From contig CAVXEP010000029.1 of the NCBI GenBank assembly GCA_963760795.1, forward strand, positions 192,001 to 256,000: a stretch of DNA of 64,000 nt, in the 5' to 3' direction. The DNA comes from an uncultured delta proteobacterium (GTDB lineage: Bacteria > Desulfobacterota > Binatia > UBA9968). Both the position numbers and the translations under genes were made by a program. The notes beneath the pieces were generated by a model. It was given only the letters and a program-made list of their open reading frames with translations, made no database searches and was not told the origin of the DNA. Of the stretch, positions 1 to 64,000 are shown one piece after another. Position 1 is the first letter of the stretch; the number at the start of each line of letters is the position of its first letter.

Positions 1-1421
1 TTCATACTTTTCGCCTGGTGGACGCCGAGGGTAATTCGACCTTCGTGAAGTTTCATTGGAAGCCGAAGCTCGGCATGCAATCGGTGGTGTGGAACGAAGC
101 GGTGAAGATCAACGGCGCCGATGCGGACTTTCACCGGCGCGACATGTGGAACTCGATTAAGGCGGGGGACTATCCCGAGTGGGAGTTGGGTTTGCAGCTT
201 TTCGATGAAGAGTTTGCCGAGAAATTTGATTTCGATGTGCTCGACGCGACGAAACTTATTCCGGAAGAACAAGTGCCGATCCGGCGCGTCGGCCGGCTCG
301 TGCTCGATCGCTGCGTCGATAACTTTTTCGCCGAGACCGAGCAGGTGGCCTTTTGCACGCAAAATATCGTGCCGGGTATCGACTTTAGCAACGATCCGCT
401 GCTCCAAGGGCGCAATTTTTCTTATCTCGATACCCAACTCAAACGCTTGGGCGGCCCCAACTTCACACATATTCCAATCAATGCGCCGAAATGTCCGTTT
501 GCCCATTTTCAGCAGGACGGCCATATGGCCATGAGCAATCCCAAGGGGCGGGTCAACTACGAGCCCAATTCCTGGGAGGGTGACGGCGGTCCGCGCGAGT
601 CGCCGGAAAAAGGTTTTCGCTCGTATCCGGCTGCGGAGGAAGGCGAGAAACTGCGCATTCGCTCAGAGACGTTCGCCGACCATTTCAGCCAAGCGCGGCA
701 GTTTTATATCAGCCAGACCGAAACCGAGCAGAGTCATATCGTCGACGCCTTTGTCTTTGAGTTGAGCAAGGTCGAAAAGCTCGCCATCCGCGAGCGTATG
801 GTGGCGCAGCTGCTCAACGTCCATGCGGATCTCGCGAAGAAAGTTGCCGAGGGTCTCGGTCTCAAAAAAATGCCCAAGGCGGCGGACGCGGCGAAGCCGA
901 CGCGGCAGGACCTCAAAAAATCCCCGGCGTTGAGTATTCTTCTTAACGGCCCGAAGAGCTTCAAAGGGCGCAAGCTTGGCGTGCTGGTCACCGATGGCGT
1001 CGATAGCGCGATCTTGGACGCGCTCGAAAGTGCTCTTGAAGCGAAGGGCGCTATGATCGAGATTATTGCCCCGAAAGTGGGCGGCGTCGAAGCCAGCGAC
1101 GGTTCCTGGATCGAAGCAGCGCAGAAACTCGAAGGCGGCCCCTCTGTGCTTTATGACGCAGTAGCGCTACTACCTTCGGAAAGCGGCGCGCAAATGCTGG
1201 CGAAGAATCCGGCGGCGCGCGATTTTATCGCCGATGCCTTCGCTCATCGGAAATTCATCGCCTATGTAGATGCGGCTAGCAGTCTGTTGGCGCAAGCGGG
1301 AGTGGCGGAAAGTCGCGACAACGGGTTCATCATGCTCAAAGAGCCGGCCGACGCAGGCGCTTTCATCGAAGCGTGCGGCGAATTGCGATTTTGGCCGCGT
1401 GAAGCGATGCTGAAATCGTAA
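1..1421 (+). CDS. katE: Catalase HPII (large-subunit monofunctional catalase), 5'-truncated by window edge
   Basis: [34 protein letters not shown] (proximal heme Tyr), C-terminal DJ-1/GATase-like domain ([13 protein letters not shown]...PSVLYDAV). Confidence 0.95.
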
Positions 1422-1502
1422 GAAGCGCGAGCGAATAACAGAGGACACTTTGGTCGGGGGCGGCGAGGGTTGCACCCGAAACCCATCGGCGATGATGTTC
1501 TG

Positions 1503-1871
1503 TAAGTGGGTTCTTTAATTTGCCATTGCGTTCGTCAATGATGCGCTTCTTGATCGCCGCGCGAATGAGCGACCGAGCCGGTCGGCATGATTAAGACAGT
1601 ATCTGGAAGAAATATGTCGGCGAGGATTTCACCATCGTTTTTGTTCCACGCGATGGCTACGATTTCAGCAATTTGAGCGGCTGCTTTTTGCTTGTCGGTA
1701 GGGTTTTACGCCGTCCTGACGATTGGTGTTTGCGGCGGTGTGAGCAGGTAACGGGGTGACCGAATTAACCAGCAAAAGCGCCAAGACGTAGGCATGATAT
1801 TTCCCGCGCCGAAAAAATCCGTCTCGACGACGAGCTTCAATAACGGGCGACGAAAGCACGGGCTTAAACAA
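1503..1871 (-). pseudogene. Frameshifted/truncated exported NTF2-like (SgcJ/DUF4440-type) protein
   Basis: Signal-like VLALLLVNSVTPLPAHTAA, then in another frame AAQIAEIVAIAWNKNDGEILADIFLPDTVLIMPTGSVAHSR, then AIKKRIIDERNGKLKN; boundaries approximate. Confidence 0.45.
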
Positions 1872-2100
1872 GTTGGTTGAAGTGCCTGCGCCCGATCACG
1901 AAGGCGCTCTTGATCATAGAGCGTAGAATCTCGCTTGCTTCCTGGTTGTTCTCCGCGTTGCTCAACATCTCCAGCGTGTTTTGCAATACGCCTCCAAGCA
2001 AAGCTAACTCAAACGTTGCGGCCTGATCTTCAATCGGCGTATCGAGCATTTGCTGAATTTGTGTAACTACTTCCTGGTTAGGTGTTTCAGGCTGTTCCAT
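1864..2100 (-). CDS. Hypothetical protein, 78 aa (MEQPETPNQ...)
   Basis: GGAGG RBS before ATG at 2100; sigma-54 motif 36 nt upstream. Confidence 0.65.
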   Translation of the reverse strand: MEQPETPNQEVVTQIQQMLDTPIEDQAATFELALLGGVLQNTLEMLSNAENNQEASEILRSMIKSAFVIGRRHFNQLV

Positions 2101-2135
2101 AGTTTCATCCTCCATCGAGTACACCGTTCCAAAAT

Positions 2136-2150
2136 GCAAGGCCTATGCCG
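2136..2150 (-). promoter_or_regulatory. Sigma-54 -24/-12 promoter
   Basis: CGGCAT-AGGCC-TTGC(A) on minus strand. Confidence 0.75.
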
Positions 2151-2519
2151 TTAATCATGAATGAAGCGCAACCGAGCAGCCATAAAATACTTAGCGAAAT
2201 CCCCGCGTCAGTGATCGAGTCGGTTTGTCCCGGATGAGTACTGTATGATTTTCTCCGACGCGCTAGGGGTTTCCCGCTCACTTATCGAATAGCATTCGAT
2301 TAAGAGCTCAGAGAGAAAAGCGCTTCAAAGAATTCGATTCGAGTGCGCGACGGTGGCAACCTTAGGGAAGCGCGCAATAATAAGAGGGAACAGAGCCGAT
2401 AGCCCGGCAACGATTGCGTATACTCGCAGCGTCACGCGTTTGCGGTGGCGTAAGCGGAGTGCCTAATAAGCAGTGATCTGGAGGCGTTGTCCTCGTTCGA
2501 GAGTACCGCCATTCATGGT

Positions 2520-4181
2520 TCATTTTTTCCTGCCGCGTCCGCTTTGTTGCTCGAAGCCTGGCAGGATCGCCTTGAAAAAAGCGTTTTGAACCAGGCCGAT
2601 AATAGTCTCCCAGGTGCTGGTCTCCGGATTGGCAAGTTTGCCTGATACCGGGATTGTGGTTGCGACTTGGTCGCGAGGCGTGTTTTGCAAAATCCATGAA
2701 AAGCCACCGATGATACCTTCGTAAAGCTGGCGGAATATTCCCTTTTCTTTATCTTGCCGGCGATCGTACACATTCATCTCATAAAATAATGGTTTAACGT
2801 ATCCTTCGACGCTGCCGTTTCTGACTGTAAGTTCGGAGAAAAATGAAAACTGTCCAGCGACAACGTCGAAGTTGCCGTAGGAGCGCCAAAAATTGTTCAT
2901 CAATTTCATATCGGTGTTTTCGATCGCAACGTTGAGGTCGAAATCCGGTCCTTTGGGGTTAGGACGCCCGGTGAACTCAATCTTAGTGGCGCCGCTGCCC
3001 ATTAATTTGCCCCGGACCAATCCGCTGGTCAGCCCTTGCTTGGATTGATTGCTTAAGTTGGCGATCTGTAAATCGAGATCGCTCAAGAACAAACGATACT
3101 GCGGATCGCGCGCCGCGTTGATAAAGCCCAACTTACCTTGAACCTGAACCTTGTCGATGTTCACAACTAATTCCGCAGTGTCGCTGTATTTTTTGGCGGC
3201 GCTATCTACTTCCTTGCCGGTTGTTGTTGCCACCGATTCGGCCTTTTTATGAATGTAATCCATGTCCGCGCTTCGCACGCGCAGCTCGGCGATGTCAATG
3301 CGCTGGCTGTCGGTGCCGTATTCGACGTTGCCGAATGCGGATAAGCTGCCCTGCCGCACGGTCATACTGTAGCGCTCGACGATCGGTTTGAAGTATGCGA
3401 GATCGACATTTTCCAAGGCAATGGTTTCAGTTTTCAATGTCGCATGAGGCTCGGCAAGTAGATCGGCGTGACCGTCGGCGCGAAGCGTGCCTTTTTCAAA
3501 GACCGCTGCTTGGATCTGTATTGGCGAGGGATACACGTTAGGATCGGATTTTACATTGCGAATATTTTCCGCGAGCAGTTCAATCCGTGTTAACTCGAGA
3601 GGACGAAATGGTCCTTCGTCGACATAGGTGAGCGAACCGTCGCGAATCATAAAGCGGTTGATTTTTAACGGATAGATTTCTTCGAGTGCTTGCTGCCAAC
3701 CGCGTTCCTTCATCGGTATTTTATCGTCGAACTCAGTTTTTGCCTGCTTGCGGTTGATGTAAAGTTTTGGATTGTCGATGGCAAAATCAGCCACCAGCCG
3801 TCCACGTAGCAGGCCGCGCCAATCGATGCTGGCGCTCAGATTGGCGATCTGCGCCACCGGCGGCTCGGGATTGTCGTTCTGAATGATAACGGAGTTTTCG
3901 AGCTCGAGGGAAAGACCGATGGGATGAAAGTCGAGTTTGCCGATGCGCACCGTGTATCCTGCGAGCGCGCGGTTCAGGTTAGCCTCCATGCGCCGGCGTA
4001 ACGGCTCATCGATAAAAAACGCGGCGATCACAACGAGCACCAGTAAGCCGACCAACGCGCTGCCGGACCAGAACACCGCCTTGCGTGTCTTTGAACCGAA
4101 GAGCGTGTGCGCCAAACCGGCGCGCCACTGGCGTGCCCGGGTGCCCGAGCGGTATGCCTGAAGCTGTTCCGTTACACTCAT
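2520..4181 (-). CDS. DUF748 domain (AsmA-like) membrane-anchored protein
   Basis: N-terminal TM, beta-rich body, C-terminal GYVKPLF...DQVATTIPVSG...LVQNAFFKAI signature. Confidence 0.8.
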   Translation of the reverse strand: MSVTEQLQAYRSGTRARQWRAGLAHTLFGSKTRKAVFWSGSALVGLLVLVVIAAFFIDEPLRRRMEANLNRALAGYTVRIGKLDFHPIGLSLELENSVIIQNDNPEPPVAQIANLSASIDWRGLLRGRLVADFAIDNPKLYINRKQAKTEFDDKIPMKERGWQQALEEIYPLKINRFMIRDGSLTYVDEGPFRPLELTRIELLAENIRNVKSDPNVYPSPIQIQAAVFEKGTLRADGHADLLAEPHATLKTETIALENVDLAYFKPIVERYSMTVRQGSLSAFGNVEYGTDSQRIDIAELRVRSADMDYIHKKAESVATTTGKEVDSAAKKYSDTAELVVNIDKVQVQGKLGFINAARDPQYRLFLSDLDLQIANLSNQSKQGLTSGLVRGKLMGSGATKIEFTGRPNPKGPDFDLNVAIENTDMKLMNNFWRSYGNFDVVAGQFSFFSELTVRNGSVEGYVKPLFYEMNVYDRRQDKEKGIFRQLYEGIIGGFSWILQNTPRDQVATTIPVSGKLANPETSTWETIIGLVQNAFFKAILPGFEQQSGRGRKK

Positions 4182-4266
4182 AAATTCTCTGCTGCTGCTG
4201 GTCCCTCTACCCGCACTAACTAAATGTCAGAGCTCGCACATTGGCGAGCACACGGGGCAGCTATTT

Positions 4267-5850
4267 TCACCCAGTGCTGGCGCCCCAGCCGCCAAATAAC
4301 CGGCTTAGACTCGTCAGGCTTTTGGATATAAAAGAATCTGCAACGCAATCACTGGGTTTAGCCTGTGCCTCGCGAGCGATTTCCGCGTCGAAGGGCAAGC
4401 CGTTGGGAAAAAGCGTCAGCAGCCAAAGGTGCTCCTCTGAAAGGCTGCGCGCCGGGTGATGGCGCAGGCGAGTCTTGCCGCTGTCGGCTAAGCCATTCAA
4501 ATAGTCCACCAACCCGTCGACAGCGCCGAGCCGATCGCCAGCCTGCGCGTCGAGCCCGGTATGCTCGGCAAGCAAGTTTACGCGGGCAGCGCGGATCGAG
4601 TGGCTAAGCCTGCTGCCCGGCACGTCATCCCAGGAAACATTGAGTTCGGTGTCATAGCCCATGCTACGGTTATTCATGTTCGCCGAACCGATGCTGAGAA
4701 AGCGGTCGTCGATCAAGAGCAGCTTCGAATGAATATAGGTAGGCAAATCAGTGCCGTCAGCGGCAATCGAGACCGGATAGTATATGCCGAACGAGTGACC
4801 GGTTTCGGCTGCGACTTCTTTTAAGCGGCGAATGATCCGGCTCTGCGCGATAGCGATGGAGAGTTGTTCTAAAAACGCCTCGGCATCTTTGGCGATTACT
4901 AAAACGATCTCAAGGCGCCCTCGCCGGTGCTGACGCATGCGCTCGATCAAAGCATCGGAAAGCGCTTCCGAACTGCAATATTGGTTTTCGATGTAAATCA
5001 GACTTTCGGCGGCATCGATAGCATCGAGAAAGAGTTGGCGGATTTCAAGGATCGGTTTGTCGCCGCGGCTCTGGGGAACCTCGGTCCGGCTGATCGCCAC
5101 TCGTTGGGCGGCAAGCGCAACGCTCGGGTCGAAAACTAGTTGCCGTGGTTCGCGGTCAGCCGCGGCCAAATCAAGGCAGTCGCCACAAACAATTTGCCAA
5201 CGTTGCTTGAAGAGTTCCGCGAGCTGCTGGGCGACGGGTCCGACGTGATAGGACTGCAAGTCATGGAAGGTGCGATAGCTAGAGCCGTCGCTGTTGACTC
5301 GCAGCGGATTATCTGGCCGATGATCGCGCTCATCCCAGCGGCTGGCGCAAAGATCGATGCCGCCAACAAAACTGAGAGTACCGTCGATGACGACGAACTT
5401 CTGATGATGCGAGGCATCGAACGATTCGCCGCGATCATAGCAGAACTTGAGTCGCTCATTGGTACTCCAATTGAAATGCCAGTCTTGAAACCATTCCCGG
5501 TCGAGGCTGTACAGCATGCTGTAGTCCCAGGCGAGCATGTATATGCGTAGCGCGGGTTTGCGCTCGCAGAGCTCGTTAAGAAATTCCAAGAGGTGAATTT
5601 TCCCCTGCGCGTGTTCCGCCTCGGCGCCGCGTAAGAGTGCCGTGCCACTGTCGAACTGCCAGCCCGAAATGAGAATGTAACGCTCGGCTGTTTGGGCGGC
5701 ACGATAGAACGCGCGGTAGTAGTCGCCGCCGTCGATGAGCAGTCCTGTCTGGCTCACCGACCCCGTCCGCCAGCAGTTTCGCCCCGACTTCAATAGCGTG
5801 TGCCTGGCCGGCGATCGCAGTAACCGTCGCAGTCGTTTGGGTGTGTTCAT
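4267..5850 (-). CDS. Phospholipase D family protein
   Basis: Two HKD motifs: HQKFVVID and HSKLLLIDD...GSANMNNRS. Confidence 0.92.
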   Translation of the reverse strand: MNTPKRLRRLLRSPARHTLLKSGRNCWRTGSVSQTGLLIDGGDYYRAFYRAAQTAERYILISGWQFDSGTALLRGAEAEHAQGKIHLLEFLNELCERKPALRIYMLAWDYSMLYSLDREWFQDWHFNWSTNERLKFCYDRGESFDASHHQKFVVIDGTLSFVGGIDLCASRWDERDHRPDNPLRVNSDGSSYRTFHDLQSYHVGPVAQQLAELFKQRWQIVCGDCLDLAAADREPRQLVFDPSVALAAQRVAISRTEVPQSRGDKPILEIRQLFLDAIDAAESLIYIENQYCSSEALSDALIERMRQHRRGRLEIVLVIAKDAEAFLEQLSIAIAQSRIIRRLKEVAAETGHSFGIYYPVSIAADGTDLPTYIHSKLLLIDDRFLSIGSANMNNRSMGYDTELNVSWDDVPGSRLSHSIRAARVNLLAEHTGLDAQAGDRLGAVDGLVDYLNGLADSGKTRLRHHPARSLSEEHLWLLTLFPNGLPFDAEIAREAQAKPSDCVADSFISKSLTSLSRLFGGWGASTG

Positions 5851-5891
5851 AAGTCCCGTGAAAACATCAACATAATATTAGAAAATACTGA

Positions 5892-5906
5892 GCAAAGGCC
5901 GCGCCA
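5892..5906 (-). promoter_or_regulatory. Sigma-54 promoter of PLD-DUF748 unit
   Basis: TGGCGC-GGCCT-TTGC(T) on minus strand. Confidence 0.75.
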
Positions 5907-6069
5907 GGTTAAGCGGCCGTCTATTTACTGCCTTTTGTCTTAGATGCGCGACGAAATTTCGCCGGCTGTCGCGAAACTGAGACGGGTCGATTGTTGCGGG
6001 TAAGTCGCGTAAGAGGAGTCTACTCTGGGCTCTTACCTTGTCGAAGCGTCGATCATTATCCAGCAGAAG

Positions 6070-6084
6070 TGGCATAAGGCTTGC
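6070..6084 (+). promoter_or_regulatory. Sigma-54 promoter, divergent from the PLD promoter
   Basis: TGGCAT-AAGGC-TTGC(T). Confidence 0.8.
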
Positions 6085-6138
6085 TGTTTCGAATGTTTAT
6101 GTAGGCAGCATATCCGGCGACTCCTGGCAGTAGAAACA

Positions 6139-6375
6139 ATGGCCGGACGGCGGATAGGAGTGAGGGCGGTGCTAGCGCTTTTGGGGGCCATCACCGGTGT
6201 GGTGATGATTTTTGTTGGTAAGCCCGGCTGGGGATTATTGCTGGCGGTATGCGCCGTGGTACTTGGCGCGGTCGGACTTATTTTACCGGCCTCGCCGCCG
6301 GTAAGGGGCGGAGTGATTAGAGTCTTCGCCATTGCAATAGCCATTATTGGTATCGGATTGTCGGTACTTGGGTGA
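6139..6375 (+). CDS. Small membrane protein (about 3 TM)
   Basis: 78 aa strongly hydrophobic ORF directly downstream of a sigma-54 motif. Confidence 0.55.
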   Translation: MAGRRIGVRAVLALLGAITGVVMIFVGKPGWGLLLAVCAVVLGAVGLILPASPPVRGGVIRVFAIAIAIIGIGLSVLG

Positions 6376-6418
6376 TTGGCAGTGCGCGTTTTCTAAAATA
6401 TTCGGCAGGAGGAAATTT

Positions 6419-6493
6419 ATGAATTCGATTATCTATGTGGTTGGTTTAGTTGTCGTCATCATCGCGGTATTGAGTTTTTTCGGATTGCGCTAG
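6419..6493 (+). CDS. 24-aa single-TM small protein MNSIIYVVGLVVVIIAVLSFFGLR
   Basis: AGGAGG RBS then ATG 6419, TAG 6491-6493; below ORF-track cutoff. Confidence 0.8.
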   Translation: MNSIIYVVGLVVVIIAVLSFFGLR

Positions 6494-6579
6494 GTCTCGT
6501 GGCAGCCAATCTCAGGCCGGAATAAAAATCCGGCGCGCGGTGTTTTGATTGTCTCATTCGCTGACAAAGGAAATGGCTG

Positions 6580-6738
6580 ATGCCGACGACGAAAAAATCT
6601 GGTGGCAAGCGGCCGAGCACTCAAAAGAAACCAAAGAAACGTCGCCGGCCGAAAACTGACTACGATCTTCCGGCGCGCGAAACCAATGAGCAATCAGACA
6701 AGTGGCGTCTCGACGCCGCGCCAACCGGCGCGCGTTGA
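6580..6738 (+). CDS. 52-aa Lys/Arg-rich small protein MPTTKKSGGKRPSTQKKPKKRRR...
   Basis: AAGGA RBS 8 nt before ATG; stop TGA at 6738. Confidence 0.5.
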   Translation: MPTTKKSGGKRPSTQKKPKKRRRPKTDYDLPARETNEQSDKWRLDAAPTGAR

Positions 6739-6934
6739 ATTGCGCTCGCTTCCAACGACTCGGGAACGGAGGCCTTCGTCAATTCCAAATGTGAAAGTTT
6801 CGCTGAGGATTTTCCCGTGTTGATCGACTCGGGATCGGATTAGCCGTTGGCGGTCACAGTGCCGAGTTCAAGATTTGTTGCGCCCGTAAAATCAGCGTCC
6901 CGAACTTAATATAATTATCCGTGCAGTGTTGCAC

Positions 6935-6949
6935 AGGCAGGACGGTTGC
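6935..6949 (+). promoter_or_regulatory. Sigma-54 promoter
   Basis: AGGCAG-GACGG-TTGC(T) upstream of the glycogen debranching gene. Confidence 0.6.
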
Positions 6950-7108
6950 TCACTTCGTTTTGAACGGCTTGCATGCGCTCAAAATTTACCCGTGACATAT
7001 CGTGCGCTGATTTACACCTATTCATGACGCAATTTACCGATTGGCAAGCGAACTCCAGTCGCCGGCCTGCAGGCCACCGAGCGCGCCGCGCCGCGAGTTT
7101 TACGACGT

Positions 7109-9127
7109 GTGCCGTTTAGCGGCGAAGGATCGGCGGCACCGGAGGTTTTAGCCGAGCGCGAATGGCTGATCACCAACGGTTTGGGTGGATACGCCTCAGG
7201 CACGTTGCTCGGCGCCATTACCCGGCGTTATCACGGCTTATTGATCGCTGCACTGCCGGCGCCGCTCGGCCGCGTGATGATGCTGAACCAACTAACGGAA
7301 TATCTTGAGTTGCCCGATCGCAGGCAAATCGAGTTGTCATCCGGGTTAGGTTTCAACGAAAGCAGCGAAAGCCCCGGCTTTGCGTCGCTGGCGGAATTTC
7401 GCCTGGAAGATGGTGTGCCGGTGTGGCGTTATCAGATCGGTGGCATCGTCATCGAAAAGAAAATCTTCATGGTGCACGGGCTAAATACCACACTGATCAG
7501 CTACGATTTACTCGAGGGCGATGAGCGCGTGCGGGTCAAGCTTTGTCCCCATGTGCAATTTCGCCCCCATGAAAACTTAGTGGATAAAGCATTGGAAGAC
7601 TATACCTTGAGGGCGACGTGTGGTGGATTTGAAATCTGTACCGCCGCGGCTCATCCGCCGTTGCGTTTGCTCGTGCACGGTCGCGATTGGGGTTTTAGCG
7701 GCGGCCACGCCAAGATCGATAAAGTGTTTTTTCGCGCCGAACAGCAGCGCGGTTATGAGGCGTTCGGCGAGCTATGCAGTTTCGGTTGGTTTGAAGCCGA
7801 AGTTTGCCTTAATGAGCCGATGACTGTGATTGCCTCGACGGAATCCTGGGAATCGATTACCGAAATGACGCCGCAAGAGAGTTACGCCGAGGAATTTTCC
7901 CGGCGGCAGCGGCTGGCATCAAGGGCCGGAATCGAAGATGGCACATCGATTAAAGCGGAGTTGGTGCTGGCTGCCGATCAGTTTGTCATCGCGCCCGTCG
8001 ATCCCAACAAAGAAAAAGACGCCGTCGGCGCACACACGATTATCGCCGGCTATCATTGGTTTACCGATTGGGGCCGTGACACGATGATCAGCTTGGAAGG
8101 GCTGACGCTGCTGACCGGCCGCCAACGCGAGGCGCGCGGCATACTCGACGTATTTTCCGAACATATTCGCGACGGGCTGATTCCAAACTTTTTTCCTGAG
8201 GGAGAGCAGGAAGGGGTCTATCATACCGCGGACGCGACGTTGTGGTTTTTTCACGCTCTGCAGCGTTATCTCGAAATGACCGACGATCGCGAATTTTTGC
8301 GCCAACTGCTGCCGAAATTGTCCGACATCGTGACCAAGCATCTGCAGGGTACGCGCTTCGGTATCGGCGTCGATCCGGAGGATGGCCTGCTGCGACAAGG
8401 GCAAGAAGGCTACCAGCTCAGCTGGATGGACGCCAAGGTAGAGGATTGGGTGGTGACACCGCGGCGCGGCAAAGCGGTGGAGATCAACGCCCTGTGGTAT
8501 AACGCGTTACGTCTGCTCGAAGGATGGCTGCGCGAAGAAGGTGATGGTGAGAACGCGCGCGAGATCGCTGGACACGCGCTCAAAGCCCAGGATTCTTTCA
8601 ACCGCCGCTATTGGTATGACGAAGGTGGTTATCTCTACGACGTTATCGATTGTGACAACGAAAGTGAAAAAAACGATCCCGCATGTCGGCCCAATCAAAT
8701 CATGGCTATCTCGCTAGACCATCCGGTCCTCGATAGCGAGCGCTGGCGTCCGGTGCTCAATGTCGTTCGTCAGCGCCTCGTCACACCCTACGGTCTGCGC
8801 TCGCTGGCGCCGAACCATCCGGACTACCAAGCGCGTTATTTCGGCGATCTGCGCGCGCGCGATGCCGCTTATCACCAAGGTACCGTTTGGGCTTGGTTGA
8901 TTGGGCCGTTCGTCGATGCGTGGTTGAAAGCCTACCCTGACGATCGCGCCGGCGCGCGCGGATTTCTAACAGCATTTGCCGATCACTTGGGCGAGGCTTG
9001 CATCGGCACGATCAGCGAGATCTTTGACGCCGAGCCACCGTTTACGCCACGCGGCTGCGTCTCTCAGGCTTGGAGCGTTGCCGAAGTGCTGCGCTGCGCG
9101 ATCAAGACCGGCGCTTTGGGCCGCTGA
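7109..9127 (+). CDS. Amylo-alpha-1,6-glucosidase (glycogen debranching enzyme)
   Basis: REWLITNGLGGYASGT, IIAGYHWFTDWGRDTMISL, WMDAK, YHQGTVWAWL, QAWSVAE; true start may be ATG 7024 via frameshift. Confidence 0.93.
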   Translation: MPFSGEGSAAPEVLAEREWLITNGLGGYASGTLLGAITRRYHGLLIAALPAPLGRVMMLNQLTEYLELPDRRQIELSSGLGFNESSESPGFASLAEFRLEDGVPVWRYQIGGIVIEKKIFMVHGLNTTLISYDLLEGDERVRVKLCPHVQFRPHENLVDKALEDYTLRATCGGFEICTAAAHPPLRLLVHGRDWGFSGGHAKIDKVFFRAEQQRGYEAFGELCSFGWFEAEVCLNEPMTVIASTESWESITEMTPQESYAEEFSRRQRLASRAGIEDGTSIKAELVLAADQFVIAPVDPNKEKDAVGAHTIIAGYHWFTDWGRDTMISLEGLTLLTGRQREARGILDVFSEHIRDGLIPNFFPEGEQEGVYHTADATLWFFHALQRYLEMTDDREFLRQLLPKLSDIVTKHLQGTRFGIGVDPEDGLLRQGQEGYQLSWMDAKVEDWVVTPRRGKAVEINALWYNALRLLEGWLREEGDGENAREIAGHALKAQDSFNRRYWYDEGGYLYDVIDCDNESEKNDPACRPNQIMAISLDHPVLDSERWRPVLNVVRQRLVTPYGLRSLAPNHPDYQARYFGDLRARDAAYHQGTVWAWLIGPFVDAWLKAYPDDRAGARGFLTAFADHLGEACIGTISEIFDAEPPFTPRGCVSQAWSVAEVLRCAIKTGALGR

Positions 9128-9201
9128 GTGACGAATAATTCAATAATTAAAATTGATTAATTGGAATATAATCCTACCAGGAAAGATTCGTGGCTGAAAC
9201 T

Positions 9202-9251
9202 GCAAGCAACTAGTGCAAGGGGAGATGCCTCCCCTCGCACTAGTTGCTTGC
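9202..9251. terminator. 23-bp-stem hairpin between convergent genes
   Basis: GCAAGCAACTAGTGCAAGGGGAG-atgc-CTCCCCTCGCACTAGTTGCTTGC (one mismatch). Confidence 0.7.
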
Positions 9252-9281
9252 GAACGCAACATCGACAATTATCGTTAATAC

Positions 9282-10115
9282 TTACTGGCTGGAACCGCTT
9301 TTATTAGCACCGCGATCCTTGGGGTTGCCCTCGTTTGGATCGATCGTCGTGCTTTTAGAGGGAGGAACCGACGTTCCACTCCCTACCGAGCCTGCGCCGG
9401 AGCTACCGCCGCTGCCGGAGCTACCAGGCTTGGCAGCGCCACGGTCTTTGGGATTGCCCTCGTTTGGATCGATTGTGGTGCTCTTCGAAGGCGGCACCGA
9501 GGTTCCACTCCCTACCGAACCTGCGCCGGAGCTACCGCTGCCGGAACTACCTGAACTGGAACTGCCGGTCGCTGAACCGCCGCTACGAGGGTTGCCCTGA
9601 TTTTTTTCGAGCACGTTGCTGTCGCGATTCGGAGCGCCGCTCGATGCGCCGCTAGCGCTCCCTGAACTGGAACCACCCAAACTGGAGCCGCTGGCGGAGG
9701 AGAGGGTCACCCCCAACGCACTGGCGGTGCCGCTGTCGAGTTGTCCGCTGGTTTGGATATTCTGCGCGCGTTGGAAGGATCGTAATGCTTGCTGAGTCCG
9801 AGCGCCCATTACCCCATCGATCGGTCCAGGATCATGTCCCTTATTCTTTAAGGCCTCCTGAACACTCTTCACGTCGGCTGCTGACCATTGACCGCTCGCG
9901 GAAGAAGGTTTCATCGAATCCATGCTGCTGCGTCCGGTTGAAGATTCTGCTCCCTTGGGCCGTTGCTGATCCTGCTGCGTTGCCGAACCTGATGATCCTG
10001 ATGTTCCCGGCGAAGTCTGCGACCAACCTGTCATTGGGCAAATTGTTAGAGTGCCCAAAACCATCCCCGAAATAATCGCACTATTCTTTTTTCTCATGCA
10101 CGTTTCCCCTTTCAA
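9282..10115 (-). CDS. Exported peptidoglycan-binding (PG_binding_1) protein with Ser/Gly-rich repeated tail
   Basis: Signal peptide; VKSVQEALKNKGHDPGPIDGVMGARTQQALRSFQ...SGQLD; start may be 10097. Confidence 0.85.
   Translation of the reverse strand: MKGETCMRKKNSAIISGMVLGTLTICPMTGWSQTSPGTSGSSGSATQQDQQRPKGAESSTGRSSMDSMKPSSASGQWSAADVKSVQEALKNKGHDPGPIDGVMGARTQQALRSFQRAQNIQTSGQLDSGTASALGVTLSSASGSSLGGSSSGSASGASSGAPNRDSNVLEKNQGNPRSGGSATGSSSSGSSGSGSSGAGSVGSGTSVPPSKSTTIDPNEGNPKDRGAAKPGSSGSGGSSGAGSVGSGTSVPPSKSTTIDPNEGNPKDRGANKSGSSQ
9305..9545 (-). repeat. Two-copy 129-bp (43-aa) coding tandem repeat
   Basis: GAGSVGSGTSVPPSKSTTIDPNEGNPKDRGA twice; CCCTACCGA at 9381 and 9510. Confidence 0.9.
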
Positions 10116-10157
10116 TCAAAAATTATTCTAGCGTTGCGCTCTACAATAAGAGTAACC

Positions 10158-10172
10158 GCAAGGAGCATGCCA
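10158..10172 (-). promoter_or_regulatory. Sigma-54 promoter
   Basis: TGGCAT-GCTCC-TTGC(G) on minus strand. Confidence 0.8.
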
Positions 10173-10661
10173 CGGGAATTTGTGGCTGGAACCGTTCATA
10201 CTCGGCGTTTCTTGCAATCAAGCGTCTTAATATTGCGAAAGCCCAAGCGATGGTTGTCCCAATTGAAAGACCGTGCGAAAGGGCTCCGGATTGGCAGTCG
10301 TTACCACCATGAGAGCAGATTCTCGTTTTACCGTGAGCTGAGGACAACAAGGGATGCGCTGGGGCTAATCGGAAAACCAAATCCAAGAGATAACGCGTGA
10401 CGTCTTGAATCTGAGACAACGCGCCGCGATGGATAGTCGCTGCTGGGCGCAAACCGCCGCAAATGTTTGGTTCTGCTTTTGCTTTATCCACGGTCGGATT
10501 GCGAATTCCCTGATGAGAAAAAATTATTACCCCAGGTACCGCGGATACTAAAGATGGCGAAGCGACGATGAATTCGATCGCCGCCGCTGGCCGCTACACC
10601 AGGATGAGAGGGATCGTCTCTCTAAAATTACCAACGTGCGCAACAACGGAGGATAGTTAAA

Positions 10662-11027
10662 ATGGAAGCATACGGCACCTCAACGTATACCGGGCAACCG
10701 GCCAAAACTGAAGACCAATTTACCAAGGCGGTTGAAGATTACACAGCGGAGATTCCCTCCTCAGCCTATCTCGGCATTGCTCTCGGAGCGATGGGGCTGT
10801 CGCTCGTTTGTCAAGCGATGGGACAAGGCAAATGGGGCAACTTCATCGCCCAGTGGGTGCCGACTTGGTTGATCATCGGTGTCTACAACAAATTAGTAAA
10901 GCTCGAAGGGCACGATCAACAGCGATCGGGCCACGGGGTATTCGCACTGAGTTTTTGGCGCGGCGGCTGCATCTGCCCTATCGAAAGGCAGGACATTTAT
11001 GATACCGGCTACTACTTCTCGGGTTAA
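10662..11027 (+). CDS. Conserved small membrane protein (C-terminus uncertain)
   Basis: GGAGG RBS; IPSSAYLGIALGAMGLSL...NFIAQWVPTWLIIGVYNKLVK. Confidence 0.7.
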   Translation: MEAYGTSTYTGQPAKTEDQFTKAVEDYTAEIPSSAYLGIALGAMGLSLVCQAMGQGKWGNFIAQWVPTWLIIGVYNKLVKLEGHDQQRSGHGVFALSFWRGGCICPIERQDIYDTGYYFSG

Positions 11028-11457
11028 TGAACATACCCCCGATCACATTAACGAACGCATCGCCCGCAAGACACAAGCAAACCTCGAATTTTACGGCTCG
11101 GCGGGCGGCGCATCGATTGCTCGCCGCCTAGCCGAGCTTGACCGTGAATGGGACATCGAACGCATGCTCGAAGCTAACGCGGCCTCGGCTGTGCTGTTAG
11201 GAATGTATTTGAGTATTACGCGTAGCCGCGGGTGGCTGCTGCTGCCAATGGCCGTCGGCGGATTCTTACTGCAGCATGCTGTCCAGGGATGGTGTCCACC
11301 CCTCATCTGGTTGCGCAGAATGGGTTTTCGAACCGCAAGCGAGATTGACCACGAGCGCTACGGCTTAAAAGTGCTGCGTGGCGACTTCGCGGATCTGGTA
11401 TCGGCCAGCCGTGAGTTGAGCGATGTACGCAACGTGCTGCACGTCGTTAAACAATAA
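10999..11457 (+). CDS. DUF2892-like membrane protein
   Basis: LDREWDIERMLEANAA...FLLQHAVQGWCPP...GFRT. Confidence 0.75.
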   Translation: MIPATTSRVNEHTPDHINERIARKTQANLEFYGSAGGASIARRLAELDREWDIERMLEANAASAVLLGMYLSITRSRGWLLLPMAVGGFLLQHAVQGWCPPLIWLRRMGFRTASEIDHERYGLKVLRGDFADLVSASRELSDVRNVLHVVKQ

Positions 11458-11460
11458 AAG

Positions 11461-12664
11461 ATGGCGCGAAATTACTCTGCAACATTGACGACCGGCAGCG
11501 CTGATCCTGTCGCGGCGGCCGAGGCAGCGCGGTTGCGCTATGTCGGTGACTGGCAACCCGGTTTCTCCCGCAAGCTTACTAAAAAGAGATTTGTCTATTT
11601 AAATTTGCAAGGTCAGCCGCTGCGGGATCGGGTAGATCTCAGCCGGATTAAAGCGCTGGCTATCCCGCCGGCTTGGACGGGCGTTTGGATCTGTTCAAAA
11701 ACCAACGGTCATTTGCAGGCAACCGGACGCGATGCCCGGGGCCGTAAGCAGTATCGTTATCACGCGCGTTGGCGCGAGGTGCGTGACGAAAATAAATATC
11801 AACGCATGATCGCATTTGCCCAGGCTTTACCGGCAATTCGCGCCAGTGTTCACAGGGATTTGACGCTGTTCGGATTGCCGCGCGCTAAAGTGCTCGCGAC
11901 CATCGTCAAACTGCTTGAATCCACTCACATTCGCGTCGGCAACGAAGAGTACGCGCGGAGCAACCAATCATTCGGATTGGCGACGCTGCGCAACCGCCAT
12001 GTAAAAGTAAACGGACGGAACATTCGATTTCAATTTCGCGGTAAGAGCCGCGTCGCACATGCCATCGATTTGCAGGATAAACGCTTGGCGCGGATCATCA
12101 AACGTTGCCAAGATTTACCAGGCTACGAACTGTTCCAATATGTCGACGAGGCGGGCGCGACGGTTGCCATTGAAGCGGGCGATGTCAATGAATATCTGCG
12201 CGAGATTGCCGGCGCAGAATTTAGCACCAAGGATTTTCGCACCTGGGCCGGTACCCTGGTGGCAGCCCATGCGCTGCGCGCCTGCGCCGACTGTGAGTCG
12301 AAGGCGCAAATCAAACGAAACATTGTCCAGGCGGTCGAAAAGGTTGCACGGGTTTTGGGAAATACTAAAGCCGTCTGCCGCAAATGTTACATCCATCCGG
12401 CGGTTATCGAGGCATATTCGTCTGGCGCGCTCGGCCGCGATTCGCGCCCGCGTGCGCGGCGTTGCTGCTCGATCAGATTTGGCCCCCGAAGAAGCGGCGC
12501 TCGTCGCACTTTTAGAGCAGCAGGTGCGAGCATCCAGCGCAAAAGCAAAACCGCTCGCGCAAGCAAAACGTCAGCGCCAAAATCAAACGCCTTTCAAAGA
12601 TATTTGTCGGTCGTGCGCTGCGCCATGGGCGCTGAAACTACGCAGCGCGTCCGCAGGACGCTAA
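11461..12664 (+). CDS. DNA topoisomerase IB (bacterial/poxvirus type), frameshift near 12465
   Basis: IPPAW, GRKQYRYH, RVGNEEY, FRGKS, KDFRTW, VCRKCYIHP (catalytic Tyr); C-terminal LAPEEAALVALL lies in the frame ending at 12664. Confidence 0.93.
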
Positions 12665-12787
12665 AATCCAAGCTTGTGTTTGGTCTGTTGCAAAACCGGC
12701 ACGCATTCAATCGCTAGGAATCCTAATTCTAGGACGTGACGGCTATCGGCAAGAAATCTATTCCCGACAAAAAGTAACAATTATGAG

Positions 12788-12802
12788 TGGCACGTTAGTT
12801 GC
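12788..12802 (+). promoter_or_regulatory. Sigma-54 promoter
   Basis: TGGCAC-GTTAG-TTGC(G), consensus match. Confidence 0.88.
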
Positions 12803-12836
12803 GCTAAGCAGATTGCGATGGAAACAAGGAGGTAAA

Positions 12837-13224
12837 ATGAAAAGCATATCAATATTATTGTTTGCCGCATTACTCGCCGTCGGTTGTTCAAAAGAACGTG
12901 CCGACGAAAAAGTGGCTCAAACCCCCGCTCCGGATAATTCTGGGACGAATGTGCGAGACCGCAATGACCAAACCAAGACTGCCGGGAGATCAGTCGGAAA
13001 GCGAAGCCGATCGAACCATAAGCCAAAATATCCGGCAGTCGCTCACTTCGGACGATTCGCTTTCCACCAACGGCAAGAACGTTAAAGTGATTACGATCGA
13101 CGGCAAGGTGACGTTGCGCGGGCCGGTGAAGAGCGATCAAGAAAAAGCCGCCATCGCCGCTAAAGCCCAGCAAGTGGCCGGCGTCAAGAATGTCGATAAC
13201 CAATTAGAAATCGCAAGCAATTAA
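12837..13224 (+). CDS. BON-domain (OsmY-like) lipoprotein, frameshift near 12980
   Basis: AGGAGG RBS, lipobox LAVGC; ADRTISQNIRQSL...VKVITIDGKVTLRGPV...VKNVDNQL. Confidence 0.88.
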
Positions 13225-13251
13225 CTTAACCAGTAACACCTAGGAGGATTT

Positions 13252-13811
13252 ATGGCAAAATCTGTATTTTGTTTAGTCGATAGCGAAACCCAGGCCGAAG
13301 CTATCGTAGATAATCTCAAGGCGGCAAATTTTTCCCACAACGATATTTCGGTGTTGTTTCCGGATAAATCCGGCACGCAGCGATTTTGCCCACGAACAAA
13401 ACACCAAAGCGCCCGAAGGCGCAGCAACGGGCGCCGGTACCGGCGGAGCGGTGGGCGGCGTTTTGGGTTGGTTGGTCGGCATCGGAACTCTGGCGATTCC
13501 TGGTGTCGGTCCATTCATCGCGGCCGGGCCAATCATGGCGGCATTGGCGGGCGCGGGTGTGGGTGCGGCGGTCGGCGGATTGACTGGCGCTCTGATCGGC
13601 ATGGGCATTCCGGAACTACGAAGCCAAGCAGTATGAAGGAAAAATTAAAGGCGGCAACATTCTCATTTCGGTTCATTCAGAGAACAGCGATGAGACAAAG
13701 CGCGCCAAAGAGATCTTCGAGCGATCCGGCGCTCATGACATTTCCTACACCGAAGAGGAAGGTGTCGCAAAAGAAGACAAAGCCCGACCTGCAGCAGGGT
13801 TTAGAAACTAA
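13252..13811 (+). CDS. General stress membrane protein (YflT/DUF3341-like), two frameshifts
   Basis: Joined frames give MAKSVFCL...DISVLFPD...KAPEGAATGAGTGG...GTLAIPGVGPFIAAGPIMAAL...MGIPE YEAKQYEGKIKGGNILISVH. Confidence 0.8.
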
Positions 13812-13835
13812 CTGCGCGGAAGGATGGACAAGTCG

Positions 13836-13946
13836 ATGAAGTTATTACGCAACCAGACAGGAAAAGTCGGCTGGATCTTATTGTGGGCATTAGGAGTTCC
13901 AGTGCCAATTTTGGTTCTGCTATTTCTCATGCGCGGGTGCACGTAG
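13836..13946 (+). CDS. 36-aa small membrane protein MKLLRNQTGKVGWILLWALGVPVPILVLLFLMRGCT
   Basis: Clean ORF with one TM, last gene before a hairpin. Confidence 0.75.
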   Translation: MKLLRNQTGKVGWILLWALGVPVPILVLLFLMRGCT

Positions 13947-13996
13947 TCGGTCCTTTTCAACAGCGCTGATAGTTCGATTCCAGTAACAAGTTAATA

Positions 13997-14032
13997 CTGG
14001 CCGGCAGCCGGGGAAAGCAGGCTGCCGGCCAG
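13997..14032 (+). terminator. GC-rich hairpin closing the BON operon
   Basis: CTGGCCGGCAGCC...GGCTGCCGGCCAG. Confidence 0.6.
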
Positions 14033-14196
14033 CACAGTGATTCAGCAGAATTCCATCAATCCGAAGTCGAAAATGAGCGAGCAAGACATAATCCAGGGCG
14101 AAGTACGTTGTGAGGGGCGCGACCTTCGCTAACGGGCGGTTGCACTCTCAATAATCCGCGGCTACGCAGCTGGTTGTTAAAATAAATATAACATGT

Positions 14197-16078
14197 ATGA
14201 ACAAAACCCGTGTGCGTGCCGTTGCGGCTATCGGACGCACTGCCAAATTCCCTTTATCGGTCCTGCCTGGGCTCGTTCTAGTTATCGCTTCGCTGTATTG
14301 GGCCCAAACGTTTCTCATTCCCCTGGCTCTTTCCTTGTTATTGACGTTTCTCTTGACTCCGCTGGTAGCGGGTTTGGAAAAATTCGGCTTGAGGCGCGTG
14401 CCCTCCGTTATAATTGTAGTGCTTTTTGTTTTTTCGTTGCTTGGCGCCATCGCTTGGATCGTTGCCGTGCAATTTACCAGCGTGGCCAATCAGCTGCCCC
14501 GATATCAAAGCTAATATCCGGCAGAAAATTGTCGACATCCGCGGTGCCGGTAAAGGCGGAGCATTGGAGAAGGTAAAGGAAACCGCAAAGGAAGTTACCG
14601 AGGAGTTGAAGCAAGAACCGAGCGCGCTCCAGAAGCCCCGCGAAGTGGTGGTTCAGGGCGATGAAGCTACGACTTTTTGGCCGTTCTCACCGGTGGCAGC
14701 TCCTATGTTAGAGCGCATGGCCGGCGCGGGATTTGTCATCGTCTTGACTGTCTTTATGCTGATTCGGCGTGAGAATCTGCGCAACCGTTTGATCCACCTA
14801 CTGGGCTATGGCCGCTTAACCGTCACGACCAGAGCGATGGAAGAAGCCGGGCAGCGCATCAGCCGTTATCTGATCGTTCAGTCGCTGCTCAATGGTTCGT
14901 TCGGCATAGCCGTTGGCGGCGCGCTATTTTTTTTCGGTCTGCCCTACGCTATTCTCTGGGGATTTTTAGCGGCGTTGCTGCGCTTTATTCCCTACATCGG
15001 TTCATGGGCGGCGGCGATTCTGCCTACAGCTCTGGCGTCTAGCCGTGTTTCAAGGTTGGCTTTGGCCGTTGCTGGTTTTCGCAACGATCGTCGGCTTGGA
15101 AATTGTCATTGCCACGATTCTCGAACCTTTGCTGTACGGCGAAAGCGCCGGTGTGTCCGAGGTGGGCATGCTCGTGTCTGTGGCGTTTTGGACCTGGCTC
15201 TGGGGTCCGGTTGGACTGCTACTCGCCATGCCGCTAACGGTCTGTGTGGTCGTAATCGCCAAATATATGCCGCCGATGGAATTTATCGGCGTGTTGTTGA
15301 GCGATGGGTCGTTTCTCGAGCCGGCTATAGGTTACTATCAACGTTTGCTCGCCGCGGATCGCGCTGAAGCGAAGGCAATCGTCGCAGCGTATGCCGAGAA
15401 ACATTCCCCGGCGCAGGTTTATGACGACCTGATGGTGCCGGCGCTTGGTCACGCCAAACGGGATTTGTTGCAGGGCAATGTAACGGAAGCTGAACTACAG
15501 TTTGTTTGGCAGACGACACGCGAAATCCTCGCCGAGCCGATATTCGATAATCCAGGTCGAAACAGCGGCGGCTAATGGCAATTCATCGGTCAATCCCAAA
15601 CCCGAGCTTTCTCTGACTAAACTGCGAATAATCGGTTGTCCAGCCAGAGACGAGTCTGACGAGCTTGGCTTGGTCATGCTCAGCCAATTGCTCGATCGCA
15701 AGCGATTCGATGTGGAGATTGTCGGCGCAGCGACAGCTGACCTCGGAGATTTTAGCGCGAACTGCCGAGACCAACGCGCCGCTGCTCTGCATTGCCTCGC
15801 TATCGCCGGACGGGTTGCCGCACACTCGAGCGCTGTGCAAGCGGGTGCGGCGGCGGTTTCCCGAAATCAAAATACTCATTGGGCGGTTGGGTAACGGCAC
15901 GACTAACACCGATGATCTAATGGCGGCCGGAGCCGATAAAATCAGCACAACTATGATTGAATTCCGCGATCAGGTGGCGCAGATGAGTCAAGTTATTGTG
16001 CCTGAAGTTTACGATGGCGAAAACTCTCACCGCGAAGTCGAAACAACAAATCATCCCGATCGTGAGACATTCATGTGA
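14197..16078 (+). CDS. AI-2E family transporter with C-terminal cobalamin-binding-like Rossmann domain; about 4 frameshifts
   Basis: IPLALSLLLTFLLTPLV, ENLRNRLI, ISRYL, LRFIPYIG, LEPLLYG, FWTWLWGPVGLLLAMPLT, GCPARDESDELGL, LCIASL across consecutive ORFs. Confidence 0.85.
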
Positions 16079-16151
16079 TTCTGTTTCTCACCGTTGCAAC
16101 GCCGCATTGAGCCGGTCGAAAACAGGTTAGCAATAACCCGCGAGCGCAGGG

Positions 16152-16166
16152 TGGCATGCGCGTTGC
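16152..16166 (+). promoter_or_regulatory. Sigma-54 promoter of treZ-glgX
   Basis: TGGCAT-GCGCG-TTGC(G). Confidence 0.8.
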
Positions 16167-16184
16167 GATTTATTTGGCGCAATC

Positions 16185-18122
16185 ATGAAACATCAACTCG
16201 TGAGCGGTGCCACGGCACGATCTCCACGTCGATACTCGGACATACGAAGACTGCCCATCGGTGCGGAAGTGACGGCAGCCGATGGCGTTCATTTTCGCGT
16301 GTGGGCGCCTAGCTGTGAACGCATCGAAGTTGTTTTTGAAGCGGTCAACGGAATGCCGGCAATAGCGGCGCTGGAGCTCGAGGCGGAGGATGGGGGTTAT
16401 TTCTCGGGCGCGGCGAGTGCAGCGCAAGCCGGCATGCTTTATCGCTTTCGTCTCAATGGCAGCGATCAACTCATTCCCGATCCGGTATCTCGATTCCAAC
16501 CTGAAGGGCCCCATGGTCCATCGCAGATAATCGATCCGAGCCGATTCGCTTGGAGCGACACCACTTGGCTAGGCGCGGAGCTTCTCGGCCAGGTGCTCTA
16601 TGAGCTCCATATCGGCACTTTCACGCGCGAAGGAACCTGGCGCGCGGCGCAGGACGAGCTCAAAGAACTAAAAAACTTGGGCATCACGGTGATCGAAGTA
16701 ATGCCGGTCAATGAATTTGCCGGGCGATTCGGTTGGGGTTACGATGGCGTCGATCTATTTGCGCCGACTCACCTGTACGGCGAGCCCGATGATTTTCGCC
16801 ACTTTGTCGATCATGCACATGCTTTGGGCATCGGGGTCATTCTCGATGTAGTTTACAATCATCTGGGGCCCGACGGTTGTTACGTCAAGTTGTTTTCCGA
16901 TCACTATTTCAGCGCCAAGCATACGACCGACTGGGGCGAGGCGATCAATTTCGACGGCGACCAGTGCCGGCCGGTGCGCGAATTCTTTCGCTGCAATGCG
17001 GGCTACTGGATCGAAGAGTATCATCTCGACGGCCTGCGGCTCGACGCGACGCAAAATATTTATGACGATTCCACGCCGCATATTATCGCCGAAATAGCCG
17101 CGGAGGTCAGAAAAGTTGCGGCACCGCGCGCGACCATCATTATCGCCGAGAATGAATCGCAAGATGTTAAATTGGTGCGCCCGGCAAGCGCCGGCGGCTA
17201 CGGTTTGGACGGCATGTGGAATGACGATTTCCATCACAGCGCGCGGGTTGCCCTCACCGGCGAACGCGAGGCGTATTATACCGATTACCTGGGCACGCCG
17301 CAGGAGCTGATCTCAGCGCTCAAGTGGGGATTTTTATATCAAGGCCAATGGTATCAATGGCAAAAGCAACGGCGCGGCACGCCGACTCGCGGCTTGAAGC
17401 CGAGCACGTTCGTGACCTTCCTGGAAAACCACGATCAGATCTGCAACTCGGGTTTTGGCGAGCGAATCCAATTTGCCTCTCATCCGGGTTGCTACCGGGC
17501 GTTGACCGCGTTGTTGCTGCTGGGACCGGGGACGCCGCTCTTATTCATGGGCCAGGAGTTCTGCGCTTCATCCCCCTTCGTCTTTTTTGCCGATCACAAG
17601 CCTGAGCTAGCCAAATTGGTCTACCAGGGCCGGCTCGAGTTCGTTAGTCAATTTACCAGTCTTGCGACCCCCGAGTCCCAGGCAAGAATCCCCGATCCCG
17701 CCGCTTGGCAGACCTTCGAAGCTTGCAAGTTGAAACTCGCCGAGCGCGAGGAGCACAAACCAATCTACCAGCTGCATCGCGATTTATTAAAACTGCGGCA
17801 CGACGATGCGGTGTTTCGCGCTCAAGGCGCGCACGGCTTTGACGGCGCGGTATTGGCGCAGAAAATTTTTATCCTGCGCTTTTTCGGCTCAGAGGAAGAA
17901 GGGGACCGCCTCCTTGTCATCAACCTCGGTATCGATTACGTTTATGACCCGGCTCCGGAACCGCTCCTGGCGCCGCCGGAGAAATCGCAATGGCAAATCG
18001 TCTGGTCGAGCGAAAGTCCGGTATACGGCGGCCGGGGGACAACGCCGTTCGGTACACAAAATTGGAAAATCCCGGGGTACGCGGCGATCGTTCTGGCGTC
18101 AATAAGCGTTGACATGATTTAA
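16185..18122 (+). CDS. treZ: Malto-oligosyltrehalose trehalohydrolase (GH13)
   Basis: FRVWAP, DPVSRFQPEGPHGPS, YELHIGTFT, WGYDGV, DVVYNH, GLRLDAT, WNDDFHH, NHDQ. Confidence 0.92.
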   Translation: MKHQLVSGATARSPRRYSDIRRLPIGAEVTAADGVHFRVWAPSCERIEVVFEAVNGMPAIAALELEAEDGGYFSGAASAAQAGMLYRFRLNGSDQLIPDPVSRFQPEGPHGPSQIIDPSRFAWSDTTWLGAELLGQVLYELHIGTFTREGTWRAAQDELKELKNLGITVIEVMPVNEFAGRFGWGYDGVDLFAPTHLYGEPDDFRHFVDHAHALGIGVILDVVYNHLGPDGCYVKLFSDHYFSAKHTTDWGEAINFDGDQCRPVREFFRCNAGYWIEEYHLDGLRLDATQNIYDDSTPHIIAEIAAEVRKVAAPRATIIIAENESQDVKLVRPASAGGYGLDGMWNDDFHHSARVALTGEREAYYTDYLGTPQELISALKWGFLYQGQWYQWQKQRRGTPTRGLKPSTFVTFLENHDQICNSGFGERIQFASHPGCYRALTALLLLGPGTPLLFMGQEFCASSPFVFFADHKPELAKLVYQGRLEFVSQFTSLATPESQARIPDPAAWQTFEACKLKLAEREEHKPIYQLHRDLLKLRHDDAVFRAQGAHGFDGAVLAQKIFILRFFGSEEEGDRLLVINLGIDYVYDPAPEPLLAPPEKSQWQIVWSSESPVYGGRGTTPFGTQNWKIPGYAAIVLASISVDMI

Positions 18123-18160
18123 CGATTTGAAACCTGCCTAGAACTGTTTTGGAGGGACCT

Positions 18161-20378
18161 ATGCGAGTGTGGCCGGGGAAACCTTATCCGTTAGGGGCGA
18201 CATGGGATGGCAAAGGGGTCAACTTTGCATTGTTTTCAGAATCGGCGAGCAAAGTTGAACTCTGTCTATTCGATGGCAGTCGATGCCAGTCAAGAAGCTC
18301 AGCGCTTGGAATTAACCGAACGCACCGATCAGGTCTGGCATGCCTATCTCCCGGAAGCGTTGCCGGGGCAGCTCTACGGCTATCGCGTGCACGGTCCTTA
18401 CGAGCCAAGCCAAGGCCATCGCTTCAATCCGCACAAGATCGTCCTCGATCCCTATGCTAAATCCATCGGCCGGGAGCTGCGCTGGGCGGACGAAGTTTTC
18501 GCTTACCGCATGGGCGACCCGGAAGCCGACCTCACGTTCGACGAGCGGGACAGCGCGCCTTATGCTCCCTTGGCGGTGGTCATCGATCCGGCTTTTACCT
18601 GGGGCGATGACAAGCCGCCGCACACGCCCTGGCATAAGACGATTATTTACGAGTTGCACGTCAAGGGTTTTACCAAACTGCATCCAGGAGTCGGCGAACC
18701 GCTGCGCGGCAGTTATGCCGGGTTGGCCTCGGAGGTGGTGGTCAATCACCTACTCAATCTAGGGGTCACCGCCGTGGAGCTGATGCCGGTGCATCAATTT
18801 ATCAACGATCGCCATCTGGTCGACCGCGGCAAAGTTAATTATTGGGGCTACAACTCGCTGGCCTATTTGGCGCCCGAGTGCCGCTATAGCGCCACCAGTA
18901 TTCCCCAGGACGCGGTGCAGCAGTTTAAAATGATGGTGGCGGCGTTTCATGCCGCAGGCATCGAGGTCATTCTCGACGTGGTCTACAACCACACCGCGGA
19001 GGGCAATCAGCTTGGCCCGACGCTGTCGCTGCGCGGCATCGACAACGCAGCCTATTACAAACTCACACCCGAGGATCAGCGTTTTTACATGGACTATACC
19101 GGCTGCGGCAATTCCCTCAATGTGCGCCATCCGCGGGTCTTGCAGCTGATCATGGACAGCCTGCGCTATTGGGTTGCCGACATGCATGTGGACGGCTTCC
19201 GTTTCGACCTCGCCAGCACCTTGGCGCGGGAACTTTATGAAGTAGATCGCCTTGGCGCGTTTTTCGACATTATTCATCAAGACCCGACTCTGTCACAGGT
19301 CAAATTGATCGCCGAACCTTGGGATGTCGGGCCAGGCGGCTATCAAGTGGGTAATTTCCCGGTGCTATGGAGTGAATGGAATGGCAAATACCGCGACGGC
19401 GTCCGGCGCTTTTGGAAAGGCGACGGCGGCACCCTGTCGGAATTTGCCACGCGCCTGAGCGGCAGCAGCGATCTTTATCAAAGTGACGGCCGTAAGCCAT
19501 ACGCCAGCATCAACTTCATCACCTGCCACGACGGTTTCAACTTGCAAGATCTGGTGAGCTACAACGAGAAGCACAATGAGGCCAATGGCGAAAATAATCA
19601 GGACGGCGCCAACGACAACAACAGTTGGAACTGCGGTGTGGAGGGCCCCACCGACGATCCCGCTGTGAACGCGCTGCGCTGGAAGCAAAAGCGCAACCTG
19701 ATCGCCACGCTCTTATTTTCTCAGGGTGTGCCGATGCTTTTAGCCGGCGATGAGCTGAGCCACACGCAGCAAGGCAACAACAACACCTATTGCCAGGACA
19801 ACGAGCTTACCTGGCTCGATTGGGAACTGACAGATGAGGAGCAGGATTTTCTCGAATTCGTCAAACAGATGATTTCCATCCGCCGCAGCCAACCGGTCTT
19901 TCAACGGAGCAAATTTTTTCAGGGGCGGCCAATCTTCGGCGGCGATGAGAGCGACATCACCTGGTTCGAGCCTTCGGGCAAGCCGATGGGCGAAGCGGCA
20001 TGGAGCGCCGGATTTAACCAGTGCTTCGGCGTGCGCATGCCGGGCGATTTGATCGGTGAAGTCGATGATCGCGGGCAGGAGATCAAAGGCGATTCGATCT
20101 TGATTCTGATGAACGCTTTCCACGAACCGATTCCCTTCAAGATTCCGGCGCGCGTCAAGGGGCAGCGCTGGCAACGCTTGATCGACACGGCGCTCCCCGG
20201 CACCGCGCGTAATTGGTTTGCCAGCGGCAAAGCTTACGATCTCAAAGGCCGATCGATGGTCGTGTTCCGCACGGTGGCGGGCGATTTGGCGGTCGACCCG
20301 CCAAGGCGCCGCGCCGCGGCCGCACACTCGCGAGCGCGGCGCCAACCCTTAAAGACGGCATCGGGCAAGCGGAAATAG
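18161..20378 (+). CDS. glgX: Glycogen debranching enzyme GlgX, frameshift near 18275
   Basis: [52 protein letters not shown]. Confidence 0.95.
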
Positions 20379-20794
20379 ATAGTTCGACAACGGGGAGAGA
20401 CCCACTCGAAGGGACATAAAAGCCGCGGCGAGCGGGGACCAAGCAGGACGAGCGTCGATTAATAAATTATCTTTCCGGCGCCGCGCGAACAGCAACGCTT
20501 TTAACTCCCGTTTGCTGAAGCCGCCGGTATGCGGCAGGTTAGGTGGCCCAGCGACTATCGCGATGTAGGATCGGCTATGCCCATCGCGAGCCCTCGATGA
20601 CTACTCACAAAACGTTCAATCCCACCGCGAAGTAATTCGCCCCCGTCTTCTCTTAATCGGCACGCGAGCCACGCCGCATACCTGAAAAATCTCAGCAGTC
20701 CTCGAGGACGGTGTTCCGTTTCATCTCCGGGAAATTTTATCAGCCTTTGGGTCACATCCAAGACACTTCGTCATTCTGACGGGGTATGCATGGT

Positions 20795-20809
20795 TGGTAC
20801 GTTCGTTGC
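20795..20809 (+). promoter_or_regulatory. Sigma-54 promoter
   Basis: TGGTAC-GTTCG-TTGC(T). Confidence 0.8.
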
Positions 20810-20884
20810 TTTATTTAGCGCAAAAGAGACTGCGAAGGGTGCGAGTAACTCCTTTTTCGACTAACTAATTTTGCGAGGTGAACC

Positions 20885-21682
20885 ATGCAATTAAAAGAAT
20901 TTATCAATTACCACGTCGAAACGATTGGCCCGGAAGACACGTTGCAACAGGCCGCGGAGAAAATGCGCGATTTCGATGTCGGGTCGATTCCGGTTTGCGA
21001 CGACAACCGACTGCTCGGCATGGTGACGGATCGTGACATTACGATCCGAGCTGCCGCCAACGGCGACGATCCAACAATCACCACTGTGAGCGAAGTCATG
21101 ACCCCCGACGTCGTTTGTTGTTACGAGCATCAGACGGTAGAAGAAGCCGCGGCACTGATGCAACAGCATCAAATACGTCGGCTGTTTGTGCTGAATGAAA
21201 ACGACGAATTGATCGGCATCACCTCTTTGGGTGAGCTTGCGACGGCGACCGGAAACCGGCAGCTGGCGGGTGAAACTCTCGAGCGGGTGTCCGACTCCGC
21301 CGAGGTTCCGCCGGATCGAGAGCAGGATTTGTCGGACGCGGAGGAAGAAACAAGCATGGGTGACGGCGCGCTGGCGGCTGAGACCCGGGTCACCGGATTA
21401 TTCGATGATTCGGATCAAGCCAGGGAAGCGGTGGAAGAATTAAAAGACGCCGGTTTTGCCGATTATCGGATTGCCGTCGCCATGCAGGACAGGGCGGATC
21501 AGGACAGCTTTATCGCCGAAACCAAAGTGCTCACCGCGGCTGTGCAAGAAATTCCCAGTCTTCCGGAACTCGACTCCGGACAGGTGCTCCTTCTGATCGA
21601 CGCCGCCGATCAGGCTGCGCTGGCGTTAGAAATTATCAACCGCAATCAAGGTGTCACCGGCGGCGTGCGCATGCCGACGTAA
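20885..21682 (+). CDS. CBS-pair protein with acidic C-terminal domain
   Basis: AAEKMRDFDVGSIPV...GMVTDRDI; M..HQIRRL. Confidence 0.88.
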   Translation: MQLKEFINYHVETIGPEDTLQQAAEKMRDFDVGSIPVCDDNRLLGMVTDRDITIRAAANGDDPTITTVSEVMTPDVVCCYEHQTVEEAAALMQQHQIRRLFVLNENDELIGITSLGELATATGNRQLAGETLERVSDSAEVPPDREQDLSDAEEETSMGDGALAAETRVTGLFDDSDQAREAVEELKDAGFADYRIAVAMQDRADQDSFIAETKVLTAAVQEIPSLPELDSGQVLLLIDAADQAALALEIINRNQGVTGGVRMPT

Positions 21683-21812
21683 TCGTCTTGAGTTGGCGCG
21701 GCGAGACACCGGAGCGAGGTTCACCAAGGTTTGCGCCGGCTTGAGATTTTTTAGGCTGAAAGTGGGATTGCGCAGACGGAAATATCAAGACGGTTAGGGC
21801 GAGGCAACGAAA

Positions 21813-22754
21813 GTGTCGTTCTGGACTCTAATAAGAGAAGCATTTAGCCAATGGTGGAATGAAGATCGGCCGTTCGAATTGGCGGCCGCACTGGCTTACT
21901 ACACGCTCTTTTCGCTCGCCCCAATGCTGGTGATTGCGGTATCAGTCGCGGGTTTCTTTTTCGGCCGCGAAGCGGCACAAAATCAAATCGTCGAAACGCT
22001 TTCCGGTTTTGTCGGTAAGGATGCCGGCATCGTCATTCAGACCATGATCGAAAACGCGAGCAAGCAGCAGACCACCGACAGTATTTTCGCCATGCTCGTG
22101 GGAGTGGCTCTGCTGTTATTCGGCGCCGGCGGCGTGGTCGGCCAACTCCAAAGCTCATTGAATATGATCTGGGGGGTGGAACCAAGACCAGACCGAGGCA
22201 TCCTGGGTTTTATCAAAGAGCGCTTTATCTCATACGGCATGGTGCTCGGGGTCGGCTTTCTCTTGCTGGTATCTCTGGTCGTGAGCGCGGCGCTTTCGGC
22301 CTTCGATAAGTTTCTCGGGGGTGCGGCACCCGGCGCTAGCTTGCTGCTCCAGGTCATCCATTTTCTCGTTTCCCTTGGACTGATCGCATTTATGTTTGCC
22401 GCGATTTATCGTTTCATGCCGGACGGTCGTATCGCGTGGAGGGACGTAGCGGTCGGCGGTATTCTCACCGCTCTCCTATTTAACGTCGGCAAGTTTTTTA
22501 TTGGGCTTTACCTCGGGCAAAGCTCGGTAACCTCGGTTTATGGCGCCGCAGGATCGCTGGTCACCTTGCTCTTGTGGATCTATTACTCTTCGCTGATTTT
22601 TTTCTTTGGCGCCGAATTGACTCAGGTGTACGCGACCAGATTCGGATCTGGATTAATACCTTCACCCAACGCGCAGCCGGCCGCGCCTGAAATACAGCGC
22701 GGGAAGCGGGTGCGGCGTGCCGATAACCGGCGCGCCGTCAGACCCACGCAATAA
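21813..22754 (+). CDS. YihY/BrkB family membrane protein
   Basis: AAALAYYTLFSLAP, LQSSLNMIW, YGAAGSLVTLLLWIYYSS...GAE. Confidence 0.92.
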   Translation: MSFWTLIREAFSQWWNEDRPFELAAALAYYTLFSLAPMLVIAVSVAGFFFGREAAQNQIVETLSGFVGKDAGIVIQTMIENASKQQTTDSIFAMLVGVALLLFGAGGVVGQLQSSLNMIWGVEPRPDRGILGFIKERFISYGMVLGVGFLLLVSLVVSAALSAFDKFLGGAAPGASLLLQVIHFLVSLGLIAFMFAAIYRFMPDGRIAWRDVAVGGILTALLFNVGKFFIGLYLGQSSVTSVYGAAGSLVTLLLWIYYSSLIFFFGAELTQVYATRFGSGLIPSPNAQPAAPEIQRGKRVRRADNRRAVRPTQ

Positions 22755-22790
22755 ATATATTGAAAAAACTAATTCGAAGGAGGAATTTTT

Positions 22791-23361
22791 ATGCCGAACG
22801 CAACGCAAATACTACGTCAGGACCACAAGAAGGTGAAGTCTTTGTTCGATAAGTTCGAGCAGGGCAAGGCTGGCGATGCCAAAAGACGCTTGGCCAAGCA
22901 GGCAATGAACGAGTTGAAGGTTCACGCACAGGTGGAAGAAGAGATTTTCTATCCCGCCGTGAAAAATGCGATTGAAGCCAGTGAGTTAGTCGATGAGGCG
23001 AAAAAAGAACACCAGGCGGCAAAGTCGCTAATCAGCCAGCTCGAAAAAATCAGGGGCCAAGACAACGGAGAGGCCGACTTTGACGCTAAATTCGCCGAGC
23101 TCATGCAAGCCATCAAGCACCATGTCGAGGAAGAAGAAGGCGAGATGTTTCCGCAAGTTGAAGACAGCGGGCTGGATCTCTCAGCCTTAGGCGCGCGGAT
23201 GATGAAGCGTAAGCAAGAAATTCACCAAGGGTGTGGGCTCGCAGAGCACAAAGTCCAGAACCCGCTCGAAGTCCCCAAGCAAATCTAAATCGACTCGTAA
23301 GACCAAGTCGCGGTCAAAAACAGCGCGCGGCTCCGGCAGGAAACGCGCGCGGGCGCGCTGA
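22791..23361 (+). CDS. Hemerythrin/HHE-domain protein with probable frameshifted Ser/Lys/Arg-rich tail
   Basis: LRQDH, HAQVEEEIFYP, EHQ, HHVEEEE; alternate frame SQSTKSRTRSKSPSKSKSTRKTKSRSKTARGSGRKRARAR* ends 23361, just before a hairpin. Confidence 0.85.
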
Positions 23362-23370
23362 GCGAAACTC

Positions 23371-23400
23371 AAGAGAGTGCGATTGACATCGTACTCTCTT
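23371..23400. terminator. Hairpin terminator
   Basis: AAGAGAGTGCGAT-tgac-ATCGTACTCTCTT. Confidence 0.65.
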
Positions 23401-23647
23401 CAGCCTCCGGTGTAGGTTTATTTGGTGCCCCGAGGCCAGCACGACCATCCTCAACACGGTCAAGCGATGCTTCTAAGCGGCACCCAAGTTAGCGTTCAAC
23501 GCCGATAATTGATTGGTACCAAGGTGTACACGCACCACATAACGGTTCGTGCTTAGCGGATAACCAAACGCGCAGCCTTGCCACAGAGCAGCTCGTAAAC
23601 TATTCGGAAGTCTCTTCACCGGTGAGCACGTTTCCAATTTGATTGTC

Positions 23648-24139
23648 CTATGTATGTTTCTTCCCCGGTCGATTCGACCCTCTAGCTTTAGGCGCGGTTT
23701 TTTTGCAGTCCGGGCATAAGCCTTCAAGATAAACCGAGAAATCCACGATCTCGAATCCGGTTCGACGGGCATCAGGAAACGGCAGCCGGCTGAGACTTGG
23801 ATCGTCAAAATCGACTACCTTATCGCACCGGACACATACCAGGTGGTGGTGGTGATCGATATTACTGTCGAATCGAGCCATCGCGGCAACATGACTGGTT
23901 TTTCTGGAAACTCCGAGATCGACAAAAGTCTCCAAGGTGCGGTACACCGTAGTACGTGACACCCCGCGGATTCTGTCTTTGACGTCTTCATAGACCTGAT
24001 CGATGGTAGGGTGATCGTGGCGGTCCAATAACGCCTCGAAAATCGCCCGGCGTTGCACCGTCATGGGTATCCCCCGCTCACGACATTTGGCCTCGAGACT
24101 GCCGATCTTTCCTTGCCTATCTAATTTGACCTTGCTCAT
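23648..24139 (-). CDS. Fur-family regulator, PerR-like
   Basis: TVQRRAI, HPT, SRTTVYRTL, HHHHLVCVRC, GLCPDC; GGAGG RBS before ATG 24139; adjacent to katG. Confidence 0.88.
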   Translation of the reverse strand: MSKVKLDRQGKIGSLEAKCRERGIPMTVQRRAIFEALLDRHDHPTIDQVYEDVKDRIRGVSRTTVYRTLETFVDLGVSRKTSHVAAMARFDSNIDHHHHLVCVRCDKVVDFDDPSLSRLPFPDARRTGFEIVDFSVYLEGLCPDCKKTAPKARGSNRPGKKHT

Positions 24140-24184
24140 GTTCCTCCCTTGGAACCGAGGGCTCTCCCTGTCCAACGAATCACA

Positions 24185-24200
24185 AGGAACAATTTATACT
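24185..24200. promoter_or_regulatory. Candidate PerR/Fur operator upstream of the regulator
   Basis: AGGAACAATTTATACT, imperfect AT-rich palindrome about 45 nt upstream of the start. Confidence 0.4.
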
Positions 24201-24439
24201 ATCTAGGCGGGCGGCGGAATCGGCGCAAACCCAGTCCCATTTCAATGTCGTCAATTGTCGGCCGGATCGGACATGTAATATTGGCGCGCCGGAATATCGC
24301 TTGGCATAGCACTAATTACCATTGCTAGGCGAAGAACATCCCGGTTCAGCGGCGGCAGTGCGCCTTCCGCTGAACCGGTGGTTAGCTGGCAGTTTTCTTG
24401 CCGACCTGTCAGAAGCCCTCGAAGAAGATCCTGTAGCGA

Positions 24440-26680
<2,241 letters not shown>

Positions 26681-27228
26681 TTACAGATAGCGAGGTCCTT
26701 ATCATCTTACCGTTGATTTTGCGCCGCCCGGGGGCCGCATCGCGGTCCAGCGGCACGGCAGTCGCGCATACGCCACACTAGACGCTAACGTTCTATGAAT
26801 ATGAACTGACGCTTACAACCGACAGCAAATGAAGTCAATACTTATGGCGACTCATTCGCGTGGGATCTCTTATTGGTCACGCGTAAATGTTCTTAGTTAA
26901 GTTAAAGATAGGTTAAAGCGATCAAGAAAGAAGTTCCATAATAGTTGATAATTAGCTCTTGCAACCGAACCTACAAAGCAGCCGAACATGAAACTCGTCC
27001 AACTTCACGAAAATATTTCAGCCCCTAACGCAGCGTTTGATGTCGTAGTACGTTGAAAGAGTCTTTGCCTGGATGACGAGTAGCAACGCGCTGGTCAGAT
27101 ATACGAGGCGAGTATCTCGCAGAGATTTACAATATTTCCCCGTTGTTCAGGGTCAGATAAAAAGGTTTCATTCGTAATCGGTTCGTCCTCGCTCATGTTT
27201 CCTCGCGCTGTCAAGCATATGATGCCAC

Positions 27229-27750
27229 CTAGCCCTTCTTCGGTCGGAGCGAGTTGGCAGCGTTGAGTTTCGCGCGTTGCAACCGTGAAGATGCACTCAA
27301 TCGAGGTAGTTTTTCAAGGGTGTTCGTTAGGGAATCATATCGGCCATCGAGACGGCGAAAATCGACCGCGACAGAATTGGACCCCCAGCGAATCTGAAAA
27401 ACCCGTACGTTCATTCGCTCAAGAAGAGCGCCAAGACTACGCAATAATTGAGATAACGTATGCGATGCCTCAGTTTGAAAAGAATTTGGTCGTCTTCGCA
27501 GTTGCGCCTGCGTCTCGAGTCGAAAAATATCCGGCAGCCTAAAACGTACGGGGCTGGAACCTACTGGTTGGCTGGAGGCCTGCGCGGTAAAATCACTGCG
27601 ACTGCACTCATGGGGAAACCACCCACCATTTTGAGTCAGAGGCTCACAGGTGACGGTATAATTCGGACCGTCCGTTTTCAGCTCGAAAGTACGGATGTTG
27701 GCGGCCTCGAGCCACTGCCCAATAACTCGTAATGATTCAGAGTGAGCCAT
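27229..27750 (-). CDS. Hypothetical protein with internally duplicated domain
   Basis: SESLRVIGQWLE...FEL vs SQLLRSLGALLE...FQI. Confidence 0.6.
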   Translation of the reverse strand: MAHSESLRVIGQWLEAANIRTFELKTDGPNYTVTCEPLTQNGGWFPHECSRSDFTAQASSQPVGSSPVRFRLPDIFRLETQAQLRRRPNSFQTEASHTLSQLLRSLGALLERMNVRVFQIRWGSNSVAVDFRRLDGRYDSLTNTLEKLPRLSASSRLQRAKLNAANSLRPKKG

Positions 27751-27890
27751 ACGATGCGATGCTCCGTGTAGTCAATGTGAAGATTTCCCTTGAAATACAG
27801 TGATCCGGTGGAGGTCTTTTTGAACGCGATAGCGTAATACCAATCGTAGGGCGGGCGTGGAGGCTCGTATTCCTGCTGGTTCCTTACACC

Positions 27891-28100
27891 CTAATGCTTT
27901 CGGCTCCCAGGTGTGTTAACGCTTTCGTCCTTCTCCCCAACAGGATCTTCCGAGAGGCTTCTCTTTTCGCACAATGAACACAACTGCGTCTCGCCCATGC
28001 AAATACAGCAAGCGAGGTCTTCTTTAATGCGGCCATCGAGTCTTATACATGGATGTCCGCACTTTGTTCCGACATCAACGCCAGGCGTATTTTTATCCAT
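27891..28100 (-). CDS. Small Cys-rich hypothetical protein
   Basis: CGHPC...CCIC...CSLC; AGGA-like RBS. Confidence 0.45.
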   Translation of the reverse strand: MDKNTPGVDVGTKCGHPCIRLDGRIKEDLACCICMGETQLCSLCEKRSLSEDPVGEKDESVNTPGSRKH

Positions 28101-28170
28101 AAATTTTTCCTAAAAATGACATTCAACCAATTATCTCAATACATCTTAGAGACGCTGCCGTCAGTCCTGC

Positions 28171-28566
28171 TCAATCGAGCAGATCCTTAGGCACATTGCC
28201 ACCGTTGGCGGCGATTTGCGCGAGCACGGTCTTGTGCAGCCAGATATTCATCTTCGCCGAATCCGCCATGAGATCCGGCGGGCAGCCCAGCTCCGTAGCC
28301 AGCTCCTTGCGCGCCGCAAAGCTGCTATCGATCTCGAGCAGCTTCAGCAGGTCGACGATGGAAGTGCGCCAGTTCAGCTTCTGCGGGTTAGCTGCCGCGC
28401 GCTGCTCCAGCTGCGCGACGACATCGACGACCGCGACCGGCCTGGGCGGCGGCGGTGCTGCCTGACCAGCAGTCGGGCTTGCCGCCGAGGTGGGAGGCGG
28501 CGTAGCAGGGTTAACGTCCTTGCTGCCGATGCCCAGTTTCTCGAGTATATTGCTGAAGAATCCCAT
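28171..28566 (-). CDS. DUF3597 domain protein
   Basis: LNWRTSIVDLLKLL..DSS..ARKELA.EL...SA.MNIWLHK.V...A.NGG.VP. Confidence 0.9.
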   Translation of the reverse strand: MGFFSNILEKLGIGSKDVNPATPPPTSAASPTAGQAAPPPPRPVAVVDVVAQLEQRAAANPQKLNWRTSIVDLLKLLEIDSSFAARKELATELGCPPDLMADSAKMNIWLHKTVLAQIAANGGNVPKDLLD

Positions 28567-28809
28567 GGCGATCTCCTTTGTTATTTGTCTTGTTTAGAAC
28601 GTATCTATGTGATTGTAATTGGTTAGTTTGCCCGCTTGTATTTATAAGCCTTAAGCGTCGGCGCAGAGCCTACTAGAGATGTTACATTTAGCCATTTCAG
28701 TTCCAGGTGCCCGCACTGATTATTTACCGCGGTATTTTCGACTGAAGGCAGCATTACCCATGTTGCGAATCAGCAATGGCGATTTTTATAAAAAGCATTC
28801 CACTTGAAA

Positions 28810-29982
28810 CTATGGCTTAAGGACAACTTTGATACATTTGTCCTCTTTTTCGTTAAAAATCTTATAGCCGCGCGGTGCATCCTCGAGTTTCATCCTGTGT
28901 GTAATTATAAATGAAGGATCGATCTCGCCGTTTAGAATTTTTTCGAATAGCATTGGCATATATTTTTGCACGTGCGTTTGCCCCATTTTAAAGGTTAATC
29001 CTTTATTCATCGCTGCCCCGAACGGAAGTTTGTCGGCAAATCCTACATATACACCTGGTATGGAGATGGTTCCCCCTTTACGGCAGCTCATAATTGCCTG
29101 CCGCAAAACATGCGGTCGGTCGGTAGCAAGCATGGTAGCCGTTTTTACGCGGTCGAGAACACCATCTATAGTTCCACCCGCGTGGGCTTCAAGTCCGACG
29201 GCATCCATACAGCGGTCGGGGCCACGATCACTAGTCATAAGCATCAGAGTCTCGTAAACATCGGCCTTGCTGAAATCGATAATTTCGGCTTTGCTTTGAG
29301 ATTGAGCCATGGCGAGTCGTTCCGGCACATCGTCGATCATTATTACTCTACCCGCGCCAAGCATCGAAGCACATCGGACTGCGAGTTGGCCGACGGGCCC
29401 GCCGCCCCAGATTGCCACCGTATCACCGTTTTCTATCGCGCAATTCTCGGCTGCCATATAAGCAGTCGGGAGAATATCCGACAGAAACAAAACTTTCTCG
29501 TCTTCAATGCCACTGGGGATTTTGAACGGTCCGACATCAGCAAACGGTACGCGAAGGTATTCCGCTTGGCCGCCGGCAAAACCGCCGAGCATGTGCGAGA
29601 ATCCGAACAGTCCCGCCGGCGAATGTCCCATCGCTTCGCGAGCTATCGGCGCGTTGGGATTCGATTTGTCGCACAATGAATACATTTTCTTGATGCAGAA
29701 TTCACATCCTCCGCAGGCAATAACGAATGGCACCACCACTTTATCGCCTACGTTTAAGGTATTTATTCCCCTGCCCACCTCCACGACCTCGCCCATGTTT
29801 TCGTGACCTAGAATGTCGCCTTTCTCCATCGTTGGTTGAAAACCGTTGTGAAGATGCAAGTCAGATCCACAGATAGCCGTGGACGTGATTTTAATTATCG
29901 CGTCGCGCGGATCCTGAATTTTAGGGTCCGGTACATTTTCTACACGCACGTCTTTCGTTCCATGCCAACATAATGCTTTCAT
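28810..29982 (-). CDS. Zn-dependent alcohol/formaldehyde dehydrogenase (YbdR-like MDR)
   Basis: [34 protein letters not shown]. Confidence 0.92.
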
Positions 29983-30111
29983 TTATTTCCTCCGGAATTA
30001 CGGCAATTGCCACATTCTCCAAATAGAACCTGAACCTGATCGACTCGACACCGTTCACGGCCGCCAGAAGCGATAAGACCAAGTAAACTGTCCTTTGGCC
30101 GCGGTGCCGAT

Positions 30112-32607
30112 CTAAACGGGAGGAGGGTCCATTTCACGCTCAAAATGGCGGTGCTTGGCAATCGCTTCGACAAACTTTGCTAATGCCTCATCAGCCTGCT
30201 CATCGGGAAATACCAGCATGCCGGGATCAGGGTCACCGTTCGCTAAGGTTAACGGTACGCCGGCATTTTCTACCAGGTCACGGCCGGCTCCGATAACTAA
30301 AATGGGTTTGCAGTGACGATATTGTTCTTTGACGAATTCGGCCGCCTGTCCCAAGTTGCCTAATATCTTGATAGCTTCGCGCCCACTGGGCACGACCAGC
30401 GCGTCATAGAGTACCGCGGGAACCGCTTCCATGGTTGTATCGACTTCGATCCGTTCTCCGCCGTCGGCACTTGCGACGCTGCCTAGGCGGGCTCCGACGA
30501 AACGGGGCACTGCGCCCTGTGCGGTGAGACCCTCGTGCAATGCTCTGACATCGGCACCGGCGACTCCGTCAGCCACCAAGATGGCGATTCGCCGTGTGCG
30601 TACACTGCCGTCGCCCGGTCGGGCGAACAACGAGAGAGCTGGAGAGGCTTTAACCTCGGGCACCGTCGGTTTTTCCAGCGCCTTAGGCTGTGCTGGCGGC
30701 AGTGCCATGCCGAGTCCTTCAGCTACACTGGCGGCAAGATCCGCAGCGACGTTTGCCAGCATGGCGACGACTCGCTCGCGGATCGCCGGGACCTGGGCTC
30801 GTGACAGCTCAAAACGAAATGCCCGGATGATATGGGCCTTCTCGACGGCAGTTTGACTGTTCCAGAACAGTGTCGCCTGGGAATAATGATCGGCGAAGCG
30901 CTCCGGCTTGCCGCGCACCTGGTCGCCGTTCAAAGGCTCTGGAAACGAGCTAAAACCAGCCCCGCCGGCTTGAAAGGGACAACCGCCCGCGAGCGAATTC
31001 GGTTCGTAGGCGACCCGACCCCGGTTGATCGCCTGACGATGCATGCCGTCGCGCTGGTTATTGTGCGGCGGCGCCACCGGTGCGTTGATCGGAATCTCGT
31101 GAAAGTTAGGTCCGCCGAGCCGCGATATCTGGGTGTCTACGTAGGAGTGAATGCGCCCCGCCAGTAGTGGGTCGTTGGAAAAGTCCAATCCCGGCACGAT
31201 GTGCGCCGCACAGAACGCTACCTGCTCGGTTTCCGCGAAAAAATTGTCTGGGTTACGGTTAAGAGTCATTTTACCGACGGGCATGACGGGCACCAGTTCC
31301 TCGGGAACGAGTTTGGTCGCGTCCAACACGTCGAAGCTGAACTTATCCGCCTGCTTTTCAGTGAAGATTTGCATGCCGAATTCGTATTCGGGATAGGCGC
31401 CCGATTCGATCGCTTCCCAGAGATCGCGTCGGTGGAAGTCGACATCGGCCCCGGCGATTTTGACCGCCTCGTCCCAATCGAGCGAATGAGTGCCGGCGAC
31501 GGGTCGCCAGTGAAATTTTACAAACTGAGACTCGCCGTCAGCGTTGACCAATCGAAAAGTATGCACGCCGAAGCCTTGCATCATGCGGTAGCTGCGCGGA
31601 ATGGCTCGATCGGACATCACCCACAGCATCATATGCGTCGATTCCGGCATGAGCGAAATAAAATCCCAGAAAGTATCGTGCGCCGTCGAGGCTTGCGGGA
31701 TCGCAAAGTGCGGCTCAGGCTTGGCGGCATGAACCAGGTCGGGGAATTTCATCGCATCCTGAATGAAAAAAACCGGAATATTGTTGCCGACCAAATCAAA
31801 ATTGCCCTGGTCGGTATAGAACTTCACCGCGAATCCGCGCACGTCGCGCGCTGTATCGGCAGAGCCCCGTTCGCCAATAACGGTCGAGAAGCGCACGAAC
31901 ACGGGCGTGCGCTTGCCGGCTTCGGCAAAGAGTGACGCCGCCGTATATTTTTTGAGCGATTCGTAGCATTGGAAATAGCCGTGCGCGGCCGAACCGCGGG
32001 CGTGGACGATGCGCTCCGGAATGCGCTCATGGTCAAAATGGGTGATCTTCTCGCGCAGAATAAAATCTTGGAGCAGCGCCGGGCCGCGAAATCCGGCTTT
32101 GAGCGAGTTTTGGTTATCAGCGATTGGGACACCCTGATTCGTGGTCAGCGCTTGTTCGCTGGAATCTACACGTACCCGATCCAATGGAGAGCTCGTTGGA
32201 TTGCTGCCTAATTGCGGTTTGCCGGCACCGGCTTTGTCGGAGGGAGTGGTTTCGGTTAACGTGCTGCCGGTAGCGGACGGGTTTGAGGGAGTCACCGTCT
32301 GACCCGGCTGAGGCTGCGTCGCAAATTCGCCATGCTCGAGCGGCTTGTTCACGTTATACGGCATATCGGCAGCGAGCTTCTGAGTCGCGGCGAATTTATC
32401 GGTTAGGGCGTCCCCTCTATTATCTCCCGAATCACCGCGACGCGCGGGGCCGCTAACGGTTGAACGCGAACTGGACTTCGGCACCGGGCCAGCGGGCGCT
32501 TGGTTAACGATATCTTTATTGTTGCGCGCGATGACAGGCGGCACCGGCCGGGTTTTGGGTTTCTCTTTGGTAGTCCGGGAAGAGCGAGATTTTTTTTTGG
32601 TTGCCAT
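30112..32607 (-). CDS. katE: Catalase HPII with long N-terminal extension
   Basis: [38 protein letters not shown]-terminal DJ-1-like domain. Confidence 0.96.
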
Positions 32608-32656
32608 GATGGTCCTTTTTAATAGTCAAAATTCATAACCGAGACGACCGGTTTAG

Positions 32657-33268
32657 TTACGCCGATTTTTTAATCACAGGCGGCAGCAGGCGCGCCGCTT
32701 CGGCTTTGGCCGCGCCTATGGCAGTTTGAACGTTCTTTACTTCTTCCGGTGGTGGCAGGACCGCTGTCATACCCAAGGCTTCGATCCAGAGTTCCCTTGC
32801 CCATCCTTTAGTATGGTACAGATGCTCGTCTTCTTGATTCTCTATTTCGTCATATGCCTCTTGCAGGGCAAGCGCCTCGTTTTCTTCCATCTGTTCTGCG
32901 CACTGGCCGATCAGTGCCCAATCCATGTGGTCTTTGGTTTCGGCCAGAACTACGCACTCGCAAGCGACCAATTGCGCAGCATCCGGCTTGCCGGCCTTAA
33001 GCGCCATTTCCATCGCCTGGACCAAAGAGGCGCCTATATGGCGGACGATTTGCTGGCCCGGCGTGTCTTGTTCGGGTTTCAAACCGATCTTCGTGCATAG
33101 CGTAGTCAGAACTTTAACGTGGTTGCGGGTTTGTTCCAGGTACTCTTGCCAATCCTCTCGCAGATCAGGGTTGATGACGCACTTCAGAGCCGTCTCGTAA
33201 ATTTTGACCCCGCCTTTTTCATGCTCGAAGGATTGCAATATTAATTCTTTCAACTGATCTAGCTTCAT
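32657..33268 (-). CDS. Ferritin-like (DUF892-related) protein
   Basis: EHEKGGVKIYETAL, EQTRNH, ETKDHMDW, EDEHLYH iron-ligand-like motifs. Confidence 0.8.
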   Translation of the reverse strand: MKLDQLKELILQSFEHEKGGVKIYETALKCVINPDLREDWQEYLEQTRNHVKVLTTLCTKIGLKPEQDTPGQQIVRHIGASLVQAMEMALKAGKPDAAQLVACECVVLAETKDHMDWALIGQCAEQMEENEALALQEAYDEIENQEDEHLYHTKGWARELWIEALGMTAVLPPPEEVKNVQTAIGAAKAEAARLLPPVIKKSA

Positions 33269-33504
33269 GTAATCTCCTAATTCTCTATCATTCAGACGAA
33301 TTTACGGACGCTGCCCACCAGCGGCGTTTCCAGAGTGACTGTATGGCCGCCGGCCGCACCAGTTAAGGACCGCCAATAATGAACTGCGAACGGCTGCGTC
33401 CATTACGCCTACTAGGACGCGCCGATAGTGAATCCAAATTATAATGCACTTCGGAAACGTCGCTTCTCTCCTGACCCAATCCTGTTAACGTTTATTCGAT
33501 GGGA

Positions 33505-33519
33505 GCAACTAGCGTGCCG
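33505..33519 (-). promoter_or_regulatory. Sigma-54 promoter of the ferritin-like/katE/dehydrogenase unit
   Basis: CGGCAC-GCTAG-TTGC(T) on minus strand, 237 nt upstream of the first CDS. Confidence 0.78.
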
Positions 33520-34172
33520 CTAAACTGTGGACCTACTCCGCTGCTGCCATCAGCTAGAGCATCAAATCTGTTTCAAACTTAGGATAAGGTGGAGCGCCGG
33601 TGTCCCGATTCTAATTACTCGCATTGCGCAAACGCGAGCGGAGTCCAAGTGATTAGTCGAAATCCATCGGGTGTGCGATCGACTGCAGAGCCGCGTCGGT
33701 TTTGTTGATTGCGATCCAGTAAGAATCGTCGAGGCGTCGGGGCATTTCAGTGAAACGCCAGTTTCCCTTGCCTCAGAGGCTTTGACTGTGCTCACCGGTT
33801 AATTGCTTCTTGACCCCACTGGTTGAAAAAAATAAACCGGGATGTAATTTCGTGCTGAAGTGGGTCGGGGTCCACACTTTTAATCGAGTAGTCCTATTTG
33901 TGGGGATAATTTTAGTGCGTTGTCTCGTATCTGCATTCGGCGCCAGGGACGCAGTAGGGCAGGAGCGCAGCTCCGGTATTCGTATGCTGGACTGAAGAGG
34001 ATCGCTCCGGCTACAAGGTACAGTCAAAGCTCTCTGGTTACTTCGATCGTCACTTGCAGTTTCGAGGAGCTCAGTTGGGTAGAGGATTAATTTTAAGTCC
34101 CGACAGATTGCCCGCTTGGAGGTCAACCACGTCAAATCGATTCAATGTGAACCAACCAAAATTCAAACAGTC

Positions 34173-34203
34173 CAATCAGAGGGAAAAGCTTTCCCTCTGA
34201 TTG
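34173..34203 (-). terminator. Hairpin downstream of the hsp20 pair
   Basis: CAATCAGAGGGAAA-agc-TTTCCCTCTGATTG. Confidence 0.75.
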
Positions 34204-34233
34204 TTGTTAGCTTCGCCCTTAACGACAGCTATC

Positions 34234-34632
34234 TTATGCTACTTTAACCTCGATCTTTCGCGGCTTGACTTCCTCAGCCTTCGGCAAATACAAGGTCAAG
34301 ACTCCGTGCTTGAGCTCGGCGGAGATCTTGCTCTGGTCGACCTTCTCGTTCAACTCGAATTGGCGAAAGAAATTTACCAAACCGTATTCCCGATAAACCG
34401 GACCGCCGGCCGCCGCATGCGCCGCTCTGCCGCGAATGGTCAGTAGATTGTTCTCCACGCGCATGTCCAGACCATCTTTAGCAACGCCCGGTAAATCGGC
34501 GGTCACCACCAGCCCATTGGTGGTCTCGTATATATCTACGGGCGGCGTGATATATCTTTCCTGACTTCGGGTTTCTTCTCGGCTTGACGAGGCCTTTTCT
34601 TGCGCGCGAGTCGCTACAGTTCTTTCGGCCAT
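34234..34632 (-). CDS. Hsp20/alpha-crystallin small heat shock protein
   Basis: PPVDIYET, ADLPGV, AELKHGVLTLYLPK, RKIEV. Confidence 0.95.
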   Translation of the reverse strand: MAERTVATRAQEKASSSREETRSQERYITPPVDIYETTNGLVVTADLPGVAKDGLDMRVENNLLTIRGRAAHAAAGGPVYREYGLVNFFRQFELNEKVDQSKISAELKHGVLTLYLPKAEEVKPRKIEVKVA

Positions 34633-34659
34633 GGCTATATCCCTCCTTGTCGTGAGTTA

Positions 34660-35118
34660 TCAGGCGATTTTAACGGTGATTTGTTTGGGCTTGGCTTTCT
34701 CGGCTTTTGGTAAAGTCACCACCAGCAGCCCGTTTTTGTATTCTGCCTCGATGCCGGTCTCGTCGATCTCGACAGGCAAGTCGATGGTGCGAACAAACTT
34801 CCCACTGGCTCGCTCATTTCTATGAAATGCTTCCGGCTTGATGTCTCCGGGGATGCCACTCTTCTCTCCCGCTAAGGTCAGACGATTTTGCAACGCGTTG
34901 AGATTGATGGATTGAGGATCAACGCCGGGAGTCAACGCTTCGACGTAAATGTTATCCTTATCTTCGAGTAAATTTACCAACGGATATCGCCGCGGTTCGC
35001 GGCCGGGAAGAAAAGCGACGCGATGAGGCTGCCCTTGTTCAAAGCCAAAATCTTCAAAAGCTCGGCCGATTTCTCGCCGCAAGGCTTCCACGTCAGCGAC
35101 GGAATTCCACTCTGCCAT
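34660..35118 (-). CDS. Hsp20/alpha-crystallin small heat shock protein
   Basis: YPLVNL, ERASGKFVR, AEYKNGLLVVTLPK, KQITV. Confidence 0.95.
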   Translation of the reverse strand: MAEWNSVADVEALRREIGRAFEDFGFEQGQPHRVAFLPGREPRRYPLVNLLEDKDNIYVEALTPGVDPQSINLNALQNRLTLAGEKSGIPGDIKPEAFHRNERASGKFVRTIDLPVEIDETGIEAEYKNGLLVVTLPKAEKAKPKQITVKIA

Positions 35119-35169
35119 AGTCCTGTACCTCCTTTATTTATTGTTTCCCGACGAACCAATTTCGACGGT

Positions 35170-35197
35170 AAGTTAGTCACGCGCGCAGGCTTGTCAA
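35170..35197 (-). promoter_or_regulatory. Sigma-70-like promoter of the hsp20 pair
   Basis: TTGACA-N16-TAACTT on minus strand. Confidence 0.5.
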
Positions 35198-35545
35198 GAT
35201 GGATAATATCAAAATTAGTTCTCGGGATGGGATTTTTTATGTTCGTTGGTCACCCCCACTGCGGTTTTCAAGATCTGGCGAAATAGCGGAATACTTGACA
35301 AGTCGCACACCCATACATAAACGCCTTCGAAATATAAAAAGGGGAAGCGGCTAAGCTTTCCCTTTCGTGACTGAAGAGGGTTTATTAGGTGAACGCTGGG
35401 CCAGGCAGTACATCCTGCTGGCGGTCAAGCAGAGCCGGCGTGCCTTTGCCGTTAAGGGTTGGTACCAATACACCAGCGCCAAGATCATTGAATCAACCTT
35501 GAACTTAATGAAGTGGTTAAAGTCCGCTCCCGGGGAAACAGATTG

Positions 35546-35809
35546 ATGAGTATGCTCATAAAGTTGTACCGAACCGATGTCGATTGTTTAATCGAGCATG
35601 TAGCGCCCGGTTCAGGTCTGCGCCAAAAACTTTGCAGTTCAAGGCTTCTGATCCCCAAAGAATCGCCTATCGAAACACCCGCTACCGCAATTGTCTGCAC
35701 CGAGGCTGAGGCACGCGAATTATTGTTAATTGCCAAAGAGCGCTGTTTTCACGGGGCGGTTCTGGAAATACAAAGGGGGATGACGCTCTGCGGTTGCAAT
35801 AGCTCTTGA
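35546..35809 (+). CDS. Small hypothetical protein
   Basis: GGGGA RBS, MSMLIKLYRTDVDCL...CTEAEARELL. Confidence 0.5.
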   Translation: MSMLIKLYRTDVDCLIEHVAPGSGLRQKLCSSRLLIPKESPIETPATAIVCTEAEARELLLIAKERCFHGAVLEIQRGMTLCGCNSS

Positions 35810-36564
35810 GCGATCCATCTGACCACATTCTATTTGTGATCGGCTCGGTTTACCCTTCCATGACGGCTCTTTTTCGCGATGGTCCGATCTATCCCGCGGC
35901 GCGCAAAACTGAGGCAAACAACTAGGTACACAAAGAATCAAAGTGAATCCTTGTCCGATTCACGGGATAGCGTGTAGGCAGAATCTCGTGCATGGAACAC
36001 TGAGCGACAAAAAGCTTTTCAGCTCGCGACCTGATAGTCTCTTATACCTTTGCGACTATAGTCCCAACACTGAGATTTGAATTCCGAATATGGTGCCACA
36101 GTTGAGACGAATTCTACGCTAAATCGGAACGACCGGGCTGCTTGGAAACGTAAAAAACACTCAGAACTCACTAATTATTTGCTTTTTTTTCAACCGTCAG
36201 GCGACCTCGACCCCGATATCTTTGTGTCCGATTCGCTCGCCTCTTGCCGACTCAATCGATGCAAGTTGAAAGGTGACAGCGGAACAATCGCGTTCAGTTC
36301 ACTCTTAACCTTGGCCATAGCCAGGATCAGGATTCCGTTACCGAATGTAGCGCCTCGTGGACGGCCAGGAGGGGGACCCAATCGTCCGACATTAGAGACT
36401 AAACGCGGGGCGAAATTGTCCCACGTGAAAATACATTGCCCTGCGCAGCGCGTCGCCCTACTTTTGGTGCCATGGAGTTGACGTAAATCGTACTCCGATA
36501 TGATGAGTGACTGCTGGCCACTTCAATCAGTCTGTGGCGTCCCGTCGCTCAGCCTGTGGCGTAC

Positions 36565-36579
36565 TGGACTAACAATTGC
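36565..36579 (+). promoter_or_regulatory. Sigma-54-type promoter (variant -24 box)
   Basis: TGGACT-AACAA-TTGC(A), 33 nt upstream of the CDS. Confidence 0.6.
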
Positions 36580-36611
36580 ATTTTCAGCTTGCCGCCGGAC
36601 GGGGGTGATCA

Positions 36612-38138
36612 ATGCGCAGGAACGTTATTGTCTTTAGTGTGATCCTATTTATTTGGTCGGTTATCTTGTTCTACGGCTCAATGGGAGTCAGTCAGCAGCG
36701 AACCCCGCCGGAGGCGGTCGAGGACGCTCAAACTCCCCGCTCAGTCCAATCGAAACGGCCTGAGCAGCAAAAGACCTCGCATGACCAGGCTGACGTATTC
36801 TCCGGTTCCAACGCTCCCCCTTCCTCGCCGGTTTTTAGGAATCAACCGGATGAAGGCAAAGCATTGGGTTTTGATTTTGCGCGAGATCCTTTTAACGCAA
36901 AACAGCCGATGCAATCAGGCGATGAAATCATGAAGAACGATATCGCCGAGAAACCAAAAGTGACCGCCGCCCAACAGCAGTTACTGACGCAACGTTATGA
37001 CCTAACCCCTCGGCTAGACGCCACGGCCAAGATGTCGCGGGGCAAACCATTACCGGTTGGCCCTACTGCTCGCCTCTCTGGAGGGGCAAGCTGGCAAAGT
37101 CTAGCGCAAATGACTGCGGAAGAGATTCGCAAGCGCAACGGTTTTCCCTATCCCTCGCTTCCTCACCCTAAGCACGCTGCCGGCGGAATGGTCTTCCCGC
37201 AAGCCCAGATTGAGATGTTTCCTCGCCTGGAACGATTTGATGTAGAGTTCGATATCCCGGAAGCATTTCTACCGGAATTCCCGCCAGCCATTTTTCTGCA
37301 AAACCGCCCCGAGTTAGGAGACGTTTCCCGCGGCGAGGTTGTTTCTATTAATAACTTTTATCGACTGTTCAAAGATCTCCTGACCCCCGTGCAACTCGAT
37401 GGCTTGCAGTTTTTGGTGACTCCGTTCCCTCAAGAGGAGTTCAATCCAACCGATGATCGAAAAACGCGGCAGCCCAGTCTCGGCGTTTCGTGTTTCGACT
37501 GCCATGTTAACGGTCATACTACGGGCCAGTTTCACCTCAATCCTGACAACCGGCCGCAGCATCGCCGCTTTCGGCTCGACACTACGAGCCTACGGGGAAT
37601 GTTTGCACAGCAAATACATGGCTCCAAGCGAAGCCTGCGCTCCGTCGAAGATTTCACGGAATTCGAACAGCGGACCGCGTACTTCAACGGCGATCCTATC
37701 CGGGCGATGAAAAAAGGGATCAATATTTTGGATAGGGTCCGTGTAAGCCATATGGCGCAGCTCCAAAATATGCTCAACTTTCCACCTGCGCCTAAATTGA
37801 ATGTCCAAGGTCGGCTCGATCCGACCAAAGCGACGCAGAGTGAAACACGGGGGCAAAATCTCTTTTTTGGCAAAGGTCAGTGCTCCACCTGCCATGTGCC
37901 GCCATTTTATCTTGATGATAGAATGCACGACCTGCAAGTGGAACGATTCGTCAACGAGCCGCCAGACGGGCCGATAAAAACCTTCACTCTGCGCGGGATC
38001 AAAGACAGTCCACCTTACCTTCACGACGGGCGCTTGCTGACGCTGGAAGATACGGTTGAGTTTTTCAATCTTATTCTCGGGCTGAAGTTAAATGAGCAGG
38101 AAAAGTTAGACTTGGTGGCTTTCATGCGGGTGCTCTAA
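36612..38138 (+). CDS. Exported di-heme cytochrome c, peroxidase (bCCP/MauG superfamily)-like
   Basis: N-terminal signal/TM; CFDCH and CSTCH; TTSLRG; KTFTLRGIKDSPPYLHDGRLLTLEDTV. Confidence 0.85.
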   Translation: MRRNVIVFSVILFIWSVILFYGSMGVSQQRTPPEAVEDAQTPRSVQSKRPEQQKTSHDQADVFSGSNAPPSSPVFRNQPDEGKALGFDFARDPFNAKQPMQSGDEIMKNDIAEKPKVTAAQQQLLTQRYDLTPRLDATAKMSRGKPLPVGPTARLSGGASWQSLAQMTAEEIRKRNGFPYPSLPHPKHAAGGMVFPQAQIEMFPRLERFDVEFDIPEAFLPEFPPAIFLQNRPELGDVSRGEVVSINNFYRLFKDLLTPVQLDGLQFLVTPFPQEEFNPTDDRKTRQPSLGVSCFDCHVNGHTTGQFHLNPDNRPQHRRFRLDTTSLRGMFAQQIHGSKRSLRSVEDFTEFEQRTAYFNGDPIRAMKKGINILDRVRVSHMAQLQNMLNFPPAPKLNVQGRLDPTKATQSETRGQNLFFGKGQCSTCHVPPFYLDDRMHDLQVERFVNEPPDGPIKTFTLRGIKDSPPYLHDGRLLTLEDTVEFFNLILGLKLNEQEKLDLVAFMRVL

Positions 38139-38315
38139 TTCAAGATACGCTGCGAAGAAAGGGTATCTCTCAAAACGAAAATCGTCACTGCTAACTTTAC
38201 TAACGTGCGTGAAAGAATTTGTCGCATTATCGAGACTAAATCCTGGTTTTGATTCACTCCTGAGAGAATGAGCAGCTACAGTCAGATAACTTTACATTAA
38301 ATTTATTCCAGCGGG

Positions 38316-38330
38316 TGGTACTATCTTTGC
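38316..38330 (+). promoter_or_regulatory. Sigma-54 promoter
   Basis: TGGTAC-TATCT-TTGC(A). Confidence 0.8.
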
Positions 38331-38372
38331 ACTAGTCCATCTTAAGTTTACCAAATTAAACAGGGCGGTCTT

Positions 38373-38642
38373 ATGGGCATTATAGGATGGATATTTTTCG
38401 GGTTGGTAGTGGGCGTGGTTGGAAAGTTCTTAATGCCGGGACGTGATCCCGGGGGATGGGTCATTACTATATTGTTGGGAATAGGCGGGGCGCTAATCGG
38501 CGGGTTTGTCGGCCAATCGCTAGGCTTTTATCGTGAGGGTGAGCCTGCCGGATTTATCATGGCCGTAATCGGATCTATTCTGCTCTTGGTTATATATCGA
38601 ATGTTTGCCGGCAAACGAACGATCGCGGATCGGCAGTATTAA
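38373..38642 (+). CDS. GlsB/YeaQ/YmgE stress membrane protein
   Basis: IGWIFFGLVVG...LMPGRDPGG..TILLGI.GA..GG. Confidence 0.93.
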   Translation: MGIIGWIFFGLVVGVVGKFLMPGRDPGGWVITILLGIGGALIGGFVGQSLGFYREGEPAGFIMAVIGSILLLVIYRMFAGKRTIADRQY

Positions 38643-38658
38643 ATCCAAACTCGTCAAT

Positions 38659-38692
38659 ATAGAAGCCCGCTAACTCATTAGCGGGCTTCTAT
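38659..38692 (+). terminator. Intrinsic terminator
   Basis: ATAGAAGCCCGCTAA-ctca-TTAGCGGGCTTCTAT followed by T-rich sequence. Confidence 0.8.
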
Positions 38693-38821
38693 GTTGTTTG
38701 GTATCCCAGTCAATTACCCCTGACCCCTCAGCAATAATGCTTTCAAGCTCGCGGCCTGTTTTCTAATGTCGAGAGTTTACCGCTCTGGCGACACTAAAGT
38801 GTCGTGAGTTAGCGTTGTTTT

Positions 38822-39088
38822 TTGGATTTTGCAATACATTTCGGAGGCCAATCAACGGTGAAGCGAACAAAAGAAGAATCTAATATTGAAATTGTACTCA
38901 GACAGGAATCCTCACCCAAGGTCGAAATAATTCTGAAAAGCGGGACAACGAGCCTATTTAGGACAACACTCTCATTTCCTAATATGGCAATGGCGGAAGA
39001 ATATGCCCAGTATATGGCTCGGGGCATGGGAGTCTCATATGATGATATTGTCTACTATTCCTACGCCTGTGCGAAAAATCCCGGCTAA
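38822..39088 (+). CDS. Small hypothetical protein (start uncertain)
   Basis: Open frame; GGAGG before an internal GTG. Confidence 0.35.
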   Translation: MDFAIHFGGQSTVKRTKEESNIEIVLRQESSPKVEIILKSGTTSLFRTTLSFPNMAMAEEYAQYMARGMGVSYDDIVYYSYACAKNPG

Positions 39089-39743
39089 CCACAGAGGGTT
39101 TCTCGCATGGATGTCTCCCCCTTCTGTAAACTGGCGATAAGAGCTTAAAGGAACGCGCAGGTCGCAAGAAAATCTTTCGCTGGAAGAATGTTCATCGCGA
39201 CCGCAAGAGCGGTACCCCTGACGAAGTTCTAGCCAAGACGCCGGATAAGGCCGGCCGATGGGGTCAAACCAAATTGCCAAACTTTTCAGAAATATACTTG
39301 TAATCGAAAATTGTCTCCAACGCTTGGACTCTTCGACCTTTACACTAACGAACTCGCGAAGATCGCTTTAGCGAAGACCTGCCGGTTGACTGCGCCACGC
39401 CTGATCAGCGCTGTAAAGAGGCTCTGAGTGTGGTGTCAAGCGTTTGAAACGATTGAAGTAAGTATTCGGTAGTCGTTATCGCGGTCCGTACTTGTTAGTG
39501 CCCAGGGGTTCAGCTGCGGCGTGTCTTTGCGACTCCCATTCAATCTTCATAGCCGCGTTGCGTAAGCCCAGCCGCAATTTGCGGTGCGTCTTATCCCATC
39601 GATGTTTAGAAAGTGGCGCATAGATATGTCTCGCGGTTGCCGAGCGCTCATTCACTATATCTGTCGATCGATTCTCCCCGTCCCGCGGCGGGCCGGAGTT
39701 TCTCGGACCACAGTCGGTCGTCCGGCTCTAGTGCAACGAGATC

Positions 39744-40001
39744 TTATCCACTCAACAGGGGATTTTGTATAGGCACCTCGATAACGGGCTTACCATTATC
39801 GATCCACTTTCTCCCAGTTCGTATCGCCCACAAATCGGCTTTCTCTTCACTTCCGAAGCCGTCGCCAGGACTATCAAAATATTGAGTTCTAAGAGTAGCG
39901 CCTTCATTCCATTGCACGATCACCTTAGATCGCCATTTCCTGCTGTTAGGTATCCGCCACGGAATGGTCCCGAGTGAGTGACCCTTGTAAGAAAGCAACA
40001 T
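39744..40001 (-). CDS. Small hypothetical protein
   Basis: GGGGGA RBS; YKGH...W...F.SEE.A......RKWID. Confidence 0.55.
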   Translation of the reverse strand: MLLSYKGHSLGTIPWRIPNSRKWRSKVIVQWNEGATLRTQYFDSPGDGFGSEEKADLWAIRTGRKWIDNGKPVIEVPIQNPLLSG

Positions 40002-40103
40002 GATTCCCCCAAAATTGTCACGCTGCGAATAACGACGCTGCTTTTATGATCTGTATTAACAAAGGTTCACAGGCTATTCTGCTCCTTCGGCGAGGCACGA
40101 TAT

Positions 40104-40367
40104 TTATTTCTTTTGTTCCGGTTTCGCTGGGCTTTCCAACTTGCCTGTACGCATGCTGCTAATCTCTTGAACTGGCTGTATTTGCGCTTCACGGAATTCC
40201 GGTAAATCGAATTTGCGCAGGATGTTGCTTCCGGGCGGCGGCGGTTGGTTTGAGATCACCAGCTTGCCTTGGGCATCTTTGTAAATGTAATGGTCTTCGG
40301 ATTGGCTATATGCCGTTAGGAAAAACAAGAACGTAAATATCAGCGCTGCTGTCGTGATGATTTTCAC
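40104..40367 (-). CDS. DUF4124-like exported protein
   Basis: AAGGAG RBS, signal peptide, YIYKDAQGKLVISNQPPP. Confidence 0.75.
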   Translation of the reverse strand: MKIITTAALIFTFLFFLTAYSQSEDHYIYKDAQGKLVISNQPPPPGSNILRKFDLPEFREAQIQPVQEISSMRTGKLESPAKPEQKK

Positions 40368-40497
40368 AGGTGAACTCCTTTGTTACACAGCTCAGCATGT
40401 ACGCCCCAGGCGAGTTTCCAGTGAAGGGACCCACGCTCCTAAAATTGTGCGGGAAGAAGTGAGTGCAACATGAAATCGCCTCCGTCTAGATATTTTA

Positions 40498-40653
40498 CTA
40501 GCAACCGGAGTGTCCACATTGGCATTTGTTTGAAGCCACCGATGGAGCATTGGCGCATCGATCACTACAGTATGTGTTCGCGCCTTTGGAAACGCCTTTG
40601 CCCTGTTCCACTTTACAGTTGCACCCATTATGAGCACAGTTCTGGTCGGCCAT
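40498..40653 (-). CDS. Bacterial metallothionein (SmtA/BmtA family), 51 aa
   Basis: MADQNCAHNGCNCKVEQGKGVSKGANTYCSDRCANAPSVASNKCQCGHSGC; AAGGAGGT RBS; 8 Cys + 2 His; YCSxxCA and CGHxGC as in SmtA; missing from ORF track. Confidence 0.9.
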   Translation of the reverse strand: MADQNCAHNGCNCKVEQGKGVSKGANTYCSDRCANAPSVASNKCQCGHSGC

Positions 40654-40784
40654 TCGAGTTCACCTCCTTTTAGTCGATAGATTCGGACCTAATCTAATTT
40701 AAGTCTAGCGAGCTTTACCCAACTCATCCCAACATCGAGAACGTGCTCGGTAACGACCGCATGACGTCTGCGGCAAACTAAAAT

Positions 40785-40799
40785 GCAATTGTCAGTCCA
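40785..40799 (-). promoter_or_regulatory. Sigma-54-type promoter upstream of the metallothionein
   Basis: TGGACT-GACAA-TTGC(A), near-identical to the 36565 site. Confidence 0.6.
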
Positions 40800-41410
40800 G
40801 TAAAAAGCTTGAGTCCGACAGAGGATGAGCGTCACGTAGCCAATAACCGCCAACAATTTTCATGGGCACGGGAAGTTGAAAGAGACTTGGGCCGGTGTTT
40901 CAAAGTAGAAGCATGGCAAGAGCGGGTTCGTCTCCATGGTTGGAGCCCATGAAGTGGATTACTGAAGGAAAGCCAAACTCCCCGCATAGAAAACTTGTGG
41001 TGAGGGGCAGCTTCCAAAACCTAAATGATTCTTACGAAATTGGTGGTTACTTGGTGTGAGTGTTACAAGCTGGCACTGCTCTATTAGTTTGTTTGAACCG
41101 CATCAACCAATAATTGCGTCTCAACCTTGGCATTATCTTCGTGATCTATGTCTCAGTTTCGGGACGCCAATCACAAGAATCGTTTCGGTGCATGCTGCAT
41201 GGTTTGAAGTCGTCCTGCTGGCACATCTTTTGAGTTCCTGCTTTTTAACCCCCCGCAATCAGTCCGATCTGACGATTGTCGCGGGCCCGCTGACTTATAA
41301 AATGGCCGCACCAAGCTGCTCATGACCACATGCCCGCTCCTAAATATTTCATCTCAATGGTTGTTCTTACTGTGGCGGGCTTTTTCAGCTTGCTTTTGGA
41401 GTAAAAATTA

Positions 41411-42082
41411 ATGATCACCTCGGTCATATTCGATATCGATGGCACCTTAGTGGATTCGGTCGATTTACATGCCGAGGCTTGGCGAGAGGCCCTTGAGCGA
41501 TTCGGCAAGAAAGTCTCTTTCGCAGAGGTTCGTCGGCAAATCGGCAAGGGCGGAGATCAGTTGATGCCCGTTTTTCTATCGCGAGAGGAGTTGCAGAATT
41601 TCAGCGACGAACTCGAACAGTACCGCAGTGACCTTTTTAAAAAAGAGTTTCTGCCTCGTGTAAAAGCCTTTCCCGACGTTCGGCAATTGTTTCAGAGAAT
41701 CAGCGAAGATGACAAGCGTATCGCGCTGGCGTCTTCGGCAAAGGGCGACGAACTCAAGACTTATAAAGCTATCGCCGGCATCGAGGATCTCGTCGAGACC
41801 GAAACCTCGTCGGATGACGCCGACAGGTCAAAACCGTATCCGGACATCTTTCAGGCCGCGCTTGCCCAGTTGGGCGATGTAAGACCCGATAATGTGGTGG
41901 TGGTCGGCGATACTATCTATGATGCAGAGGCCGCCGGCAAAGCCCACTTGCGGACAATCGGTGTCATGTGTGGGGGCTGGAGCGAGGAAGACTTGCGCCG
42001 AGCCGGATGCATCGCGGTCTACCGCGATCCCGCGGATTTGCTCAACGGATACGATGCGTCTCCGATTAGCCGAGGTGGATAG
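41411..42082 (+). CDS. HAD-superfamily hydrolase
   Basis: FDIDGTLVDS, KPYPDIF, VGDTIYD. Confidence 0.93.
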   Translation: MITSVIFDIDGTLVDSVDLHAEAWREALERFGKKVSFAEVRRQIGKGGDQLMPVFLSREELQNFSDELEQYRSDLFKKEFLPRVKAFPDVRQLFQRISEDDKRIALASSAKGDELKTYKAIAGIEDLVETETSSDDADRSKPYPDIFQAALAQLGDVRPDNVVVVGDTIYDAEAAGKAHLRTIGVMCGGWSEEDLRRAGCIAVYRDPADLLNGYDASPISRGG

Positions 42083-42363
42083 CGGCTAGACTTCCTTACA
42101 CCAGGCCTGTGCGCTACAGCTTGGGATCATTTTTAACGATTGTGTTTGAATGAGCGTCTTACACGCGAGCAAGCGCTCTGACGCCGCGGCAATCGTTTTT
42201 CCGTGCTGAGCATCGCGCCAAGCTCGATTACCAACCCTACATCTACCCGAACTCACTGCTTAGGATGAATCAGAATTGTGACACCGGCATACTAAATTTC
42301 CCAAGTTTGGAACAAAGTTGATTCTCTAGCCGCTAGCAACGGGCTATCAGGTCTATAGTTTAG

Positions 42364-42378
42364 CGGCACGTTAGTTGC
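42364..42378 (+). promoter_or_regulatory. Sigma-54 promoter
   Basis: CGGCAC-GTTAG-TTGC(G), same core as the 12788 site. Confidence 0.75.
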
Positions 42379-42464
42379 GAATTATTCGGGAGCAGGCTTT
42401 CCGAAGCGCATCATTATCTGAATTTACTTTCGGCGTCCTTTGACCGCCTGAGTTTTTGAATAGG

Positions 42465-42616
42465 ATGAATGAACTGAATGCAACGGCGAGTATTGGCAAT
42501 AGAAATAGCAATCACGGCACGAGGACGATCGAGATTTTCTACAAGTCGAATCCGTAGAGCAGACGCGCACTGAGCGTATCGCCGACGCCATCACGGGTTT
42601 CTTCGGCAGCATCTAA
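42465..42616 (+). pseudogene. Possible DUF1003-family N-terminal remnant
   Basis: Frameshifted fragment ending RTERIADAITGFFGSI*. Confidence 0.4.
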
Positions 42617-42619
42617 CTT

Positions 42620-42811
42620 ATGAAACCGACCCCATCTGAACCCCATCTTCCTACTCTAACGAACGGTTTAACCGTGGCACCCCGAATCACCAACCGGTCC
42701 GTCTATTGCTGTCGCTGTAAAAAACTCTCCTTCTTCGATTACCTCACCAACTGGGCCTACTGCACATACTGCGACATAACTTTTTCACTCCGGGAGCAGC
42801 ATAATAACTGA
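42620..42811 (+). CDS. Possible small zinc-ribbon protein
   Basis: CCRC...CTYC; no clear RBS. Confidence 0.3.
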   Translation: MKPTPSEPHLPTLTNGLTVAPRITNRSVYCCRCKKLSFFDYLTNWAYCTYCDITFSLREQHNN

Positions 42812-43038
42812 GCACGGAGGGCTAGGTTGATCGATGTGACCTAGGATGCCAAAAGCCGCATCGCGCCCGTGTATGTATCGATGGGCTCATCGGCCTAGCG
42901 CTATGGGAGCGTCGGAAGCCATCAAGATCTGATTCGCAACGCGGAATACGGCAGCGGGTTAATAAAAACAGTAAGGCGGGCAGGCCCAAACAGCGCCCGC
43001 AGCTCTCTCGATCTAATTGACGCGAACGGAATCCTACG

Positions 43039-43749
43039 ATGACACAAGCTCGCGCGGCAGCTTTTCGTCAGCAAAAAAAAACCGGCAAGGTACGCCGGTT
43101 TTTCTATGAGAACGGCCTTTCCATAGTCCTATTCAGTTGCTTCTTGGCTTTCTGGGCAGGCCAGGCTTTGACCGGTCATCGTCAGCATAATGAAGACCTG
43201 AAAGAGCACGGGCAATCCAGCATCGCTTTGTCAGAGTACCTGCGCAGCGACCATTTCCTGGAAGCAACCGCGGAGAATTGGGAAAGCGAGTTTGTGCAGA
43301 TGTTTGCCTACGTGTTGTTTACCGTGTTTCTCTATCAAAAAGGCTCATCGGAATCGAAAAAGCCCGGTGAATTAGAAGCGGTTGACAGAGAAGCGAAACG
43401 ATCGAGTAAAAATGTCCCTTGGCCGGTGCGAAAGGGCGGGGTGATTTTGAAACTCTATGAGAATTCGCTATCGCTGGCGTTTCTCTTGCTCTTCCTTATT
43501 GCATTCTCACTGCACGCAACAGCCGGTGCTAAACTTTACAGTGAAGAACAACAGTTGCATGGCAGCCCGCCGGTTTCAGTTTCTCAATATCTGGGCACTT
43601 CACGCTTCTGGTTTGAGGCGCTGCAAAACTGGCAAAGTGAATTCCTAGCGATCGGATCGATGGTAGTCCTGTCTATTTTTCTGCGCCAGAAAGGCTCGCC
43701 TGAATCCAAGCCGGTTGATAGCCCGCATGCTCAGACCGGAACGGATTAG
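43039..43749 (+). CDS. DUF6766-like membrane protein
   Basis: Duplicated ENGLS/ENSLS...ENWESEF/QNWQSEF...QKGS.ESK. Confidence 0.85.
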   Translation: MTQARAAAFRQQKKTGKVRRFFYENGLSIVLFSCFLAFWAGQALTGHRQHNEDLKEHGQSSIALSEYLRSDHFLEATAENWESEFVQMFAYVLFTVFLYQKGSSESKKPGELEAVDREAKRSSKNVPWPVRKGGVILKLYENSLSLAFLLLFLIAFSLHATAGAKLYSEEQQLHGSPPVSVSQYLGTSRFWFEALQNWQSEFLAIGSMVVLSIFLRQKGSPESKPVDSPHAQTGTD

Positions 43750-43774
43750 GCTCTGGTTAGGTCGCCCGTCACAA

Positions 43775-44257
43775 TTAAGAATTTTTGCCTAGCGCCTCGA
43801 CTGCGGATTCCAGCCTGAGAGTCTCCGCGCGGCTACGTTGTTCGATGGCCCTTTGAATAAGACGATTATAGTCGGCGCAACGAAGCTGCGGAGAAACCTC
43901 CGCAGCGGCTTTCAGCGCGTCCCATAATCCTAGTTTACCTGCGATGCCCAGTGACAAAAATTCGAGACATTCAAACAGGCGCAAGGGTCCATCGGCACTG
44001 TCGTCGAGGCGCATTTTTAGCGCAGTAGCCTGCTCTGCAACCCAGCCGCCGATTTTGCGCGCTCGGCTTTCGCCGACATCCAGCCTTGACATCAGCGCCT
44101 GGAGATCTAGCCGGTCTGCTTCGATATCCGCGCGCAGAGCCGACAATTGCGGCCGGAGCTCGTCATACAACTCCTCCAACGACTCCAGAAGTCGCACTGC
44201 CGCCACTGCGCCCGCCAGGTGATCGTTCAAATAAGTGGCCACGCGTTTGTTGACCAT
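43775..44257 (-). CDS. Conserved helical (ferritin-like) hypothetical protein
   Basis: AAGGAGG RBS; YLNDHLAGA...LE.L.LGI.GK..LW..L. Confidence 0.75.
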   Translation of the reverse strand: MVNKRVATYLNDHLAGAVAAVRLLESLEELYDELRPQLSALRADIEADRLDLQALMSRLDVGESRARKIGGWVAEQATALKMRLDDSADGPLRLFECLEFLSLGIAGKLGLWDALKAAAEVSPQLRCADYNRLIQRAIEQRSRAETLRLESAVEALGKNS

Positions 44258-44432
44258 AACCTGGCCTCCTTCTTATGGTAGCATTTAACTTGTAGTGAAG
44301 CCGAAAGTCGCCGCTACCGCAAAGCGTTGGAAAATTTTGCGACGGTCTTCCGGAGACTTATCTAAAACATTTAATTGCGAATCTGGCCGCGTGAATATCC
44401 CCTAGAGGAATTTTCACCGCCCGAATGCGACG

Positions 44433-45050
44433 TCATGGTCGCGTGGACGCCGTGGTTTGTGCGCCGGCAGGGAAACAGATCTCGGGCGAGGGTTTAATAT
44501 CTGCCTTGAGCACACGTTGCATAAGGGAAAGGACTCGCCGGTTTTCCTCTGGGTCCTCGGAGGCTATGCAATCACGCGGTACCAGAAGTCTAAGGTCACG
44601 CATATAAGCGTCGTTAGCGGTAAATAGCACGCAGATATCGCCGGCGATTCCCGTGACGATCACCGTCTCGACACCGAGATATTTCAGCAAAGTATCCAGA
44701 TTTGTCTGGTAAAACGCGGAGTGTTTCGGCTTAAGAATAAAGTAGTCATCTGGTTCCGGGGCAAGGCGCTGGACTAGAGGTTTTCCCCGAATGCCTTCAC
44801 CGAGGCAATACTGCACCAGTTTGGGAAAATCCGACCGCCAGCGGCCGAAGTTATCGTTGGCATAAATCGCCGGGATGCCCGCCTGTTTCGCCCTCAATTT
44901 AAACTCGCGCAGGGCGTCAGCCGTAGGCAAAGCGTGCTTCAGGAGCTTTTCACCGCCTGGGAACTCTAGATCGTTGATCACGTCGACGAGTAGTAACGCA
45001 ATCGGCGAGTTATCCGGCGCGTGCGCTAATCCGTCCCGCTGGTTCTCCAT
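44433..45050 (-). CDS. Isochorismatase-family cysteine hydrolase
   Basis: LLLVDVIND, KPKHSAFY, GIAGDICV..TANDAY. Confidence 0.92.
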   Translation of the reverse strand: MENQRDGLAHAPDNSPIALLLVDVINDLEFPGGEKLLKHALPTADALREFKLRAKQAGIPAIYANDNFGRWRSDFPKLVQYCLGEGIRGKPLVQRLAPEPDDYFILKPKHSAFYQTNLDTLLKYLGVETVIVTGIAGDICVLFTANDAYMRDLRLLVPRDCIASEDPEENRRVLSLMQRVLKADIKPSPEICFPAGAQTTASTRP

Positions 45051-45127
45051 ACCCGTGCGTTTGCCTCTGCCTCACCATTACTTAACTCGGGAAAACCAGT
45101 GTGCCGCCAAGCAACTTGTAGGGCGGG

Positions 45128-45159
45128 CAGGGAGGGATTTATTAAAAAATCCCTCCCTG
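45128..45159 (-). terminator. Hairpin downstream of the hemerythrin gene
   Basis: CAGGGAGGGATTT...AAATCCCTCCCTG. Confidence 0.65.
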
Positions 45160-45182
45160 TGTCGTGGGGTCTTGTGGAATGA

Positions 45183-45626
45183 TTAGCTGGCTTTGCGTTG
45201 CCGCTGACCCTTTGCTGCTTCGAGGTCCGCGCCGAGCTGTTCAAGCTTTTGTTTGCCCATAATTTGGCGAAGTTTGGGAAACATTTTCCCTTCTTCTTCT
45301 TCTTCCGCGTGGTGCTCTACGTTCTCCATCAGCACCTTTAGTTTGGGCTCAAATTTTTCGCTGTCCGAGGCCAAACTGTCCATTTCGCGCAGCAGCGTCT
45401 TGATCTGTTTATGTTCTTCCAGCGACTCGAGCACCATGTCTTTGAGCTCTTCATGCTCTTGTACCGCGGGGTAGAAGACGGTCTCCTCGATACGCGCATG
45501 GGTTTCGAGCTCGGTTTTGATCTCCTCGAAGACTTCTTGCTGATCTTCTCCTTCGGTATCTTCGGCCTGTTCGAAGAGCTCTTTAACCTTTTGATGATCC
45601 TGTTTAAGTAGTTCTAAAGCGTCCAT
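45183..45626 (-). CDS. Hemerythrin/HHE-domain protein
   Basis: LKQDH, HARIEETVFYP, EEHKQ, HHAEEEE. Confidence 0.9.
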   Translation of the reverse strand: MDALELLKQDHQKVKELFEQAEDTEGEDQQEVFEEIKTELETHARIEETVFYPAVQEHEELKDMVLESLEEHKQIKTLLREMDSLASDSEKFEPKLKVLMENVEHHAEEEEEGKMFPKLRQIMGKQKLEQLGADLEAAKGQRQRKAS

Positions 45627-45664
45627 TTGATTTATCTCCTTAATCGATTTTCAAGTTGTATAGA

Positions 45665-45679
45665 GCAAATGATAGACCA
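45665..45679 (-). promoter_or_regulatory. Sigma-54 promoter
   Basis: TGGTCT-ATCAT-TTGC(T) on minus strand. Confidence 0.6.
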
Positions 45680-45862
45680 CACGATAAATGATAGATTGCG
45701 CGGTATTACGCCGCTGGATTGTCCCGGTCCTAGGATTTGACAACGATGCCGCGGTCAACGATGGGACACGCGTGAAATATCAAGGAGGTAATTGCCGGGA
45801 AAAAATTCAGAAAACGTGGGCGCCCGAATTCTCAAAAGAAGGATCTTAGAATCTCCCATCGT

Positions 45863-46147
45863 TCAACTATTGTCATCTTCGTTTTTCTTGACGCCGCGGA
45901 TGTTTAATCCGACTAGGCAAACTTGCAAGACCACCATCGCCCACGCCTGAGCGTGCCAGCCCCAGATTACCCAAAGAATGTTACCGGCTAGAAAACAGTA
46001 AAAACCAATTTTTCGGCGCAGTTCTCGCTGGGAAGCGATTAACCAAGCGGCGAGGACATTGGTCACCATTGCGGGCCACTGTAAGAGGTCGAGCCAATTT
46101 AGCATCTGATCGGCACCAGTCGCGTAGGTCGTTCGTCTCTGGGTCAA
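45863..46147 (-). CDS. Small conserved membrane protein
   Basis: LQWPAM...AAWL..S...R..GF..FL..N.LW..WG. Confidence 0.7.
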   Translation of the reverse strand: MTQRRTTYATGADQMLNWLDLLQWPAMVTNVLAAWLIASQRELRRKIGFYCFLAGNILWVIWGWHAQAWAMVVLQVCLVGLNIRGVKKNEDDNS

Positions 46148-46229
46148 ATGAACCTGTTGGCCTTAGACAAGCCGAGCGCTACTTTGGAATAGAAGCGAAG
46201 AGAACCACGAAAACGAAAACTGTCGGTGT

Positions 46230-46502
46230 TTACCAGCCGCGCGTCAGATAATCGGCGAAGACAAAAGTCATTAGCAGGGCGAGCCAGAGCACTCCGGCGC
46301 CGGCAAACAGCAACGTGAGCCGCTGGCTGTGGCGCAGGTGCATGAAATAGGTCGCCACCAGCAGCGCTTTGACGATGGCGATGGTGAGCCCGACGATGGT
46401 GTTCCACCGGGCGCCAAGATCGACGAACGCTGCGCCGGTGGTGGCCAAAGTCAATGCCAGCAAGGCGGCGAAAACGACGTAGTAAGTTTTTACCGCGATC
46501 AT
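46230..46502 (-). CDS. Cytochrome c oxidase subunit IV
   Basis: [22 protein letters not shown]; ATGA overlap with the subunit III stop. Confidence 0.9.
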
Positions 46503-47146
46503 AGGTGGCGGCCGAGCAGATAAAACAGCGGAAACAAAAAAATCCAAATGATATCGACGAAGTGCCAGTACAGACCGGCGATCTCCACCGGCGTATGGTA
46601 GATGCTGTTGTAACGGCCGCGGCGCGCGGCGACGACCAGCCATGCGAAGATCGCGATGCCGATAATCATGTGCAGGGCATGCATCCCGGTCATGGCGAAG
46701 TAAAAAGAAAAGAATAGCGCCGCCTGCCGCGGGTTTTGGCCGGTATATGAGAAATTGACTCCGGGGACAAGGTTCTCATGGAACTTGTGCAAGTATTCGG
46801 TGGATTTGATGCCGAGAAATACCAGGCCCAATAAAATCGTCAGTACTAGCAGTTGCACCAGAGCGTGGCGCCGGTCCTGTTGCGCTGCATGCACGGCGAG
46901 CACCACGGTCAAGCTGCTGGCGATCAGCACCACGGTGTTGATCATGCCGAGAAGGATATCCATGTGGTTGCTGGCCTGGGTGAACGCTTCGGGGTAGAGA
47001 GAGCGATAGACCGCATAGCCTAAAAACATGCCGCCGAAAAATAAAATCTCAGTGGCAAGAAAAGCCCACATGCCGAGATTGGCGGCGTCGTGCTGCTGCT
47101 CGAGATCGTCGAATTGGTGCGCTAGGACTTCAGGAGTTGGCGCCAC
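46499..47146 (-). CDS. coxC: Cytochrome c oxidase subunit III
   Basis: [30 protein letters not shown]. Confidence 0.95.
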
Positions 47147-48734
47147 GGTCTTGCTCCGATGGGTAGGTATAAACCTCGCAGGTCACCACTGGGGTAACGG
47201 CGAAATTTTCCGTGGGCGGCGGCGACGCGGTCTGCCATTCCAAGCCGCTCGCGCCAAATGGATTGGCGCTCGCCGGCGGGCCGTAGCGCATCGACCAGAT
47301 GAAATAAACCATCGGAATGAGATAGCCGACGCCGAGGATCGAGGCGCCCGCCGAGGACATGACGTTCAATACCTGAAACTCGTCGGGGTAAGCGTAGTAG
47401 CGCCGCGGCATGCCCAAATAGCCCAGTAAAAACTGCGGGAAAAAAGTCAGATTGAAACCGACAAAAATTACCAAGGCGGCAAACTTCGCCCAGCCTTCCG
47501 GATACAGCCGGCCGGAAATTTTCGGCCACCAAAAGTGCAGCCCGCCGAGATAGCCCATGATAGTGCCGCCGACCATGATGTAGTGAAAGTGCGCGACGAC
47601 GAAATAGGTGTCGTGAACGTGCACATCGACGGCCAGAGTCGCGAGAAAAAGGCCGGTCAAGCCGCCGATGGTGAACAGGCCGATAAAGCCGAGGGCGTAG
47701 AGCAGAGGGGTCTGCCAGGACACCGAACCTTTGTACAGAGTCGCCGTCCAGTTAAAAACTTTGATCGCCGAGGGGATCGCCACGAACATGCTCAAAAAGG
47801 AAAACACCATGCCGGCATACACCGATTGGCCGCTGACGAACATATGGTGGCCCCAGACGAAAAAGCCCAGCACTGCGATGGCGATGCTGGAGAAAGCGAC
47901 GAACGGATAACTGAAGATGCGTTTGCGCGAAAAGGTCGTGATCAGCTCGCTGATCACTCCCATGGCGGGGAGAATCATGATGTAAACCGCCGGATGGGAA
48001 TAAAACCAGAACAGGTGTTGAAAGAGAATCGGATCGCCGCCCAGAGCGGGATTGAAAATCCCCAAGCCGAGCAACCGCTCGAGGGCCAACAGCACGATGG
48101 TGATCGCCAGCACCGGGGTGCCGAGCAATATAATGACGCTGGTCGCATAATGCGACCAGATAAACAGCGGCAAACGAAACCAGGTCTGCCCAGGGGCGCG
48201 CATGGTGTGGATGGTCACGACGAAATTGAGCCCGGTCATGATCGAGGAAAAACCGACGATGAAGGCGCCGAGGGCGGTAGCGATGACATAGCTGTTGCTG
48301 TAGACCGTGCTGTAGGGCGTGTAGAACGTCCATCCGGTATCGACGCCGCCGGCGAGCATGGCGCCCAGAAGGAAGAGCCCGCCGGTGACAAACACGTACC
48401 AGCTCGCCAGATTTAACCGGGGAAAGGCGAGATCGCGCGCGCCCAACATCATCGGCACCAGGAAATTTCCCAAGACTGCCGGAATGGCCGGGATCAAAAA
48501 CAAAAAAATCATGACGATGCCGTGCATGGTGAACAGCTTGTTGTAAGTCTCGGCCTGCACCAGATCGCCCTGAGGGGTCAAGAGCTCGATGCGAAAGATC
48601 ACCGCCGCCGCGCCGCCGATGAAAAAGAACAGCGTCACCGCGCCTAGATACAAAAGCGCGATGCGCTTGTGATCTCTGGTCAGCAACCAGGACTTCACGC
48701 CGTAGTTGACGTTGAGATAGTTCATTTCAGACAA
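47130..48734 (-). CDS. coxA: Cytochrome c oxidase subunit I, A2 type
   Basis: [18 protein letters not shown] (A2 YS motif), [18 protein letters not shown]. Confidence 0.97.
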
Positions 48735-48758
48735 ACTCGTCCAAATCCTTTAATGAAG

Positions 48759-49737
48759 TTAGCCTTTTTTAAGGGCCTTGATGTACGCCAACAGCTGCAT
48801 CAGCTCCTCTTCGTTTACTCTGTCCCTGAAACGACGGCATTAACGCTTGGAATCCGGCGGTGATTTTCGCTTGCGGTTGAAGGATCGACTCGCGGATGTA
48901 GCTTTCGTTCGCCAGCGTGGTGCGGCCGTCTTGCAAACGCACCGGGTTGCCGAAGACGCCGTTCAACAACGGCCCGATGCCTTGACGGTCTGGCAGGTGG
49001 CAGCTGGCGCAACCGAGTTGTTGAAACAGGCGGTGGCCGCGGTCGGCGACCGATCCTTCGGCACGCGACAGCGTCGATGCCGCCATAGCCGAACCGGGGG
49101 CCGCGGTGTCGCCACTCAGCCAAGCGGCGTACTGCACCGGTTCGAGCACCACGATGCGGCCGATCATGCCCGAGTGTTGCGTGCCGCAATACTCGGCGCA
49201 GAACATGTGAAATCGGCCGGTCTTGGTGGCCTCGAACCAGACGGTGGTGTAGCGGCCAGGCACCGCGTCTTGCTTGACCCGAAACGCCGGCACGTAAAAA
49301 CTGTGAATCACATCTTCGCTGGCGATGACCAGCTTCACGGGCTGCCCGAGGGGCACATGAAGCTCGTTGATCTCACGCTGGCCGTCGGGGTGCTGGAACT
49401 TCCACATCCACTGGCGGCCGACGACGAATATTTCCAGCGAATCATTGGGCGGGCGGGACATCGAAAAGTAAACTTTCGCGCCCCAGACAAACATGACCAT
49501 GGTCAAAGCGAGTGGGACCACCGTCCAAACGATTTCCAACGTAAGATTGTCGTTGACCAGGGCGGGGGCATGTTCTTCGCCGGCCCGGTGATGATACTTA
49601 ATGGCAAAGTAAATGACCGCGCCGAAAATGAGCAGCGAAAAAAATCCGCTGATCATTACGAGAAAAAAATAAATCGCATCGACGCGGCCGGCTAAAGTAG
49701 ATGCCTGTTCGGGGAATAGGGGAAAGTTGGACCGCAT
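48759..49737 (-). CDS. coxB: Cytochrome c oxidase subunit II with fused cytochrome c (caa3); C-terminal frameshift
   Basis: DVIHS, CAEYCGTQHSGM (CuA), CASCH; alternate frame VNEEELMQLLAYIKALKKG* ends 48759. Confidence 0.95.
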
Positions 49738-49750
49738 AACTAGATCAAAA

Positions 49751-49860
49751 CGCGTTCAAGCTGGTCAACCACTTCGTTCCGTTCAAGCGGTTCAAGCCGT
49801 CTAGGAGGGCGCGACAGTTGAAACCTCCGCAGCGCTTGAACGGTCGGACGAGTTCAAGCG
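49751..49860. repeat. CGTTCAA-based 9-mer repeat element
   Basis: cgttcaagc / cgttcaagc / ggttcaagc ... gcttgaacgg. Confidence 0.7.
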
Positions 49861-50636
49861 GTTTTCCGCCGCTCGCGCAGTAACATGATCGCGATAAATC
49901 CGCCGACGGCGGCCACCGTGATCAGCGCCGAGACGCGCAGGATGTTGAGGATCGCCAGCGTGTAGCGGCCCTGGGCGGGATCGTACCGATAACAGAGCAT
50001 CAGCAGATGGTCGAGGGGTGAGCCGATGCGGTTGCCGGAGGCTTCGATGAGCGCGAAGCGCAACTCTTTGGGCGGAAAGTCGATGGTTGAAAAGTAGCGC
50101 GAAATTCTTCCCTCCGGCGTGAGCACCAGAGTATTGGCTGCATGGATGAAACTTTCTCGCCCGGCGTTTTGGCTCGGGCGATAGCGAAAGCCCGCGGCTT
50201 GGGTCAGCGCTTCGATGGTTTGGGCCGAGGCGGTGAGAAAATGCCAGCTCGCCGCGCCGTGGATCGCTTTTTTCTTGCGCGCGGCCAGCGCCGCGGTTTC
50301 GGCTGGATCGATGCTCACCGCAACTACTTGATAATCCTCGCCGGCCAGGCGCAACACGCGCAAGCTGCGCCCGAGTCCCTCCAAGACCAGCGGGCAGAGC
50401 TGCGGGCAGTCGTAGTAAACGAAAGCCAGGAGCACCGGCTTGCCGTTGAAATAATGTCGTAGTGACACCGCCGCGCCGGTTTCGTCGCGCAGCGCGAGAT
50501 CCAAGGGCAGCTGGTTGTTCAAGCGTTCCTCGATGGTGACCGATTCCAGTAACGCTTTCTGGCGATCGCCGTCGTGGGCGAGAGCCGGGGAAACCAGAAC
50601 AAACGCTATTAGGGCAATAATAATGAGACTTGGCAT
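49854..50636 (-). CDS. SCO1/SenC copper chaperone
   Basis: YYDCPQLC, VSIDP, HAA; likely start MPSLII at 50636. Confidence 0.92.
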   Translation of the reverse strand: MPSLIIIALIAFVLVSPALAHDGDRQKALLESVTIEERLNNQLPLDLALRDETGAAVSLRHYFNGKPVLLAFVYYDCPQLCPLVLEGLGRSLRVLRLAGEDYQVVAVSIDPAETAALAARKKKAIHGAASWHFLTASAQTIEALTQAAGFRYRPSQNAGRESFIHAANTLVLTPEGRISRYFSTIDFPPKELRFALIEASGNRIGSPLDHLLMLCYRYDPAQGRYTLAILNILRVSALITVAAVGGFIAIMLLRERRKTA

Positions 50637-50653
50637 CTTATTGGTTTTAGGGT

Positions 50654-50770
50654 TCCAATCGTTCAATCGCTGCGCTTCGTTCAAGCCGTTCAAACCGTCT
50701 CGGAGGTTACAACAGTTTAGAGCTCTTTGAAGAGGAAGATGGAGCGTAGCGATTGAACGGTTTGAACGGC
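50654..50770. repeat. CGTTCAA/TTGAACG inverted 9-mer repeat element
   Basis: cgttcaatcgctgcgcttcgttcaagccgttcaaacc ... gagcgtagcgattgaacggtttgaacgg. Confidence 0.8.
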
Positions 50771-50771
50771 T

Positions 50772-51167
50772 TTATTTTTTCCGCGCCGGCAGGCCGCGCT
50801 GCGCCGTCAGTTCCATGGCGCGTTCGATGGGGATGCGAACAATGCCTTTTTGCTGATCGATCCAACCGTAGCTATGCAAGATTTTGTCTTCGGCGGCGCG
50901 CATTTCTGCCATCTCGCTACGCGGCGATATTTGCAGGGGCGGGCCGGTGGTTTGCGGCGTGCTTTGCCGGATGCCGACCGGATCATGGCCAAGCCGGCTT
51001 TCCCGCGTGCTGAAAAAATTGAATAGCCAAAAGAGAAACACCAGAATCAGCACCACGGCGGCGGCCAAACCGACACCCCAATAAGTGATACGGCGCAGAT
51101 CGACATCGCTGCTTTCGTGGCTGACCGCCGGATTGTCCTGCCGCGGCGCGTCGGTGTGCTCAACCAT
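50772..51167 (-). CDS. ACIII accessory subunit, ActG-like
   Basis: One TM, P.LQ, YGWID...VRIPIERAM; position after actF. Confidence 0.75.
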   Translation of the reverse strand: MVEHTDAPRQDNPAVSHESSDVDLRRITYWGVGLAAAVVLILVFLFWLFNFFSTRESRLGHDPVGIRQSTPQTTGPPLQISPRSEMAEMRAAEDKILHSYGWIDQQKGIVRIPIERAMELTAQRGLPARKK

Positions 51168-52339
51168 GGTCGATGGCCTCGCGGGCGTAGGGATCGCGCA
51201 ACGGCCATAGCGGTCCGCTGGCGCAAATTGCGCAAGAACATGGCTAGCCAGATGCCGCCGAGGCCCACGGGCGCGGCAATATCCATCCAGTGAATTGTCA
51301 AACGACCGGGGTTAAAGGCCGGGGCGGTGTACCAGAAAATATCGATCATGCGCATGATGATGATGGCGCCGGCGACCGCGGCTAATGCGGGCGCCGGCCG
51401 TTTGACTTTGCGCGACAACAGCAACAGGAAGGGCACGATAAAATGGAAGACGACCAAGGCGATGACGACCCACTGCCAACCGCCGCGGTTGCGGCGCAGG
51501 TACCACGAGATCTCCTCGGGCAAGTTGCCCGACCAGATTATGATCCACTGTGAATAGGCGAAGTAAGCCCAGAGCATGACGAAGGCGAGGAGCAAATTGC
51601 CGAGGTCGCGAAAATGCGACGGCGTAACCATTGCCGTGACCGGCGCATGTCGTGCCAGCACAATGGCGACGAGAATGGTAAAGGCGAACCCCGCCAATCC
51701 GTGGCCGCCAAAAAAATGCACACCATAAATAGTCGAATACCAGTGCGGCTCGAGGGACATGGTCCAATCCATGGATGCAAACGTGACGGTCAGGCCATAG
51801 AGCAATAAACCCGGCGCGCTGGCCATGCGCTGACGCGCGATAAGGTGGGCATCGGCGCTGCGGTCATGGTGATCCGACCAGCGTCCCAGAAAAAATGACC
51901 CGCCGGCCCAAATCGCAAAATAAAGCGCGGCGCGGGTGACGAAGAATGGCACGTTCAAATAAGCCGCTTTGTGGCGCAGCAATGCATCGTGCGCCAAAGC
52001 CTCCGGGCGAGCCCACTCATAGAGGCTGTGCAGTCCGAACAATAGGGGGACGTATAGCAAAGCCATCAACGGCAGCGTTTTCATTGCCGACTCCAGCGGG
52101 CGACGGATGACCATGCCCCAGGCGCCGCCGGAAAGATTGTGCAGCATGACGATGCCCAGGCAGCCGAGCGCGATGCCGAGCCAGAAAACATACGCGAAAA
52201 GATAGGATTGAAAAAACTGCTGGCGGCTAAACCAGGCGCCGACGAGACACAGCGTTAAACCGGCGATGCCGACGATCAGGGAAACGCGCTGAAAAGTTTC
52301 CCAGCCCTCGAAGGTGCGCGGCTCGTTCGCGGTGGCCAT
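51160..52339 (-). CDS. actF: Alternative complex III subunit ActF (C-terminal frameshift)
   Basis: Polytopic NrfD-like; MDWTMSLEPHWYSTIYG, DLGNLLLAFVMLWAY, IIWSGNLPEE. Confidence 0.9.
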
Positions 52340-53020
52340 CAGGGCTTACTCCCGGTGAGCTGGTCGCGCTGGGTTGCCGGAACGTCGTCGAGCTTTGCGT
52401 TCTGGCTCAATTGCAAAGCCTTTATGTAGGCGATAATCGCCCAACGATCCTGGGCGGTGATCTGGACGCCGTAGCCGGGCATAGCGCCGATACCCTGAGT
52501 GATGACGCGAAATAAATGGCCCACCGGCTGCTTATTCAAAATTTCGCTATGCAAAGAGGGCGGCCGGGAGTAGCCGCGGCGCACGATCATGCCGTTACCG
52601 CTGCCGGTCCGGTCGTGACAGGGCGTGCAATATATCTCGTAGCGCTCCTGGCCGCGGTGCAGCACTTCGATGGTCACCGGCAAAGGAAACTCCGTGGCGA
52701 CAGCCGTGTCGGTGCCGCCGTTAAAAAACTGCTCGTCATCCCTCAGCTGCGCCGCGTGCCACAGTGCCTTCGACCAGCGGCCGGGCCGACTGGCCGTCCG
52801 GAAAAAATTTGCTCGCTTCGAGCGGATCGTAGCGCGGTTGATCGGCCATCTCCTGGCGGCAGGCGGTCATCATAACGAATATCGCGGCGATCGTTGTAAG
52901 AAGAAGCCAATTCAGGGGTCGAGGATGGAGAATCGCGGATGGAGGATGGCAGAGAATCGCCAGACGTCCGGCGATCCAAAATAAAAACCGCCGTGCAATC
53001 TTTCGATCCTCGATGCTCAA
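52339..53020 (-). CDS. actE: Alternative complex III monoheme lipoprotein ActE (frameshift near 52745; start uncertain)
   Basis: TACRQEMADQPRYDPL...GTVARG; GQERYEIYCTPCH; DRWAIIAYIKALQ. Confidence 0.88.
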
Positions 53021-53038
53021 TCCTCGATCCTCAATCTT
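52914..53038. repeat. Inverted arrays of 7-mer repeats (GAGGATG / GATCCTC)
   Basis: GAGGATG GAGAATC GCGGATG GAGGATG ... TCGATCC TCGATGC TCAATCC TCGATCC TCAATCT. Confidence 0.8.
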
Positions 53039-53039
53039 T

Positions 53040-53564
53040 TTAGAATTCCACTTCGCTCACCGAGCGCGGCTCCATGCGATCTAAAAAGCGCCATGTGTCG
53101 TCGCGCACGAATTTAGGGTCCGCCGCTTCGATGCAGAGAAAGAACCGGTCGCGGCTGGCTAGGGCGAAGCGTGGCGCGTTGAATACCGGGTGATGCGGCA
53201 TGGGCAGTCCATTTAGGGCCAGCATGCCTAAGACGGCGAAGAGGCCCGCGCAAAGAATGGTCAGCTCAAAAGTCACCGGGATGAAAGCCGGCCAACTGTG
53301 CAGCGGACGGCCGCCGATGTTCAACGGATAGTCGATCACCGCGATGTAGTATTGCATGAGATAGCCGACGAGGGCGCCGGTGATGCCGCCGATCAACACC
53401 ATCGCTGCCACGCCTGTGTGCTCAAGCCCCAAGGCTTCGTTCAATTCTTCGACAGGAAAGGGCGTGTATGCATCCATCCGGCGATAGCCCGCGGCATGGG
53501 CTTCGCGCGCCGCGGCGACAAGAGCGCTCGGATTGTCGAATTCGGCCATCAAACCGTAGATCAT
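53040..53564 (-). CDS. actD: Alternative complex III subunit ActD (DUF3341)
   Basis: YGLMAEF, DAYTPFPV, IGGRP..SWPAFIPVTFELTIL. Confidence 0.92.
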   Translation of the reverse strand: MIYGLMAEFDNPSALVAAAREAHAAGYRRMDAYTPFPVEELNEALGLEHTGVAAMVLIGGITGALVGYLMQYYIAVIDYPLNIGGRPLHSWPAFIPVTFELTILCAGLFAVLGMLALNGLPMPHHPVFNAPRFALASRDRFFLCIEAADPKFVRDDTWRFLDRMEPRSVSEVEF

Positions 53565-53569
53565 AAAAT

Positions 53570-53755
53570 TCCAAGCGCGTTCAAACCGTTCAAGCGCTTT
53601 GCTCCGTTCAATCGCTCACGCTCCGTTCAAACCGTGCCTTCCCGAAGCGAGAAGCGGGCGCGCTTCGCCGCGCGGCGTTTTCTTTCCCCGCGACGCGGAG
53701 TAGGGGCTTGAGCGATTTGAACTAAGCGTAGCGATTGAACGATTTGAACCGGTTA
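53570..53755. repeat. CGTTCAA/TTGAACG inverted 9-mer repeat element
   Basis: cgttcaaaccgttcaagc...cgttcaatcgc...cgttcaaacc ... agcgtagcgattgaacgatttgaacc. Confidence 0.8.
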
Positions 53756-55130
53756 AGGTTCTTCTTTGATTTCCGCCTGCGGCAACAGCGTGCGCATCTC
53801 GAATATCGAAATCATCGGCAGGAAACGGATGAACAGAAATACCAGGCTGAGGAATAAACCGATGGTGCCGGCGAAAGTCGCAACATCCCATACCGTCGGT
53901 AGATAATTACCCCACGACGAGGGCAGGAAGTCGCGATGCAGACTGGTGATGACGATGACGAAGCGTTCGAGCCACATGCCGATGTTGACGATGATCGCGA
54001 TGACGAACAGCAAGATCGGGTTGGCGCGGACGCGAGCCGACCAAAGCGCCTGGGGCACGATCACGTTGCATAGTATCAACGCCCAGTAAGCTGGCGCGTA
54101 GGGGCCGAGCATACGATTTTTCGTCATGTACATTTCAAATTCGTTAGCGCTGTACCAGGAGGCGAACAGCTCCATGAAATAGCCATAGGCGACGATCAAG
54201 CCGGTGGCGAGCATAATTTTCGCCATGTTTTCCAGGTGCCGTGCGCGTGATGAAATCTTGCAAGCCATAGGCCGCGCGTAGCGGGATCGCCAGGGTCAGC
54301 ACCATGGCGAAGCCCGAATAAATCGCGCCGGCGACGAAGTAGGGCGGAAAAATCGTCGTGTGCCACCCGGGCACGATGGCGACGGCAAAATCCAGACTGA
54401 CCACCGTGTGCACCGAAACGACCAGCGGCGTGGCGATTCCAGCGAGCAGGAGATAAGCGGCTTCGTAACGCTGCCAATGGCGCGCCGAGCCGCGCCAACC
54501 CATGGCGAGAATGCCGTAAACCACTCGCCCGGCGCGGCTCTGCGAACGATCGCGCAGCGTGGCGAGATCGGGGATCAAACCGACAAACCAAAAGAGCAGC
54601 GAAATCGTCAGATACGTCGATACCGCAAAGACATCCCATACTAATGGACTGCGAAACTGCGGCTGCAGCCCTAGGGTATTGGGATAAGGGAATAGCCAAT
54701 AGAAAAGCCACGGCCGGCCGAGATGCAGTATCGGATATAATCCCGCGCAGGCGACGGCGAACAGGGTCATCGCTTCGGCGAAACGGTTGATCGAAGTGCG
54801 CCATTCCTGGTGCAGCAACAACAGAACTGCGGAAATTAGCGTGCCGGCGTGGCCGATGCCGATCCACCAGACGAAGTTGACGATGGCGAAGCCCCACGCC
54901 ACGGGAGCATTGACACCCCAGATGCCGACGCCTCTGACGAATAAGTAAGCGACGGCGAACAGCAACAGCATGAGCAGAGAAAAAGCGGCGCCAAAGCCGG
55001 CCCACCAGCGCATGCCGGTGGGTTGCTGCAGAACGATGGCGCCGATTTTGTCGCTGACCGAGGCGAAGCTGTGGCCGGGAGCGATGAATGGAGAATTCGT
55101 TTCAGCAGATTGGCGATCGGTCGACTGCAT
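53753..55130 (-). CDS. actC: Alternative complex III subunit ActC (NrfD/PsrC family), frameshift near 54245
   Basis: [47 protein letters not shown]. Confidence 0.95.
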
Positions 55131-55517
55131 TGTTTTATTCGAACAGGTTCACGGTTAGCCACGCTGGCTTACGTTTTCATGAGACTCAAATAAGACCGAA
55201 AGAATAAGCAAGGTGAGCGCGGCCAATTGGAGCACGAAGCGGATGGCATGACCGGTTTCCCAACTCGACCGCAACTCCATCCAGTTGGCAGGAACAGAAG
55301 TCGTCGTGGCGGCGCGGAAAGCTTCATTTGCCGGCGCCGTCGTAAACCATTTTGGCCGGGCGTTCTAGCACGTGGGCAAACGCCAAACCGGTCAGGAGAG
55401 CGACCGTTAAGAGAGTGATGAAACGGTAAATGTTAATTAGCATAGGCGCTAATTGACCTGCGACGCCTGACGTGGTGGCTGGCTTAAGCGGGGAAGCGCG
55501 CCGACCAATTTCTCAAG

Positions 55518-56009
55518 TTAAGTTTCTACATTCGCTTGGCTAGTGGCCGCGTGGGACAGCTCGGTCTGTGACCGAACCCCGGACCACCAGACCAGGGCGA
55601 TGAAGAGCACCTGAAGCGCGACTCTCGGTATCAGCGGTGTCGCAGGCGCGCCACGGAGCGTGACGCCCGACTGTGCAGCGTAAATGTTTGCCGGCAACAC
55701 GGCGACGAGAAACAGCACTAGCGCCACCGCAGCAAGGCGACGTGTCTGTGGCACGAGGAGGCCGATGGCACCGAGTATCTCGCAAAATCCTGTAAATGAG
55801 ACGATGAATTCGGCATTGGGCACCTGGGGCGGCACCATCCGTATCAGGTCAGGCCGCATGCTGTTGAAGTGCGCAGCGGCGGTAAAGCAGAACATTACTG
55901 CCAGGCCGACTCTTGTAGCGGTGGCCCAATCCCGCAGCGCTGTCACGCCAAGCTGGCCGATTAATCGCGCGAGTACAGTGACGACGATCAGAATGATCAG
56001 CGGTGCCAT
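55518..56009 (-). CDS. DoxX-like membrane protein inside the act operon
   Basis: AHF...MVPP..P....V..TG.CE.LGA.GLL.P.TR; PANI. Confidence 0.8.
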   Translation of the reverse strand: MAPLIILIVVTVLARLIGQLGVTALRDWATATRVGLAVMFCFTAAAHFNSMRPDLIRMVPPQVPNAEFIVSFTGFCEILGAIGLLVPQTRRLAAVALVLFLVAVLPANIYAAQSGVTLRGAPATPLIPRVALQVLFIALVWWSGVRSQTELSHAATSQANVET

Positions 56010-56154
56010 GATCTGGTTGCGAATCTTTCTTTCTCGGTCTGAACAAAGATAGCAAACTTCTCACTGGAAAACGCCGGTGGAAACCAGCGGACTGGCGGTC
56101 ACGGCGAGCGTGCCTTTGCAGGATATTGCGGGTGCCACTTGCGCAGTTAAAAGC

Positions 56155-59100
56155 TTACTCTTTGGAGCTGCCCTTTTTGAGTTGCGGATTCGGATTGCGC
56201 AGTGCGGCCAGATAGGTTGTCCGCGGACGGGTGTTGAGTTCTTCGAGCAAGCTGTAATTGCGCGGATCGGCTTTTAGGGCCGCGACTTTGCTCTTCGGAT
56301 CGTTGAGATCGCCGAAGACGATGGCCTCGGCGGGACAGGCTTGCTGGCAGGCGGTGACGATCTCGCCGTCCTTGACCCGCCGCCCTTCTTTCTCGGCTTC
56401 GATCTTGCCCTGGTTGATGCGCTGCACGCAGTAGGTGCATTTTTCCATGACGCCGCGGCTGCGCACGGTGACATCCGGGTTGCGCTGCGCTTTCAAACTC
56501 TCGATGTTCCAGTCGGAAAATTGCAAAAAATTAAAGCGCCGCACTTTGTACGGACAGTTGTTCGAGCAATAGCGCGTGCCGACGCAGCGATTGTAGACCA
56601 TGTCGTTGAGTCCTTCGGCGCTGTGCGCCGTCGCAGCCACCGGGCAGACCACTTCGCAGGGCGCATTCTCGCAATGCATGCACGGCACCGGTTGGACAAA
56701 GGTTTGCGGATCGTCCGGTGTGCCTGTGAAATAGGTATCGATTCGCAGCCAGTGCATTTCCCGCGAGCGCAGCACCTGGTCTTTGCCCACCACCGGAATA
56801 TTATTTTCCGACTGGCAAGCCACCACGCAGGCATTGCAGCCGAGGCAGGCGTTGAGATCGATGGACAGGCCCCACTTGTAGCCGTTGTACTCGTACTGCG
56901 GATAAAGCGAGGGGTGTTCCGACTCGCCCTGGGCAAAGTTGGGCTTGGCGACAAACTCCTCGAGGGTTGCCGCGCGGACGATGTCGCGTCCCTCGAGAGC
57001 GTGGTGAATCTGCGTCGCCGCCAGTGCCAAGCGCTCGCCGGATTTGCCGATCTCGGCGCCGCGCGCCGACCACAGCGCGTCGGCGGTGCGCAAGCGGTAA
57101 GCATCGAAGCCCACGCCGCGGCCCACCGGACCGACGCGGCTGCGGCCGTAGCCCAGCTGCAATTCTATCGTATCCTCGGCCTGTCCCGGGACAATCCATA
57201 CCGGCGCGCGCACCGTGCGGCGGTTCAATCTGACCTCGATCACGTCGGCATCGACGTTGCCGCCGCGCAAGCCGACAGCGGTATTGAGCCCCAATCGATT
57301 TGCCGTGGCGGGACTCAGATAGGCGGCGTTGTCCCAGGTGAGCTTGGTGAGCGGCTTGGGCAGCTCCTGCAACCAGCCGTTGTTGGCAAATCGGCCGTCG
57401 AAGAGGCCCGGGTCGGGCCGGAACACGAGTTCCAGAGACTTGGGATTTTGCCGTTGCGCATCGGCGGCGTCGGCAGATTTTGAATTTTGCATTGGTAATT
57501 TGCCATCCGCGCTCTCGCCCCCTGGCAAATTGCGCAACTGAGGATTGGGACGAGGCAACAGCGCTCGCAGCCAGCTTTGGCGTCAGCGGTTTTGCTGCAA
57601 ACGCGCTATCTTCGACAAGGCCGTCGTGCAGACTCTTGCGCCACCAGCGCGTGAAATCGCCTTCGGCTTTGCCTGTCTGTTTGCGCCAGTGCTCCCTGAC
57701 AATGTCGTAGCCGGACTGTGCCGGCTGCGCACTCAACGCGGCAAGCAATTCATGGGCGGTTCGGCCTTGGTAGAGGGGCGCGATGAGCGGTTGTAAAATC
57801 GTCGCCGTGCCGTCATAGGCGCGCGCGTCGCTCCACGATTCGAGATAATGCGCGGCAGGGATATGCCACTGGCAAAGCGCGGAGGTCTGATTGATCTCGG
57901 AGCTCAGATGGACGCGCAGCGCGACTTTGGCCAGGCCTGCGGCAAAATCAAGATCGGCCGGCGCGGTATAGACCGGATCGCCCTCGATAATAATCAACGT
58001 CGACACCGCGCCACGCGTCATATCTTGCGTCAGTTCGCGCAACGAAGCGATTTCGTTCACCGGATCCGCTTGCACCGGTTCCGTGTACACGACCGTCTGT
58101 CCGACATTACCTAAAGAATGGTTGATGGCGTGGGCGAGGGCGTGCACGGCGATCGGTTGCGCTTCGCTAACCAAGACGAGACTCTTGCCGCGATGCTGCT
58201 GCAAATCGGCCGCGACCGCGCTGAGCCAGCGCTCATGGTCGGTCGTAAGCTGGCCGCCGCTGGCGCCCAATCGCGCCGCCAAGGCACGCGCGAAGGGTTC
58301 CATCGCGCTGGGCGGTAGCGCGAGCCGGTGATCGGCCTGGGCGCCAGCGCTGCTTGGGCTCGATTCAATCGCATACAAACGATTCATTGCCGGCGCGCCA
58401 CCGCCGACGCGGCGCCGCCGGGCGAAGTCATGAGCGTAGCGCAAATAACCGGGACTGCATGACAACAGATCGGCGCCGAAAGCAAGGATGATATCGGCTT
58501 TGTCCAAACGATACTGGGTTTGCGCATAGCTACCGAAGGCGAGCAGAGCGCCGGCGCGGGTATGGTGGCAGCCTGCGGGTTCCCACTGATGCCATCTTGC
58601 CGCCGGGTACTCTTTTAAAAGCCCGCGCAACTGCTCGGCTAAAGTCGGCGAGCTGACGGCGCCGGTGAGGATTCTCAAGCCCCGGCCTTGAGTTTTTTTC
58701 TCCTGTTCAAGGACCGCGCGCAGGGCTACGACAAAGGCGTCCCACGGCCGGATTTTCCCCCCATAGGTGGGGGTTTGTGCGCGCGCCGGGTCCCACAGAT
58801 CGAGCACCGATGCCTGGGCATAAACATCGGTGGCGCCGAGACTGGCGGGATGCAGTGGATTGCCTTCGACCTTGGTCGGCCGGCCCATGTGGCTTTCGAC
58901 CAATAACCCTGTGGCCAAACCGGCGAGCGGCATGGCGGTGGCAAAATACAACGGTTGGCCGGGGACGATTTCTTCCGGTTGGCGAACGTAGGGCACGATG
59001 GTCTCGGTCGGCGCGCGGGCGCAGCCGGCGATTCCGGCCAGTGCCAGCGAAGCACCCATGAGTTTCAAGAAGCGGCGCCGGCTCACCGGATCGAGCGCGA

Positions 59101-59191
59101 CGTCGACCTGGCTGGAATATTCGCGCCGGATAAATTCGCGAAACTCTTCGGTATCGGCAAATTCTTCTAGCGTGCGCCAGTAGTTATTCAT
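56155..59191 (-). CDS. actB: Alternative complex III subunit ActB (molybdopterin-like + Fe-S), frameshift near 57520
   Basis: SRRRFLKLMGAS (Tat), GRPTKVEGNPLHP, NNGWLQE, CLGCNACVVAC, CMHCENAPCEVVCP, CVGTRYC, EKCTYC. Confidence 0.95.
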
Positions 59192-59232
59192 CGTCGTACG
59201 CGATTGAACGGTTTCAACCGGGCCAGAAAGTA

Positions 59233-59892
59233 TTATCTGTGACAGGTCGAGCAGCTGGTCAGCTCACGCGGGTTGCGGATGTTGTATTGCTTGACCAATT
59301 GCCGTCCGAGTACGCGTTGTTCGCGGTCCGGTCGCCAATTCATGTTGAAAACCTGCTCGCGCGGGCGCAGGTATTGTTCCGGCGCACGATGGCAGTTGAG
59401 GCACCATTCCATCTGCAGAGTTTGGTCCTGCCACATGAGCGGCATGCGATCGACAGGGCCATGGCAGGTGACGCAGCCGACGCCCTTCCATACATGGATA
59501 CTGTGATTGAAATAAACGAAGTCGGGAAGGTTGTGCACTCGGGTCCAGCGGATCGGCGTACCGGTTTGAAAACTATCGCGCAGCGGTTTCAAGACATCGC
59601 TGCCGGACCAGATTTGCGAGTGACAGTTCATGCAGGTTGCGGTGGGCGGTATGCCGGCGAACGACGAAACTTCTACCGCCGTGTGGCAGTAACGGCAGTC
59701 GATGCCCAAACCGGCGACGTGATGCTCGTGGCTAAACGGCACCGGTTGCGCGCGCACGACATCGGTCTCGGTAATATAAGAAGAACGGGAAATAGCCGCG
59801 ATCAGCCAAAGGACCGCGCCAAGCAAAAACACCAAACCAAAAATACTTAAGCGGGCGATGGTGTTAGTGCTGCGATGAAAAATTTGAGACAT
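59233..59892 (-). CDS. actA: Alternative complex III pentaheme cytochrome ActA
   Basis: Five CxxCH (CRYCH, CMNCH, CVTCH, CLNCH, CSTCH); QPVPFSH. Confidence 0.95.
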   Translation of the reverse strand: MSQIFHRSTNTIARLSIFGLVFLLGAVLWLIAAISRSSYITETDVVRAQPVPFSHEHHVAGLGIDCRYCHTAVEVSSFAGIPPTATCMNCHSQIWSGSDVLKPLRDSFQTGTPIRWTRVHNLPDFVYFNHSIHVWKGVGCVTCHGPVDRMPLMWQDQTLQMEWCLNCHRAPEQYLRPREQVFNMNWRPDREQRVLGRQLVKQYNIRNPRELTSCSTCHR

Positions 59893-59964
59893 CGAAGCGG
59901 TGCAAAATTGCGGGCAAACTTCCGTCTATCGTGCATGCATAACGCCGCACCGTAGGTGAGGTCA

Positions 59965-59979
59965 GCAACGTATGTGCCA
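59965..59979 (-). promoter_or_regulatory. Sigma-54 promoter of the ACIII-oxidase operon
   Basis: TGGCAC-ATACG-TTGC(T), consensus match on minus strand. Confidence 0.88.
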
Positions 59980-60397
59980 GTATGGAACGATGCGCTGGTC
60001 GGGATGTTTAGGCCAAGCGCTGCAGGGTCATTGGAATTGCTCGCTAAATAAAATACCGGGTCGGCATCCGGAAAAAGGTAGATCTTCATATATGTTGCGA
60101 TCGAGCCGCACAATTGCCGGCTTGCTTATTTAATCACTGCAAGAGTGCGCAGCGATATCGGCTCCTGCTTGTCGTCATCGGCGGCGGTCGGTCTATTTCC
60201 CGGTCTCTTAGCAACACTGAGAAAAACAAAGTTTTTTGTTTCGCTCCTGGGACACGGCATTTAGTGGCCGGGCCAGCCGTGGGTGGTTTAACCCATGAAT
60301 ATCCCATCGGTGAGACGTGGACTGTAGCCATTGTCCGAGGGTCGCAACAAAATGGCAAGCCGTTCGAATGTTTTACGCCGTTTTGCTTGTGCAGCGG

Positions 60398-60412
60398 TGG
60401 TACACGCTTTGC
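60398..60412 (+). promoter_or_regulatory. Sigma-54 promoter of ku-ligD
   Basis: TGGTAC-ACGCT-TTGC(G). Confidence 0.8.
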
Positions 60413-60456
60413 GATTATACTCTGGGTCAGCTACTTGACGGCGCGTACAACCTGGA

Positions 60457-61344
60457 GTGAGCATGGCGAAAACCGCTACCAAAAAAAAGCCACGGAGAAA
60501 GACCAGAGAGCACCCGTCCACGCGGTCGATCTGGAAAGGCACCATCAGCTTCGGCTTGGTTAATATCCCCGTCGCGATGTATTCCGCTGAAAACGAAGAA
60601 AAGCTGAGTTTTCGGCTCCTTGACCGCCGCGATCTTGCGCCGGTGCGCTATCGGCGGGTTAACGAAAAGACCGGCAAAGAAGTGCCCTGGAACGAAATCG
60701 TCAAGGGTTATGAACACGAGAAAAATGAATATGTCGTGCTCAGCGATAGCGATTTCGAGCGCGCCAATGTCGAGGCAAGCCAAACTATTGCCATCGCCGA
60801 GTTTGTCGACGCCAAGGAAATCAGCCCGGTTTATTTCGATAAACCTTATTATCTTGCGCCGTTGAAACATGGGGAAAAAGGTTACGCGCTGTTGCGCGAG
60901 GTCATGCGCCGCACGGCCAAAGCCGGCATCGCTCGGATGGTGTTACGATCGCGCGAATATCTCGCCGCCATTTTGGTCCATGGCGAGGTTTTAGTGGTGA
61001 ATCTTTTGCGCTTCGCCCACGAGCTGCGCGGGGCGCAACCCCTCGACGTGCCCGGCAAAGACCTAAAAAAACTAAAAATCACCGACCGAGAAGTGACCAT
61101 GGCGAAGGATCTGGTGGAGACGCTCGAAGAACCCTGGCGTCCCGAGCAGTTCCACGAACAATATTATGACGATTTGATGAAGATCATCGCGGCAAAAATC
61201 AAAAGCGGCAAAACCAAGACGATCGAGGAGGAACACGATCGCCCGGCGGCGCCGAAGTCGAGCAAGGTGGTGGATATCACAAAGCTATTGAAGCGCAGCT
61301 TAGAGCAGGCGCAACAGCCGGCGCGGCGCCGTAAAGCCGGCTGA
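60457..61344 (+). CDS. ku: NHEJ protein Ku
   Basis: RSIWKGTISFGLVNIPV, IVKGYE, YFDKPYYL, KVVDIT..LKRSL. Confidence 0.97.
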   Translation: MSMAKTATKKKPRRKTREHPSTRSIWKGTISFGLVNIPVAMYSAENEEKLSFRLLDRRDLAPVRYRRVNEKTGKEVPWNEIVKGYEHEKNEYVVLSDSDFERANVEASQTIAIAEFVDAKEISPVYFDKPYYLAPLKHGEKGYALLREVMRRTAKAGIARMVLRSREYLAAILVHGEVLVVNLLRFAHELRGAQPLDVPGKDLKKLKITDREVTMAKDLVETLEEPWRPEQFHEQYYDDLMKIIAAKIKSGKTKTIEEEHDRPAAPKSSKVVDITKLLKRSLEQAQQPARRRKAG

Positions 61345-61355
61345 CGGAACTCGCC

Positions 61356-62954
61356 ATGGCGCTTGAAATCTACCGTGACAAACGTAATTTTCGCCGTACT
61401 CCCGAGCCGCGCGGTGTGGCCGGAAAAAGTCGCGGCACGAGCTTTGTCATTCATAAACATGCGGCGCGCCGGCTGCACTACGATTTTCGTTTGGAGCACG
61501 ACGGCGTGCTCGTCAGTTGGGCGGTCCCCAAAGGCCCAAGCCTGGATCCCGGCGAGCGCCGATTAGCAGTCAAAGTCGAAGACCATCCCCTCGATTACGG
61601 CGCTTTCGAAGGTAACATCCCCGAGGGCGAATACGGCGCCGGCGCGGTAATTATCTGGGACCAGGGTCGCTGGATTCCCGAGGGCGATCCGGCCGCCGGC
61701 TTGCGCAAGGGTCATTTGCGCTTCCGTCTGGAAGGAAAAAAACTAGCCGGCGAGTGGTCGCTGGTGCGCATGGGAAAGGCCGCCGCTAAAGCCGGCAAAG
61801 AAAACTGGCTGTTGATCAAGGGCCGCGATCGAAACGCTCGAACGAAGGATATTCTCGCTGACAAACCGAAGAGCGCGGTCTCGGGCAAAACCATTGAAGA
61901 AGTTCGCGCCGGCGAACCGGCTAAACTGCGAAATTTAAAATCTGACATTCAAGATTTAAACATGGCACCGCGCGCTTCACGGTCCAAACTGCGCAAAACA
62001 AAAACTACAATCCGAAAATCCAGCTCTGTCCTGATTTCCCAACCGAACCAGGGTGCCGATACCGAGGAGGATAAGATCGCTGGCGTTCGCCTTACCCATC
62101 CGGAACGGGTTCTCTATCCCGAACAAGGGATCACCAAGCGCGACCTGGCGCTTTACTACGCAGAAATTGCCGATTGGATTTTGCCCCATTTGAAAGATCG
62201 ACCATTGACCTTGGTGCGATGTCCGGAGAGTTACGACCAGGAATGTTTCTATCAGCGCCATGCCAACGATATGCTGGATGAATCTGTGCTCCGGCTGCGC
62301 ATGAAGGAAAAAGGCCGGGGGCGCGACTATATCGCCGTCGATTCGTTGAAAGGCGTGATGGCGCTGGTGCAGGCGGGTGTCCTCGAGCTGCACACCTGGG
62401 GCGCGCGCCGCGACCGGCTCGATCGTCCCGATCGTTTAACTTTCGATCTCGACCCCGATCCATCGCTGCCTTGGCGCGCGGTGGCCGAGGCGGCGCGCCA
62501 GCTGCGCGCGCGCCTGGCGGATTTCGGGCTTGGCGCTTTCTTGAAAACCACCGGCGGCAAGGGACTGCATGTGGTGGTGCCGATCGCGCGTACCATCGGC
62601 TGGGACGAAACTAAAGCATTCGCCAAAGCGATTGCCCAGGGCATGGCCGCCGAAGAGCCAAAAAAATATCTGGCGGTGATGTCAAAAGCTAAGCGGCAGG
62701 GAAGGATTTTCATCGATTACTTGCGCAATGGCTGGGCCGCCACCGCGGTGGCGGCTTTTTCGACGCGCGCCCGCGCCGGCGCGCCAGTGTCCGCGCCGTT
62801 ATTCTGGCACGAACTCGACAGCTGCCGCGGCGATACTTTCAATCTGAAAAATATCGGCGCGCGGCTGGCGCGCTTGAAAAGCGATCCTTGGGCCGATTAT
62901 GAAGCGGCGCGCCGGCCGCTGACGGCGGCGCTGCGAAAAAAAATAGCTGCGTGA
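61356..62954 (+). CDS. ligD: LigD-like 3'-phosphoesterase + primase-polymerase fusion, no ligase domain
   Basis: HAARRLHYDFRLE, SWAVPKGP, EDHP (PE); LTHPERVLYP, FDLDP, KTTGGKGLHV, IFIDYLRN (Pol); only about 60 aa of linker between them. Confidence 0.9.
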   Translation: MALEIYRDKRNFRRTPEPRGVAGKSRGTSFVIHKHAARRLHYDFRLEHDGVLVSWAVPKGPSLDPGERRLAVKVEDHPLDYGAFEGNIPEGEYGAGAVIIWDQGRWIPEGDPAAGLRKGHLRFRLEGKKLAGEWSLVRMGKAAAKAGKENWLLIKGRDRNARTKDILADKPKSAVSGKTIEEVRAGEPAKLRNLKSDIQDLNMAPRASRSKLRKTKTTIRKSSSVLISQPNQGADTEEDKIAGVRLTHPERVLYPEQGITKRDLALYYAEIADWILPHLKDRPLTLVRCPESYDQECFYQRHANDMLDESVLRLRMKEKGRGRDYIAVDSLKGVMALVQAGVLELHTWGARRDRLDRPDRLTFDLDPDPSLPWRAVAEAARQLRARLADFGLGAFLKTTGGKGLHVVVPIARTIGWDETKAFAKAIAQGMAAEEPKKYLAVMSKAKRQGRIFIDYLRNGWAATAVAAFSTRARAGAPVSAPLFWHELDSCRGDTFNLKNIGARLARLKSDPWADYEAARRPLTAALRKKIAA

Positions 62955-62981
62955 AACTCCAAAAACAAGGAGGAAAACATT

Positions 62982-63446
62982 ATGGGGGCGACAATTGCCA
63001 AACATCCGATCCATCCGATGCTCGTTGTGTTTCCCATCGGACTGTGGATTTTCTCGCTGGTGTGCGATCTGGTTTATCTCTTCGGTCCCGCTAATCCTTT
63101 GTGGCGTGACATGGCGTTCTACACCATGGCGGGCGGCTGGATCGGCGCACTGGCCGCGGCGGTGCCCGGCTTAATCGACTATTTCGGCATGAGCCCGGGC
63201 GCAGCCAAGCGCACTGCTACGACCCACATGACGCTCAATCTCGTCGTCGTCACGCTCTATGCCATCAATCTGTGGATTCGTTGGGCAGGGGACGGAGCCG
63301 GCGGCTGGCCAGTGGGGTTATCGGTGGTTGCGGTGCTGCTGATGGCGGCCGCCGGCTGGCTCGGCGGCGAGCTAGTCTACGTCCACGGGGCCGAAGAAAA
63401 GCCTCAAGCGGCCCGGCCGCAGCGCGATCGGCGCCGGGTGGCATGA
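62982..63446 (+). CDS. DUF2231 membrane protein
   Basis: HPIHPMLVVFPIG, PGLIDY, H..LN, GWLGGELVY. Confidence 0.9.
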   Translation: MGATIAKHPIHPMLVVFPIGLWIFSLVCDLVYLFGPANPLWRDMAFYTMAGGWIGALAAAVPGLIDYFGMSPGAAKRTATTHMTLNLVVVTLYAINLWIRWAGDGAGGWPVGLSVVAVLLMAAAGWLGGELVYVHGAEEKPQAARPQRDRRRVA

Positions 63447-63497
63447 TCGCTGCACGCCAGATTGGTTCACTCAATAATCCAGAAAGGAGGACGGAAC

Positions 63498-63755
63498 ATG
63501 GAATTTATCGGCTGGATTTTTTTCGGGTTGATCGTCGGTGTCATCGGAAAACTGCTGATGCCGGGTCGAGATCCCGGCGGATTCGTGGTCACGATTCTGC
63601 TCGGCATCGCGGGCGCATTATTGGGCGGGTTTCTCGGTCGGTCGTTGGGGCTGTACCGAGAAGATGATCCGGTGGGATTCATCATGGCTGTAATCGGTTC
63701 GATCATCTTACTAATGATCTACCGGTTCGCGGTCGGGCGACGCCATACGGTTTAA
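63498..63755 (+). CDS. GlsB/YeaQ/YmgE stress membrane protein (second copy)
   Basis: AGGAGG RBS; close paralog of 38373..38642. Confidence 0.93.
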   Translation: MEFIGWIFFGLIVGVIGKLLMPGRDPGGFVVTILLGIAGALLGGFLGRSLGLYREDDPVGFIMAVIGSIILLMIYRFAVGRRHTV

Positions 63756-63811
63756 TCGCCCAGATGAATCCCAGCGGCTAGTCGCCGGGAAATATTCGCC
63801 GGCGGCAAATA

Positions 63812-63851
63812 GGGCCGGACACGGGCTCCGAGGGGAGCGCGTGTCCGGTCC
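63812..63851 (+). terminator. Hairpin after the ku-ligD-DUF2231-glsB unit
   Basis: GGGCCGGACACG...CGTGTCCGGTCC. Confidence 0.5.
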
Positions 63852-64000
63852 GCGAAAATTATCAGGGTAAAAGTACCGCCTTATTCAGAATCGATTTGCC
63901 ATACGAAAATGATCCTACCCAACAACCTGCCAAGTGAAGAACAAGAGAGAAGCATCGAAGTCGATAACGGCACAGTCAACATCGCGTGAATCGTACTTCG

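Follow-up and report, generated by a model that had tools for sequence, protein, structure and literature searches.

The window analysed here (the whole 64-kb stretch of contig C29) comes from an uncultured soil bacterium of the Binatia and forms the central part of a ~160-kb stress-protection island, roughly C29:168-330 kb. The island also holds many different sensor kinases and a KaiB/KaiC pair. The initial annotation had placed 16 sigma-54 promoters between 2136 and 60398, and a pattern check for GG-N10-GC ending in TTGC recovered all 16 at those coordinates and on those strands (a plus-strand start is the base preceding GG, a minus-strand start the C of GC). All 16 are intergenic, by the calls of a crude home-made gene caller used throughout, and each faces a start codon; 2136(-) overlaps solely with the longest reading of ORF 1864-2139, which has an RBS-bearing start ~50 nt downstream. 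Sites were scored with a promoter weight matrix trained solely on sites from outside C29, and the 16 scores run from 14.8 (20795+) down to 4.1 (36565+). Tandem dyads, defined as two inverted repeats each matching TGTCCCA-N4-TGGGACA at 9 or more of 14 positions and lying 30-33 bp (three helical turns) apart, are present at 9 of the 16 sites, with centres some 62-74 and 94-108 nt before the -12 GC. The sites, with one additional candidate, are as follows.

2136..2150, minus strand: possible sigma-54 promoter CGGCATAGGCCTTGC, score 7.0, ahead of an 86-aa ORF of unknown function (1864-2124); no dyads.
5892..5906, minus strand: predicted sigma-54 promoter TGGCGCGGCCTTTGC, score 6.7, 42 nt ahead of a phospholipase D / cardiolipin synthase-like gene (4267-5850; Pfam PLDc match).
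5936..5984, no strand: tandem enhancer dyads, 5936-5953 and 5967-5984 (9/14 and 10/14 matches, 31 bp apart), common to the divergent promoters 5892(-) and 6070(+).
6070..6084, plus strand: predicted sigma-54 promoter TGGCATAAGGCTTGC, score 14.4, ahead of a 78-aa membrane ORF (6139-6375), with a glycogen debranching gene (7109-9127; Pfam GDE match) farther downstream.
6935..6949, plus strand: doubtful site AGGCAGGACGGTTGC, score 4.9, off consensus at -24, ahead of the glycogen debranching gene; no dyads.
10158..10172, minus strand: predicted sigma-54 promoter TGGCATGCTCCTTGC, score 10.3, ahead of a peptidoglycan-binding-domain protein (9282-10115; Pfam PG_binding_1); dyads 10223-10240 and 10255-10272, centres -73 and -105.
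10468..10482, plus strand: extra candidate TGGTTCTGCTTTTGC, absent from the initial annotation, score 7.6, preceding genes for an unknown protein, a YgaP-like protein and topoisomerase IB (10662-12717); single dyad 10401-10418.
12788..12802, plus strand: predicted sigma-54 promoter TGGCACGTTAGTTGC, score 9.7, 60 nt ahead of a BON-domain (OsmY-like) gene (12862-13224); dyads 12686-12703 and 12719-12736.
16152..16166, plus strand: predicted sigma-54 promoter TGGCATGCGCGTTGC, score 7.7, ahead of TreZ-like and GlgX-like genes (16185-20378; Pfam); dyads 16052-16069 and 16084-16101.
20795..20809, plus strand: predicted sigma-54 promoter TGGTACGTTCGTTGC, score 14.8, ahead of CBS-YflT (20885-21682), then BrkB-family and hemerythrin genes; single dyad 20717-20734.
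33505..33519, minus strand: probable sigma-54 promoter CGGCACGCTAGTTGC, score 6.8, ahead of a 203-aa protein of unknown function (32657-33268), after which comes the large catalase KatE (30112-32607); single dyad 33569-33586 (10/14, centre -72).
36565..36579, plus strand: doubtful site TGGACTAACAATTGC, score 4.1, preceding a 508-aa protein whose MauG / di-haem peroxidase-like matches (NCBIfam) are weak; no dyads.
38316..38330, plus strand: predicted sigma-54 promoter TGGTACTATCTTTGC, score 8.1, ahead of a Transgly_assoc (GlsB-type) membrane stress protein (38373-38642; Pfam); dyads 38220-38237 and 38250-38267.
40785..40799, minus strand: doubtful site TGGACTGACAATTGC, score 4.2, ahead of a Cys-rich 51-aa ORF (40498-40653); no dyads.
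42364..42378, plus strand: probable sigma-54 promoter CGGCACGTTAGTTGC, score 4.7, with C replacing T before GG; small ORFs and then DUF6766 (43039-43749, a candidate target only) lie downstream; dyads 42266-42283 (10/14, -103) and 42297-42314 (12/14, -72), the best pair in the window.
45665..45679, minus strand: predicted sigma-54 promoter TGGTCTATCATTTGC, score 12.7, 39 nt ahead of a hemerythrin gene (45183-45626); dyads 45720-45737 and 45751-45768.
59965..59979, minus strand: predicted good sigma-54 promoter TGGCACATACGTTGC, score 9.7, ahead of an alternative complex III / caa3 oxidase gene string that runs from 59892 to ~46144.
60398..60412, plus strand: predicted sigma-54 promoter TGGTACACGCTTTGC, score only 4.5, 45 nt ahead of Ku (60457-61344) and then LigD (61356-62954); dyads 60300-60317 and 60332-60349, plus a further one, 60237-60254.

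About 12 of the 16 claimed promoters hold up. We rate 11 as good candidate sigma-54 promoters of one regulon and 59965(-) as a good candidate without the common enhancer; 2136(-) is possible, and 6935(+), 36565(+) and 40785(-) are doubtful. Departures from the -24 consensus occur at 6935 (AGGCAG) and at both 36565 and 40785 (TGGACT), the latter two lying in the only two genomic copies of a ~35-nt element. Three YflT-type paralogues located elsewhere are preceded by the promoter core of 20795(+) as well.

The syntenic island of the related genome G003 keeps -24/-12 elements and dyads while spacers and flanks have diverged (regions 71-90% identical). The 15-mers of 5892(-), 10158(-) and 42364(+) and the promoter 59965(-) are identical there, 12788(+) is kept, and 6070(+) has the counterpart TGGCATAACGCTTGC. 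At 16152(+), in a region just 71% identical overall, G003 carries TGGCACAGGCGTTGC, with the same -24/-12 elements and a different spacer; at 45665(-) both dyads and both promoter elements are kept and the spacer has changed. G003 also keeps the promoter and distal dyad of 38316(+), shows a promoter footprint in the alignment of 60398(+), and has a better site (TGGCATTATGGTTGC) syntenic to 10468(+). The entire block around 36565(+), spacer included, is conserved. No alignable counterpart of 33505(-) was found within the G003 stretch searched, the promoter part of 2136(-) could not be aligned to G003, and 6935(+) was not recovered in it.

Site density in this region is far higher than in the genome background or in shuffled sequence. 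The loose GG-N10-GC pattern is not enriched in the window (800 vs 812 +/- 25 expected), GG-N8-TTGC is (72 vs 51.8 +/- 6.2), and TGGYAY-N5-TTGC occurs 8 times against 0.64 +/- 0.80 expected; none of 100 shuffles reached 72 or 8, respectively. Across the genome the strictest pattern has 110 copies (1.07 per 64 kb), 89 of them (81%) intergenic despite a genome that is 82% coding. Matrix scores above 7.05 bits were obtained for 122 of 12,226 intergenic GG-N10-GC sites vs only 40 of ~78,000 coding ones. Nine of the 122 lie in the window, against a mean of 1.3 over 574 64-kb windows; the densest of these windows all fall within C29:112-330 kb, and our window sits inside the genome's densest sigma-54 promoter region (C29:168-330 kb).

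The shared upstream enhancer is a new element of this analysis, one that the initial annotation was unable to see. At least 17 promoters between C29:170 and 325 kb bear tandem dyads. Among the 122 high-scoring promoters they occur at 14 (12 of 26 on the island, 2 of 96 elsewhere), compared with 26 of 11,799 controls (0.2%). Regions upstream of island promoters contain the 7-mer TGGGACA/TGTCCCA in 12 of 36 cases, those of other promoters in 2 of 109; single-dyad enrichment on the island is partly circular, because the consensus was derived by contrasting island with other promoters. Spacing, offsets and cross-genome conservation are independent evidence. Spacing had no role in motif discovery, and 17 of 19 island dyad pairs (range examined 15-60 bp) are 30-33 bp apart. 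When the inverted-repeat spacer was varied, only a spacer of 4 yielded an intergenic, C29-rich set (26 matches, 14 intergenic, 8 on C29). In 25 genomes of genus g1 (the unpublished G004 included) the dyad outnumbered its reversed control 290 to 136; it showed no excess in 16 genomes of families f2 and f3 (210 vs 312).

Upstream conservation was also found within the genus for individual genes. The Ku promoter and its dyads are present at all four loci of the close clade (G000, G003, G022 and G019; 82-100% protein identity), and a sigma-54 site precedes the ferritin-like gene at 3/3 close orthologues. CBS homologues have a site scoring 6.9 or more at 15 of 20 assessable loci in the genus (one from G004), and BON loci have one at 9 of 13, mostly TGGCATGTTAGTTGC. 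Five of six Ku loci in distant genus members (53-56% identity) have no sigma-54 site directly upstream, and in the sister genus g3 none was found at seven Ku or seven ferritin loci. The predicted promoters are kept within the genus, with none found in the sister family.

An NtrC-type response-regulator activator with REC, Sigma54_activat and HTH_8 (Fis-type HTH) domains, and a GAFTGA loop at residues 218-223 of its AAA+ domain, is encoded at C29:170081-171440. The initial annotation had supposed an activator encoded elsewhere; the likely one is not far away, lying 21 kb upstream of the window on the same island, and is apparently autoregulated. Its own promoter TGGCACGTGGATTGC bears the best dyad of all (CGTCCCAAAATTGGGACA, centre -94), along with another centred at -63. 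In G019 and G003 (94-97% identity), and at 65-66% identity in G017 and G010, the activator gene likewise has a promoter with tandem dyads close upstream; G022 (94%) retains the dyads with no promoter above threshold, and G020 (65%) has just one dyad. Loci around activator orthologues in named Candidatus Binatia MAGs are likewise rich in sigma-54 sites, with dyads at matching offsets. The RNA libraries that were located yielded contigs of relatives only.

The genome encodes one rpoN (494-aa open frame, DNA-binding domain 212 bits) and 26 strong Sigma54_activat matches. Twelve sigma-70-family matches occur in the genome and none on the island. The inventory of alternative stress regulators used models of rpoS, sigB and, for the EcfG-NepR-PhyR system, NepR: rpoS and sigB matches fell far below family cut-offs and NepR had no match (a Caulobacter control was detected), results that mean 'not found' because the genome is 89% complete. 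Four other Binatia MAG loci each have a sigma-54 promoter with nearby dyads and, immediately after it, a sigma-70-family gene of ~510-530 aa; no orthologue of that gene was found here, the best match (37% identical) being the presumed RpoD.

The computational tests that the initial annotation had proposed all favour its core idea, that stress-protection genes run on sigma-54 and an enhancer-binding protein. In the window, no sigma-54 site stands directly before the first KatE, KatG, either HSP20 gene, DUF3597 or ADH, and the Fur-family gene has a sole weak one (24225(-), 4.5 bits). Because several stress genes lack a site, the island is not one single sigma-54 unit. Our preferred reading (probability roughly 0.62) is a stress island with many operons on sigma-54 promoters, in which a core set is under the common enhancer and the neighbouring NtrC-family activator. 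Sequence analysis provides the predicted promoters, the layout of the enhancer, an autoregulatory arrangement that is conserved, an rpoN gene and the lack of rpoS, sigB and NepR matches. We infer that the dyads are bound by the activator from C29:170081-171440, which would be phosphorylated by one or more island-encoded hybrid PAS/Cache histidine kinases; the particular kinase, and general stress, desiccation or stationary phase as the trigger, are likewise conjectural. Assembled on the tandem dyads, the activator would use ATP to open sigma-54 closed complexes, turning on its own gene together with its targets. These would include CsbD, BON/OsmY-like proteins, TreZ, GlgX, a cardiolipin-synthase-like enzyme and GlsB-type membrane proteins, as well as hemerythrins, Ku, LigD and the upstream partner of KatE.

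The island probably answers to more than one activator, because tandem dyads are missing from 14 of its 26 strong promoters and C29 carries three other response-regulator activators (four in total between 114 and 330 kb). Those same observations, with the 26 activators in the genome, fit an alternative that we consider unlikely: real sigma-54 promoters forming a patchwork of small regulons, each with its own activator and specific stress (oxidative, osmotic, envelope or DNA damage), leaving neither a single master regulator nor a 'general' stress response. The respiratory operon behind 59965(-) matches this picture: no dyad upstream of its good promoter reaches 9/14, and a different activator is probably in charge. 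So do the many CBS-family promoters of relatives without such dyads and the island's varied sensor kinases and KaiB/KaiC pair. Against it, a single enhancer type with one spacing and offset set recurs across the BON, TreZ, Ku/LigD, hemerythrin, GlsB-type, PLD-like and CsbD promoters, and such sharing among functionally diverse genes is what a common regulator predicts.

It is less probable again that the dyads are bound by another protein, such as a repressor or architectural factor, with the neighbouring activator perhaps a pseudogene and the promoters fired by an activator from elsewhere. The link between protein and dyads consists of autoregulatory placement and conservation, no cognate kinase adjoins the activator gene, and the gene is split in this assembly by one extra A within an A-run, which may be a sequencing error or true inactivation. 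However, the assembly has other such homopolymer breaks, and G019 and G003 carry intact 452-aa genes. Tandem dyads near -63 and -94, placed before the sigma-54 promoter of the regulator itself, typify autoregulated activators, and here they persist to 65% protein identity. Inverted repeats three helical turns apart and 60-110 nt upstream are, moreover, the classic sigma-54 enhancer layout, as at glnAp2 under NtrC. That the sites are chance matches or inert duplicated promoter-plus-gene modules is very improbable and already disfavoured: some promoters are clearly paralogous (TAAGGTTGGTACGTTCGTTGCTT has four copies in the genome, and 33505 and 42364 have common flanks) and 3 of 16 sites are weak, but eight sites against 0.64 in shuffles, the 81% intergenic share, conserved elements with diverging spacers and enhancers at fixed offsets all speak against it.

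A sigma-54 stress island with a dedicated activator would share with NtrC/glnAp2, AtoC, ZraR and NtrX the TGGCAC-N5-TTGC promoter class (10 nt between GG and GC), an activator with REC, GAFTGA-bearing AAA+ and Fis-type HTH domains, tandem inverted-repeat enhancers roughly 60-110 nt upstream, and autoregulation. Unlike NtrC, AtoC and ZraR, the island activator falls below every named equivalog cut-off (AtoC 465/714 bits, NtrC 400/558.6, ZraR 387/760), its dyad sequence is its own, and its predicted targets have to do with general stress protection instead of nitrogen, acetoacetate or zinc. In Borrelia, the Rrp2-RpoN-RpoS cascade places a response-regulator activator and sigma-54 atop a stress/adaptation programme. 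The sigma-70-family gene behind a sigma-54 promoter at the four other Binatia loci resembles that arrangement, whereas in this genome the predicted sigma-54 promoters lie directly on effector genes. Dedicated sigma-54 stress activators also include PspF (phage shock), RtcR (RNA repair), NorR (nitric oxide) and ZraR (envelope/zinc); PspF appears among the entries of a sigma-54 survey as control of the membrane stress response (PMC3162934). Those enterobacterial specific-stress systems govern one or few operons each, whereas here at least 17 common-enhancer promoters in one island span many protective functions.

The island's content (KatE, Dps/ferritin-like, CsbD, BON/OsmY, trehalose and glycogen enzymes, Ku/LigD, GlsB-type, hemerythrin and HSP20) is that of the RpoS regulon of proteobacteria, the SigB regulon of Firmicutes and the EcfG-NepR-PhyR regulon of alphaproteobacteria. 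In contrast to these, its predicted promoters are of the -24/-12 type, requiring an ATP-driven activator and no alternative sigma-70-family factor. If our reading is correct, classic stress-protection genes would here run on sigma-54 and a dedicated activator, rather than on the stress sigma factors of well-studied bacteria.

All sixteen GG-N10-GC sites ending in TTGC that the initial annotation had proposed as sigma-54 (-24/-12) promoters were recovered in the window, each lying between genes and directed toward a start codon, as had been claimed. Eight of them match TGGYAY-N5-TTGC exactly, and the -24 element deviates from consensus at 6935, 36565 and 40785. The loose GG-N10-GC pattern was not enriched in the window (800 occurrences versus 812 ± 25 in shuffles); GG-N8-TTGC occurred 72 times (51.8 ± 6.2 in shuffles) and TGGYAY-N5-TTGC eight times (0.64 ± 0.80 in shuffles), counts reached by 0 of 100 shuffles in both cases.

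GG-N10-GC sites of the window, with upstream inverted repeats (dyads) and retention of -24/-12 in the related genome G003
2136, minus strand: no dyad
5892, minus strand: tandem dyads; kept in G003
6070, plus strand: tandem dyads; kept in G003
6935, plus strand: no dyad
10158, minus strand: tandem dyads; kept in G003
12788, plus strand: tandem dyads; kept in G003
16152, plus strand: tandem dyads; kept in G003, spacer altered
20795, plus strand: single dyad; kept in G003
33505, minus strand: single dyad
36565, plus strand: no dyad
38316, plus strand: tandem dyads; kept in G003
40785, minus strand: no dyad
42364, plus strand: tandem dyads; kept in G003
45665, minus strand: tandem dyads; kept in G003, spacer altered
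59965, minus strand: no dyad; kept in G003
60398, plus strand: tandem dyads; kept in G003

Most of these sites are very probably real sigma-54 promoters. The proposed total of sixteen shrinks to about twelve in the window that we judge real, the remainder being possible or doubtful. The site at 6935(+) is weak, and no counterpart was recovered in G003. Those at 36565(+) and 40785(-) are not counted as promoters because their -24 element, TGGACT, is off consensus. Both are part of a conserved ~35-nt element (TGGACT-ACAATTGCATTT..GCTTGCCGC; positions 36564-36600 and 40765-40800) that is also kept in G003. A genome-wide search for TGGACT-ACAATTGC returned only these two copies, and we therefore place the element outside the regulon. 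Downstream of one copy is the gene for a 508-aa protein whose MauG/di-haem peroxidase-like matches are weak; the other copy precedes a Cys-rich, metallothionein-like ORF of 51 aa (40498-40653).

The source genome (6.58 Mb in 35 contigs, 55% G+C, 89% complete) contains 110 copies of TGGYAY-N5-TTGC, or 1.07 per 64 kb; by the gene calls of our crude codon-usage caller, 89 fall between genes, and for 64 a gene on the same strand starts no more than 400 nt downstream, in a genome that is 82% coding. A weight matrix trained solely on sites off contig C29, which carries the window at positions 192001-256000, and hence independent of the window, scored above 7.05 bits at 122 of 12,226 intergenic GG-N10-GC sites versus 40 of ~78,000 coding ones, from which we put the number of real sigma-54 promoters in the genome at roughly a hundred. 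(Motif learning by unconstrained EM over every intergenic GG-N10-GC site strayed to a GC-rich, hairpin-like motif, and we abandoned it.) Contig C29 makes up 8% of the genome yet holds 32 of the 122 strong intergenic sites. Site density stood out against background, with nine strong sites in our window compared to a mean of 1.3 over 574 windows; the densest, C29:168001-232000, holds 16.

In model bacteria, genes of the set found here are controlled by RpoS, SigB or EcfG. Pfam searches agreed with the initial annotation's reading of the window as rich in stress genes. Its products include two large catalases together with KatG and a Fur-family regulator; PLD/cardiolipin-synthase-like and DUF748 proteins; a glycogen debranching enzyme and TreZ-like and GlgX-like proteins; Ku and LigD; and an alternative-complex-III/caa3 oxidase string. 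The window further encodes a BON protein, topoisomerase IB, CBS-YflT, BrkB, two hemerythrins, two HSP20s, DUF3597, ADH, two Transgly_assoc proteins, HAD, DUF6766 and an isochorismatase-family protein. Eight small or unknown proteins encoded behind promoters drew no match in NCBIfam. The flanks keep the same theme, with two CsbD genes, a ferritin/Dps-like protein, further BON, CBS and hemerythrin genes, FtsH, HtrA, SodA, M48 peptidases, PsiE, NDH-2, a second oxidase, a KaiC/KaiB pair, about ten PAS/Cache/GAF histidine kinases and three response-regulator activators. Together, window and flanks form a stress-gene island of ~160 kb (C29:168-330 kb). At C29:284945-288316, within the extended island, genes for a KaiC-like ATPase, for KaiB and for a hybrid histidine kinase with PAS domain follow one another and could feed timing or metabolic signals into the response.

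Not every stress gene of the window fits the idea of one regulon: no sigma-54 site lies directly upstream of the first KatE gene, of KatG, of either HSP20 gene, of DUF3597 or of ADH. The Fur-family regulator and KatG are encoded in tandem on the minus strand (23648-26638), where there is no strong sigma-54 site, and look like a separate PerR/Fur-type peroxide circuit within the island. A near-identical promoter, TAAGGTTGGTACGTTCGTTGCTT, occurs four times in the genome (window 20795, C12:216039, C22:111071 and C29:459399); three copies stand ahead of short YflT-type genes, paralogous to the C-terminal half of CBS-YflT, promoter and YflT-type gene having been duplicated jointly.

A sequence element shared by a group of island promoters emerged when the 300 nt upstream of them were searched against the same regions of other sigma-54 promoters. 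The 7-mer TGGGACA/TGTCCCA was present in 12 of 36 island upstream regions versus 2 of 109 others, and it forms half of an inverted repeat with a 4-nt spacer, TGTCCCA-N4-TGGGACA (hereafter dyad, scored out of 14, with offsets counted upstream from the -12 GC). Among spacers of 0-9, only a spacer of 4 was rich in intergenic and C29 matches: with at most two mismatches there were 26 matches, of which 14 were intergenic and 8 on C29, all 8 of these being intergenic. An iterated dyad weight matrix turned degenerate (707 matches) and was rejected, and all dyad counts therefore use the fixed 14-position consensus. Single dyads were found at 13 of 26 island promoters and 13 of 96 others, an enrichment that is partly circular.

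Tandem dyads, defined as two dyads scoring at least 9/14, 30-33 bp apart and within -170 to -25, occurred at 14 of 122 strong promoters, with 12 of the 26 in C29:165-335 kb having a pair versus 2 of the 96 elsewhere; at control intergenic sites the frequency was 26/11,799 (0.22%). Five of 64 weaker sites (4-7 bits) also carry a pair, and all five lie in the island; 14 of the 26 strong island promoters lack a pair. When dyad pairs spaced 15-60 bp were considered at the island promoters, a test independent of the motif discovery route, 17 of 19 were 30-33 bp apart and nine were at exactly 31 bp. Proximal dyad centres cluster near -52, -62/-63, -71/-74 and -82, which suggests helical phasing of the dyads with the promoter. 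As inverted repeats at a fixed distance, common to a group of island promoters, the dyads have the properties of upstream enhancers. Within the window, nine of the sixteen sites have a tandem pair, two a single dyad and five none. One dyad-free site, 59965(-), is a good, conserved sigma-54 promoter ahead of the respiratory operon and is presumably served by another activator. The tandem dyads are probably read by a dedicated activator.

Sigma-54 itself is encoded by the source genome (one Sigma54_DBD match of 212 bits in a 494-aa open frame, C25:136891-137364), as are 26 strong enhancer-binding activators. It had been proposed that the relevant enhancer-binding protein is encoded outside the window; the candidate does lie outside it, but close by in the same island.

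Candidate activator gene
C29:170081-171440, 21 kb upstream of the window: NtrC-type response regulator (Pfam Response_reg, Sigma54_activat, HTH_8)

The predicted protein has a receiver, an AAA+ domain with a GAFTGA loop (residues 218-223) and a C-terminal HTH, the last in another frame in the source genome. Its nearest solved structures are Aquifex NtrC-family proteins, and it scored below every named NCBIfam cut-off (AtoC 465.1/714, NtrC 400.3/558.6, ZraR 386.9/760); it is an unnamed NtrC-family member. The gene has its own sigma-54 promoter 35 nt upstream, preceded by the best dyad of the region (centre -94) and a second dyad at -63, and from this autoregulatory placement we infer that the activator may bind the dyads. 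That the dyad-reading activator is this particular gene seems to us slightly better than an even bet. No kinase gene adjoins it. The genes of two hybrid kinases are found 11-17 kb further downstream, one behind a near-perfect dyad, and any assignment of a kinase to the candidate activator is putative.

Compared with the relatives G019 and G003, in which the gene is intact (452 aa), the activator gene of the source genome has an additional A in a run of A that breaks its reading frame, at C29:171,100-171,180. This reflects either a homopolymer assembly error or recent inactivation. Further frame breaks suggest that the assembly contains indel errors: the frame of the stress-protein gene that follows BON (13252-13839) changes near 13450, and the large alternative-complex-III subunit (56155-59191) spans two overlapping ORFs, 56155-57558 and 56801-59191. 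Contigs of relatives from RNA libraries also differ from the window by 1-nt indels at 13224, 13376 and 13618.

Region C3:1-64,000 is the genome's second densest in sigma-54 sites (seven), encodes a 60%-identical paralogue of the candidate activator (C3:49771-50811) and has TTTCGCA-N4-TGCGAAA-type repeats near its promoters; it may be a sister regulon with an altered enhancer. NtrC-family activator matches number up to 27 per genome in the genus of the source organism (g1) at E<=1e-60 and 2-5 in the sister family f3, and activator-based control appears expanded in this lineage.

Conservation was searched in 40 relatives (24 of genus g1, 5 of family f2 and 11 of family f3, genus g3). Alignment of the syntenic G003 island, whose promoter regions are 71-90% identical, showed that eleven of the sixteen sites keep -24/-12 and that the dyads are largely kept; at 16152 and 45665 both promoter elements are retained despite the altered spacer. 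Upstream of the activator gene, promoter and tandem dyads are kept close by in G019 and G003 (94-97% identity) and in G017 and G010 (65-66%); the G022 orthologue (94%) keeps the dyads without a promoter above threshold, and the G020 orthologue (65%) has one dyad only. The 13-kb surroundings of orthologues in named Binatia MAGs have dense sigma-54 sites and dyads at the same offsets, and no such sites or dyads were found at the Ignavibacteria and Terriglobales loci of the next-best relatives (46-49% identity).

Promoter conservation at orthologous genes, which the original proposal had named as a check, was borne out in close g1 relatives, while the g3 loci of Ku and the ferritin-like gene lacked the site. 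For Ku (25 loci), a sigma-54 site and dyads were present in 4/4 close-clade loci (82-100% identity), a site was present at 1/6 loci of 48-56% identity, and none was found at 8/8 distant g1 paralogues or 7/7 g3 loci. For the ferritin-like gene (16 loci), a site occurred at 3/3 close orthologues and 2/5 distant g1 homologues, and at neither a 72% paralogue nor any of the seven g3 orthologues (61-64% identity). BON had a site at 9 of 13 loci. Twenty of the 21 CBS-domain homologues found were assessable, and 15 had a site of at least 6.9 bits (one from the unpublished genome G004), two a weak site and three none. Across genomes, the dyad outnumbered its reversed control in g1 (290 to 136; 25 genomes, G004 included) but not in f2 and f3 (210 to 312; 16 genomes), and on this comparison the wiring looks specific to the genus-level lineage of the source organism.

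Fourteen sequencing runs (13 recorded as RNA, one guessed) contain 5-17% of sampled words from window positions 10000-19999. Contigs assembled from four runs are 92-99% alike to parts of the window, including the BON gene, and come from relatives. Some start past the 12788 promoter, at 12825, 12827 and 12866, though contigs of relatives show neither transcript starts nor expression of the source organism; one of these has a loose end that resembles library adapter.

Only 12 sigma-70-family genes were found in the source genome, none of them inside the island. Neither general stress sigma factor sought in the 89% complete assembly reached its profile cut-off (rpoS_proteo 293.8, cut-off 378.7; Sigma_B 62.8, cut-off 315), and NepR, the one member of the EcfG system covered, had no match. 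The source genome differs from known systems in that the RpoS and SigB master factors and the NepR partner were not found in this assembly. A sigma-54-to-sigma-70 cascade is not supported in this genome because neither candidate gene has a sigma-54 site of its own: there is none before the 530-aa sigma-70-family gene, and the site nearest the 333-aa one lies 700 nt upstream, ahead of another small gene. At four loci of other Binatia MAGs (L135:792-2415, L152, L133 and L139), a sigma-70-family gene of ~510-530 aa (regions 1.2, 2, 3 and 4), ~5 kb from the activator orthologue, directly follows a sigma-54 promoter with nearby dyads, and such a cascade could operate in those lineages. No orthologue of that gene was found in the source genome, where the best match is 37% identical.

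General stress responses are textbook cases of control by alternative sigma-70-family factors, and sigma-54 is usually associated with nitrogen, motility, the cell exterior and a handful of stress operons of narrow scope. The mechanism here is ordinary, sigma-54 with an NtrC-family activator; it is the content of the regulon that is unusual. The PspF, RtcR, NorR and ZraR systems are narrow, whereas the regulon proposed for the source genome is broad. In excerpts of a sigma-54 survey (PMC3162934), the general stress response is assigned to Sigma-S and Sigma-B and the words catalase and trehalose are absent. Full-text searching of literature outside subscription journals yielded neither a report of a general stress regulon run by sigma-54 nor any account of sigma-54 in Binatia.

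The core of the initial reading, a sigma-54 stress regulon, is thus supported, and it is sharpened by the tandem enhancer, the candidate activator, the ~160-kb island and the lineage-specific conservation. We put the probability that the whole constitutes a general stress or desiccation response at about 0.5. A fuller model is more tentative, and we hold it somewhat less likely: a genus-level group of Binatia without a sigma-70-family stress factor would run its whole dormancy/desiccation programme through sigma-54. The programme would take in antioxidants, the turnover of compatible solutes and of glycogen, the remodelling of membranes, DNA end-joining and perhaps also a switch in respiration. 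A single autoregulated master activator would read the tandem TGTCCCA-N4-TGGGACA enhancers across the 160-kb island, taking its input from an array of hybrid kinases and from a KaiBC timer.

If true, a fourth way of building the bacterial general stress response would join RpoS, SigB and EcfG, one that differs from them in mechanism through its ATP gating and its tightly closed default state. A sigma-54 stress regulon that is large, clustered and conserved would show that such a response can be built with activator gating and essentially no basal expression. Binatia are a widespread, uncultured soil lineage, for which these data would supply a first regulatory model; the promoter-plus-enhancer grammar would make the regulon predictable in metagenomes and testable in a heterologous host without culture.
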